Assembly: GCA_976551045.1 (NCBI GenBank)
Contig: CDPCPM010000029.1
Location: forward strand, 40,920,001 to 40,984,000
Origin: Glaucostegus cemiculus
Taxonomy: Eukaryota
Direction of reading: 5' to 3'
DNA: 64,000 nucleotides
Position 1 is the stretch's first letter. Each line of letters begins with the position of its first letter. The position numbers and the translations under genes were made by a program. The notes beneath the pieces were generated by a model. That model was not told the origin of the DNA, did no database searches, and saw only the letters and a program-made list of their open reading frames with translations. Of the stretch, positions 1 through 64,000 are shown piece by piece.

Positions 1-559
1 ATTGTCATCAGCATATCGCTCACAATTTTTGAGTCATCAACCATTACTGTTTTGATACTTCCATCCAACATCCTAATCTTCAGAGGCCTCTGCTTTCTTT
101 TGTAGTCCAAAGTATCCTGGGATTAAAAAGGGAAAAACTATTTGTATCTCAGTACCACAAAGAATTATTTGCTATACTTTGTTCTAGATTGTCTGTACGA
201 CCACACATTGTAACAATAAAGCTAAATTGATCTGTAAAAATGCAGCAAAACAGCCAATTATTTGGGTGTCATATTATCATTTACAAAGTAACGCTGATGG
301 ATCATGTTCAATGAAATAAAGAAATTATCTTGTAGTCTGCTGTTTCGACCAGATGGAATATGGATTCCCTCCATTGTGCAAAACAATTTATAACACAACT
401 CAGTATGTAAGAAGCAACAGCATTGCAAGCACACCTAATGCAAGAGATCAATTCTAGAATTCTGTTAATCATGGATGGAAAATTAACTTGAAGTCAATTA
501 TTTTACAGTATATCAAAATAGGGAAACAGAATGCAAGAACAGCAAAATGGTAAACTTAC

Positions 560-657
560 CCCATTCCTCAACATATAGTAGTCCAAAGCTTTGCCAGATT
601 CCAACCAGATCCCTTTCTTTGGATCCTCATCAGACAGAAATAATCCATAATCATTGG
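560..657 (-). CDS. TLN1: Talin-1, second coding exon (98 nt)
   Basis: Acceptor TTTGCATTTCTAG| at 658/657, donor GGG|GTAAGT at 560/559. Phase 1 joins the previous exon (C|CC = Pro) and gives PNDYGLFLSDEDPKKGIWLESGKALDYYMLRNG; 130+98 = 228 nt = 76 codons. The gene continues beyond the left window edge. Confidence 0.95.
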
Positions 658-2011
658 CTAGAAATGCAAAAACAAATCAAAAATGTGGTTCCATTTTAGA
701 AAAATCAGTCAGGTACTTTAGATCAACTGAGTATATGTGGAGCAAGTAACACAATGGTTATATGAATGGACTGGTAATCCAAAAACCTTGATGAATAGTC
801 CAGAGTGTTTTTGTTTAATCCAACCATGGCACTTAATGATTTAGAATTAATATGGAACCAAATGATAATAATGATCAGCACAAAGCTGTATTTTGGTCTT
901 AACTATACCTTAAGGGAAAGAAATCTTGCCTGGTTTGGCTTCAAATTAGAGTCTCCTGAAATGAATCAAACTAGCACAACTGGGTGCAAAATGAGTCAAC
1001 TGAGCGCAACAATTCAAAAAAATTAAGCTCAGCACCTTCTCAACTGCTATTAGAGAAGGATAATGCCTATATCTACAGAATACATGAGAAAAAAAGTTAC
1101 TAAACAAAGTATTCATTATAATAACAGCATGGGGTACTATTTCGTGAAAAAGCAAAAACACAAAAGTGAATTGGTCAAATCATTGGCACACTTAAGACTT
1201 AAAGATGAATTGAAGCTAAACAACAATTCAGCTTTGAATCCAAGGACAACTGCATCCTAACTTTCCAAAATGCTTCCACTTGGTGCCTCGCTCATACATT
1301 GAGACTATTTTTGTTCAAGTCATAAGTAATCAATGTTTGTTATTCTAGCTCAACTTTCTCATCTTTATTTTTAAACTGGGCCGTAAACTATTTGAAACAG
1401 AATCTGCCCAAACATTCCTTTAAAAAAAAAAACTACTAAACCTTACCAAGCCTTTAATTGGTACCCTGGCCCTGTTTACATCATCAGCCATAACAGAATG
1501 GAACCAGTTTGGTCCATGACTGTGCCAACAGTACTCTAACCAGTGAGATGAGACATTTTAGGAGGAGACACTGTAGCAACATTTTGGGCTGAAGGGCCTG
1601 TACTGTGCTGTAGTGTTCTATGTTCTATACTGTTTGGAGCCATTATATTAGTAAACATTTTATTCACAGCTTTGGCCAAATATATAATTTTTTTCTGCAC
1701 GATGATATGAATTGTATGTGGCCATCTTAAACATGGAAAAAATGAATATAAATTTCTCTTGCAAGAATAAACAATTCAGGAAAATGGTCTGTTCCTTCCA
1801 ATTATTCATAATTTTATGCTATATTTTAATGCTCTATTAAATGTAAATATTATAAACTACATTGTACAAATATGATTTTAGCAAAATGCTGCCCAACTTT
1901 ATCATAAATAAAAACTTTAATTTTTTGAGACAGAATTGATCTAGGCAGCACTTGAGTGCTACTTCTTAATGGTGGTGTCAACTGGGGCACGTGGAACATT
2001 GTGAAACTTAC

Positions 2012-2141
2012 GCTGTCCTGTCTGTGCTTCAGGGACCCGATCACGAATCATTCGACAGGCATCATAGACCATTGTTGAGGGTTCAAACTGCATAGTCTTG
2101 ACAGCATTTCCAACTCCAATCTTCAATGACAAGGCAACCAT
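2012..2141 (-). CDS. TLN1: Talin-1, first coding exon (CDS part, 130 nt; F0 subdomain)
   Basis: Translates MVALSLKIGVGNAVKTMQFEPSTMVYDACRMIRDRVPEAQTGQ + 1 nt, the talin N-terminus. ATG at 2141-2139 in context AAAATGG; donor CAGC|GTAAGT at 2012/2011. Lacks the RHC insertion of TLN2 and has TLN1-type STMVY. Confidence 0.95.
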
Positions 2142-2169
2142 TTTGTCTTCTTTCACTTCACAAATTCAA
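2142..2169 (-). other. TLN1: 5' UTR part of the TLN1 start-codon exon
   Basis: Pyrimidine tract plus acceptor CTTTGCTTTATTTTCAG| at 2170/2169, 28 nt before the ATG. This implies at least one upstream non-coding exon. Confidence 0.85.
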
Positions 2170-3084
2170 CTGAAAATAAAGCAAAGTTCAAGTTCATCAT
2201 TATTTGGGTTTTTTTGCTGCAGAATGCCAACTTTGCTGAAGTAGATTTCATCATTTCCATTTCTTAGATTGTTAGATCTGTGCACCCAACTGATTGAACA
2301 TAAGCAATTAATTTTTTTTAAGAATACTGATCTTCCCTGTCATAGGGTATGCCATCCAGTTGACATACATATACTGAAAATTGCTTCTTCTTTGTGTTAT
2401 AAAGTACTGTGACCCCATTGCTAAGGCTCTACCTGCAATATTGCAGAAATTGTAAATTCCACATTATCAGTTCTCAACCACAATGGACCGGACTGTTCAA
2501 TCTCCTCTGACTATCCAGGTCTCTGATCTCCCTCTCGGCCACTGTGCTCCCAATCTGTAGCAAACCTAACAAACCAAACTAATCACTTCTCTGGACTAAA
2601 GCAATGAACTGCACCAAGGGATGAACAATGATAAAAAGATAATGATCATGGCAAGGTATTCCACAGACACGATTTAATGGCATGTTTAAATGTTCTTTTT
2701 AAAAGTGTTTGTAGTTTGTGGGCCGCCCTCCCCACAAAACGTCAACTGACTAATGCAAATTACCATAATTAATCAAGGTAAATGTTAGTTTTTAATTATT
2801 TTGTCTGTCTTGTCTGCAGTGCAGTTGCAATCTCTTTGAAGTTCATCGCACAACTTAGGTAAGACCTTACTCACTTACATTTTTAAGAGGCACAATCCAA
2901 AAGGTACTTCAAGGCAAACAGGTGCTGCTTTGGGCCTACCACAAGGAGGTACCAAATGAGACCCAGTAACTATAGGATTATGAATTTCACAGATTGGTGT
3001 TTCATTTCACTGAAATAATGTTCAAAAAGGGCTCAATTTTCATTACATTATTAGATATTTTCTTTAGTCACATAAATAATAATG

Positions 3085-3410
3085 AATGGTATACAGTTCA
3101 GCAGTTGCCTCCTCAGAGCTCAAAGGACCCATGTTTTATTCTGACCCTGGAAACTGTGCAGTTTGCACATTTTCCCTATGATTACATGGATTTCCTCTGT
3201 TTTCTTCCACATCTCAAAGATGTTGGTTAACTGGTCACTGATTTACATTTTATTGTAGGTTAACATCAAAAAAAGAACAAAGGGGAGTTGGTGGGCAAGA
3301 GATAGAATAAATTGCAGGGGAATAAGGGGAGGGGGAATGGACTTTTGGGATTGCTCCGAGAGCCAACATGGATCCGATGGGCCAAACAGCCTCCTGTGTC
3401 ATTGTAAGTA
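3085..3410 (+). mobile_element. Degenerate HE1/V-SINE-like element
   Basis: Decayed tRNA-like head, V-domain-like core (GTTTGCACATTTTCCCTATGA...TTCCACATCTCAAAGATG) and CR1-type tail (GATGGGCCAAACAGCCTCCTGTGTC). Confidence 0.6.
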
Positions 3411-6400
3411 CATGTTTTCTTTACTAATTTGCCAGGTAAACCAAAATAATCAGTCACCAAACTAATAAACAGTCACTTTTTGACTGCATCTCCATTGCAT
3501 ACTTTGGAATGATTAAGTAGAAAAAAAAGTAGGCCACAGCCACCCTTTATGTCGTAAACTTAACATTACTGTTGTAGCTATGGTGACAGATAAAAACTCC
3601 GACACAAAAAAGTCAGTTCACAACATTCTCAAAGTACAGGACACAAGACCTGTGTTTGTATTCAGAACATCTAAATGCCCAACACCAAAGACTTCAAGAA
3701 TGTTTTGTAACTCCTCTTCATTATCCGGTCACAGTACAGGGCCTTGGCATATGAACTTTAATTAAGATCCATTAGCTTCACAGTGGAAGACTTTTCACCA
3801 AGATATAATTGCATTATTGTAACCTGCTAAGATTTTTTTCCTCTTGTATGACCTGCTTCAATGATAGTGATGAGCTGCATTGTCAGGTCAAATATTCTGA
3901 ATTGGCTGACTCATTCCATTTCTAACAGAAGACTTTTACATTATGTGAAAACTGCCACATAAAAATTTGCTTTATGAAATAACACATAAATAACAAAAAT
4001 CAATAAATGCAAAAAACAATGGCTTACCACACTCTAAATGAATGGTACCTATTTTAGGACCAGTAAACTAAGAGTTTATTGATCTTTAAGCAAACTATTT
4101 TTGCAATTACAACATAGACATAAATAATCCCAGTTGACCAGCACAGGGTCTTGTGGTCAAAAATTCAAGTTTAAAGTCATAATGTATAGAATGATAATTG
4201 CAGTCTAACATTGTGACATGTGATATTCTAAATACTTAAATCTACAGGTTTCCTTCTTCACAGTAGATTAACAGTTACTGCTAAATGAATAATAATGTAC
4301 TGGGAAGGGTGTAATTGTGAATCACATGAAAGATTAAGCAATGATATTATTAGATGCACACTACGCAGAACTTAGTGTGAATCACGTGGACAGGAAATGG
4401 TTTCTGACCAACAGTAAACCAATGGCTTCATCTCCAGATATAATTAAAGGCATATTTATAGACTGAAATAAAAAACAGAAAATATTGGAGATACATTTAA
4501 AAATCAAAGGAAATAAAAGCAGGGAGAAAAGGATACTTTGAAAATGATGACCTAGTGGTTGAAGAGGGATGGTCAATATACATCAGCTACCACATGGGCT
4601 TAACATAGTGATGTCATGGTCAAGAAGCAAGGTGGTCCAAGGTGACCAGAAAGCTGAGGCTGCTATATGGATATCAACACAAGGACAATAGCTTAGCTGC
4701 CTGTCAGTAAACACATGTATAGGCACAGACATGGGCAGGCTCTGGCACCGATGCCCTTGTCAATTTACATCCTCAATCCTCCCTGCCTTAAAACTCCTCT
4801 ATCAAGAGCACTACACAGGGAATGTTGACTTTTGGATGAGATCTTCATATATGCCCCATCTGACCTCACATCAACATAAATATCCTATGATATTTAAGAA
4901 TTTTATGGTGCCAAAAATGGCTGGTGCATTTTCAACACTGTAAAGGTGACTACAAAATAACTATTTGCTATGAAAAACTCTCGGATTGAGGATGTTAAAA
5001 TTCAATATAAATACAAGCCTTTTCAAACTGTGTTAGTAATAACTGTTTTTTCTTCATAGTGTTTTTTCCTGAGTGCATCAATAAATGCTTGCTTCTAAGA
5101 CACATCTTAAGACATCTGGAAAGGACATGGATAGGAAAAGGTTTGGAGGGACATGTGCCAAACGTGGGCAAATGGGAATAGCTTAGATGGGCACATTGGT
5201 CAGAATGGATGGGTTAGGCGAAAGGGCCGGTTTCCAAGTGTATTACTCCATGACTAAGTCAGTCATGATACAAAACTTTAGTTCTCCTTCACATTTTCAA
5301 AACAGTTCAGCAGAATGAGTCTCTTTCCAGTGATACTTTTGCATTTTAGAAGCAATTCTAGATTAGATTAGGAACAATTAACACAGGCAGAAAAAAGTCA
5401 ATTGCACAGCTTTTTGTTTTGATTTGCTGGTTTATACTTTGATGTCTTGTTGTTAAGTGACAGCTCCAGATATGAGCTCACAAACCTTAAGCTATGCTGG
5501 CCCTTAAACTATAAAAGGATTTTTATACAATTGAAGATGATAAGAATCCAAATTATAACTGAGTTGCAAACTTCAGTGCATGAAAAGGCAGCATTGATCT
5601 ATTCATTTTGGAAGGCTTCAAAGGAAGTAGTGAACAGAGTTTTCCTTATACTATACTTGACAAAGAGAAATAATGGCTTTTGTTTTATCAGAAAGCTCTC
5701 AAGCCCTCTTGGAGGTAAATCCAACATTCTGTTACAATGCCACCAATCTTCAAACTGCAAATTGAGGCTGAGGCTGCGGCTGCCCAGGTGCTCCATCAGG
5801 TCTCAGCTAAAGGTCACAGAGTGATGTGTGAATTGTGATTTCCTGCACAATAACCGTGACTGATCTGAATATGCAATTCTGTCTTCATTCACTCTCACCA
5901 GCTTGGCAAGCCTTTGTATAGCTTGGACGTAATCAAAACGCACTCCCTTTTTTTTGCAGAAATAGTTCACTGGAAGTTGTTCTGCCTTATAACTGGGGTT
6001 CTGTGTTGTTAAATGTGCTCCACTGAATCAGGATGATTTGGTAGCATGCATAGTGCATGCCAAGGCACAAAAGGCCTGTGTCATTTTATTTATATATGCC
6101 TTCGAGGAGTTGGTGCAAAGCACCCCAATGTCAGGGGAAGGTTTATACAAATCAGTGCAAATGCATCATCACATGGCTGTTATTTGTAGACTAAAACCTA
6201 GGGAGAAGCTTATACAAGTTAACAGTGAATATGGAACTTGAGTTGCACTTCATTCTTGTGTTAGCTGGGTCACAAATTTTGGAGATAAAATCGTGTTATT
6301 TTTGCAAAACAGTCAGAAAAAAAATTCAGACAGCCTGCCCTTAAATCTTCCAAACAATATTGGCAGACATCCGAGAGAAACTAAAGCTCAACGTTATTTG

Positions 6401-7189
6401 ACACATGGATTGAAATTCAAGTATCCTGGTTGACACTTTACAATTCAGTTACTGTTGCAGCTGCCAGGCCACCCACCAGTGTAACAGTTTAAGACGCACA
6501 GAATTTCACTAGTAGGTAAACTGCAGCTTTTCTTAAAGATTGCACTGGCAGCCACCCACACACACATGCAACATAAAATGAAGCAAGAGAACATCCATGA
6601 CAATGTAATGTCCAAATACAAAACATTGGTAGGTGCACATCCAGAAGCGATGACCTTACTCATGATAGTTATTCCAGCTTCATTTTTAAAATATTAGCAC
6701 ATGGATAACTTTTATGAGATCAAACCAGAGCAAATATCGATGTGGTTTTGAAATCCATCCCAAGTTCAAAACCATAGTTAAATCAGTTTAAGCACGAAGG
6801 CATTTTCTTATAAAAGTAATATTAGGTGTAAATTATCACATTCTAGTGCTATATTTAAATGTCTTGCCTCCTAGATAAACATGATTTCGAAATTATCTCA
6901 TCCCTTGAGCATCCAGTATTTATATTTAGTTTTGAATTGACCAGCTAGATAAAGTTGAGATAGCACATGTACTTTTAGTAGGCATTTGATACACTCAGAC
7001 AATTTGGACTTGGGCACAGGAAACGCAATTTCAAAACTTGCTGACAATACAAATTTGAGAGAATTTTGATAAACAGCAAGGATTGCAGATAAGAAACAAA
7101 TGAATGCAATTAGTTGAGTTAATGAGAAAGTACAGGTTAGGATAACAAATAAACAGGAATGGGAATGGAAATGGAAATGCATGCAGAAT

Positions 7190-7960
7190 CTGCAGAATAA
7201 AGAGAGGCTATTTGGCCCATTACATCAGCGTCAGCCAATAACATCTTTAGACCTTTCCATCTCCCCATTCCTGATGCATATTGCTGCAAGCTACCACAGA
7301 TCAACTGCTCATCTGTACATTCTATAAATGTGAAGATTTCTGTTGCCTTCACTCTTTTAGGCTGTGAGTTCCAGATACCCAAATCAATTTTACTAAAGAA
7401 TTTTTTTCCCTCAATTCCCCTTAAATCCAGCAATTAGCCTTCATCCATATCCCTTGCTAGTCATTGATCTCTAGACTAAGGGAGCCCTATCCAAGCCTCT
7501 TGTGGTTATACACCTCAGCTAAATCACTCCTCAGGCTTGTGTTTCAAAGAAAACTACTGCACTCTAGCCAATTCTCTTCATAACTAAAAATTCTCCAGCA
7601 CTGGAAAAATAGTCTCAATTCTCTTGACACCTCTTCTAGGGCTGCAACAACCTTGGAATGTGACCAGAATTCCATGCAACTTAAGACAAAACTTCTCCAG
7701 ACTTCAGCATCATCACCATGCATTTCCATTCAATGCCTCTGACAATGTTGAAAAATATACTTTTTGTCACTTTTACTATGTTATTTTCTAGTCCTGTTAC
7801 TTTCAGGGATCTATGATCATGCTGTTTAAGATCCCATTGTTCCTTTTCATATCCTAGCATTTTACCATAATTTATTAATTCCTTATCTTGAATGCCCATC
7901 CCAAGTTTGTTACCCGACTCTTTTCTGGACTGAATTACATTTGCCACTTACCCACCCATC
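7190..7960 (-). mobile_element. CR1 LINE 3' fragment, degraded
   Basis: Minus strand shows CR1 ORF2 C-terminal remnants (HRSLKV, FWS, ALEEV.R motifs; IWNS.P) and a CR1 3' tail near 7200. Confidence 0.65.
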
Positions 7961-8604
7961 TTCATTGACTCTCTCTGTTACCTCCTCAAAAAAAAAGATG
8001 AGAGTCCACTATGGCCATCCCCTAACAAATCTATGCTGAGTACCTCTGATTAATCTATGCCATTCCAAACGATAACTTATAATGTCCCTTCATATTTAAA
8101 GTTGCCCAGTACCAGTGATTGGCTTGTAGTTGCTCCTTCTGTTTATTTTCTCTTTAAGACCATTTTTCACATCCTCCAGCAATATACAGGGTAGACAGGG
8201 TAAGTATTTGAATTGGGCAAATTTAAGGCTACAAGAACAAAGCAGCACAGTGGGATTGACTTTAGGTTGTATATACTAGTTCACTGTTAGAACATTTTCC
8301 ATCGGTTTGGTAAACAACTTCTTCATTTCATCATTAAGATAATACCTCTCTCAAAAATACTTACTGTGCTGTTTCAAACTGGAGTCCCAATGACAAGGTA
8401 CACAAGGATGAGTGCAATGAACACAGTTCATCGATCAAGTTTACATTGACCTGGAGCTCAGTCTCTGGATAAGCAAAATGTAATCAGTCTGCATACTGAA
8501 GCTCATCTATCAAGACTCAGCTGACTTTGCCTCAGGAGTAGAGTCACCATAGTTTGAAAAGTTTCCCATTGGTTCTGAAGATTAGCTCCACTCCCACAAG
8601 ATGT

Positions 8605-9503
8605 TCAGAATCAGAATCAGTTTTATTGTCACAACCATATACATACATAGTATGCATAGGAGCAAGATACCGTCCTCCTCAGGTGCTCGTCCCATAAAAA
8701 TAACATAACAACCAACAGAGACACACATACACACTTGGCAGAATACACAGTACAAAACATTACACATTAGAAGCTATGGAGGTTAAAATTAAATTATTAC
8801 GCAGATTAACTTAAAAATGGCCAGTAAATGAATAAATAGTTATTAAAGTGAACGGACTGGTGGCGGGCATTTAAAGTGCTGGTGCATTTCTGTGCACCTA
8901 GCATCTCTTAGTGTTGACAAAGGAAGATGGAGGGATGAGAGAGTTTGCAGTTCTGATGGCTTGCGGAAAGAAGCTATTGTTCAGCCTGGTCGTTCTTGCC
9001 CTGATACATTTAAGCCTCCTTCCTGATGGAAAAATTGTGAAGAGGTGGTGGGAGGGGTGAGAAGGGTCGGCCATTATGCTTTTGGTCTTCCTCACACAAC
9101 GGTCTTTGTATATGTCTGCGAGGGATGGAAGCGAGACACCTATGATCCACTCCGCAGCCCTAACTATCTTCTGGAGGGACTTCCGCCCAGCAGCTGAGCA
9201 GCTTCCAAACCAAACAGAGATACATTGAGTTAGGATGCTCTCAATGGTCCCCCTGTAGAAGGATTTCATGATGGAGGGATGGGGGTACGCTTTCCTCAGT
9301 CTCCGCAGGAAGTAGAGGCGATTCTGAGCCTTCTTCGTGAGGGCCGTAATGTTAGTGGACCAGGTCAGGTCGTCGGTGATGTGCACCCCCAGGAACTTGG
9401 TTCTGCGTACTTGTTCCACAGCAGACCTGTTGATGGTCAGCAGGGCGTGCACACGGTGACCCCTCCTAAAATCCACTATCATCTCCAAGGTTTTATCCAC
9501 ATT
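8605..9503 (-). mobile_element. Rex-Babar-type LINE, 5'-truncated, young family copy 1
   Basis: ORF 8898-9545 has EMIVDFRR, KFLGVHITDDLTW, KKAQNRLYFLRRLRK, RTTRLNNSFFPQAIR. 3' UTR ends ACAATAAAACTG(ATTCTG)n. Near-identical to the copies at 37195 and 46863. Confidence 0.9.
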
Positions 9504-9504
9504 A

Positions 9505-10410
9505 CCTGCAAGAAGAAGGTCCTCCACCAACCTGCCTTCCAACAATAAAGCTTCACAGTAAAACCTTAGAAAACATGGTCCAATGCTTATATCTCAAAAG
9601 CCATCTCTCAGCAAAGCGGATTATCAATAGTGAAATTCACTGTTACCTTCAATTCACTAGCACAGCCTTTGGTTGACTGAGGAAAAATGTGATGGAAAAA
9701 TCAAAACTGCAGACCTAGCACAAAACTCAATCTTTGTCAAGCAGCAATAACCCCTGCCCTCCTCCTACACGCTTCCGAGATTACCTCAATGGACTTGAAA
9801 GATACCACCAATGCCATTTCTGGGTAAAATCCTCCAAATTCTCTGGAAGGATAGGCAAATCAACATCATTGTCTTCTCCCAACATTCCATATGGGTATCC
9901 TAGTTACACTTGGTTTGCACTCCTAACACTGGGCTCCTGAAATAGACACACTATTCTGAGCTGTGATATGGGTAGATATTATCAGGTGGATGGAGAAAAG
10001 TATCTGCTCAAAGCCTCCTTGAAATAAAAAAAAAAGCACTAACTCAGATGAAGGGTCTTGACCCAAAACTTCAAAAGCCCATTTCCCTCCACAGATGCTG
10101 CCTGACCTACTGAGTTCTTCCAGCATTTTGTTTGTAACCCCATTACCTCTTTGGAATCCTTGGACCATGACTGCTCAAAGTGGAGCGCCACCACACGGGC
10201 TGATATTGAGAACCATGAGTCAGTGCATTAAGGGCATACAGAAGCCCAGTGTAAGTGACAGAAGTAGTGCACCACCTCACAAATTCCCTACATGCCCACT
10301 CTGTCAGGATCTGCCTACCCATCAGTGACAGAGTCTGTGATGCCCACATTGGCCTCAGTCACAGGACACAATCAGAATGAAAGCAGGTGGCCCTCAACCC
10401 TCATGAACAG
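9505..10410 (+). mobile_element. RTE-clade LINE 3' relic, interrupted by a Penelope terminal fragment
   Basis: LERYHQC..KILQI.W.DR-type motif near 9790-9860 and C-terminal WESL.HD.SKW / C..HIGL remnants at 10150-10370. The Penelope repeat lies at ~10040-10135. Confidence 0.55.
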
Positions 10411-13400
10411 TCTATGTCAGACAACATGGGAAAAATTCAAAAGTGAAGACAGGAGAAAGAACAGTTTAAAATTTTCTTCTGCCTGATTAGTATTCACCTG
10501 TGAAAGCAGCCAAGCACAAACTATTGAACTCTTAAAAGGTGTGCAATGAAAATCTAAGATGTTATTTTGATAACACATATAGCACCAATGCTGGGCATGC
10601 AAATGTGTCAGAGACAATTGCAATAGCAGATTAAACTTTCTGGATTTATTAAAGATAGAAGCCAGCAAGATCCATTTCACAGGGTCTTAGCAACCACCAG
10701 TCTTGATCAATCCAGTAATTTATCTTAGCATTGTTGCCATTTGTGCAGAAAGAGGAAACAGCTAAAGTAGTTCAGCACTAACCACAAGCAAAAATGAACC
10801 ATGAAATATTTAGCACCTTGTTAATATAGCAGGGTTCTAATACTGAAAATTACTGCAAACTAAACCTGCAATTGAGGGGAAATGAGTTAATAGCAAATTA
10901 TGTTATTCTGTTTATAGATCACTAAAGTTTTGACATTGTGTGATAAATGCTTGTTCTTGGAACATGGGAGAAAATTCCTTTCTATCAGAAAGTTTTCACA
11001 GTTGTGCATTATTCAGTCATAGTTGAGCAATACAACAGACTTTTATACTTTTATTTTCTGGGATCACAACAGATATTCCTGAAAAAAAATTTCTGAAATC
11101 CAAATTCCTACAATTTAGATTCTGCTTTGCTGACTAGTTCACTGTTGGCCATACAAAAGTCATCAGGACTCAGAATATATTATAACTGCATTTTCCATGT
11201 TAAAAATAATCCTACATGTCCTGAAAATTTTGCAATCAAACTGGTCCAATGGCTCTTGAATGCGTACAAAGATTCTGCACTCACTTGTGCATTAGCTGTA
11301 TTTCCCAAGTCAGAGTTAATACCAATGTCAAAACATTGAAGTTGAAAAAACTGAAATAGTCGTAAGATGCAAATTACAAATATGCATCTCCCCTTAAGGG
11401 TGCTACAACATCCTAACCAAATTCAATACAGGCCAGATCATTAGATACACCTAATGGAGATGGTGGATATAGATAAATATTTGAAAGATCAAGGAATTGA
11501 GGCTTATGGGGAACTGGCACAGAAGGGTGGAGACCAGCACAGCTCAGCCATGACCATATGGAATGGCAGGCCAGGTTTGAGGGGCCAAGAGGGGCCACTC
11601 CAATTTTCCATCTCTAGTGAGATTCCAAGAATATTCTACAAAGTGTTTATAATTTTAGAAGAAACAGAATAGAATTTTCAACCAAACCAAATATGATGCC
11701 TAAACAAGGAAATCTTCACTCCACTGCACTTTAGGATTATATTCACTTTACACCAGAACAATTCAGTAATTCTTCTGGTTTTGAAAAGCAAGATTACTAA
11801 CTCAAAACCGATGTCAATTCAGAGTAATTATACACTTTAATGTCCACAAGATTGAGACAGACTTAATTCTCTTGTTTCTTGCTAACAGAAATGACGCCTG
11901 TATATTAAACTGCATTTTAATCATTACTTCAGAGCACTACAGCAAATACAGTAACCCACGTGCTACTTGTTTTGGCCCAAGAGATTTTCAATACTTTAAC
12001 AATTTGCAAAATAGTATTACCAAATATTGCTCCATCAAAAATTACAAGTATCAAAAATAGCTCAGAAACAGCAGAAATTTGTGAAGACTGTAGAGAAAAA
12101 AAAAGTATACTGTGACAGGTGTTCAAAGTTTCTAGTCTGTCCCAAGTTTGCAGCACATTTATAAAAAACTGCACCGGTGGTTGCCGAGGCATACATTCTG
12201 CAATTTATTTTCAAGTTGCTCACTACCACCAGTAATGGAAACTCTTCCACGGTTTGACTTGCTGCTTTATGCTTTCTAGCAGTGAGTCATCTTCCATTAA
12301 AGACTTCCACACAGTGAAATTAGAAGTGCAGTAAAACAATTAAATAAATTTAACATCTTAATTGCAACTTCTGAATGTTCCTAAAGCGATGAACTTCAGA
12401 AGTACAAACAACTTATGTTGGCCTTTTCTTTTGCTTCTAAAAAAATTACAAAATTCTTCCAATTATTATCAAGCTCAATGTAATCAAAGCAATTGGACTG
12501 GTACAGAGATTGGGTTGGAGCCATAGAAACACTACAAAGCATAAGTATCAGTGCACAGAATATACAAACGCCCCCTGCACTTCTAAAAGGATAATAAACT
12601 GGTGGCCTATCCATTTAACTTCCTCTAAATCAGCATTTTGTTGAGCAAGGTTGAAGTAGATGTGAATGGGGTACAACAGGATCAGGCAAGTTGATTGAGC
12701 TGACTGCCTCTGTGCTGCAATTTGAAGTTTACTTTGCAGATCAGAGTCCAAGTAGCAATTTAAGCACAGGGCTCCAACAACTATCAATTCTTTCCAAAGC
12801 AGCATCTCTGAATTTCAATGATTCCCATAATTGTTCCTCTAGAAAGCTGTTGAATACCATGGTCAATCTGAAGTATCAGCATCTCAACTAGCTTCTATCA
12901 GTTTCATTAAAGAATTCCTGTATTGAGGCAGTCCTATTCACCAAACTTACAAGTATTTTAATGTACCACTTTATGTATTGTTCATTGTATCCTCTTGAAT
13001 ACCATATTTGTTCTAATATATGCTGCAAAGCTTTCTTGGGCATATTACACATATAAAATCTACAAGACACCACTGCTCACACATCTTCTGTTGGGAAGTG
13101 AGCCAGTTAAGACCAATATAATGAACTAACCAGAGTTTTGCTATACAAATCACAGAAGATTAAACAAGCTGTTTTCTAACACTGGCAGCTATATTGGATA
13201 TTTCAAATCTCAGTGTACCAAGCTCTGGACTGGTCAGAAGATACAAAAAGAGCATTGTTACCAGTACAAAAGTGCTCTGTTGAATGAACAGACTTATTTG
13301 TTTACCTGCCTACTTCAAAAGGGACAAAGCATCACAAGACTAATCAGAACCAGCAGCCGAGAAAAGCTGGTGCTGGATCAGAGGATGAATTCCAGGTCTT

Positions 13401-13774
13401 CCATTGGGTCATTACGAAGTTCACATAAATCCAAGCAACTTGAATCTGCACGACAGGGTATATTAATTTGGAACAAGGGTAGGGCCCTGGCCCGTTAAGC
13501 CTGCCCCATCATTCATCACAGCTGATCTGAATGTAACATCAACTCCCATACAAATCCCAGAAAACTTTCACACACTTGCTTATCAAGTATCTATCCACCA
13601 CTGCATTAAAAATATTCAGTCTGCTTCCACCACCCTTTGAGGAAGAGTTCCAAGGATTCCCAAAAAACTGTGCTTCATTTGTTGTAAGTGGGTAACCTTT
13701 TGTATTTCCTTTAAAAACATGTTTCCTAGGCCTAGATTCCTTCACAAGAGTAAATATCCAACCAAATCTATACA

Positions 13775-15898
13775 ACCATCAAAGATGCCTTCCGAGCCAC
13801 TCCTCCCTCTCAATTTGGTACATTTGACCACCAGGCTCTGCTCCTCCTCCCTGCATACAAACAGAAACTGAAGCGGGAGGACCCGGTACAGAGAGTCATG
13901 CAGTGCTGGTCTGAGGATACAGATGAGCTTCTACGCGACTGTTTTGAGTCAGTGGACTGGTCCATGTTCAAACACTCAGCTGCCAGCCTCCATGAGTATG
14001 TCACCACCATCACGGACTTTATCAGCAAGTGTGATAAAATGTACCAAAGAGGACAATATGGGTGTTCTCAAACCAGAAACTATGGATGAACCAGGAGATC
14101 CACTCCTTACTGAAGTTGAGGACTGCTGCATTCCAATCGGGTGATCCTGACCTCCACAAGAAATTGAGATACAACCTCCAAAAAGCTATCAGGAATGCCA
14201 AGAGACAATACCGGTTCAAAATAGAGTCCCAAACCTGCCATCAGTTGTGGCAGGGCTTACATGCTATAATGGGCTACAAAACAAAGTCGGGCAGCATAAT
14301 CAACAACAGCGCATCCCTTCCTGATGAGCTTAACACATTCTATGTGCGTCTTGAACAGAAGGGGAGTGGATTGTCACAACCCACCCTGAGAGCCTCCAAT
14401 ACAACAGTGGTCACCGTTGAGGACGTAAGATCAGTCTTCAGAGGAAAATATCTGGCACTGATCAGGTCCTCAGATTTTGTGCTGATCACCTGGCGGGGGT
14501 ATTTGCAGACATATTTAACCTCTTCCTGCTTCAATCTGAGGTTCTCAACTGTTTTAAGACCACTATCATCCTGGTACCAAAGAAAAACAAGGTAACATGC
14601 CTTAATGGTTACCGACCAGTGGCCCTGACATCCACCATCATGAAGTACTTTGAGAGGCTGGTTATGGCACGCATCAACTCCAGCCTCCCAGGCAACCTCG
14701 ACCCACTGCAATTCGCCTACTGCCAAAACAGGTCTACGGCAGGTGCCATCTCCCTGGCCCTACACTCAGTAAAGACACCTAACTACGTTAGACTATTGTT
14801 TATTGACTACAGCTCCACCTTCAATACTATAATTCCAAGCAAACTCATCATCATACTCAGAGACCTGGGACTCAACACCTCTCTCTGTAACTGGATTCTT
14901 GACTTCCTGATCAACAGACTGCAATCAGTGAGGATAGGCAGCAACACCTCCAGCACAATTATTCTCAACACTGGTGCCCCACAAGGCTGCATCCTCATAT
15001 ACTCTACTCCCTATATATTCATGACTGCATGGCCAGATTCTGCTCTAACTCCATTTACAAAGTTTGCAAATGATACCCCCATTGTAGGCCTATCTCAAAT
15101 AATAATGAGTCTGAGTACAGGAAGGAGATAGAGAGCTTAGGTGATATGGTGTCATGACAACAACCTTTCCCTCAATGTCAACAAAACAAAAGAGCTGGTC
15201 ATTGACTTCAGGAAAGGGGGCGGTGTACACGCACCTGTCTATATCAGTGGTGCCGAGGTCAAGAGGGTTGAGAACTTCAAGTTCCTTGGAGTGAACATCA
15301 CCAACTACCTATCCTAGTCCAACCACATAAGACGCCATGGCCAAGAAAGCTCACCAGCACCTCTACTTCCTCAAGAGGCTAGAGAAATTTGGCATGTCCC
15401 CTTTGACACTCACCAACTTTTAGGATGCTTTCTATTGTGCATCGCTATCTGGATGCACCACGGCTTGGTAAACCAGCCTCCCCTCCATGGACTCTTTCTA
15501 TACCCCTCACTGTCTTGGTGAAGCAGCCAGCAAAATCAAAGACCCCACCCACCCAGGTTATTCTCTCTTCTCCCATCGGGCAGAAGATAGAGGAGCCTGA
15601 GGGCACATACCACCAGGCTCAAGGACAGCTTCTATCCCACTGTGATAAGACTATTGAATGGTTCCCTTATACAATGATTTGGACTCTTGACCTCACAATC
15701 TACCTCGTTGTGACCTTGCACCTTACTGTCTATCTGCAATGCACTTCCCTGTAGCTGTGACACTTTACTCAGTATTGTTATTGTTTTTACCCTGTACTAC
15801 CTCAATGCACTGTGTAATGAATTGATCTGTATGAACAGTATGCAAGACAAGCTTTTCACTGTACCCCAGTACAAGTGACAATAATAAACCAATACCAA
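13775..15898 (+). mobile_element. Rex-Babar-type LINE (second family), frameshifted, inserted in a CR1 relic
   Basis: End of the endonuclease region (DH..LLLPAYKQKL), RT motifs [42 protein letters not shown] and KFANDT; 3' tail GTGACAATAATAAACCAATACC. Confidence 0.9.
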
Positions 15899-17039
15899 AT
15901 ATACTCTCTATCAAGACCTCTTACATTTCAATCAAATCGTCCCTCAAATCTTCCTATCTGTTGAAGACTCCCCGCTTAACATTACTCCTTACTACTCACC
16001 TTAACTTAACTACCAGTGCTGAAGTTGCCCTGACCACTCGACCTTGATTACATTTTGGCACCTCATTCTAAACCACTTCTTTGCCCCTTATCACTTACTA
16101 CACTCTGAAAAATACCACCTTGATTTTCTCCTCAAGTTTTAGGACCACAGAAATCAAGCGCCTCTAACTTATTAACTATAAAGTTAGCATGCAAGTACTG
16201 CAAATAACTGGGAGGGCAAATGGTATATTGATTCTTATGCAGACGGGATAAAAGATTAAATAGGGAAGTCTTATACAGGGAATTAATGAGACCAGACCTG
16301 GAATACTGCTTAGTTTTGGTGTTATCAGAAGTTGCTGAGGTTCCCTAATTCTCCAATCACTAAAATACTATGACAAGTGTCAGCCAGTTTACCCTCTCCA
16401 TGTTTGATGCCCTGATCAGGAATAAAATCTGTTACTGTCCCATCTTTTCTGAATAACTAGGATTTGCAGGAAATCCAGCAATAAATTTAATGAATATGAG
16501 GTACACAATATTATTCAAATCCCATGGGTTCAATGTTTAAAAAGGAGTTACAAAATCACATCCTCAGAAATAAGCTGAATCAATTATTTCATCTGCTGCA
16601 CTTGAATAATCTTTTTATTTGGCAAGACATTCCCAAAGTGTTGAACCTCAACTATATCCTCTTTACAGACTCAGAAACGTTAGGATAAATTGGTTAAGTT
16701 AAGGTACCTTTAAAAAAAAGTAACAACAAATTTCTATTTTAGGTATTCTGGCAGAAACTGTGTTTTTGGCAAAGGAACACCAGCTTTCTATTCAAGTGTT
16801 GGTGCTCTAATCACTAGTTTTACAGTACTCTGAAATTTGAACATGTACTTTTATTTCCAATTAAGGGAATGATAGCAAAATGTCTGTATTACTGGAATGA
16901 CAATCCAGAAGCCTTAACTAAGTGATATGGAGAGACAAACTAAAATCCTTTCATAGCAGCTGGGGAATGTAAGCTTAATAAAAATCTGGAATTAAAAAGC
17001 TAGCTTAAGTAATATGACCAAGTACAAGACAATAGTACT

Positions 17040-17580
17040 GTACAGGAGTACTGTGCTCAGTTCTGGTCACCTCACTACAGGAAGGATGTGGAAACCATAG
17101 AAAGGGTGCACAGGAGATTTACAATGATGCTTCCAGGATTGGGGAGCATGCCTAATGAAAACAGGTTGAGGGAACTCGGCCTTTTCTCCTTGGAGCGAAG
17201 GAGGGTGAGCGGGCACCTGATAGAGATGTACAAGAAATGAGAGGCATTGATCTTGTGGATAGTCAGAGGCTTTTTCCCAGGGCTGAAATGGTTGCCACAA
17301 GAGGACATAGGGTTAAGGTGCTGGGGAGTAGATATAGAGGAGATGTCAGGGGTAAGTTTTTTCTTTACTCAGAGAGAGGAGTGTGTGAAATGGGCTGCCA
17401 GCAACAGTGGTTGAGGCAGATACAATAGGGTCTTTTAAGAAACTTTTGGATAGGTACATGGAGCTGAGAAAAAGAGAGGGCTAAGGGTAAGCCTAGTAAT
17501 TTCTAAGGTAGGGACATGTTCAGCACAGCTTTGTGGGCCAAAGGACCTGAATTGTGCTGTAGGTTTTCTAGGTTTCTAAT
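17040..17580 (+). mobile_element. CR1 LINE 3' fragment nested in an older SINE-like repeat (~16880-17720)
   Basis: EYCAQFWSPHYRKDVETIERVHRRFT, LGLFSLERRR, MRGIDLVDSQRLFP, TRGH; tail GGGCCAAAGGACCTG...(TTTCTAGG). Confidence 0.85.
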
Positions 17581-17721
17581 CAAAGAACCACATAGCCTCC
17601 AAAAGCCTTCTGATAAGGAAATTCAGCCTGGTCTATCCTCAACATCAGATCCACAAGTACACGACTGACTTTAAAATGAAATTTGAAAAAGCTGACCGAG
17701 CAATTGTGTTATACAGCAACA

Positions 17722-17837
17722 AGAGACGTACAGGTAGATTAATTTGGGGGTTTAAAATGGCCGGCGCGATCTCGTTGGGCAGAAAGGGCCTGTTGCCACG
17801 CTGTAAATAATTTTTTTTTTAATTTAAATTTAAAAAA
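17722..17837 (+). mobile_element. 3' part of a V-SINE-like element (same family as 44445-44700)
   Basis: GGTAGATTAATTTGGGGGTTTAAAATG...GAAAGGGCCTGTTGCCACGCTGTAAATAA matches the reverse complement of 44465-44545. Confidence 0.7.
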
Positions 17838-18329
17838 GGAGATAGGCAGTATATGTTCATATTCTATGAAGGAAAGAAAAAAATCAAGTTAGGATCTTGT
17901 AAACTTTAGTAAAGGTTTCACTCAAGTGAAGGGGTACCTGGAAAATGTAAGTACTTGAAATTACAGCTACTTCCATACTAGCACCACAGCTGTACAACTC
18001 AGCAGTTACAAAACACCATAAATGCTTCACCATTTAATGCATATCCATGGTCTGGTTATTCCAATTTGTCCTAAAATACAATAAACTCATTTCAATACAT
18101 AGTTATACATTTGTGCAAGTAATTACTCATAGGTTTAACTGTGGGTATATGTTTACACTCAGTACCCTATCATTTGAAAGAGTAACAGATCCTTTGACAA
18201 AGATGAAGATCATTGATTATTACTCAAATGCAACATTAACATTTCTAAGGTGAACTAAGCAAATGATCTAGGATTCTTCAGAGGAAAAAATGCTGAAAAC
18301 TTTTGTTGTTTATTCAAGTTAAAAATATT

Positions 18330-21225
18330 CCACAAACAAGCATGAGAGAGATTTCAACCACGATACAAGACTGTTAATAAAGGATGTAATCAGTACAGTA
18401 GTGAGAAATAATCTGGATTAGAACATCAAGATATTAAAATAAATTTTGGTTGAGGCAAGAAACAAGGAAAAGTCGTCATTGGTGGGATTAGCCTGTGGGT
18501 CTCTTAACCATAGCTACACTACAGGACAAAATACAAATCAAGAAATAACAGGGAGCTTGCATGAAAGGTACTGGAATTATCGTGGGTGATTTTAATCTTC
18601 ATAAACATTGGGGGGGGGGGGGGGGATATCAAATTGACAAAGATATGCCAGACAACAAGTTCACAAAATATATTCTGAACAGTTCCTTAGAATAATAAAT
18701 TGTTGAACCTACTAGGGAACAGGCCATTTTAGATCTGATCACACATCTTAAAACAGGATTAATAATTTCATAACACAGAATTCTCTGCGAAGAATGATCA
18801 TAAAATGATGTTTGAATTTCTAGCATCTTAAACTTCAGAAATTCCAATATTATAAAAGGCAGAGTTGACCAAAGGAGATTGGGAAAATAGGTCAACAGTC
18901 AATAGATCAATAATCCAGGAGTGGCCATTCTAGAGTCTTATTGAGATTCAACATGACTTCTTTGCTTTTGTACTCTATGCTTACATTTATAAAACTCAGT
19001 CCTTGGGAGAATGAGACTGGGAAAATAATGTATGGGAAAACGAAAACAAATAGATTCGCTGTTCCTTCATGACAGAAGATACTAAAAGCTTGCCAAAAGT
19101 AGTAGAAAAATATCAAGGGAGACAGGGACTTCTATCAATTCTCTCTAGAGAAAAGGCAAACTACTGAGATTAAACGCAGACAAGATCCCTGGATCAGATG
19201 GCCTATACCCTTGGGTCTTAAAAGATCCAATAAAGAAGTGATGACAGAGTTAGTGAACATAATAATCATGCTTTTCCCAAATTCCATAGATTCTAGAAAT
19301 GTCCCAGTCAGAAGACCACAAATACAAAACAAACAAAACAAGATATGCTGGAAAAAGTCAGGTCAGGCAACATCTGTGGTAAGAGAAACAGTCAACATTT
19401 TAAGTCCATGAACCTTCGTCAGAAATGGGAAAGAGAGAAAGATACACACAGGCTAGTTTTCAAGAAGGAGAGGAGGTGGGGGAACAATGTATAGAACAAG
19501 GGGAATTTTGTTTTTATATCATGTTGGCTCTGTTTTTGTTTAAATCCTACTTGTACAAGTCCCACAACTTTACCATTACAACACATTACACAAACCAAAG
19601 CAGCTTAAAGCACTGATTAGTATTATGAATAAACCATTTCAACTCATCCTATCACAGGCATCTCCTTCTCCTTCCCCCCATCTCTCCCCCAAATTCTCTC
19701 CTACTGAAAACTAACTTGCACCTCTCTCATTCCCAGTTTGAAGAAGGGTCACAGGCCTGAAACATTAACTGCTATTCCTTCCACAGATGCTGCCTGATCG
19801 GTTGAGTTTTTCCAGCATTTTGTCTTTTTTAAATTTCAGTTGGCCATCATCTGTATTTTGATTTTCACAAAATAGAACAAACTATTAAAAAAAAAACCAC
19901 AGGGGAACAAAGCATAAAACTATAGGCCAGCTAGCCTAACATCTGTCAATGCAAAAATGCCAGCATTCATTACTAAGGAAGCGGTAACAGGATATTTAGA
20001 AAATTGAAATACAAACAGGCAGCGACAATGTGTCTTTATAAAAGGAAAATCCTGTTTGGACAATTTATTAAGGTTCATTAAGATGGTACAAGCAGAGTAG
20101 ATAAAGGGGAAAATAAATGGATGTAGTGTATTTGGATTACCAGAAGGCATTCGTTAAGGTAACAGATAATAGGTGAGGTAATTATACATATAAGCTCAGA
20201 TCTCTTGGCACTGGGGGTTAATGTTAGTGTGGACAGAGCACTGGCAAACAAAATCAGGATAAACACGCCTTTCTGGGGTGGCAAAAATGGAACCAGTAGC
20301 TGACACAAGAATCTATGCCTCAACCACTTATAATTATCTACTTAGATGAGGGAAGCAAGTGCATTTTAAACAAATTCACTGGAGGATTTAAAAAAAAAGT
20401 GGGCAAGAACATAGGCTGTAAGGACTACACACAGAATCTGCAAGGGATTACATAAAAGTGAAGTGACTGAGGAAAAAAAAAATCAGAGAAGTATGACATG
20501 GATAAATAAGGTGATCCATTTTGGGAGGAAGAATAGAAAAGTATCATATTGTTTTGATGAAGAGACACTAGAATAGCACTGAACAGGGATCCAAGTGCCT
20601 TTGTATAATAAACACAGATACCATATAATACATTTGAAGAGGAAATGATATATTGACAGTCAATGCAAAGGGAACAGAGGACTAATAAGGGAAGTCTTGA
20701 ACTCATTCAGGGGCCTGGGGAAACCTGGAGTATTGCAGACAATTTTTGTCTCACTTAAGGAAGAATATACTGAGGTTGGACTTACTTCAAAGGAAGTTCA
20801 CTAGGTTAAATCCTCAGATGAAAAGTCTTATGAGCAATAGTTGAACTGATACTCACTGGAATTTAGAAGAATGAGAGGTTATATTATTGAAACAATTTTC
20901 ACAGAGCTTGGCAGGGTAAATACTGAGAAAATATTTCCACTTATGGTGGAATCTTGAACTAGGAGACACAGTTCCACAGTAAGTAGTTGCCTAGCAAACA
21001 CAGGTGGGAATTTCTTCTCTCAGATGATCATGAGTGCTGGAATTCTCTACCCTGGGAAGCTGTGGAGCTAAGTCATTGAATATATTCAACGCAGACTGAT
21101 TTTTCAATTACAGGGGAATTGACAGTTATGGGGAATGGGTAGGAAAGTGGAGCCGAGGCTAGATTAGGTCAGTCCCAATCTTATTAAACTGTGGAGCAAA
21201 TTTAGGGGCTACGTGATCTTCTTTT
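18330..21225 (+). mobile_element. Long degraded CR1 LINE (endonuclease to 3' end) with nested insertions
   Basis: GDFN motif (18586), PTREQAILDL, NYRPASLTS (19918), KGKSCLDNLL, VVYLDYQKAF, LEFRRMRG and a CR1 3' UTR. Many stops and frameshifts. Confidence 0.8.
19325..19866. mobile_element. Penelope-derived fold-back mini-element nested in CR1
   Basis: Terminal repeat (hammerhead-like motif + CAGATGCTGCCTGA...TCCAGCA) on the minus strand at ~19340-19500 and on the plus strand at ~19650-19866. Confidence 0.7.
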
Positions 21226-23536
21226 GTCTATCATCTTCATCTGAACTGTGGTAGATTAGATTGATTAAAAATAATTTTTCACAATTTTGTACATTTCCAA
21301 GAGATTCAAAACTAACAATATCAATCTTTTTTTAATTACTGTTTAATAGCCCATTCCAAGAATCAATCTGCCAGTTGCATTCTGCCATGTGTGTACACAT
21401 CCTGGGGCAGGGACATCATGCACTCTCCAGATCCACTCTCTTCAGGGCACTATATTTTTTTTAATAAAATGCCATAACTTTTGCAATAAAGATATTTGCC
21501 TTCCTAATTGCTTGCTGCATCTATACAACTTTCAATGAATAATGTACAAGGACATTCAAGTCCTCCTGAACATCAATGGCCTTCAAATTTAAACCAAAGT
21601 AAATGACTTCACATCATATCCCATCTGCCTCATCCTCAGCCATTGATTTTGGTTGTCCATCTTCCTTCTGTACCCTCTCAGTCCACAAAGCCACCCAGCT
21701 TTGTATCATCAGCCAAGTTAGATATATTACACTTGAAACCTTCAACCAAATCAGTGATTATAGATTGTGAACAACTGGGATCCCAGCACCAAGCCTTGCA
21801 TTACCCCTTTGGTTACAATTTCCCAAACTGAATAGAACCTATTTATTCCTACTCTGTTTTGGGTCCATTAATCCATGCTGATACATTACTCCCAATTGCA
21901 CATGCTCCAATTTAAAAAAAATGCAAAATACTGGAAATACTCCACAGCTCAGGTAACATCTAAGGAGAGAAAAACAGGGATAAGATTTCAGATTTCCATG
22001 TCTCCACCTCGTTCCTCCCTTAAAACACTATTTAAAACCTCTCTCTCACACATCATCTGGTCAGTGTCTTGTTGTGGCTTGGCATTACAATTTGCTCAAT
22101 AATACTCCTCTGAAGTACGTGAAATGTCTGCTGCATTAAAGTTCCCACACAAATACAAGTTGGTGCCCCTGTGACTTGTTCTGTGTTCCTGCTGCCACAT
22201 TAGACTCTGCAGTCCCTTGTGGTTGATATCTGGAACATCCTGGCAGAGGTGGTGGCAGAATCTAACAAAATTACCATGCCTAAGAGGTATTTAGACAGAC
22301 ACTTAAATAGGTAAGACAGAGGGATACAGTTCTAATGGGAACAAATAGGATTAGTGCAGATGGGCAGAAATGGGCATGAATGTGGTGGATTGAACGGCCC
22401 ATTTCAGTGCTCTATGACGCTACAGCTAAAAACTGAATACACTCAGTTGCTGCACATTAATCACCAAAACTATAGAATAATTAATTCAAACCATTACAAG
22501 ACCAACTATTAAGCAACATCAAAACATGTACAAACACAGTCTGCATTACTGTTCTGCTCTAGCTGGTCTTCCAATGCAAACCTCATTCTACAGTTATCTA
22601 TAATGTGCCCAATCCAACATATTCACCAGCATATTTGTCACAGCACAAATCAGAAGGAGAGTTAGAACATATCCTTTAATATCTAACAGAGCCAAAGAAT
22701 GAACTTGTTGAATTAATTCAAAACTGATCACTGGTTGAGCTATTTTCAATGGCATGCAGCTGCAACCGTTAAGGAAGTTTGCACCCTTGAGTTGGAGAAG
22801 CTGACAAAATGCAGAAGCGTAGCTCCAGAAAAAAGCCACATTTCTCAGAAGCTATTTAAAGCAATGTTTTAAAACTGCTAAAATACAATTTGAGTGAGCA
22901 GTAGGAGTCTTAACCTTGTGTAAAAGAAGCCAATTATTTTTTTTCTTAATCCTCATGAAAAAGAAGGGGAATGGTATGGTTGAGGTCAGTAGGTGGACAA
23001 TGTTACCACTATGAAAATAATGCAAGAGTCTTCAGTGCACTTAGTAATCTTCTAATGAGTTAATGGAATTTCTTGTTAGCTAGCTTTTGTTGACAATTTG
23101 GTGGAAAAACAAATGTCTCAATATTTATAAATGAATGTGTGTTAATTGAGGCTACGTGCTAGAGAAATAAACCTGAAGTCTAGCTAGGCTAGGGAGCATC
23201 TTTTTCATCTATTTCACCAATGTATCAAGATACATCCTAAGAGACAGTAGTTCATTTACAAGCCAGCACACAAATTATTTATGGGTTGAGCTGTTGGTGC
23301 AAACTCAATACTCCAGACTATCTGACAAAAGTTATACTGTTGCAAAGCAAGCACAGCACAGAACTCCTATCCAACAAGCATCATAATATGAATCTATGAG
23401 GATACAGAGAACTGTGTCCATTCTTAAAGATACATTTTGAACGGTAGTGTAATTCAAATGGATCTGAACATGTTCACTCAGAACAAGAGCTTTACCTGGA
23501 ATATTAAAAGTACTCATTTACACTGAACAGTCTTAC

Positions 23537-23612
23537 CTGCTACGAATGGATAAGGAAGGTTTCACAGCTTCCACACTTCTGATCAAGATGACAGACCTCT
23601 CCAGCTTTGGCT
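23537..23612 (-). other. Candidate non-coding 5' UTR exon of TLN1 (76 nt)
   Basis: Minus-strand acceptor TCTTTTTTTTTGCTCAG| and donor GCAG|GTAAGA flank an ATG-free 76-nt segment in non-repetitive DNA. Confidence 0.5.
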
Positions 23613-24131
23613 CTGAGCAAAAAAAAAGATAAATTTAACTTTCAATGATTCCTCTTTAAATTGTGGGCAGTACAATGTCCAATGAAATAAGGGTGCAATG
23701 TTTGTACTTATTTAAAATGCCAAATTTATGGTGCCTTAAGAGCGGTTTATATAACAATTACCATTGATGTTGCAATAGTGAATAAAAGTTATTACATTTG
23801 AAAAACAATATTAATCTCGTCACAAGGTGCTGGTCTGCTTTCCCTCAAAATAAACCTTTCAAATAATGTACTGCTTACCATTTTTTAGGCTTTTAGTATT
23901 TTTTAATAGAGAATGCCTGACCTATAAAAAGTTAAACATAAATTATAAGATTATTTTTTCTTGTGAATGTTGCACCAAATAGGATTTGATGCCCAATTAT
24001 ATTTCTTAAAACATGTTCATTTTTACCATGCATTAGTAGTAATCCTAAATGACTCATAGAAAACTATTAATTTAACAGAACATGAAGAATCACGCTGTAC
24101 AAAGAAGCCAATCAACACAATGTGCATCTAA

Positions 24132-24308
24132 ATAAAAACAGAAAATGCTGCAAATAATCAGCAGATTAGGCTTAAAGTTGGAGAAAGCTTAAAGTTTCGG
24201 GTCTGTGACCTTCATTTTCTCTCTCTGCAGATGCTGTCCGATTTGCTGAGCATTTCTGATTTTCAATTTCTATTTCAGATTTCCAGCAGGCGCAGTTATG
24301 GGCTTTTC
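24132..24308. mobile_element. Very short Penelope-derived inverted terminal-repeat pair
   Basis: AAAATGCTGCAAATAATCAGCAGATTAGGC (minus copy), partial GGTC-ACA-GACCC-GAAAC, then CAGATGCTGTCCGATTTGCTGAGCATTTC (plus copy). Confidence 0.6.
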
Positions 24309-25629
24309 AACACTGGATGACTTTGCCCCCTCCCCAAAAAGCAGATGGATACACAATCACTCTCACTCTTCCAACTCTCTTCCCTTTGTCCTGACAATAT
24401 TTCTTTAGCACACTTACAAATTTCCTTTTGAATGCTTCAACTGGAACTTTTTTCCTACTGTTCAAGCAATGCATTCCATATTATAATTAACGAGAGTCAG
24501 AAAAAGTCACTCCATTAGCTTTTCAACCAGTTACCATAGGTATCATGAATATAACTGCTCAGCTCATTTCACAGAATAGTGACAAAATAGTGGATGTAAC
24601 TTTCCCCCAAAAAACTTTGAAAATTAGAATTATCTTTAAAACCATCAACTCAATTTTATGCACCATTTTGTTTTATGAAAGCACAGAAACACCTCTAAGC
24701 AGTACTAAAACAAAACTGTTTCATGCCTGGCTCTCAAAACAACTTCAAAGCAGGTAACTGCAATTCACAGAAACACCTGTGTTTGCTATTCTGCTGGAAG
24801 TATTCAACTGAAATTATAAAGTTTTCTGTACCATCATCTTTGATAAAATAGTGGTTACTTGCTAAAACTGAATAGTTATCTTCTCTTCTCCCTGACCCCT
24901 CCAAGAGGTAATGCCAGATTCACTATCATGAAAAATATATATCCTTGGCATATTCATTCAGTATCAGAGATCAGCTGATCCTGAGTCTTGACTCCCTAAC
25001 AAAGTTGAGCTGTGCTGTGCACCAAATTAGTAATGTAACTTAGAATATTTGAAAGAACAGTCTTCATCTTAAACCTAGTGTTTCTTATTATTATTAGGCT
25101 CATAAACAGAAGCAGCCAATAGATTTTTTGCTTCTCAAGAGGCATTTAATATGCTTAAATGACTTTAAAACTCTAGTCTGCATAATTGTTATTCTGACAG
25201 CATTCAACTGCTCACAAGTTTCTGCATTTGCATTGTAAAGCATTTTAAAGCAAATTATTTTTGAAGGCTAGTCATTACTGCAATGTAGAAAGTACGGTCC
25301 CTTGTGAATGTCTATACTAAAAGTAAATGATCCCACCCCATCTCATGTTCTGTATTACATTAGTTTGCCGGAGGCATCAGAGAGTTACGAGATGGTATAA
25401 ACTTACAGCATGTAATCTTCAATGTATTTTCCAATCTTCCAACAGTTTAAAACCCTTATATAATGGGGAAAATGAACCAAGGAGAATCCCAAGATTTGTC
25501 TCGACCACGTACTGTGCAGGAAGGAGTTTTAAAAGTTACCGAGACACCAAATATTGAGTAAACACCAATAGTTTTGTTATGCATCACATAAAAATGTACA
25601 CTCCCTGCTGGATGCTAGGTAATCGCTTT

Positions 25630-25955
25630 CCCCATTACACATTCCAGAGTGCAGTTTGTCTGCTGCTTACTCCCTGAATGAGCAGTATGCTTGGAATGCC
25701 TCCATAGGAACTGATTCCCTGGATGATGATTAGCTTGACCACTAACAATGTAGTCACTTCCTGCTTTAACCAGCGTTCCTTAAAAGGGAATCATTCACCA
25801 GAGGAGGAGGAGGATCTGATGCAACTGAATTGTGTTTTTAAGAAGAGTACTCTGCCTTATAATAAGAGTACTCACCCCCTCCCCTGCAAGTGTTCCCGTT
25901 AACAATTTGGATCTAGCTTTGAGCAGAACAAATATGGCTTCATCTACATTCCCCA
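25630..25955. promoter_or_regulatory. Candidate SRF/TEAD/ETS enhancer cluster
   Basis: Perfect CArG CCTTAAAAGG 25778-25787; near-CArG ACAAATATGG 25928-25937; MCAT motifs ACATTCCA 25639-25646, TGGAATGC 25692-25699, ACATTCC 25946-25952; ETS CACTTCCTG 25755-25763. Motif evidence only. Confidence 0.45.
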
Positions 25956-26749
25956 CTTCAGAATGTTTACTAATGAGGAAGTACTGAGAAGCTCAATTCT
26001 CAAGTAGGTGAATATTTTCCTCCGAATTATCACGGCTGTTTTCGGTTTGCTAAGATGCTTCAACAAAAGAAGCATGCAGAGCAAAGACATCTGAAATATG
26101 TTGGTTGCCAGAGTTCCAATGCATGCTGCACATTACTGCAAACTAGAGTACAAACTTTGATATGTGGCTATCATGCCATTTTCTTTATAAATGCCTTGAC
26201 AGACAGACATTGTTGGTAATGCATCTTTTAAATGTTTTGCAAAACAATTCACTGAGATAATCATCAGGGTGATGGGAACACTACACTGGATTAATAATTA
26301 TTACTGCAATCAAACTGTACAAAATGCCTTTTGTGGATCTGAAGGGGATAGCAGGATAGTTTTCTTCAGATGTCACCCCCAATACAAACGGTGCACTTTG
26401 AAATTTTAGTGAAGGAAGTGGGCGTTTGCCCAACTGAGCATGTCCATGTCAGCATGAGTGTGCTGGTCCTTGTGTGCCCGTCTGCCTTTGCAGATTAATG
26501 TAGACATTAAAAGACAGCAGACATTAAAATTAATTACTCAACCTTTTCTACAGCCTAAATGTGACTTTGCCTCTTCCACTCCACTATTTTTAAATTGAGC
26601 CAAAATTTCTATTCCTGACCTGCTCTGGCAGTGCTATTGGAACAGCCTCTCTTCCACTTGCACACTGGTGGATACAACAGCAGTTTACAACCCTCCAAGA
26701 CAGTATATAGGCTCCATGAATCACTATTCTGATAGTGTTGAGAGCAAAC

Positions 26750-26751
26750 TG

Positions 26752-26777
<26 letters not shown>
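26750..26777. repeat. Poly-G homopolymer (~28 nt)
   Basis: Uninterrupted G run; a shorter run lies at 18609-18625. Confidence 0.9.
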
Positions 26778-26783
<6 letters not shown>

Positions 26784-27324
26784 CAAAAGCGTACCTTCAA
26801 TTTAATATAAATTCCTTTGAACATTTAATACAAGATACAGGAATGACTGTTTAACCAGGAAGCATGATTGGAGGTGCAAGGTCACAGGCTGAAATCCCCA
26901 GGAGTCTGTTGCCTTATTTGTTTAGCATGGCCCTTGTCCTATGGGCTCTTAATTACATTGACTTAGGTGCTGCATTTCTCTGTATCACCTACATCACTGT
27001 AAAGGACATAATATTGTCAAAAGGCAATTGGAGTATAAAATTTAAAACTATACTTTTAATGTCCCCTTTCTGCACTGTGCTCTAAATTCCAGCTCAAAAT
27101 AGCACTCATAAATAAAACCTTAACTTAAAACCAAAACAGTAGTGAGCCACAACATCAATCATTTCAGACCCTTAAGTATGCTCATCATTCATTGGCTGAT
27201 TTAGAGTTGAAATGCAAACCAACTAAAACCTTGCTTCAATGCCCTTACTTAAGACTATCAATTCCAGTTTTGAAATTTCAAATGCTTAACTTCCCTGCAC
27301 CTTCAGGTTTGAGAGAGAAATGGG

Positions 27325-27500
27325 AAGGAACTGCATTCCTATAGTGCCTCTCAGGATGCTTCATAGCATTTTACAACCAAGGTAGTTGTTCTTGAAATAT
27401 AATAACTGTTTATAGTGTAGGAAACAGCAAATAACCTGCATCCAGGAAAATCCCACAAAGGGCATAGAAGACACGCTGAGGTGTGTAATGGTGGTTAAGA
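27325..27500 (-). mobile_element. Deu-domain (SacSINE1/AmnSINE1-like) SINE relic
   Basis: Reverse complement resembles 61800-62010 (TTTGTGGGAT...GCTGTTTCCTACA...TTGGTTGTAAA...TCCTGAG...CTATAG.AATGCA). Confidence 0.55.
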
Positions 27501-27600
27501 ATAAATACAGAATTATCCTGGATTGAAAGTACACACAGGATATTTAGCCCAAGAGCTCTATGTCTGTGTTAATGCTCTCAGAAACATCTTCTTACTTGAG

Positions 27601-28240
27601 AAACAAAGGACTGCAGAACTAGATGAAAAACACTATGATGCTGGAGGAATTCAGCAAGCTAGGCAGCATCTGTGGAGAAAAGCAGGCGGTCAACCCAAGT
27701 GACAATAATAAACCAATGCTAGGTAACCATTTTGCAGAACACCTGTGCTCTGTCTGTAACTACCATCTGCATCTTCCCATTGCCAGTCACTTCAACTTCC
27801 CCTCCCACACTATCACTGATATGTCAGGAGAATTCTAAGCACAAACTGGAGGAACAGCATCTCATTTTCCATCTTGGAACCTTGAAGCCTAACACTATGA
27901 ATATTGAATCGTCCCACTTTAAGTAACCCCCACACCCCTTCACACACACACACACACACCCAACCATACCTCTTCTTTTCTTCCCTTTCCTAGCCTTTTT
28001 CTACCCTCTTTTTTTTTTAAATCTCTCCTTACCTTTGACCCTGCATCTATCCATCACCACCTTGTGCCCACCCCATCTCCCCTCTTTTGTCCAGCTATCA
28101 CTGCTCTGCTTTTCCCTCCAATATATTGGGCTTCCCCTTTTCCTATCTTCAGTCCTCACCAGAAATGTTGACCACCAGCTTTTCTCCACAGATGCTGCCT
28201 GGCCTGCTGAGTTCCTCCAGCATCATAGTGTTTCACATCT
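27601..28240 (+). mobile_element. Penelope-like element 3' fragment with inverted terminal repeats
   Basis: GIY-YIG C-terminus (LGNHFAEHL; KLEEQHLIFHLGTLKPNTMNIESSHFK*), pyrimidine-rich UTR, and a 74-nt inverted repeat 27621-27694 / 28167-28240 (67 of 74 match by eye). Confidence 0.85.
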
Positions 28241-31200
28241 TCCTACTTTATGCAGTCTTAGTCATCCAACAGATCCTTCTATCCCTCTGTCACATAAATC
28301 TCAAATTTCCCTGGAATACAGCTCTACTTTTCACTCCCAACAACTCCATGTGATGGGAAGTTCCAAGCTCTAACTACTGAGTAAAAGAGGTTTCTCCCAA
28401 ACTCAATACTGCAGTCATCAGCGACTTTTGTTTTAAGTAGGTCTGCAAGTTCTAGTCTCCCCACAAGTGGGGAACTCTTCTCTCCGAATATCTTTCACTA
28501 TTTCAGAGACTTCTGTCAATTTACCTCAACAACTTAATCATAATGATTATAATCTTTTAGATCTAGTATCAAAATTGCAAATTTATTTTGGACTCTTCTC
28601 TGGTGCATATTCCTTCTCCCTGCTTGTGGAGACCAGAGCTCAGCACAGTACACCCTAGTGTTATACATCGCTCCACATCCCCCACCATCCCCACCTTTCT
28701 TCCAATTTTCCCATTAGCTCTTTCATGTCCAGAAATAGGTGATGGGGCCTTGGTCTGTCATCTCATCCAAGCGATAGCCATCACTAGTCAAAACAGCAAA
28801 GATGTCAGCCTCTTTACATACGGAGCTACTAAGCACACAGATCTATTAAGCACAATCTCAAAAATGTCACAGAGGTTGAATAATTTTACATTTCAACACC
28901 ACCAATAAATAGGATCAAAAGCAATAAAACACAGACAGCCATTATTTAAGAATGGATCTTATTTTAAAGGTAAACTTAAGCATGGCCTTTAAGACTACAA
29001 CTTGAATGTTAAAGGTTATATAATTTCATTTGATTTATATCATGCATTAATTAGCTCTATCTCTGATCACGCTTGCTACACCAATTCATAATAAAACTAG
29101 TTAAGAATAAAGGAAGAGAGATGAGGAGTTATCAGAAGCTTCATTGAAGAGGCAGGTGATGGGTTTAGAAAGGGAATTCTAGTAAGTGGAGCCCAAGAGA
29201 TCCAAGGAAAGGGCAAGTATTAATGGAGTGGAAGGAGGGAACTGGGTTATAATGCACAAGAGGGTCAAGGAATAGAAAATATAGTGCTTGGTGAGGTTCA
29301 AAGGTTATGGAACATCTAGGGGTGAGATCTGGGCGAATTTAAAAAGGATAATAACCTTATTTTTTTTAATTGGTTGAGGCATCTTTAATCTCAAGATTAG
29401 AGGTCAACTTCTCCCAATTCAAGCATTCACGTCTCTTGCTATTATGAACAAGTTGCAAAATGTGTGTTAGTTGGGTTAATATCAGCACATCTAGCCACAT
29501 ACATAAAAACCCACTTAATCTAATCCTTAGCCTCCTATGGTGATTTGACACCAGTTAATTCCCATGGTAGGAGTCAGAGTACCTGACTTCCTCATGTCTG
29601 TCATATTAATGACTATTATAGACTGGGCACACAGGATGATGGATCCACACCTGTACTTCTAAGAAATACTCTTAAGGTGGTGAAATCAATGGCATGAGTC
29701 ACATAATTTCCTCATCAAGATGCTGTGGGCATATCCACTTCCAAGCCCTACAAAGAACTCTCTTTCACAAAAATCATATGTAAATCACAAGCACAAAGTA
29801 CCACAAATTATAATTTGTGTTTAACCATGGCTCAGGAACACAAGATTAAGACCCAGGATGATACCAAATGCAGCTGTACAGAGATAATATGCTTTGTGCC
29901 AGCCCAGTTATAGGCAGCAGATGAAGGGTCTCGACCCAAAACATCGACTGTCCATTTCCCTCCATGGATGCTGCTTGACCCACTGAACTCCTCCACCTTG
30001 TGTTGCTCCATGCACATCCTAGTTAATTAGAACCTGCTCTGTAATGGTCACCTCAGGAGTACAACTCTGCCAGAGCATATCCATTAAATGACTAACAACA
30101 TAAGAGAGCCAGACACTTTTTAAAAAAAGAACCAAAGTGCTCAACAGCACAAATGAAATAAATAAAGTCTTGATGTTTAATTGAAAAAAATCAAAGAGCA
30201 GCAGATACCAGAAATCTGCAATAGAAACAATAAGTGACAGATCAGGCAGCATCTCTGGAATTAAAACAGAGTGAATGTTTCAGGTCAAAGACCTTGATGC
30301 ATGATGGGAGGTAATGGTGACAGCAAGGCTACACTGAGGGAAGAATGTTCAAATATTAATTGCACAAAATGCAAATGGTCCCTTAAATGTAGAAGATAAA
30401 AAATATACGTGCCACTATGGGTACACAAAGCTTTGAGAGACATTATGTGTAGTGTGTTATTATAAATAACTCATCCTACAAAAGGAATGCTGTGCCAAGA
30501 GAAAATTGAACAAAGAGTCATCAAGATAATGCCTTGGATGTAAAATTTTGTGCAAGACCAAGTCAATTTTTGATTTTATTCCATGAGCTGGGGTGAAAGG
30601 GTGATGTGGTTTGTTATGTGCTTCAGAGCATGACTCATGGAAAAGATTAGACTTAGTACACAAATTCATGACATCACAAACATCACTGGAAGGGTAAAAA
30701 CTGCAAATATATTGAAGATGTAGGAGCAGAATTAGGCCATTCAGCCCATCAAAATATGTTCATACATCACAGTACAAAATGTTAATTTTAAAATCACATG
30801 TAACCAATATCAGCAAACTATTTTCTTGTCATGCATATCGACAACCAATAAGACCAAAAAGTATTCACACAGGATACAGCCACTCCAAGTGCAGTGGCAG
30901 GAGGGCCATGAACTGTGTGTGATCTTTCCCCACAGAGCCTTCGTAGCAGCTGCACCAGGCTTCACTGTGTCACTCAGCTTGAAGCCCTGGACCTTTGAAC
31001 ACATCAGATGGTGTAGACAACTACTTGAACTGGGAAACCAGCAAATTTCAGGCAGACCAAAGTGCATCTTTCATGGAATTGATAATCTTCCAGCAGCAGT
31101 CACCATTTATCTCAGTGTGTATCCCTGGGAACAGAACTCCACATTAGGCAGCTGTGCAGGATGAACCTTGACAAAGACCCCTTCCTCCCTTTCCAAACCT

Positions 31201-33789
31201 TAGCAAATGCACATTCAGAAGGAAATTAATGATAGTCTCTCGTCCTTCATAGCAGCTTCATGAGGATCTGACAGGAAGGACACTTCTCACCACCAACCAA
31301 GTGAAATCTTGGTGCTTGGTTGATTGTTCTGGTTATGGGGCACTCTGCACCAAATAAGATTTATTAATGGCAAATCAAATGCCAGGTTCTGAAGTGGTAT
31401 AGCCAAGGTTATTTGGTCCACTATTTGTTCATGCCAAAACATTTTAATTCCAACCATAAAACATTTCTCATTGCTGTCCAGGCACAAGGAAAATGGTGAA
31501 AGCCATTTATGGAAGTTGGGCATATACCACAACACAAATTTGGACCACTTGCCAGCAAGTGCTCAACAAATCAGTAATGGCTTTCTTCAGTGTGCTGATG
31601 AGTCCTCAGAACAACTGACTGCCTGCTCAATAACTTGATTCTTATCAAAAAATTCATCCAAATAAAATTCTTCTGTCAGCAGTTATAGCAATAAATCATC
31701 AATAATTTTCCTAGATCAGAAATATCTATGAAATTTGCCATGCCAGTTTAATTAGCTTACAGCTGGCGTAGCCAGGCTAATGAGAACATACAAAATCATT
31801 AGATTCTGAATCCACAATTCACTGTTATACAAACATAATTGTGGTGCTTTAAGACCTTTATCATTTTCTTCCCTAAGATACACAAAGTTAAGGTCAGATA
31901 ATGGAAGATGTCCTATTTTTCAGCAAAAAGTTGCATTAGAACTGATCCAGACAAGAGACATACAAACTGTAAAGATGCTGAAAATCAAATCAAATGCTAA
32001 ATGTGCCCAGCTTGTGAGGGAGTATTTATAGACAAACAAGTTGCATGGACGTTTCAGTACAATAATTGCAAAGCTGGTGAAAAACATTAACATTTTGCAT
32101 AATAAAATGCTGAATTTAAATAGTCACGCAATTAAGGCATCATTGCAGCCTATTAGGATTTATTTATTTTGCAACTAACTAATTTTGGCACCAACTAATG
32201 TCAGATAATGCTGCAGAAATCAAAAATGCTTTACTTAACTTTTACTTTAAAGACTCCTATTTCTTGGATTATAACCTAAACTGCAGCGCCTAGCTATCCA
32301 ATCAGATGACCTTAACCCTGGAAAGTGATGACATGATTAGTGGGCCAGATCTTCATGAGAAATTCTGACATTTCCACGTGCAAGATAGCACGAAGTCCCC
32401 AACATCCTGAAAGGTGCCCATTGGCAATTTCCTGAATGTGCTCCAATATCAGATTCCAGGAGTCTAACAACTTTGTGAGATTCAACAGTTGCACTAGAAG
32501 CTGCATCAGGTTAGGCCTGACAGAGCTTCAGAGACTCCCATTTCAGCTGCAAAGGAAACAGGAAACTGGTAACCAGTTCCACCAGTCATCCCTGGTTCTC
32601 TCACTGCTCGTTCACCTTTTCCATCCTTTTCCCTCCACCATCTGGCTCCATCTGCCCCCATTGGCCCATCATTCCCCACTTTCCCCACAACAAATCTGGT
32701 TCCACTTATCCTTTACTTTCTGGCTAAAATTGCAAATGCAAAAAACTGAATTAACAATAACAATGCTTCTAAAATACCGACCACATTGCAATTTTCTTTC
32801 TTGCAGTTGCACAGAAGAATTAGGAACCCTCTCTGGAAGGCTCTTGACCATGCAAATTGACCTTGTGTATGCAGCAATTTAAAATGCAGAGTACACCAGA
32901 CCAAACGATGGCATTTCAGTTACTATTTAAAATATAGATGTGTCTACGCTGCAAAGGAATGAACCAGTGACTGATTCCAGATAACAAAAAAATTTATGTG
33001 GGTGTGCAAACATTTTTAACCTTGATATAATTGTACTAGATAGACAAACAGTTCAGGAGTTTTACAAGAACACAGCTTCCTAGAAGATCCTAGCAGGAAA
33101 CACTGTTCATTTAAGAGCAAACGCAACCATGCTGAATGACAGATCACTGCTAAAAACAAGAAATAAGACTTCCTGACAGCAATCCTTTAAATGACAAAGC
33201 ACTCGTATCAAGAGTAAACAGTGTTATTGTCAAATGATAAAGACTAAAGCCATTTCCCTACTAGAGAGAAAAGGATATCAGTAATGTAAGAGTTTAGGAT
33301 AAGACATTTCCAAGCTTCACTATTCAAACCGACTACAAGCAGTCTTCACATTTAAACCAACATTTTGCCTCTTCAGATTAAACTAGAGATATTGTGGCAT
33401 TCTGGCAGGCAAACAAACCCTGTACTAATAACAAAGCTATACATCATCTAAAACTTCTATCCTATTTGTCAGGAGAATGCTCAACTATTTATCTTACAAA
33501 GGAATGCTATTCTATTACTTCTGTCATGCTGACTGTAATGTCAAATTGACACAGTTGCCACATCCATAAAATGTCAACTGATATCCATCTCAACAGACCA
33601 TTAACAGTTCATTCAAAACAACCTGCACAGACCAGTATTTATGCTCCACTTGAATCTCCTCCATTTTCTGCTTTTCCCTCAGTCTATTCTCTTCTCCTTC
33701 ATGCCCTTATCTAATATCTCCATGACCTACTGACATTGAAGGAACAGTGATAAATTTCCAAGTTGTGAATAAGTGTGACTTGCAGATGG

Positions 33790-34360
33790 AGGTCTTCCAA
33801 AACAAACTAGTATCCTTGTCCCCTTTGGTGATAGATATAACAGGAATGGGAGGTGGCACCAAAGACCAACTAAGGCACCAAGGTGCTTTTGGTAGTGGCT
33901 GCACATTGCAGCTTGCACCAGCAGTAGAAGTAGTGAATTTTCAGGTGTTGAATGTAGTACAATAACTGAGCTGTCTTGTTCTTGATGTAACCAAGCTCAC
34001 CTCTCCAAGACAGAATATTCTCCAAGCCTTGCTGCACAGGGACATAGATTGACTCATCATAAAAAGATGCAAATGAAATTGAACACCCTGCAATCAATCA
34101 GAAATAAGAATCTTTATATACGACCTTTGATGATGGAAGGTCATTGAAACCATTACAAAAGACTGGACCAAGAAAACTTCCCTGAGGAGCTTTTGTGGGG
34201 ACTGAGATCAGTGGCCTCAAACTACCACAGTCATAATTTGTTCTCTATAGGACTCCTGCCAGGGCAGTGTTTACCCCTGGGGTTCCACCAACTTCAAAGT
34301 TATTAGGGCTCCTTGTTGCCATACTTTGTCAAATGCTGCCTTGATATGGAGGACTGTTGT
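33790..34360 (-). mobile_element. Ancient CR1/L2-superfamily RT relic
   Basis: Minus strand at 34350-34295 reads IKAAFDKVWQQGALITL, an RT motif; flanks are heavily decayed. Confidence 0.5.
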
Positions 34361-34659
34361 TCTTATATAAAGGCTTTATGGTTTTGCTCAATCCCAGATA
34401 TATTCCTTGTTTAGCACAGCAAAATTTCAAAGGTTTATAATAGGTTAGTTTCCAAAGTCACACGATTATAAGGAAAGGAAGAATAGGCTGAATCTCTGAA
34501 GGCAAAATCCTTTAAATCCCTTTTTACACCCTAACAAATGTGTTCTACATGCTTGTATTGCATCATAACCAGAATGGTAAAAGCATACAGATACAGAAAA
34601 TCTGAAATTAATGACAGTTAAATCTGCAAATACTCAGAAGGATCAGAAACTAAAAGCTC

Positions 34660-35150
34660 AGAGCAGGGGAGGTAACATATTGGTGTGGCTAGAGATTGGT
34701 CAGCTAACAGGGACTCAAATTAGACATAAATGAGTCTTTTTCTGGTTAGCAGAATGTAAAGAATGGTGCGTCACAGAGTTCAGTGTTGAGACATCAACAT
34801 TTTACAATTTTACAATTTACATAAATATGATTGACAAAGACACTGGAGGTATGGCTGCTAAATTTGCTAATGACACAAAGATAGGTAGGAAAGCATGCTG
34901 TGAAAAGTATAAAAGGAGGCTAAAAAGTGATGCAGATAGGTTAAGTGAAGGGGCAAAGACATGGAAAATAGAATATAACATGGGAAGATGTGAAATTGAC
35001 CACCATCAGAAACATTAAAAAAATAGCGAGAGGCCACCAAGCCGTAGGGCTCAGAGGTGTGTCCTAATGCATGAATCATAAAAAGCTCATATGCAAGTAC
35101 AGAAAGCAATTAAGAAAGCAAACAGAATGTTTAAATTTATTACTAGGGGA
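34660..35150 (+). mobile_element. CR1 RT fragment
   Basis: FTIYINMID...AKFANDTKIG...DRLSEGAKTWKIEYNMGRCE. Confidence 0.75.
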
Positions 35151-36280
35151 CCTAGATAGAGGAAAAAAGGTATGTGCCACCCCAAATATACCCCAGTCTC
35201 ATTTTTGAACACTTACTGTAGATCATACAAGATTCCCATGAATCCAGATATACTGATGTACTGGTCAAAGTCTAATCTGGTTAGATATTTGCTTTGAATA
35301 ATTCATTACACTTTTACATAAATAACAATTCCTTAATAGTTAACTCTGTTGCTAAATAAGAAACAACAGTTCAGCTTCAACTGCACTTGGGGTTTGCCAG
35401 AAAATCCATCTTTAGCAAATTCTCCATTGCATGCATTAGACAAACTAGTTTTCCTTACTTTAATCATTGTACATCTTTCAAAGTTTTTCAAGACAACAAA
35501 TTAAACTAACTTTGAAGGCCACAAATCCTCTTTTGCACAACATTTAAGGTTGATAGGAAAAGAATGTTACTTTAGGTCTGCAAGACCTTTTGCAGTTACT
35601 TGAAACAGCTTACGACAATATTGGTAGAATATTGTGTTATTTGACAGTACCAGCTAAGTTCATCAGGGTCCCAAATAACAGTTATTAATTCTGGAGCTCC
35701 AAGCTTACAAACCCGACAGAATATATTGTATTGGATTCAAAGCGTATTAAAATGCATTTTGGGTTTCTAAACAAATTCTCAACACATTCTATCATCCAAA
35801 TAAACCTCAATGGATTTTTTTTTAATCTGCAGTTCATAAATTTGCAGGAAGGGATCTCAAATTCCAACCAACAACTATGGAAATATCTTGGCATCTATAA
35901 GGAGGAATTTGCAAAAAGTTACCAAAATAACTCCACCAAAATAGGAAGTTACATTTTTCGGATATGAAGTGTATTTTGTGAACCATTTCACAACGATGTG
36001 CGGAAGTACCAAATATTCTGATAAGTCTGTAGTATCACAATATCCCATATACATGCATTTGTCACACTGTTCAAACTATTTTTATTGCAAAGTGTGGGTA
36101 ACAGTAAGGGTCACACCTTTCCTTCACATGGAAGAGGCTAAAAACAGCTCATCTCAACACATATGCCATCAAATGCTTTAAAGGACTAAATGAAGTGATG
36201 AAATAATGGCAAAATGAACAATAACAAAAGCAAAATACTGCAGACTGGAAATACTCTTAAGTGTGTGGTGGGAAGGGAAG

Positions 36281-36348
36281 ACAGAGACACAGAGAGAGAG
36301 AGACAGAGACAGACACAGAGAGAGAGAGAGAGAGACACACACACACAC
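36281..36348. repeat. (GA/CA) compound microsatellite inside a Penelope terminal-repeat relic
   Basis: (AG)n, AGAC and (AC)n tracts, flanked by CTGCAGACTGGAAATACTC and CAGATCCTGCCTGA. Confidence 0.8.
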
Positions 36349-37194
36349 GGAGAGAAGCAGAATAAATGTTTCAGATCACTGATCTTTCAACATAGAAGAT
36401 CAACTAGAAACGTTAACTCCATCGCTTCACAGATCCTGCCTGAATGAACAAGGATCCAAAGGCTTGCCATTGGAAAGATAAAAGTGAGAAAGATAAGAAA
36501 ATAAGTTTTAAAAAAATGTAAACAATATGTCCAAAGCAGAGTCAATTATCAACTCTGAAGGGGGTAGGGAAGAAACAAAGTACTTACTGCCAACACTCAG
36601 TCGGAGGGGTTGGACATATGACTGATAGTGAATGGAGAAGTTAGCCTGCTTTTACTACATAATGGCTTCCTTCCTCTACCCTTTTAAGTAGACGGTTATG
36701 AAAGATGCTGCACATGATTAACCTTTGAATGAGTCGGTAGGTCTTGGGATAACCCAGGGCATCAATTGATTTACTGCAATACAATTTGTGGTATTTTACA
36801 ATGTTTCCTACATTCCAACATTAACTACATCCAAAGCTCCTTGGTTCATTTTGAGGTTGTGATTTTGTTGTCAGTAATAGCGATCACATGCAGATCACTG
36901 CTTTAAATAAGCCATATGCAACTGTAGGTAGTCACCTTGTTCCTTCTCCTGGGCATTCTAGAACCTGTTGAACTGAGCTTAGGCTTTGGCTGGCTACATC
37001 ATGCAAGATTCCTGTTCTAAATATCAATTTGGACAATAGATACAAATCTTTGTCAGCCTTTAACAATACTTTTTATGCCCAATTTAATCTTTAAACATTA
37101 TATGTAATAGGGCCTATTTAAAATCTGGTCCAAGCCACATCTTCAGAAACTCATGATCATTTTGGAATGTGCAAGTCTAAGAATTTTAGATGTA

Positions 37195-38565
37195 TTCAGA
37201 ATCAGAATCAGTTTTATTGTCACAACCATATACATACATAGTATGCATAGGAGCGAGATACCGTCCTCCTCAGGTGCTCATCCCATTAAATAACAACCAA
37301 CAGAGACACACAGACACACTTAACAGAATAAACATTAAAAAACAATAAACATTAAAAACTACAGAAGTTAAAATTAAATTAATACGCAGATTAAATTTAA
37401 AATGGCCGGTAAATGAATAAATAGTTATTAAAGTGAACGGGCTGGTGGCGGGCATTTAAAGTGCTGGTGCACTTCTGTGCACCTAGCATCTCTTAGTGTT
37501 AACAAGGAAGATGGAGGGATGAGAGAGTTTGCAGTTCTGATGGCTTGCGGAAATAAGCTATTGTTCAGCCTGGTCGTTCTTGCCCTGATACATTTAAGCC
37601 TCCTCCCTGATGGCAAAATTATAAAGAGGTGATGGGAGGGGTGAGAAGGGTCGGCCATTATGCTTTTGGTCTTCCTCACACAACGGTCTTTGTATATGTC
37701 TGCGAGGGACGGAAGCGAGACACCTATGATCCTCTCCGCAGCCCTAACTATCCTCTGGAGGGACTTCCGCCCAGCAGCTGAACAGCTTCCAAACCAAACA
37801 GTGATACATTAGGTTAGGATGCTCTCAATGGTCCCTCTATAGAAGGTTTTCATGACGGAGGGTTGGGAGTTCGCTTTCCTCAGTCTCCGCAGGAAGTAGA
37901 GGCGTTTCTGAGCTTTCGTCGTGAGGGCCGTAATGTTAGTGGACCAGGTCAGGTCGTCGGTGATGTGCACCCCAAGGAACTTGGTGCTGTGTACTTGTTC
38001 CACAGCAGACCCGTTGATGGTCAGTGGGGCGTGCACACGGTGACCCCTCCTAAAATCCACTATCATCTCCTTGGCTTTATCCACATTCAAGGAGAGGTTG
38101 TTGTCATAGCACCACACGGCTAGTTGTTTCACCTCCTCTCTGTAGTCCGACTCATCGTCACCCGTGACAAGACCCACCACTGTCGTGTCATCGGCAAATT
38201 TGACAATGCGGTTGGAGCTGGATCTGGCCTCACAGTCGTGAGTCAACAAGGTGAACAGGAGCAGACTGAGCACACAACCCTATGGGGAGCCAGTGCTCAG
38301 TGTGATGGTGCTTGAGGCGTTTTCACCAATTCTGACTGACTGCAGCCTGCAAGTGAGAAAATCCAGTATCCAGTTGCAGAGAGGAGTGTTAATGCCCAGA
38401 GCACTCAACTTCCTGATTAGCTGTTGCGGGATGATGGTACTGAAAGCGGAGCTGAAGTCGATGAATAGCAGTCGGCAGTATGAATCCTTCTTCTCTAAGT
38501 GATATAGTGCAGAGTGCATGGCAGAGGAGACTGCATCATCAGTGGACCTGTTTGCCCGATAAGCA
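37195..38565 (-). mobile_element. Rex-Babar-type LINE, young family copy 2 (longest)
   Basis: [51 protein letters not shown]. The frame is broken only by point stops at ~38280 and ~37809. (ATTCTG)n tail at 37195-37211. Confidence 0.92.
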
Positions 38566-40671
38566 TTTCTGAATGGAGAACGGTAACTGTATCACATCCA
38601 TTTTCTTTCTAGCAGTAAGGGACCAAAGATGTGGCTCTATCTTCTGGGAGGGTGGGAGAGACGTAGATTTGATATTTGGGAGGAAGTGATACTTGAAACA
38701 GGCACATAGGTCAGTTCATCTCCCAGATGGAACCTCTGTGCCACATTTAAATTTGATTGGTTAATTTTCCCTCTCAATCATCTCCTCTATAGCTGGAGAA
38801 AGCACTCAGCAAATGCAACTCAACATAAGAGGGGCTGGAAAATAGAAGCTTAGGTAATGAAACTGTCAAGATCACAAAGCCAGGAAGGAGCAACAGATCA
38901 TTAATAAAAAAAAAGATAAATAGGTCAGGAAAAAGCCACAGCACAGCTGAATCAAACAGTTGTAACTGGAATCCATAGCAACGTTTCTTATTTGAAGGAA
39001 GTGAGTGGAATTAAAGAGATGTCGCTTAAAGTGAAAACAAACCCAGCAGGCATGGAAAGTGGTTGCACTGGTCCTCAAAAGTAGTACAACTCATCCAGGT
39101 CCCCTTTCTGTGGGCAGTAGGAACTGAGGCAAGGGAGCAAGGAGGGAAATGATACCTTCAATATAGTAACTATATAATTAAGACTTTTCCTTATGGTTGG
39201 TGACATCTTCAACTGGCCTTCTGACATCTCCCAAATACAATCAGCTAACTCAGCATGGGTCAGGGATCCAACCCAAAAGCCTAATGGTTTTTATGACCAA
39301 ATTCCCAAAACCAACGGATGCCCTGAAAAGATCCAAAGAATATCATACTTCGCATCTGTATGCACCAAGGAGGAGGATGGAAGATAGTGAACTCAGGAGG
39401 GGTACATGGATAAATCAGAAGCAGATCAGTATTAAAGAGAATGACATGAAGAGAGATACAAGGGCTAGACAAATTATCAGGGCCAGACAAGATCTATCCA
39501 AGGTTGCAAGGAAGGAGATAGCTGGGGACCAGATAGATTTTTGCATCTTTTGTTAGGCATAGGAGAAGTGCTAGAAGACTGGAGGATGGCAACTGTTGTT
39601 CCTTTAGGGGCAGCAGGGATATACCAGGTAACAATAGGCCAGTGATCCTTACATCAGTGATAATAAAATGGAAAAAAATTCTAAAGAGACAATGGAATCT
39701 TGCATGGTTTCTTGAACCTCCTTTCCAACGCACATTATTAGAGAAACTTGTATCTCCCTGATGCTCATTTGATGACAAATGCTAGTTGTTCTAATCCAAT
39801 GTAAATAGGTTTCTCCAGCACCATTTTATTATGCAATTAAGAAAGATACAACCTAATGCACATCTGTTGAGTTCTCTAGTTCTAACAGGCTAGTGTTAAG
39901 TATGCTACAAACGACATCCACAACCTTGGGCAAGGATGGGTTTATATAAAAAAAAGTCAGTTAATAATCCCTGCTGAAAACACTCATGCACAACAGCAGA
40001 TACAAGAAAGGAAAATGCACATGGATGTCCAATTTACTTTTTCCATTAAGTGGTGCAGCAGATACATTTGATTGATCAAATTTAACACATGCAGGGTTGC
40101 CAGGAAATCAAACACAAAATCGACCGGAAAGACTGTGACCCCAGAATGTTAAAGCAAAGCATATGGCCCTTTTAAAAGGATGGGACCTCGCCCTCTAAGT
40201 TGCCTTACAAAAAGTTCACAAATGTACCAACACAAAAATATATCCTTACCAACCTGGAAACAACTATGGCTTCCTAGATCTGGCCAGTGCAATTCCTATT
40301 TCTAAATAGGGTTGTGAAACAGGAAGCAATGCAGTACTGCTCTTCCAAAAAACTAAGTTCAAGAAACTGTTAATGTTCCCTTATTAATTAACCAATCAGG
40401 ACAAATAAGTTTTCATATTTTGCTTTCCCAATACTTAGATTTCTCCTTTTACATACCCTATTCCAGTGAAAAAGTTTCAAGTACCATCTTTAATACTTTA
40501 TCATTCTTGTGAATCACATCTACATCCTGTCCATGACTCTAATATCCTTCCTACAGTGAGATGCTGCTCCAGCTGCTAGCTTGTTCTTGAATAAATTCTG
40601 AAACACATACCTGCTTTCTTATTCTGTCTTGTGTGTAGAATTAAGAAATCCAGTAGCACTTTTCCAACCAC

Positions 40672-41278
40672 ATAGACACTATGGCCAAGAAAGCACACCA
40701 GTGTCTCTGCTTCCTCAGGAGGCTAAGGACATTGAACATGAACCTGATGATACCAATTTTCAGAGCTGTACCATAGAGAGCATTCTATCTAGAGGCAATA
40801 GAGCTTGATATGGCAAGACTGCAAGAAATTGGAGGGAGTTGTGGACTCGTTTCAGTCCATCAAACTAGCCCTTTTTTTCATTGATTCCATCTACAGTCCC
40901 TGCTGCTTGGGAAAGCAGCCAACATAATCAAGGACCCCCACCCCAGACATTCTCTCTTCTCCCTCATTCCATTGGGCAGAAAGTACAAAAGCTCAAAAAC
41001 ACACACCACCAGGCTCAAGGACAGCTTCTATCCCACTGTTACAAGACCTTTGAATGGACATCTTGTACGATGAAGATGAACTCCTGATCTCTCAGTCTAC
41101 CCCGTCATGGCCCTTGCATCTTATTTGTCCAACTGCACTCTCTCTGTAACTGTAACACTATGTTCTGCATTCTGTTATTGATTTTCCCTTAGTACCATCT
41201 CAATGTACTTTTGTTTGGAATGATCTATCTAGATGACATGCAAAACAAAGGTTTTCACTGTATCTCAGTACATGTGAT
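40672..41278 (+). mobile_element. Rex-Babar LINE 3' fragment (family of 13775-15898)
   Basis: GCCAAGAAAGCACACCAG..CTCTGCTTCCTCAGGAGGCTAAGG and CACCAGGCTCAAGGACAGCTTCTATCCCACTG shared with 15339-15642; similar 3' UTR. Confidence 0.85.
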
Positions 41279-41280
41279 GA

Positions 41281-41545
41281 GGCGGCATTGTGTAGCAGTT
41301 ACCATAACACTATTAGAGCGCCAGCAACCTGGGTTCAATTCCCGCTGCAGTCTGCAAGGAGCTTGTACGTTCACCCTGTGTCTGCGTGAGTTTCCTCCGA
41401 GTGCTCCAGTTTCCTCCAACATTCTAAAAGACGTACAGGTTAGAAAGTTGTGGGCACGCTATGTTGGCACCAGAGGTGAGATGACACTTGCAGGCTGCCC
41501 CCAGAACACTCTACGCAAAGGATGCATTTCAATGTACATGTGACC
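41281..41545 (+). mobile_element. tRNA-derived V-SINE-like element with Rex-type tail
   Basis: B-box GGTTCAATTCC (41332-41342); V-core TGTACGTTC...GCGTGAGTTTCCTCCGAGTGCTCCAGTTTCCTCC; tail GCAAAG..GCATTTCA.TGTACATGTGAC. Confidence 0.75.
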
Positions 41546-43069
41546 CTTGAAATTCAGCACAAGATATCTTAATAAACCAATTATCTGCATGTTATATTTG
41601 TAACTTCATTGCCACACTGAAGAATCTTATAATTAGGGTATAAATTTTCATGATTTGCCCCCACCGAAATGTACTGTTTTATATTTCTTTGCACTGATAA
41701 TCAACTGCCTACAACTCCCTTCACTCTGCCATGCTGTTTTGCAAGAGGATTGAACCCACGCTGCAACTGTATGTAGCTTTGTTTAAAACACCCAGATTAC
41801 TAAATGCAGTTTTACTTTACATATTTACAAAGAATGCACTTGTTGTATAGTCAATGCACTGTCAATCTACTAGCTTAATTCCTTGGATGAGCAGGGTCAT
41901 CCCATGAGAAGATCAAGTAAACTTAATAGAATTTTGAAGGGAATGACATAAGCACAATGACAAGGCAGGATATCATCCAACAAATGTTTAAACCTCTACT
42001 CCTGACATTCAACAAGGTTACCATCTTCAAAATGCACTTGCAGCAACCTAGGAAGACTTCTCAACAGCATCTCCCAAACTCTAGAACAATGGCAGCAAAT
42101 GTATGGGAACACCTGAATTGCAAATTTCTCTCTGAAGAGGTACACTATGCTGCTTTAGATATAGCTGCTGCTTCAATACCAAGTTTAAGTGCCAGAACCA
42201 CCTACCCATCATCCGCATATGAGTGGTATTCATGAAAGTGACTCACCACCCCTTAAGAGCAATTATGAGTGGATAATAAATGGTCACCTTGCCAATGAGA
42301 CCCAGATCTCATAACAGAGAATCGAGATTCTGAAGGAGTGATTAAAGGTAAATGCTACAGAGACTATCCCCACAGAGTCAAATAGGTAGACATGTTACTC
42401 TGAAAGCAGCAGAAGGTTGGGGGAACAGTAAGTTATTTACATTCTATGCCCTAATGGGATGTGGACATTCACTTGTATATTTTCAAGGCCAGAATGAAGA
42501 TTTTTGTATGTTCATGGATTTAAGTGATTTGGAGATTGGAAGTGACTTTAAGGAACATCACTACTTGTCCTGTTATACAATATTGAATCAAGCTTCAGAA
42601 GCTTATGGACTTCTATTTTATTTATTAAAAACCTTGTACTTGTACAGCAATGCCAAAATGTATTTGAAGTGGGAAACAAAGCAAGTCCAACACTGTTTCC
42701 CATTCACCACACTACCCACCCAGTGGAAAAACTCTTAAAATCTTATGACTTCTATTGCTCTGGTTGCAGTTCTCTATTCCTGGGGCTACCATGCATTAGT
42801 CACCAATGTTCCTCAACTTCTCCAAGTGGTTCATTAAGTATATTTGTATAAAAGACATTTTATCTACCACACTCCTACATTGTATTTTTATTTCAGTATT
42901 TAATGATTACTGAGCAACTGCTCAATAGAGTGGTCAAGCAAATGAAACATTAAACTAATGCACTCCGAAAAAAATGGCACATAATACCTGATGAAACAGT
43001 TCAAAGCAGCAAAGAATTTGCTTTAAAAATAATTAATATACATTTCTTGCAATTGAAAAAAAAGAGTTA

Positions 43070-44112
43070 ATTAGAGGAGAATTCGACCTGGAGGTCAGTG
43101 ACCCATGGTGTTCCACTGGGAGCTATTCTAGGACTCCTGCTCTGTGGTTTTTATAAATGATTTGGATAGGAAGTGGAAGAATGGGTTGATAAGTTTGCAG
43201 ATGATACGTAGGTTGGTTGTATAGTCGATAGTGAAGAAGGTTGTTGTAGGTTGCAACTGGATTTAGAAAGGATGCAGAGATGGGCAGAGAAGTAGCAAAT
43301 GGAATTCAATCCAGAGAAATGTGAAGTGATACACTTTGGAGGAATGAACTTGAAGGCAGAGCACATGGTTAATGGCAAGATTCTTAGCAGTGTGGAGGAA
43401 CAGAGATATCTTAGGGCCCCAAGTACATGCATCCCTCAAAGTTGCTTCACAAGTAGAAAGGGTAATTAAGGAGGCGTATGGGGTGCTGGCCTTCATTAGC
43501 GGGGAAATTGAGTTCAAGAGCCGAGAGGTAATGTTGCAGTTCTACAACACTCTGGTTAGAGCACGCTTGAAATATTGGCTTCAGTTCTGGTCACCACATT
43601 ATAGGAAGAATGTGGAAGCTTTGGAGAGGATGCAGAGGAGATTTACAAGGATGCTATCTGGGTGGGAGAGCGTGTCTTATGAGTATAGGTTGAGCGAGTT
43701 AGGCTTCTTTCTTCAGAGTGACAGAGGATGAGAGGAGATGATAGAGCTATACAAGATGATGAGAGGCATAGACAGCAGACAGCCAGCATCTTTTCCCCAG
43801 GGTGGCACTGGCCAATTCTAGAAGTCACCTGTTTAAGCTGCATGGAGGAAAGTTCAGGGGAGATGTCAAAGCTAGTTGTTGTGTTTTGTTTTTTCACAGA
43901 GTGGTGGCTGCCTGGAATACCCTGCTGTGGGTGATGGTAGGGCTCAATACGATGGGTTCATTTAAGAGACTATTAGGTAGACACATGGACAAAAGAAAAA
44001 TAGACAATTATGGGAGTTGAAGTAAAGAGAAGGATAGGGTTACGGTTTATATAGGTCCGCAAAACATTGTGGGCTGAAGGGCCCGCATTGTGTTGTACTG
44101 TTCTATGTTCTA
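43070..44112 (+). mobile_element. CR1 LINE 3' ~1 kb
   Basis: KFADDT, FNPEKCEVIHFG, DILGPQVHASLKVASQVERVIKEAYGVLAFI, QFWSPHYRK; tail GGGCTGAAGGGCC...(TGTTCTA)n. Confidence 0.9.
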
Positions 44113-44444
44113 GTGTTCAGAAACTGGGTTTGCTTAATCTTTTCTCAAGTTCCAGATCAACTCCATTTTGGACTTGAATGTCCCATGCTTACTAAATGCA
44201 CCCCACAATTGCTAGAACTTCAGTATTTGACTGCCTACCAGCTTAATTCAAAAGGAGAAAATGCTAGAAACACTCAACAGGTCAGGCAGCATCTAGAAAG
44301 GGGAACTGTTAACATTTTTGGTGCAGGACCTTTCATAAAACAATGAACACTAATATTTAAAAACATCACATCATCAGAATAATATTCTGCCTTTGCTCTT
44401 CCTTAAAGTGAATTATGTCACGTTTCCCCACATGACAATCTACC

Positions 44445-44701
44445 TTTTTTAAATTTTTTAAAATTTTATTTACAGAGTGGTAACAGGCCCTTTCAGCCCA
44501 ATGAGTCCACGCCACTCATTTTAAACCCCCAAATTAACCTACCCATCTTTTTTTTTTTGAATGTGGGAGGAAACCGGAGCACCCAGAGGAAACCCACGCA
44601 GACACAGGAGAACGTACAAACTCCTTACAGTCAGCGATGGGAATCGAACCCCGATCGCTGGCGCTGTAACAGTGTCGCGCTAACCGCTACACTATCGTGC
44701 C
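44445..44701 (-). mobile_element. tRNA-derived V-SINE/HE1-like element with CR1-type tail, full length
   Basis: Minus strand: A-box TAGCGGTTAGCG, B-box GGTTCGATTCC, V-core GCGTGGGTTTCCTCTGGGTGCTCCGGTTTCCTCCCACA, tail GGGCTGAAAGGGCCTGTTACCACTCTGTAAATAAAA. Retained CpGs suggest a young copy. Confidence 0.85.
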
Positions 44702-45479
44702 TCAATATGAATAAATTACACTACCTCCTGCAATTCAACATGCTTTTCCAATTCAAAAGCATTTCATAGACAAATGGGAATAATAACCACTGTCATGTTT
44801 TAATACAAAATGTTGGGGGATTTTCAATTCTGATTGGAGCACACACTTCCTGTTCTAGGAACCTTATACAAGGAGTTTCTATAACACACAAACTGGACTT
44901 CAGTGTGGACATTAATCATACCCCAGAATAGCAAGCAGAGCCAAAAGCAGTGTGGAATACGACCATCCACGTGGCCTCTATTGTATTAGTAGCAACATAA
45001 AAAGCTGCATTGCAAAATCAGATTGGCTTTTAAATTATGTTCCTATGAGCAAAAGTAGATACTTTATTTGTACACCATAGCTACATATTCAAAACATTTA
45101 ACTACCCACATATCTTAACTGGTTAATACATGTTCATGACTTGTATCACCACTTATATAATAGTTGTTTGGATGAGAATTCATTGCATGCTTATCTGTAC
45201 CAGGTTATTACCAGATTCATTCCAACAAAACACAGTAGCCTTGTCTTATTAATGTCTGATGTTCCCAAAGGTATATTCTTGTCTCAGTCTATTCCTCCAT
45301 ATCTATAAGTTGATCCTTGGCAACAGAGTACAAGACATCAAATTCCATAAGAAGCAGGTGACACCCAGCTTTATCTCACTACCATGTCACTTAATGCCTC
45401 TACAGTCTTGAAATTACCAAAGGTTTTTGTCCAACATCTGATACTGATTGAGCAGAAATCCAGTTCAGCAGTATATTAG

Positions 45480-46228
45480 GAAGACCAAAGATATAGCTTA
45501 CAATGCCAGCCTCCACTCCCTCACCACCAACTCATCTCTTTCCCCGATAAATGTGAAGACTGGCTCCATTTTAGACAAGGTTGGTTAATCCCAAATTGAG
45601 CAGTGAACCAATATCCCCACCATTAACAAGGCTGCCTACTTCCACTTCCATTAACAGTCCCTGCATTGGGTTAACTACAGCTGAAACCCCAATTCACAAC
45701 TTGTTACTTCTAGACAATGCTGTCCTGCTCCATTCTGGGCCAACCCTTCTTTGATTCTATCTCTGAAGTACTTCAATGAATCAAGGTGCAAACCATCTGG
45801 CAATTCCTTCACTTATCATTCCCATTTGTGTAACACACACACACACATACACCATTTCCTGAGTAAGTCATGCATCATCTTTGTTTTTAAATCTGTCCAT
45901 CATCTCATCCAGTCATCTTTAGGCTCATCCAGTCCTCCTCCCTCATTCATATTAATGCTCCTCCAATTCTGGCCTATTGTTAACCACCAAATTTGTTTGC
46001 TCCACCACTGACAGCCATTGATACAACTGCCAAAACCCTCCTAACTTCTGGCTTTCTGCTCCTAAATATCCCCAACTCTTTCCTCTAAAACGCTTCTTAA
46101 AACCCAACTACTCGACCAAGCTTTTGGTCACTGGCCATAATGTCTTGGTGGCGCAATACAATTTCTTGCTTCATATTATTAATGCAGAGCAGCCAGAATT
46201 TTACATTATACAAGCTATGCAAATACTT
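45480..46228 (+). mobile_element. L2 LINE 3' relic
   Basis: KAAYFH, AETPIHNL..SR remnants and an L2-like end CTTCTTAAAACCCAACTACTCGACCAAGCTTTTGGTCAC. Confidence 0.55.
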
Positions 46229-46862
46229 CAGTCAAAATAGTACAACCTAATAATCATTATGGTAGTTGGTCAGCAGCTGGCATACACTCAACAGCACTGT
46301 AAAGCATTGCAAGCATGAATACCAACCACAGGCTGTTGAACTTCATAGCATGCCATTTTCTGAAGCCAATTACATATGTTATTTCTGTAAACCTTAGATA
46401 CTCAATGAACCATGAAATTTTCCAAATAAGACTTTTGGTATCAAAATTACTCGATAGACAGTAGCTATGCTTTCAAAGCAAAATAGGTCCAGTACAAGGA
46501 AATAATTTATTGTATTGAATCATGGTTGGATGATGACTTTTTTTTAAATATCCCTTTACAATAGACCAACAGCATACTAGTTAGTTTATTCCCTGCTTAT
46601 GCCAGATATCAAATTAAGCTGCAATTACTCAATTGTTGATAGCCCAGAAAGAAATTGCACAAGGATTCCATATCCACTAGTGGTTTATATTTATAGTGTG
46701 TCAAATTAGTTACAAATAGAACACCAAAGCAAAATACTGTCGATGGTAGAAATACAAAATAAATTCATTGCTAAAAGTACTCAGCGAACTGGGCAGAATC
46801 CATGGAGTAAGAAATTGAGTTAATAGTTTGGCTAAGCACCTTATCATCAGAACCTTTCATTC

Positions 46863-47577
46863 TGCCCTCACGAAGAAAGCTCAGAAATGCCTCTACTTCC
46901 TGCGGAGACTGAGGAAAACGAACTCCCATCCCTCCGTCATGAAAACCTTTTATAAAGGGACCATTGAGAGCATCCTAACCCAATGTATCACTGTTTGGTT
47001 TGGAAGCTGTTCAGCTGCTGGGCGGAAGTCCCTCCAGAAGATAGTTAGGGCTGCGGAGTGGATCATAGGTGTCTCGCTTCCATCCCTCGCAGACATATAC
47101 AAAGACAGTTGTGTGAGGAAGACCAAAAGCATAATGGCCGACCCTTCTCATCCCTCCCATCACCTCTTTACAATTTTGCCATCAGGGAGGAGGCTTAAAT
47201 GTATCAGGGCAAGAACGACCAGGCTGAACAATAGCTTCTTTCCGCAAGCCATCAGAACTGCAAACTCTCTCATCCCTCCATCTTCCTTGTTAACACTAAG
47301 AGATGCTAGGTGCACAGAAATGCACCAGCACTTTAAATGCCCGCCACCAGCCCGTTCACCTTAATAACTATTATTTATTTACTGGCCATTTTTAGTTTAA
47401 TCTGCGTATTAATTTAATTTTAACTTCTGTAGTTTTTAATGTTTATTCTGTTAAGTGTGTCTGTGTGTCTCTGTTGGTTGTTACTTAATGGGACGAGCAC
47501 CTGAGGAGGACAGTATCTCGCTCCTATGCATACTATGTATGTATATGGTTGTGACAATAAAACTGATTCTGATTCTG
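46863..47577 (+). mobile_element. Rex-Babar-type LINE, young family copy 3
   Basis: Open ORF ALTKKAQKCLYFLRRLRK...CPPPARSP*; 3' UTR and ACAATAAAACTGATTCTGATTCTG tail as in the copies at 8605 and 37195. Confidence 0.92.
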
Positions 47578-48532
47578 GTGAGTACTTCCTACGATTTTCC
47601 ATTTTTATTTCAGCCTAGTTATCTAAATCTCATAAATGCAAAGCACTTGTACCAAGAATTAAACTCCTAAATCTGTCCTTCTTTGACTCTATATGGCCTA
47701 TTTGTTGCCTGCCTGTCATACAGCACAGAAACAAGCACTTTGGCCCACTAAGTCCATGCCTGTCACAAACCACCCATTTATATTAATCTTCCATTTATCC
47801 CAATCTTTTAAAATTCTCCCCACATTTTAGGGATGTGCAACACAGAAATGGGCCCTTTTAATCTATCTGTCCACACCAATAATGATGCCTATCTCATTTG
47901 TCCACATTAGGTCTGTATCCCTCTATGCTTTTCCTATCCAAGCACATATCCAAATGCCCTTTAAACTTTAATCGTATTGCTTTGCACCCAAACTTAAACA
48001 CCACTGATGATGTATTATACTGGGGAGGTATGGAAGGAAGTAATCAAAAAAAAGGTTAATCAAAGATTGCAAACTTTAATGGCAATAACTGAGATTAGAA
48101 ATTTTGTACAATTTGCTTAAAAATTGATTAAGATCTTTTCAACAATTGTGACCATTCCCAGAATGAGTAATATTAAGTAGGAATGATGAGAAAGTAGAAA
48201 CAGTGCTTCTGCTTTCTATATAAGCTGATCTTTAACAGTTTCAATTTTGTGCCCAAGTGCAAGACTTAAATTAGACTCAAGTCAGAAACTGGAAATATAT
48301 TAAAGACAAATGCAATTTGGCTTATGAGTCAAGTTAAGAAACATTTATGTGACTGCTCTCAAACATACGGTCAGTTTCATCAGTTGATGAGCTAAAGAAA
48401 TAACCAGCCAATACTTTATAAAATCATGGACTCCGATATTTCCTTTAAAACACAGGGTTGATTTTTTTTCTCAATTCACTATTTGTGAGAAAGACTCAGA
48501 GGAAATCTACTTAGCAAGGAGAATACCATATT

Positions 48533-50590
48533 GAAAAAACAAGATGCTGGAGGAACTCAACAGGCCAAGCAGCATCCATGGAGAAAAACAGACGGCCGGC
48601 ATTTTGAGTCAGGACCCTTCTTCAGACCTGAAGATAGGAAAAAGGAAGCCTAATACATGCGGGGGGGAGGGGTGGAAGGAGGAGAAAACAGGGCAGTGAT
48701 AGGTGGACAAAAGTGGGTACAATGTGATTATAGGTAGATGCAGGTAAGAGATAGTAATAGGTAGATGCAGGGAAGGAGGGGAGAGCAGATCCACCAGGGG
48801 ATAGGTCACAGGTATGGAGGCAGCCACCTCATAGGGGGAGGGGTGGAGAGGGAAAAAAAAAAGAATGGACAAGGAGAGAAAAAAAGGCTAGGAAAGGGAA
48901 GAAAGAGACATGGCGGGGGGGGGGGGGTGAGAGGGGAAAGAACGAGTTTGGTTTAAGGTGGGAGAATTAAATGTTCATGCCATTAGGCTGTAACATCCCA
49001 AGGTGGAAAATGAGGTGCTGTTCCTCCAGTTTGCGTTCGGACTTCTGGCAGTGGAGGAGGCCAAGGACTGACATTTCAGTGATGGTGTGGGAGGGAGAGT
49101 TGATGTGACTGGCAACAGGGAGATGCTGATTGCAGTTATGGACGAAGCGCAGGTGCTCTACGAAACTGTCACCTCGTCTGCATTTGATCCCACCAATGTA
49201 GAGGAGGCCACACTGTGAGCACCAAATGCAGTAGATGATATTAAGGGAGGTGCAGGTAAATCTGTCTCACCTGAAAAGGACTGTTTGGGTCCCTGGATGG
49301 AGGTGGTGTAGGGGCAGGCGTTACACCTATGGTGGGAGCAGTGGAAAATCCCTGGGGTAGGACCAAGGTGGGTGGGGAGAGAGGAGTGAACTAGTAAGTC
49401 ACAGAGAGACCAGTCCATCTGAAAGGCAGAAAAGGGTGGGGAAGGGAAGATATACTTGGTGGTGGGCTCCTGTTGGTGACAGTGGAAGTGGTGGATACGT
49501 AGGCTGGTAGGATGAAATGTGAAGACAAGGGAGACCCTATCCTTGTTGGGTCTGGGAGGGGTTAGGGTGAGAGCAGAGGTGCAAGAAATGGCAGAGACGT
49601 GGGTGCAAACTCTCTCGACCACAGCAGGGGGAAAACCACAGTTAGTAAAGAAGCTGGACCTCAGATGTCCCAGAGTAGAAAGCCTCATCATCAGAGCAGA
49701 TGTGGAGGAGGCTGAGAAATAGAGAGAAAGGGACAGCGTCCTTGCAAGAGAGTGTGGGAGGAGCTGTAATCAGGTAGCTGTGGGTTTGTAGAAGGTGTCA
49801 GTGGATAAAGAATCTCCTGAGCTGAAGGGATCGGCAGAGAGGGATTAGAGATAGTCCAAGTGAATTGGAGAGCTGGGTGAAAATTGGTGAAATTTATGAA
49901 ACTGTTGACTTCCGCACGGGTACAAGAGGTGGGACCAATGCAGTCATCAATAGAGCATTGAACGAGTTGAGAGATGGGGCCAGAGTAGGCTTGGAACAGA
50001 GACTATTCAATCTAGCCAGCGAAAAGACAGGCATAGCTGGGGCCCCATGCATGTACCCATGACTACACCCTCAGTTTGTACAAAGTGAGAGGAATTGAAA
50101 GAGGAATTGTTTAGAGTGAGGGTAAGTTCAGCCAGGCAGACACCAATACCAATACTGGAAGGGGTTTGGTTCTGTCTCTGGTCGAGAAAGAAGCGTAGGA
50201 CAGTAAGGCTGTCATGATGGGAAATGGAGATATATATAGGGACTGGATGTCCATGGTGAAGATGAAGTTGTGTGTGCCAGAGAATTAAAGTTATGGAAGA
50301 GTTGGAGAGTGTGTCAGGTGTCACAGATGGAGGTGAGAAGGGATTGGACTGGGGAGAATAGCTCTGAATAGCACACAGAGACAATAGGTCTGACGGGACA
50401 GCCCTTCTTGTGGATTTTGGGGATAGAAGCGGGCAGTCCTAGGTTGCAGGACTATCAAGATGGTAGCTCCCGAGGTGATGAGATCTGTGATGGTGCAGGG
50501 GATAACATCCTGGTGGTCCTCGGTGGGGTCTTGGTCCAGGGGTAGGCAGGAGGAAGTTCTGAGAGTTGGCATCTGGCCTCTGCAAGGTAC
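48533..50590 (-). mobile_element. Penelope-like element (RT + GIY-YIG), degenerate
   Basis: RT remnants PRTARFY, LAELTLTLNNSSFNSSHFVQTEGVVMGTCMGP; linker SLVFTFHPTSL; GIY-YIG (YCIWCSQCGLLYIG at ~49235-49190); terminal repeat with hammerhead-like motif at 48600-48630. Confidence 0.88.
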
Positions 50591-50949
50591 CACACTGCTC
50601 CTGTTTCAGAAGTAGAATAAACTCGAGAAATGAAAAGCCACTTCTGCTCAACCTTCATTAATTTCATGCACTTTGAATTGAAAAAATGCAACAAACATAG
50701 TACAAGTTAATCTGCAGGACAAATAAAAGTGCTCAACTTTTATCTCCACGTCAAAAGATCAAGTTCAACATCAATCATCGATTTGAAGCAAACAGGCAAT
50801 GTGCATATTCTGAGGTAAAGCTCCAAATAGCTGCCGAGTGCTTCAGTGAAGCACAAGGATGGGCCACAAAAAAAAATCTGGAAGAAAAAGATCCTCTACC
50901 AATTTACATAGGACTTTCCCTCAAAAATCAATATTGTAAAAAAAATGTG

Positions 50950-51160
50950 GCTCACTTCCAACCAGACATTGATGATGAAATTCACTACCACCTCCAGTGG
51001 GGCCTTATAATATTCACCCATTCAAGGAATAGAGAATATTCAAAACCAAATAACTCAAATCCTGCGTCAAGAACATGGTCCACTGGACAGCAGTGATCCC
51101 TGCCCTCCTGTATGCTTCAGAGAAATGGACAAATGGGAAGCTCAAAGTCATTTCCACTGT
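50950..51160 (+). mobile_element. RTE LINE relic (continues at ~52380-52565)
   Basis: AVIPALLYASEKWT motif; the downstream piece has RWATSTACLT / HINCMPDTRHLKQALY remnants. Confidence 0.55.
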
Positions 51161-51194
51161 TGGCAACACCACAAAACCCTCCCAATGCATGGGC

Positions 51195-51985
51195 TAGATA
51201 GGCAAACCAGGAGGTCAGGCAGTATCCATGGAAAGAGGGAGTTAACATTTCAGGTTTGAGACCCTTCATCAGAACCAAGAAAGAAAGAAAGAAACAAATT
51301 AGTCTCCCCATTGCATTCCATTTGTTCCACCCATTGCCCTCCCTTACCTCAATGGGTGTAAGGGAGGGAATTTCTCTGATAGAGTGAGTTAATGTGGCAG
51401 TTAAGACTAGTTAAGCTCCTCTGTGTGTAATGTGTTGCTAAGGTTGCAGGCCGGACCATGCAAATGAAAGAAAAAAGGTGGATAAAAAGGGATGGCAAGC
51501 AAAAATAGCCAGTCCTGATACAAACAGAAAGAGTGAATGTTATCTAAAATTGGAGAATTTGATATCAATTCCACAGGCTGCAATATGCCCAGATGAAAGG
51601 CAAGGTGTTGTTCCTTGAACTTACATTGGGCCTTGGGCTCCTGTCACAGTGCGGGAGGCCATAGAGAGATCAGAGTGCAAGTGGGATGGTGAATTAAAGT
51701 GGCAGGCAACTAGAAGCTCAGGGTCACTCCCATGGATTGAGATCAGGTACTCCACAAATCGATCATGGTATGTGTTTGGTTTCTCCAATGTAGAGGAGGC
51801 TGGATTGTGAACCTCTGATGCAGTACACTACATTGAAAAGAGGACAGATCTGGACCAGATCCTTGGACGACAGGAAGAGAAAAGGCAAAAGGACCTCCTG
51901 CGGTTGCATGGGAAAGTGCCACATGGCAGGGAGGAGACAACAGGGATGAAATGGGAGAAATCCCTTCAAAGTGCTGAAAGGGTTA
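51195..51985 (-). mobile_element. Penelope-like element 3' fragment
   Basis: NVVYCIRGSQSSLLYIGETK (GIY-YIG) in ORF 51763-51969; terminal repeat with intact CTGATGA...GAAA core at 51240-51276. Confidence 0.8.
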
Positions 51986-52569
51986 GGGTGTCAATTTGCA
52001 GGCAGCAGGGCAATTCCCCGCCCTTGTTTGTTCTTCCCACCATCTGAGATTATTAGCTTCACTGCTACTTTGATTTGGCCCACATCTTCATTCCTTTAGT
52101 GCTATTCCACTTGCTTTTATGAACCCATGCTGGGGTTATATTAAAGTGTTCAGGCTGAATATCAATTTATTTAAAACCTGTTACTTCATGGGGCTGGCTT
52201 GGGAGGAGGGGATCAGTAATGCTCAGATTAATGGCTCTAGTTTACATTAAAGTTTGTCCCCATTTGTCTGAATTATACTTCAGGGGATTGGTTATTGGTG
52301 GGAAGGGGAGGGAGAGGGGTTTGTTAGGGAGTTTTGGGGCTTTAGGATGACGGTTACATGGTTAGGGTCAGGGGAAGGGAATAAACCAAACACAGTGCCT
52401 CTCCAAAGCTAACATTCCTTGCACACTCAACCAACACTGCAAGGTGGGCCACATCAACTGCATGCCTGACACTAGACACCTGAAACAAGCACTCTACCGC
52501 AAGCTCTAGGAGGCCAGAGCAAATATTTTGAGAATATTCTCAGTCTCCTTGAAAAGAAATGCATCATCA

Positions 52570-54228
52570 GTGCATCTGCCCTCAAGACGAGGCTTTCTGT
52601 TCCAGGACATCTGAAATGTCCTGCTTTTTCAGGAAGTGTGGCTTCCCTTCTACAGTGCTTGATGAAGCCTGACCTCAGATCTCCTGTTTCTCATACTTCT
52701 GCTCTCACCCCTCCTCCTCCCAGACAGAACAGAGATAAGAGTTCCCCAGTCCTTACCCTTCACCTTTTGAGCCTCTGCATCCAGCACACCATCCTTCATC
52801 ACTTCCACCAGCTGCAGCAAGATCCCCACCACCAGCCACATCCCTTTCTGCATTCTATGGAGGCCACTCCCTTCGTGACTCCCTGGTCCACTTCATGCCT
52901 CCCCACCAACACCTCCCTGATCCCTGGCACTTTCCCCTGCCCTTGCAATAGATGTAACACTCATCCTAACAGCTCGTCCCTCACCACCATCCAGGGACCT
53001 AAACAGGCAAAGTTGGGTTCATAAAAGCAAGTGGAATAGCACTAAAGGAATGAAGGTGTGGGCCAAATCAAAGTAGCAGTGAGGCTAATAATCTTCCAGG
53101 TGAGGCAAAGGTTCACGTGTACCTCTTCTAACCTTGTCTAATGCCTTCAGTGCTCCCGATGTGGCCTCCTCTACATCGGCGAGCGTTTTGTAGAACACCT
53201 ACACTCAGTCCACAATGGCCATCCCAAGCTCCCAGTTGCAGACCATTTCAACTCCCCTTCCTATTCCGACACAGACCTGTCCATCCATGGCCTTCTCTAC
53301 AGCCAGGGCAAAACCCAACACAAACTGGAGGAGCAACACCTTGTATGCTGCCTGGGTAGTCTACAACTGGCATGAATATTGAGCTTTCCAATTTTAGGTA
53401 AAACCCGCTTTGCTTTTCCCTCCCTCTTCCCCCCACTTTTCCCTCCTAATTCTCTCGCCCTCCTACTTTTATTCCCTTTCCTACCCCCACCCCAGCTCCC
53501 CCACCGATCTTTGTCCCCTTCCTCCTCCTCGCACCATCCACCCTCCTCCCCACCCCCCACCCCCAAAAAATCTGGTTCCAACTGTCGTTCACCTCTTCCC
53601 TAACGGTTCCCATTCTCATCTCTACTGATCTGAATCCAGTTCTGGTAGTGCTTTGTGTTCCTGCTTATCTCCCTCTAGCAGCTGTCTCCCATCTGCACAC
53701 TCCATTCCGCCCCCCCCCCCACCTCCACCTTGCCCCATCTGTTGTTTTTTTTAAAGTTTTTTTCTCCTTCTCTCTGCATTCCTCCATCTATCAATCACCT
53801 GCCAGTCTTCCAACTCCACCCCTGCTCAGCTTCTCTACCTGACACTACCTACCCGTCATCTCACACCCCTCCTCAGTCCACCAATGACCTCGAACCCTCT
53901 CTCAACACTCCCCTTCTCCTCTTTATACCGGCCATCCCGCCTCTCCACTCTTAGTCCTGATGCAGGGTTTCAACCCAAAGCATTGACAATTTTTTTCCTC
54001 CCAGAGATGCTCGAGGACAAACATTTAAGATTAGAGGGGGAAAATTTAAGGGAAAACTGAAATCTGCATTAAATGGCTCTTTAAAATAGCCACTGAATGA
54101 AACCCATGTTAGAACACAGAGCGCAGTAACAGGCCCTTCGGCCCACGATGTCTGCACCAAACACAATGCTGAATTCCTCCAGCAGATTGTTGCTCCAGAT
54201 TCCAGCATCTGCAGTCTCTTGTGTCTTC
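52570..54228 (+). mobile_element. Penelope-like element 3' half with templated insertions
   Basis: PVLTLH..SLCIQHTILHHFHQLQQDP, PGTFPCPCNRCNT, CSRCGLLYIG, KLEEQHL; C/T-rich UTR; terminal repeat at 53950-54228. Confidence 0.85.
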
Positions 54229-55174
54229 ATCACCATCACTGACTGACAGAGCCCCTGGTCTGAATGCTCAACGTGGGATAAAAGCTGCCTAGTGGCATGC
54301 TGAATGCTCAAGTCTCCACAGCAGAATACATGGAGCTTTGCCCAAACCCATCTGCTTGTGGCAGAATCCACATAGGGCACTTCAGCCACCTCAGAGCCTA
54401 AAGAACTAGAGTAAAAAGCAAGTTATCCTTGACCCTAAAGGAATGCTTAAATATTTAAAGTAAAACATGCAGAGAGCAGCTGTGCAACTTTTTAAAATCA
54501 GGCAGCATTCTTTTGGTTCCAAGTAAACAAGGTTAAAATATGGAATGGAATGTAGATCATTTGAATTTGGATAAAGCTGCACCCACAAGATTACCATAGG
54601 GAATAGTGTGGAACTTGCTCTTTCAGTGACAAATAGCTATTTATAGAACGTGGCAAAACCCAAGATTTTAAAATGATTTAAGAATTTTAGAATTGCTTTC
54701 TTGTTCAAATGATAGGATTACAGCTGAACTTCCCCAAAGCTAAACTGGCAATAAAAAGGATCTTTCCATCACATTTTAGTCTATTAGGAGTATACAGCAT
54801 TTATACAATAACTATGTTCCATCACTAATAACTGAAAATCCAGGAAAACCCAGCACCTGCAGAAAAAGAAACAGTTAATATTTCAGGTCAAAGACCCTTC
54901 ATCTGAACTGTGGAGCTGAAGTAGAGTTTAATTGCAATGAAATGTACCTAAGAGTTTTCACCTTCCTGACTGCTCCCACCTGACAAAACAGGCAAGACTG
55001 GAAATGATTAAAGTGCAACTTTACATTGTATCCAGTCACAATTTCATTGTAGAAGCATATGCATGCAGCTTGCTGAATTTCCAGTTTATTTTTGTGTGGT
55101 ACTGCATTAACATTGCAGAAAATTGAAATCTGCATTAAATGGCTCTTTAAAATAGCCACTGAATGAAACCTGTG

Positions 55175-55920
55175 TTAGAACACAGAGCGCAGTAACAGGC
55201 CCTTCAGCCCACAATGCTGAATTGAAATACATCACTTGTGCTTGTACATGATCCATATCCCTCCATTCCCTGCATATTCACGTCTCTATCCACAAGCTCT
55301 TAAATGCCACTATTGTACAATATGTTTCCACCACTATCCCTGGTGGCCTGTTCCAACCATCTACCACTCTGTGTAAACAAAAAACTCATCCTGCACATCT
55401 CCCTTAAATTTTCCCCCTCTAATCTTAAATGTTTGTCCTCTAATATTTAACATTTCCACTCTGGGGAAAAAATTCTGACCATCTACCCTATCTACTCCTC
55501 TCAAATCTTATAAACTTCTAACAGTTCTCCCTTCAGCCTCTGATGCTCCAGAGAAAACAACCCAAGTTTGTCTAACCTCCCCTTACAGTTCATACCATCT
55601 AATCCAGGCAGTATGGCAAACCTTTTCTATACCCTTTTCAAAGCCTCCACATCCTTCCTGTAATAGGGTGACCAGAAGTGCACACAACACCAAATGTGAC
55701 CTAACCAAAGTTTTATATAGTTACAACATTACTTCCTTACTCTTGTACTCAATGCCCCTACCAATGAAGGCAAGCATGGTATATGCCTTCTTTACCACCC
55801 TATCTACTTGCATGACCACTTTCAGTGAGTTATGGACTCGGACCCCAAGATCCCTCTGTACATCAATGCTGTTAAGGGTCCTGCCACTAACTCTATACTT
55901 TCCCCTTACATTTGACCTCC
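55175..55920 (-). mobile_element. CR1 LINE 3' fragment
   Basis: Minus strand reads DLGVRVHNSLKVVMQVDRVVKKAYTMLAFIG, HFWSPYYRKDV, LDKLGLFSLE; CR1 tail at 55175-55215. Confidence 0.88.
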
Positions 55921-56394
55921 TTCCCCGTACATTTCATCTTGTTGATAATAAACCTGATTAACATATTGTCAAGTTGCCCGCTCCACCTTCAGAAATTACT
56001 GTGTGGGATACTTATCCCAAATGCGGTATATACAAGCTCAGCATTACAGCTTGTGCCCAATTAGCAGATGACTATTTGACCCTCTGCCCAAGTTTTGAAG
56101 GAATTTATTTTTATCTGGTATCTGTTCTGGCAGTTAGTGTCTTCACTTTTAGCTCATCCATTTTCATTGTGCTCTTGATAGGACAGCTATGACTACCTTT
56201 AAGTATTCCAAATGAAATCCCGCGTAGTGCAATGACAGAAAAACAAGGTCTTGAACTTAAGATGCCTTACATTGTATCTGGATTGTCACCTAGTGTTAAA
56301 ATGACTCCAAGAGGAAAATTTAAAAAGTAAAACACTGCACTTACTGGAAATACAGGCAGGACTAAAGAGTGTGTTAATCCTTCAAGATCAATGA

Positions 56395-57140
56395 TAGAGG
56401 CAAGTTTTATAAACAGCAGAGGCCTTAGGAGCATTGATGCAAAGAGGAATCATAGGGTGCAAATTCATAGCTCCTTGAAAGTGGAAAGGGTGATAGAGAA
56501 AGCATAGGGCATGCTTGCCTTCACTGGTCTGCGCATTGACTTTTAAAGCTGGCAAGCTTTGTGCAACTGCAACTTTGGTTAGAATGCATTTGGGATACTG
56601 TGTGCAGTCCTGGTCACCGCATTACCGGAAGGACATGGAGGACTTTGCAGAAGGTACAAAAGTGCTTACCTGGACGGTTGCCTGGATTGGAGAATATTAG
56701 CTACAAGGAGAGGTTGGACAAACTTGGATTATTTTCCCTGGAGTGTCGGAGGCTGAAGGGCAACCTGATAGAAGTATATAAAATTATGAGAGGCATAGAT
56801 AAGGAAGATAAGTCGGTCTTTGTCCCAGGGTGGAAATGTGAAATACTAAGGGCATAGGTTTAAGGTGAAAGGGGGAAAATTTAAAAGGAGATTTACAAGG
56901 CAAGTTTGTTTGCTTCCTCACACACACACCCAACCCCCACACAGAGTGGTAGGTGGCTGGAATGTGCTGCCAGGAGAAGTGATAGAACAGTTACGAAGAA
57001 ACATTTAGACAGACAGGCTGGGAATAGCGGGATGGGATATGGATCAGCTGCAGGCAGATGGGATTAGTTTAGGCTGGCATCATGATTGGTGGAAATATCA
57101 TGGGCTGAAGAGCCTGTTCTTGTGCTGGAATGTTCTAGTT
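56395..57140 (+). mobile_element. CR1 LINE 3' fragment nested in a Penelope terminal-repeat pair (~56325-57240)
   Basis: YCVQSWSPHYRKD, LPGLENISYKERLDKLGLFSLECRRLKGNLIEVYKIMRGIDK; tail GGGCTGAAGAGCCTGTTC. Confidence 0.88.
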
Positions 57141-60100
57141 ACTACTTAAAGATTAATGATGTGAAGTATTAATTCTGTTTCTCTCACACCACAGGTGCTG
57201 CCTGACACAAGTACTTCCAGCATTCTGTTTTATTATTTTTGATGAAAACTCTTGTTTCATTGTAGTTACATTTTAAGAGTAGATGTGGCACATGACTGAA
57301 ATACTATTTATTGAAGCATTGATGAAAATTTGTTCACATTCTATACGTGCTATCAAAATCAAAACTAGAAATGTTTAGGTGCAAAAGTCATGAGCACAGA
57401 ACATAAAACAATCACATTGATGTCCCTTTAAAAAGGCAGAATAGTTTGGCAGCATTGTAATATTTAGCATCTAAGCACTCCAACATTTTCCTACCACATC
57501 TGGAGTCTCTTACTTCTCTACATTCAGTGGTGCCTAGTTAATTGGCAGACTGCCTAGACTGTTGATATGGTTCATCTATTGGAGCATTGTGTTCCAGGGT
57601 AAAAGTTATGTCACAGACACCTGTTTTCAGTGTACAGAATGTAGTTTTTTTGACAATTGTCAAAAATACCATAACAGTACAGATAATCTGAATACCTGGA
57701 AAGAAAAAAAAACTGAGCTTATAACACCTTTCATCACCTCCAAGACATCCAAACTTTTGAAGAGTAATCACTGGTATCTTCAGTGCACCAAGATCTGGCA
57801 AACAACAGGACGTGATCAGATTTCTTTGTTGTAAATGTCGAAGGATAAAATTGATCAGAATTTCCACTTCAAATCGTACATAGGATATTTTATATCTTTA
57901 ATTGGACAACTTAATCTCATTTTAACATAGCATCTCTGCCAGACAACTCACAAAACTATATGCATCCAATCATGTTAGGGATCCATTGCATAAATCATTA
58001 AGTTATTGAAAAGAGGACATTCACACTATGGATGAGAGATGATGAAAAAAAACAATTGGAAGAAAAGATTAGAGGGACTGAAAAGTATTCAGAATACAAA
58101 AATGCAGAAGGAATAACTTCAGTTTCAGTCAGTGGGGGCATTTAAAGGGGAGTTGGATAGGTACCTAATTAATCAAGGTATCAAGGGATATGGGGATAAG
58201 GCTGGAAATTGGGGATAGATATGTTATCCTTTCTTTTCTCATGGAGCAGACTCGAAGGGCTGAATGGCCTACTTCTGCTCCCTTGTCTTGTGATCTTGTG
58301 AAGATGAACACATACAGTATGCCTCTCCTCATCCAATTTGTGAATCCATATCAAGGTGGCTTTGAAAAAGATTCACAAACGTAAAGCTTTTCAATAACCA
58401 AAAGTGGCTTATGAAAAAGCAATTAGATGAAAAGGCAGAAAAATATAAAGTACAGAGTAAATGAGAATGCAAATCGTCAGCCAGTCAGATGACATCTATG
58501 GAGGAAAGGAAGAGTTTACACTTCAGCTTTGTTTTAATAACCTTGCACAAACAGAAACACCTGGCACAAAGATTAACAGTAGTCACCACATTATTGCTAC
58601 ACTTACTAACAAATAGCTAATGGCTATGCCCTTTATTGTACTATTATGTCAGCATAGAAATTCAACCATCTCTGTGCAACACAGTTGTTTCTGCAATTTA
58701 CGTAAACTTCATCTAAAGCACAGAAACAGGAAGTTCTTTTGACTTTTAATCACTATAAATTTTAATGGATTAGAATCTTAAAAAAATAGCTTAAACAGTA
58801 ACAATAATGATTGAGCAAGAAAATGTTGTTAAAGCAGTTAGAATTAAGAAAACTAGACATTGTATGTTACTGCAAATGAGCCACCAGATACCAAAATATA
58901 TTTTGCTACTTATACCAGTAATGTTTCAAGCACTATCAGGCTTCAATTTTTTTTAAATTCAAAAAAATTGCACCAATTTCTTAACAATCTGAGTTGGGCT
59001 GGGGGGAGGAAATAATTCGTAAGCTAAACATGAAACAAAAATGTTGTTATTTACAGGTTAGGAAGAGCAAAATTCAGATTCTTTGAATTTGTGTGAAATC
59101 AAACCAAATCTGTGGAATCTCAAGGTCAACAGTTCTGATGGGTTCATCCCTATGCAGGAAACATTTTGTTTTCTACATAAATAACCTTGGTGCCTTTGAT
59201 ACTCAAATATACAACACACCAAACGTGAGGGAAACAAAAGGTTTTCTTCCATCTTTCTCTCCCTGCATCTCACATACCAACAAATGAAAACAGTTATAAG
59301 TAAAACTTTCAATGAAGTGGGAGCCTCAAGAACCCATGGGATCCTGGCTAACAAAGCTATAGTAGTTCCAAGTGGACAGGCTTAAGCTCTGTTACTTTGC
59401 TTGCTCAAGGCAATCCATGAAAGGAAAACTTGGATTGCTCTAGCCCATGTCTTGGCCACAGGACATCTCAAAAGCACTTTAAAAATACTTGGAAGTAAAA
59501 TCATTACTGTGCACATTAGATGTTAGTTGCTAAATTTCCAACACACACCAATAAAAAGGACCAAATCAGCAGGTTTTTTTTAAGGTTCTGGATATCCATG
59601 TTCCTTTTCAACTAACACCATGGAATATTATACATTTATGAGCCCCAGATTAAAGTGACATTTGAAAGACTGAACCTTCAGTAGTGCAGCGCTCCAGTAC
59701 TCTACTGAATTGCTAGCTTATGTCAAAAAGTATACAATTGCAAGTAGTGGTCATCACACATCTAAGATCAACAAAGCAGGAGAGGAGCAAAATAACTCCC
59801 TGCTTAGCAGTAGGGGCAAGGTAAATGAGAAGATGGAGAGATGCAAAACAAAAATCCTAGGCGACTAAAAATTGCCCAAAAGCTACACAACCCTGGGTAT
59901 CTACTACACACAATATGGCAAGTGAAAAGGGAAATTTTTAAGTGACCATTAAGACACTGTGGAGCAAGTAGTAACTGAATTGAGAAAAGCCCAGCAGTTA
60001 TAGGGAATACTATTCAGCTGCCTTGTAGCAGAAACTCAAACTGTTCTATTACCTGTTCGAGGAAAGGCCGTGGTGAATAAAGACCATAGTGAAGCGGAAG

Positions 60101-61794
60101 CATAATGGAAGTCTTGCAAAAATCGAAAATCAAGAAATTATGCAATGGGATTGAAGTTACAAATCAAGAAGAAGCAGGGTCCTCAAACAGATGCTAAATA
60201 TACCAATGGGAAAGAGCCACTGCATCAAATGTCAGTGATCTAAAACTTTTTTTTTCCCATAGCTCTCTGAACTGGTATTTCCATCATTTTGTGTTGTTAT
60301 ATCATAGCATTTAATGTAATTCTGTTGATCTAGGAATGACATTCTTTTGAGAAACTCAGAAAGAGTACTTGTAATGTGAATAGCAATTGCACCACATGAT
60401 TAAACACCTACCAATGCATAGCTTCCTGTTAAAACTTTTCTTGTAACCAGGAAACACTTCAGCTAAAAATCACTCAATCCACACTCGACCCCTATATGAT
60501 CTTTGATGTACCAAGCAACAGCATTTTGAAACATTAGAGAGCAAATTCTGTTTTTAAACCTGCATTAACACAACCATACTGCAGAGGATATATAGCACCA
60601 AAGTCACAATATTGCATGAATGCAAGCAGCTTAATATCAGATACAAGACAGAACCACAACAATTAATTTGTATTCAATTTAGTTCAGAACATTGCTCCCA
60701 GATCACAGCCAAAATATTTTAAAAGTCCAAGCTGCAGGTACTCTGCGACTGAACTCATTGTCTAATAATTATGATTTTCCCTTTGATATCAGGGCTATTG
60801 CAACATTCCAACTATTTCAACATTGTAAAGACCAACCAAACTTTAACTGCAACACTGAAAAATCTTACAACAGCAGGTCTTTACCACAATGGGCCAAATC
60901 ATCCAACTCATCTATTAAGTTTTGGCAAGTTATCAGCATGATCGCTCCTGAGTTTCTGGCTAACTGCTCAATTGGCTTCAGGTAATTATGATTAATAGAA
61001 AGATTATTTTTCTGCAACATTGTCTGCCTACCATTTGACTATTTAACTGCAGTTTTTTGTGAAGTTCATCCTGAAGTCTTCCTAAGGTTTAATGATTACA
61101 CAATAATGAAGCAGATATCACTAGTTGCACCTCCCTGTACAGAATTGTTTTCTTTAGGTGTCTGACATAAATTTGAGAGGGGGAAGAAAGAGAAGAAAAC
61201 TTCAGACAGATTGAAAGATCATTACCATGCAAATTACTAATTTCCTTTTTTTCCAATACCAATACAGAAGGTTGTGGAGAGGTTGGTATGTTGATGAGAG
61301 AGGGAGAACAGTCACAGTCAATTGAACAAGCAAACAGCATCCTCAAGTCTTTGTTCTTTCTCAACATGGGTAGCAGCAACCCAACTCATTTGGTCCAGTC
61401 TGAGCAGGCCCCAATATCCCTAGACTTTTGGACCTGAAGCAGCAGCTTGAATAATGATAAGACTTTGTGGTTTTAAATAGGTAGGGCATCTCAGAACTCA
61501 AGCCTTCATTCCATGAGTAAGACTAGATCTAACCAAAATGCTTACTGTACTTACTGGAAACAAAACTGCCAAGGTACAGTTAACATCATGTTAAAGATAA
61601 AATTAGCATCTTGCACTTGAAAGACTAAATTATTTGAAAGACATCACAATATTTTATCAAATTATACTATGGATTTTTATGGGCAAGGGGGGGGGAACAG
61701 TGATAACAAAAGAGGTTTGCATAGTCATTAGCAGCAATCTTGAAACAGGATAAGCAAACAACTTATTGTACAATTCCCATGACAACTTTTCATT

Positions 61795-62010
61795 AAGGAG
61801 TTAGGAGGGGATCCCTGAAGTTCTGGCCAATATTTATCCTATAACCAACATCACAAACTGATCATTATTACTTTGTAAGGGATTGCTAAATGCAAGTTAG
61901 CTGTTTCCTATATTGCAAATATAAGTACACTACCGAAGTACATCATTGGATGCAAAGTCCTTGGAATATCCTGAAAGGAGCATAAAGGTAACCATAGAAT
62001 TGCAAGTTTG
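61795..62010 (+). mobile_element. Deu-domain (SacSINE1/AmnSINE1-like) SINE relic
   Basis: TCTGGCCAATATTTATCCTATAACCAACATCAC...GCTGTTTCCTATATTGCAA...GTACATCATTGGATGCAAAG..CTTGGAATATCCTGA...GCAAGT resembles the shark DeuSINE consensus as I recall it. Confidence 0.6.
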
Positions 62011-62231
62011 GCTTTAAATTATTTTGTGTTTAGCTTTATGAACCAATAGAAAACATTTCAAGACATAAATGGGCTGAAGTAACTGCTATAATTCTAGAGT
62101 CAGCAAAGAAATAAAGAAACCAGGTTTCCTTTTAGCAATCTGAATGCTAAAACTTCAGTAATTTCCAACTCCTAATGGATCACTGTACTTAGTTAAGAGA
62201 CAGTCTTTTATAAGATTAAGTTGCTGAGTTA

Positions 62232-62241
62232 CCAAATATGG
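62232..62241. promoter_or_regulatory. Perfect CArG box CCAAATATGG
   Basis: Matches CC(A/T)6GG in unique sequence, with MCAT-like GGAATG (~62332) and CATTCCA (62415) nearby. Confidence 0.3.
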
Positions 62242-63011
62242 AGACCAAGTGGCTAACGTACAGCATAAAACATAACCAATGTAATTTATTAAACATCCTA
62301 AGGGAATCCACACTGGGAAATCGCCTAAAGAGGAATGAATCCTCTATCAACCAAGTATGTAAATATTTTCTTTCACATTTTTCCAAAATCACGCTTCCAG
62401 TTAGGGAGGTATATCATTCCACAAAGCAAATTAGCTCAAACCAAAATGCTTACTAGCAGAGCAGAAACAAAACAGCCAAGGAATAATTAAGTTAATGCCA
62501 AAGTAAAATTAACATCCTAGATTTTTAACAGTGAAACAGAAAACAAATTCCAAACTATTTGAAAGGTGCCACAATTTTTTTTTTTTTTACACACACAGCC
62601 AGCACTGAGGAACAATACAAACATGACATGTAAAAATCTTTTTGTTAGCAGAGAAATATTTACCACATGTTGTAAACACATTTCTCAACCTATTTATATA
62701 GAGGTTTAACCCAAAAGAAAATGGATAAAATTTGAAAAAAGATGACAAACTGAAAAAATATTTCTGTTACTCTTAGGACCTGCTACCTTGACCCCAAAAT
62801 TTTCATTTTGTTGTCATAGCAAGATACATCAAGGAAACGGGCCTTTCAGCCCGAGTCTGTAACAATCATTAAGCACCCATTTTTAAACTAATTCTACCCT
62901 AATTCATTTTATTCTTTCCGTGTTTCCATCAATAACCCCCACCCCCTAGATTTCATCATTCACCTACAGACTAGTAACAATGCCCAATTAACCTACAAAC
63001 ATGCATATTTT

Positions 63012-64000
63012 GGAGACACAAGAGATTCTGCAGATGCTGAAATCTGTAGCAACACACACAAAATGCTGGAGCAACTCAGCAGGTCAGGCAGCATCTATGG
63101 GGAGAAATAAACAGTCAATATTTCAGGCCGAGACCCTTCATCCAGTGCTGGAAAGGAAGAGGGCAGAAGCCAGAATGAGGTAGTCAGAGGAAGGGGAGGA
63201 GTACATGCAAGCAGGTGATAGGCAAGAGAGAGAAGGTAGGAGGGTAGGGTAGTGGGTTTGAAGTAGAAGGCCAAGAGGTGATAGGTAGAAGAAGCAAAGG
63301 GCTGAAGGGAGCGGGAAACCAGTAGGAGAGGGCAGTGGACCATGGAATAAGGAGGTGGGGAATTGATAGGCATGTCATGAGGGTGGGGGGGAAGACATGT
63401 CAGTATGGGAGTGGGATGTGAAATTGAAATGGATGGCCACCAGAAGATCTTTGCTTTAGTGGTGGACGGAATGAAGGTGTTCAATGAAGCGGTCACCCAA
63501 TCTGCGTTGGGCCTCACCGATGTAGAGGAGGCTGCACCAGATGCAATAAATATTGCTTCGTCAGACACCTTCATTCTGTCCACACACTAAAGCGAAGATT
63601 TCCCAGTGGCCGTCCACCTCAATTCCACATCCCACTTCCATACCAACATGTCTATCCATGGCCTCCTCTACTGCCACGTGGAGGCCAGATGCAAGGTGGA
63701 GGAACAACACCTCATATTTCGCCTTGGTAGTTGCCGACCTGACAGCCTCAATGTCGATTTCTCCGGTATCCCCTCACTTATTCACCACCCCTTTCATTTT
63801 CTCCTTTGTCTTCCCTCATTCCTGAGGCCCCTTCCCCCACCTTCACAACCTGTCTATCTATTCCCCACCTCCTTCCCTTTATTCCATTGTCCACTGCGCT
63901 CTCCTCCCAGATTCCTCCTCCTTCAGCCCTTTGTCTCTTCTACCTATCACCTCTCAGCTTCTTATTCTCCCCCCTCCCCCACCCACCTGAACTCGCCTAT
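63012..64000. mobile_element. Penelope-like element, head-to-head inverted structure, running off the window end
   Basis: Minus arm 63012-~63555 (terminal repeat, UTR, GIY-YIG LLYIGEAQRRLGDRFIEHL); plus arm from ~63575 repeats the GIY-YIG C-terminus and UTR. Inserted in a V-SINE 3' relic (62815-63010). Confidence 0.85.

Follow-up and report, generated by a model that had tools for sequence, protein, structure and literature searches.

Remnants of a minimal hammerhead motif in a decayed Penelope-like family of the cartilaginous fish Glaucostegus cemiculus, and a second hammerhead lineage at its chromosome ends

Dispersed repeats resembling a minimal type-I hammerhead ribozyme occur in a 64,000-nt stretch of the genome of Glaucostegus cemiculus (hereafter the window, meaning the whole stretch of DNA that was analysed), and they raise the question of what kind of element they belong to and in what state they survive. 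Our analyses support the central proposal of a sequence-only reading of this DNA, namely that a Penelope-like family of a cartilaginous fish carries a minimal type-I hammerhead-like motif in its 3' terminal repeat. The window motif is a decayed remnant, situated ~100-130 bases from the 3' terminus of 5'-truncated copies of a likewise decayed Penelope-like element (PLE) of Neptune type, here termed family A, for which neither an intact open reading frame (ORF) nor a tandem arrangement was found.

All nine of the motif copies that had been reported in the window are present at the places and on the strands claimed (9/9). A covariance model trained solely on copies from outside the window placed all nine within its top ten window matches, with E-values ranging from 5e-10 to 0.17 (E<0.003 for seven), and a search with an HMM, which was seeded on the nine window copies and is thus circular for those nine, recovered 20 family pieces in the window at E<=0.02. 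Family A features in the window are listed in Table 1. The motif elements that had been read in these copies are retained in part: CUGANGA survives in 3/9 and GAAA in 4/9, but ACGU in 0/9, and the full core (CUGANGA, GAAA, and ACGU together) is found in none of the nine. The copies at 10045, 29918, and 54872 carry a CAGAUGA core. The Rfam hammerhead families gave no match in the window, in intact copies, or in the full-stem form described below. The PLE protein remnants in the window end in the hammerhead motif on the same strand.

Table 1. Family A features in the window (positions are those of the whole stretch)
Positions	Strand	Feature
10040..10139	+	3' terminal repeat; hammerhead remnant 10045-10072, CAGAUGA subfamily
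19333..19434	-	Terminal repeat, paired with the 19726 copy in inverted (divergent) orientation
19726..19836	+	Terminal repeat, GUU/AAC stem I subfamily; hammerhead 19733-19772
27633..27694	-	Short 3' fragment in inverted orientation, upstream of 5'-truncated copy; such inversion is typical of PLEs
27698..27923	+	GIY-YIG endonuclease remnant
28152..28228	+	Terminal repeat, hammerhead core deleted; closes the 27698 remnant
29910..30015	+	Terminal repeat, CAGAUGA subfamily; hammerhead remnant 29914-29951
30238..30294	-	Decayed terminal repeat, absent from the sequence-only list
44251..44336	-	Further decayed terminal repeat
48530..48636	-	Terminal repeat (A1 subfamily) of the window's longest PLE remnant; hammerhead 48592-48631
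48952..50422	-	Frameshifted RT, linker, and GIY-YIG remnant of 5'-truncated copy
51174..51284	-	Terminal repeat, best-preserved hammerhead 51238-51278; damage limited to ACGU palindrome
51543..51846	-	GIY-YIG remnant; hammerhead 51276 lies downstream
52559..53366	+	Remnant of RT thumb, linker, and GIY-YIG; hammerhead 53953 lies downstream
53945..54046	+	Terminal repeat; hammerhead remnant 53951-53990
54807..54916	-	Terminal repeat, GUU/AAC stem I and CAGAUGA core; hammerhead 54871-54911
63047..63156	-	Terminal repeat; hammerhead 63111-63151
63393..63764	.	GIY-YIG remnant 63393-63551 (-) and inverted 5' piece 63600-63764 (+)

Genome-wide copies, whose collection had been suggested as a check, show that the core is kept in the main subfamilies and that pair covariation is present. 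The intact family A pattern has 2,386 exact matches in the genome versus 0 for the reversed control, and CUGANGA and GAAA flank helix II in the main subfamilies, together with an extra nucleotide separating positions 9 and 10.1 and a palindromic 15.2-16.2 pair without loop 3. The core, the extra A, and ACGU are retained across subfamilies that differ in loops and flanks; among 38 GUU/AAC copies the stems are held while the loops vary. The CAGAUGA subfamily departs from CUGANGA. The pattern with a non-U at position 4 has 913 matches genome-wide, A occupying this position in 91 of the 100 first-listed matches, and this dispersed subfamily with A at position 4 has been amplified; another subfamily has a stem I mismatch.

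Across family A and a second lineage, family B (described below), double changes occur at 9/9 pairs and in 0/500 shuffles, in an alignment that was selected by pattern and in which three family B rows supply most of the double changes; within family A alone there is one real double change. The claimed exchange of GUC/GAC for GUU/AAC in stem I proved to be genuine subfamily covariation, but it represents one evolutionary event (C-G 91, U-A 5, U-G 3, and C-A 1 in the first 100 of 718 matches listed; Fisher p=4e-6 in the same 100). The reading of stem II has to be revised, as it consists of 4 bp with a 4-nt loop and a fifth pair would force a 2-nt loop. The supposed GGGUU/AACCC covariation sits at this loop-closing position and is better described as a GGGUUU variant combined with CpG decay, a reading based on three copies (L002, L187, and L189).

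Damage to the core is dominated by CpG changes, as had been suggested (mismatch 34% CpG versus 6% in 32 unselected A1 copies), but CAGAUGA is an inherited subfamily state and not damage. The core and ACGU are kept in only 3/61 unselected family A copies, where the core has decayed similarly to the flank (6.2% versus 4.8%), and the motif decays at the neutral rate. The hammerhead is the predicted minimum-energy monomer fold in one of the six family A copies tested, and in co-folding predictions the dimer hammerhead was not the selected fold.

The position of the motif within family A is consistent. At 19/19 loci picked by protein, with the query's own locus left out, the terminal repeat lies downstream of the endonuclease on the same strand (three loci are partial), and the same holds for 18/20 longer loci. 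A family A frame of 525 aa contains RT motifs, a CX4CXXC linker, and CCHH and GIY-YIG motifs, its Pfam matches being weak and below cut-off; no intact ORF was present among the 150 copies scored. This order (RT followed by a C-terminal GIY-YIG with CCHH, and a linker of the form CX2-5CXXC), the inverted upstream copies, and the two classes of 3' end, which cluster near +95 and at +125 or beyond, are of Neptune type. The linker suggests a Neptune-type assignment, and the CX4CXXC motif is also common to Nematis.

The description of the family as ribozyme-terminated is not supported. The element ends ~95-130 nt past the cleavage site, and among 58 family A copies there was no pile-up of 5' ends at the predicted site. 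Tandem, retrozyme-like members were likewise not borne out for family A: a second same-strand copy within 1.5 kb was seen at only 1/30 loci, no full-length copy with two direct pLTRs occurred among 20 loci, and the non-coding tandem units, each with a hammerhead, that define non-LTR retrozymes were not seen. Retrozyme-like members do exist in this genome, but they belong to family B, a different lineage without members in the window.

The family A motif is the known minimal hammerhead of PLEs, extra nucleotide included, and is not novel (Cervera and de la Pena 2014, in the portion available to us). As far as the accessible text of PMC4209133 describes them, PLE minimal hammerheads have an extra nucleotide after A9, a palindromic 15.2-16.2 pair, and many dispersed single copies; since the extra nucleotide is already described there, the viroid comparison drawn previously is unnecessary. 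The hammerheads in that text and those found here have in common the CUGANGA/GAAA core, the extra nucleotide between 9 and 10.1, G10.1-C11.1, the palindromic 15.2-16.2 pair, and a short helix I, as well as single copies that are dispersed in their thousands and associated with truncated PLEs, and opposite-strand pairs 100-700 bp apart. They differ in that helix II is 4 bp here versus 7-8 in schistosomes, and in that position 4 is A in one subfamily here and the 10.1-11.1 pair is G-U in another; cartilaginous fish are not named in the portion of that paper at hand. Neptune-clade EN+ PLEs, as presented in the sections available of Craig et al. 2021 (PMC8557442), have RT with C-terminal GIY-YIG, CCHH, and a CX2-5CXXC linker as here. 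They also show a tail of 30-40 bp and copies in partial tandem or inverted arrangement; the inverted upstream copies and clustered 3' ends of family A agree with PLE structure. Unlike the retrozymes known from the excerpts of PMC7229834, family A is not tandem.

Family B was exposed by relaxing stem II in the search pattern, and its RT is 29% identical to that of family A. Its autonomous element is 7.3 kb long and has two ORFs, an intact RT-GIY-YIG, and a full hammerhead form (522 matches genome-wide, 0 in controls), whose predicted fold includes a stem III of 5 bp and a GUC site. Its small unit (1,115-1,274 bp) is non-coding and tandem, and carries a minimal hammerhead form with ACGU (9,731 copies genome-wide, 0 in controls) that has the CUGANGA and GAAA core; with a hammerhead in each unit and PLE derivation, this unit corresponds to a retrozyme. 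ORF2 scores above the RVT_1 and GIY-YIG cut-offs, the endonuclease catalytic motifs appear intact, the linker is CX4CXXC, and direct tandems occur; the clade assignment comes from motifs and not from a tree. ORF1 is GDSL-like and an ORF1/ORF2 frameshift is predicted. A 740-aa open frame was counted by eye in ~97/141 scored copies and pN/pS is 0.33 versus an old copy; by these sequence comparisons the ORFs are intact and under purifying selection.

Both forms of family B make up polarised arrays beneath (TTAGGG)n at contig ends, with 5'-truncated copies under telomeric repeats as in Athena and Coprina, and both join the telomere repeats at one fixed site with a 7-nt match to the telomere repeat (604 element-to-telomere junctions). 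Counted from the ribozyme, this match comes ~430 nt downstream in the small unit and about 6.4 kb downstream in the full element; in the small unit, degenerate repeats occupy the space between hammerhead and junction site, and CCTAAC is found once. Array polarity agrees with the contig end in 13/17 listed contigs, two being ambiguous and two disagreeing, in a set that was located via the junction pattern itself and is therefore a sample and not a share of chromosome ends. The telomerase RNA of this genome was found (RF00024, 165.7 bits), and its template flank opens 10/24 distinct distal junctions for at least 4 nt (p ~1e-18). Some junctions are local duplicates of one event. Interstitial copies also exist, one type of which ends at the same site without telomere repeats. 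The family B pieces were likely added to chromosome ends by the element's own reverse transcriptase. The telomerase signature reflects the capping of exposed ends and does not separate reverse transcription from DNA recombination as the means of addition.

Several known systems resemble family B, each as described in the available parts of its source. Athena, Coprina, and Terminon (PMC8557442, PMC6431247) share with it polarised head-to-tail terminal arrays, telomere-capped 5'-truncated copies, a hammerhead, a C-rich telomere match in the RNA, a predicted ORF1/ORF2 frameshift, and a GDSL-like ORF. None of the three has a fused endonuclease; they are known from rotifers, fungi, protists, and plants, and their telomeric stretch directly follows the hammerhead, whereas family B has a fused GIY-YIG, a vertebrate host, and a distant match. 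Family B works like Athena/Coprina but is not a member, because its GIY-YIG scores above cut-off. Esterase-bearing Neptune-like fish PLEs (PMC5408684) likewise have the GDSL-like ORF1; EN+ PLEs are described as inserting throughout the genome with a (TA)n bias, whereas family B concentrates at chromosome ends at a telomere-matching site. Like the non-LTR animal retrozymes (PMC7229834), the small unit is non-coding, tandem, and PLE-pLTR-derived, but it is longer than the 51-972 bp of known retrozymes, has an identified partner that uses the same 3' junction site, and alternates with telomerase repeats. Retrozymes are reported in one chondrichthyan, with multimers enriched near chromosome ends or centres in Xenopus (bioRxiv 2026.07.22.740005). 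The telomere-targeted elements HeT-A/TART, SART/TRAS, and anole Tx1 (PMC10088271) are also intercalated in telomeres, but belong to LINE clades. Sturgeon contigs (PMC12031113) contain GIY-YIG PLEs flanked by telomere-like repeats that resemble family B, and these are called degraded and randomly integrating there, without analysis as telomeric in the text available. We found no earlier description of a vertebrate PLE that bears an endonuclease and stacks on telomeres.

The joint explanation in which family A is a decayed minimal-hammerhead PLE and family B a telomere-stacked hammerhead lineage is, in our judgement, highly probable. When family A was active, its hammerhead likely trimmed a tandem precursor RNA as a protein-assisted dimer, which would cleave via the ACGU palindrome; reverse transcription would have begun inside uncleaved RNA, downstream of the ribozyme, and the hammerhead was likely dispensable for copying. 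An unlikely alternative would make the family A motif no more than a descendant of a hammerhead, either a fossil or an RNA element without catalytic function (a hairpin that binds protein or positions the RT), cleavage being unneeded in this lineage. It would accommodate the spread of the core-mutant subfamily with its 913 pattern matches, the derivation of all ORF-plus-motif copies from RNA uncleaved at the hammerhead site and the lack of 5' end clustering there, and the failure of 8/9 Xenopus dimers to cleave (bioRxiv 2026.07.22.740005, as far as available). In the anole PLE, protein assists the hammerhead, and insertion in vitro does not require the ribozyme, hammerhead mutants leaving insertion unimpaired (PMC11167929). 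Against such a reading, the core, the extra A, and ACGU are kept across family A subfamilies and between lineages with 29% RT identity, and the hammerhead of the autonomous family B element, at the corresponding position, has all three helices in full. These last observations also bear on the notion of a chance look-alike within an ordinary dispersed repeat, to which the absence of Rfam matches and of any intact window copy might point: the motif is located where PLE hammerheads are known to lie, and an independent lineage with the same core, every stem changed, and a full stem III variant largely refutes coincidence, which is extremely improbable.

In family B, the same hammerhead design is used in two forms, with full stem III in the 7.3-kb element and minimal ACGU in the small unit. 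The elements are stacked in one polarity, their exposed 5' ends were capped by telomerase, and the arrays are additionally homogenised by recombination; addition would proceed through target-primed reverse transcription, with the telomere G-strand as the target. The arrays could instead be a subtelomeric satellite spread solely by DNA recombination (break-induced replication, unequal exchange), in which telomerase heals breaks and copying multiplied a fixed junction that had one or a few origins. The 98.5-99.8% identity of units on seven contigs, the recurrence of identical 5' junctions inside one telomere, and arrays exceeding 1 Mb on one contig (C64) would fit a satellite, but we consider this improbable: the 3' site is common to at least four sequence variants, both element types, and an interstitial insertion in unrelated DNA, no junction at the loci examined uses any of the four perfect CCCTAA hexamers that the unit has elsewhere, the ORFs are intact and under purifying selection, and the base of one array (on C4) consists of an element on one telomere repeat, telomerase flank, and unique DNA. 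Somewhat doubtful is insertion into telomere tracts through cutting by GIY-YIG, as in SART/TRAS, rather than priming on natural overhangs, with the distal piece lost and the end recapped by telomerase; the seemingly intact catalytic motifs, the interstitial copies, and the cleavage of both strands by the anole PLE protein agree with cutting. Plain insertion would give ordinary repeats at the 5' junction, whereas the telomerase-flank bases indicate that a new end was capped, though these bases do not separate a double-strand cut from overhang priming.

We think it reasonably probable that the telomeres of this cartilaginous fish are mosaics that two reverse transcriptases build in alternation, with an active, endonuclease-bearing Neptune-type PLE and a non-coding retrozyme parasite. 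The 7.3-kb element, with its full hammerhead, and the ~1.15-kb parasite, with a dimer-only hammerhead, ~9,700 copies, and roughly 11 Mb, would both use a single 7-nt site for priming on the telomeric G-strand and would lengthen chromosome ends by arrays of up to a megabase, and telomerase would cap every new end and leave its template flank as a signature.

All nine copies of the hammerhead-like motif described in the sequence-only reading are present in the window (9/9); an HMM seeded on them recovers 20 repeat pieces there, and when a covariance model was trained on 36 copies from elsewhere in the genome, all nine came within its top ten window matches. Across the 2.85 Gb genome, the intact pattern is matched exactly 2,386 times, some of these matches lying within duplicated segments, vs. 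0 for a reversed control. The individual window copies are all broken, with CUGANGA, GAAA and the loopless palindromic stem III (ACGU) occurring together in none of the nine, and all three are kept in 3 of 61 copies of this family (family A) that were chosen without the pattern. Mismatch in family A reaches 34% at CpG sites vs. 6% elsewhere, and the hammerhead core decays at a rate like that of its flank; hence, no selection is visible on the copies after insertion.

The window motif lies near the 3′ end of a Penelope-like element (PLE). The terminal repeat is found downstream and on the same strand in all 19 loci selected with the endonuclease protein as query (three of them partial; the query's own locus omitted) and likewise in 18 of 20 longer family A loci, and within the window one PLE remnant (50422–48952) terminates in the motif at 48630 and another (52559–53366) precedes the motif at 53953. 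The best family A frame contains reverse transcriptase (RT) motifs, a CX4CXXC linker and a GIY-YIG endonuclease with CCHH, a combination that marks Neptune or Nematis according to Craig et al. (PMC8557442). The copies are 5′-truncated, at most 2.6 kb long and ~80–84% identical to one another; an inverted piece often lies on their upstream side, and their ends fall close to +95 or +125, or further out, as counted from the motif. No intact ORF was found among 150 scored copies and, judged on this basis, family A looks extinct. None of 20 long loci holds a full-length element with two direct terminal repeats, and the proposed retrozyme-like members did not materialize, no tandem retrozyme form being found in family A. 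Eight copies of the A2 subfamily (L004, L011, L013, L014, L016, L017, L020, and L021, on contigs C1–C4) have a stem I mismatch (CAGGC) with CpGs intact, and they have 0.7–1.4 kb of downstream sequence in common, which places them within a larger duplicated unit. Inverted pairs that are very short, arranged back to back and made up of the terminal repeat alone occur at window positions 24135–24254, near 8380 in locus L117, and in loci L184 and L191.

Family A subfamilies differ in their loops and flanks and agree in the core, the extra A and ACGU. Of the stem covariation reported earlier, that in stem I is borne out by a closing pair that is U-A instead of C-G in one subfamily, whereas that in stem II does not involve a true pair and reflects loop variation plus CpG decay. 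Our scans returned no Rfam hammerhead match, and other Rfam matches in the window are all far under their gathering scores. An extra nucleotide, a palindrome, dispersed single copies and opposite-strand pairs are already listed for PLE minimal hammerheads by Cervera and de la Pena (PMC4209133), in whose work the monomer is inactive and dimer activity is low; the family A motif thus belongs to the known PLE hammerheads. Co-folding did not favor the dimer hammerhead, competing self-complementary stem II duplexes being present. There are three arguments against a need for cleavage in the copying of family A. The family A end lies beyond the cleavage site, and a search for a genomic trace of cleavage among 58 copies found no clustering of 5′ ends there. 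A core-mutant subfamily with A at core position 4 (CAGAUGA) has also spread: its pattern has 913 matches, with A in 91 of the first 100 matches listed, and three of the nine window copies belong to it. Hammerheads are impaired by substitution at U4. Lastly, the PLE hammerhead of the anole is protein-assisted and is dispensable in vitro (PMC11167929). A lone core match at L076:1500–1545, in which stem II is weak and stem I absent, is likely due to chance or to a third decayed family. The nine-copy observation is confirmed and the interpretation given to it supported in part; on its own, the window motif is ordinary.

Freeing stem II in the motif search, which was meant to test covariation, led to a second lineage (family B) that is absent from the window. 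This search gave 10,526 matches vs. 8 for controls, mostly to a second hammerhead that has the core, extra A and ACGU of family A and different stems (UUCCC/GGGAA and GCUC/GAGC). This minimal hammerhead has 9,731 exact copies genome-wide; the small unit of family B is non-coding, arranged head-to-tail, 1,115–1,274 bp long, and 98.5–99.8% identical across seven contigs. Its partner is a 7.3-kb element with two ORFs, viz. ORF1 (855 codons, with a weakly GDSL-like C-terminus) and ORF2 (740 codons, with RT and GIY-YIG domains that exceed Pfam cut-offs), which overlap at a UUUAAAC slippery site where a frameshift is predicted. ORF2 is 29% identical to family A; its full frame is retained in about 97 of 141 scored copies, many of them spaced 7.3–7.4 kb apart, and pN/pS measured against an old copy is 0.33. 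There is also a 740-aa relative (P0001) with 71% identity. The 7.3-kb element and the small unit have a common 3′ module. At the place corresponding to the minimal form, the 7.3-kb element has a full hammerhead, in which stem III is 5 bp long and the cleavage site is GUC (522 matches); this is the strongest evidence at the sequence level that the minimal form is a true hammerhead derivative. A short 5′-UTR intron, as in Drosophila Penelope, is suggested by two signals in L170:8580–8650, a GTAAG donor that follows the family B hammerhead by ~55 nt and a CAG immediately upstream of ORF1; the donor is kept in the small unit.

No family B 5′ junction falls at the cleavage site, the closest lying 7 nt downstream. 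At five loci (L201, L204, L205, L207, and L208, on C31, C32, and C38), a family B piece has its boundary precisely at the predicted GUC site, and an RT fragment is joined to it there, as read in the sequences of L201 and L205. This fusion is probably one event that was duplicated afterwards; it is possibly a fossil of cleavage, but GTC microhomology could also have produced such an end.

Family B is concentrated in polarized arrays near telomeres. In the first 8 kb of C4, (CCCTAA)n tracts form a mosaic with 5′-truncated unit pieces, and all 9 of these telomere tracts follow one element site, CAACCTAAC, some of the mosaic pieces being local duplicates. This junction occurs 604 times vs. 0 for controls. 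Among the first 100 junctions listed, the strand and position are those expected from the contig end in 13 of 17 contigs, ambiguous in C72 and C80, and at odds with it in C39 and C166. Long pure telomere tracts lie distal to the arrays on C10, C30, C142, and C155, and the array on C64 exceeds 1 Mb. CCTAAC occurs once in the unit, and none of four CCCTAA hexamers elsewhere in it was seen as a junction. Interstitial copies exist, one of which stops at the same 3′ site without telomere repeats.

Locations of telomeric arrays, telomerase RNA and other features
Feature	Location	Strand
Telomere-proximal polarized arrays of family B and its unit, with interleaved telomerase repeats	G000 (own genome):C4:1-183,700 (L101, L102, L164, L165, L215)	
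Telomere-proximal family B arrays	ends of C10, C30, C34, C40, C64, C85, C99, C119, C138, C142, C155, C188	
Single telomerase RNA gene	L153:1501-2025 = G000:C104:1927644-1928168	minus
Young LINE 3′ fragments, 91-97% identical	window 8599-9593, 37188-38279, 46819-47577	
Older LINE RT remnant, two frames	window 14038-15131	
Intact 910-codon endonuclease-RT LINE frame inside a family B array	L143:1433-4162 (C119)	
C-terminal part of host DNA ligase IV gene	L060:3-1079	

The LINE frame in L143 and the young window fragments apparently represent one family. The ligase fragment is 87% identical to stingray, 82–84% to other elasmobranchs and 71% to chimaera, which places the host among the elasmobranchs, likely as a ray.

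The distal junctions are variable, and GGCA or GGCATGG is frequent at their start. The telomerase RNA of this genome (RF00024) reads CTAACCCTAA then GGCATGGTTC. There are 29 distinct junctions, 24 of which lead into the family B element, and 10 of these 24 start with 4–8 nt of the telomerase RNA template flank (p about 1e-18). Telomerase therefore added caps to exposed ends of the element. The inner end of the C4 array has the element on a single repeat, followed by the telomerase flank and unique DNA, and near position 3630 of L215 a de novo telomere junction with template flank leads onto unique DNA; this end reads as a healed break.

We observed a 3′ end that stays fixed and 5′ ends that vary, as well as polarity, capping by telomerase, intact ORFs and a common 3′ module. 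In the mechanism that we propose, read-through family B RNA would be cut at successive hammerheads, and ORF2 would prime at an internal RNA site, of which 7 nt pair with the telomeric G-strand, as is suggested by the internal start of PLE RTs (PMC11167929). Priming could use either a GIY-YIG cut in the tract or a natural overhang; the cDNA would lengthen the chromosome end, telomerase would then recap it, and recombination would homogenize the arrays. Four small-unit junctions reach upstream through the hammerhead, which requires a further contribution from uncleaved or circular templates or from DNA recombination.

Telomere-attaching PLEs are the closest relatives of telomerase. They have been recorded in rotifers, fungi, protists, and plants and are characterized as lacking an endonuclease (PMC8557442, PMC6431247). 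Family B behaves like Athena, Coprina, and Terminons; however, these are defined by the lack of an endonuclease (PMC6431247), and the GIY-YIG domain in ORF2 rules out an endonuclease-less Athena/Coprina element. Fish have esterase-bearing Neptune-like PLEs (PMC5408684), retrozymes are reported to be PLE derivatives, one chondrichthyan included (2026 preprint, bioRxiv 2026.07.22.740005), the anole has a telomere-targeted Tx1 LINE (PMC10088271), and sturgeon GIY-YIG PLEs bounded by telomere-like repeats are noted without analysis (PMC12031113). We found no report of a telomere-stacking, endonuclease-bearing PLE in a vertebrate or elasmobranch in the literature covered, which did not extend to Repbase and three key papers.

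The window motif by itself adds no more than one cartilaginous fish to a known list, and the spread of the core-mutant subfamily offers a natural experiment on the need for PLE hammerheads. Family B, reached via the same motif, is more important, though it lies outside the window, and its junction signature is a record of de novo telomerase capping in a germline. If our reading is true, family B would be an intact, young telomere-attaching PLE in a vertebrate, with a non-autonomous partner and a defined priming site, and would combine full and minimal hammerheads in one system in which three open questions become testable, viz. the role of PLE hammerheads, the enzyme that moves retrozymes, and the way in which a telomerase-like RT came to use chromosome ends.
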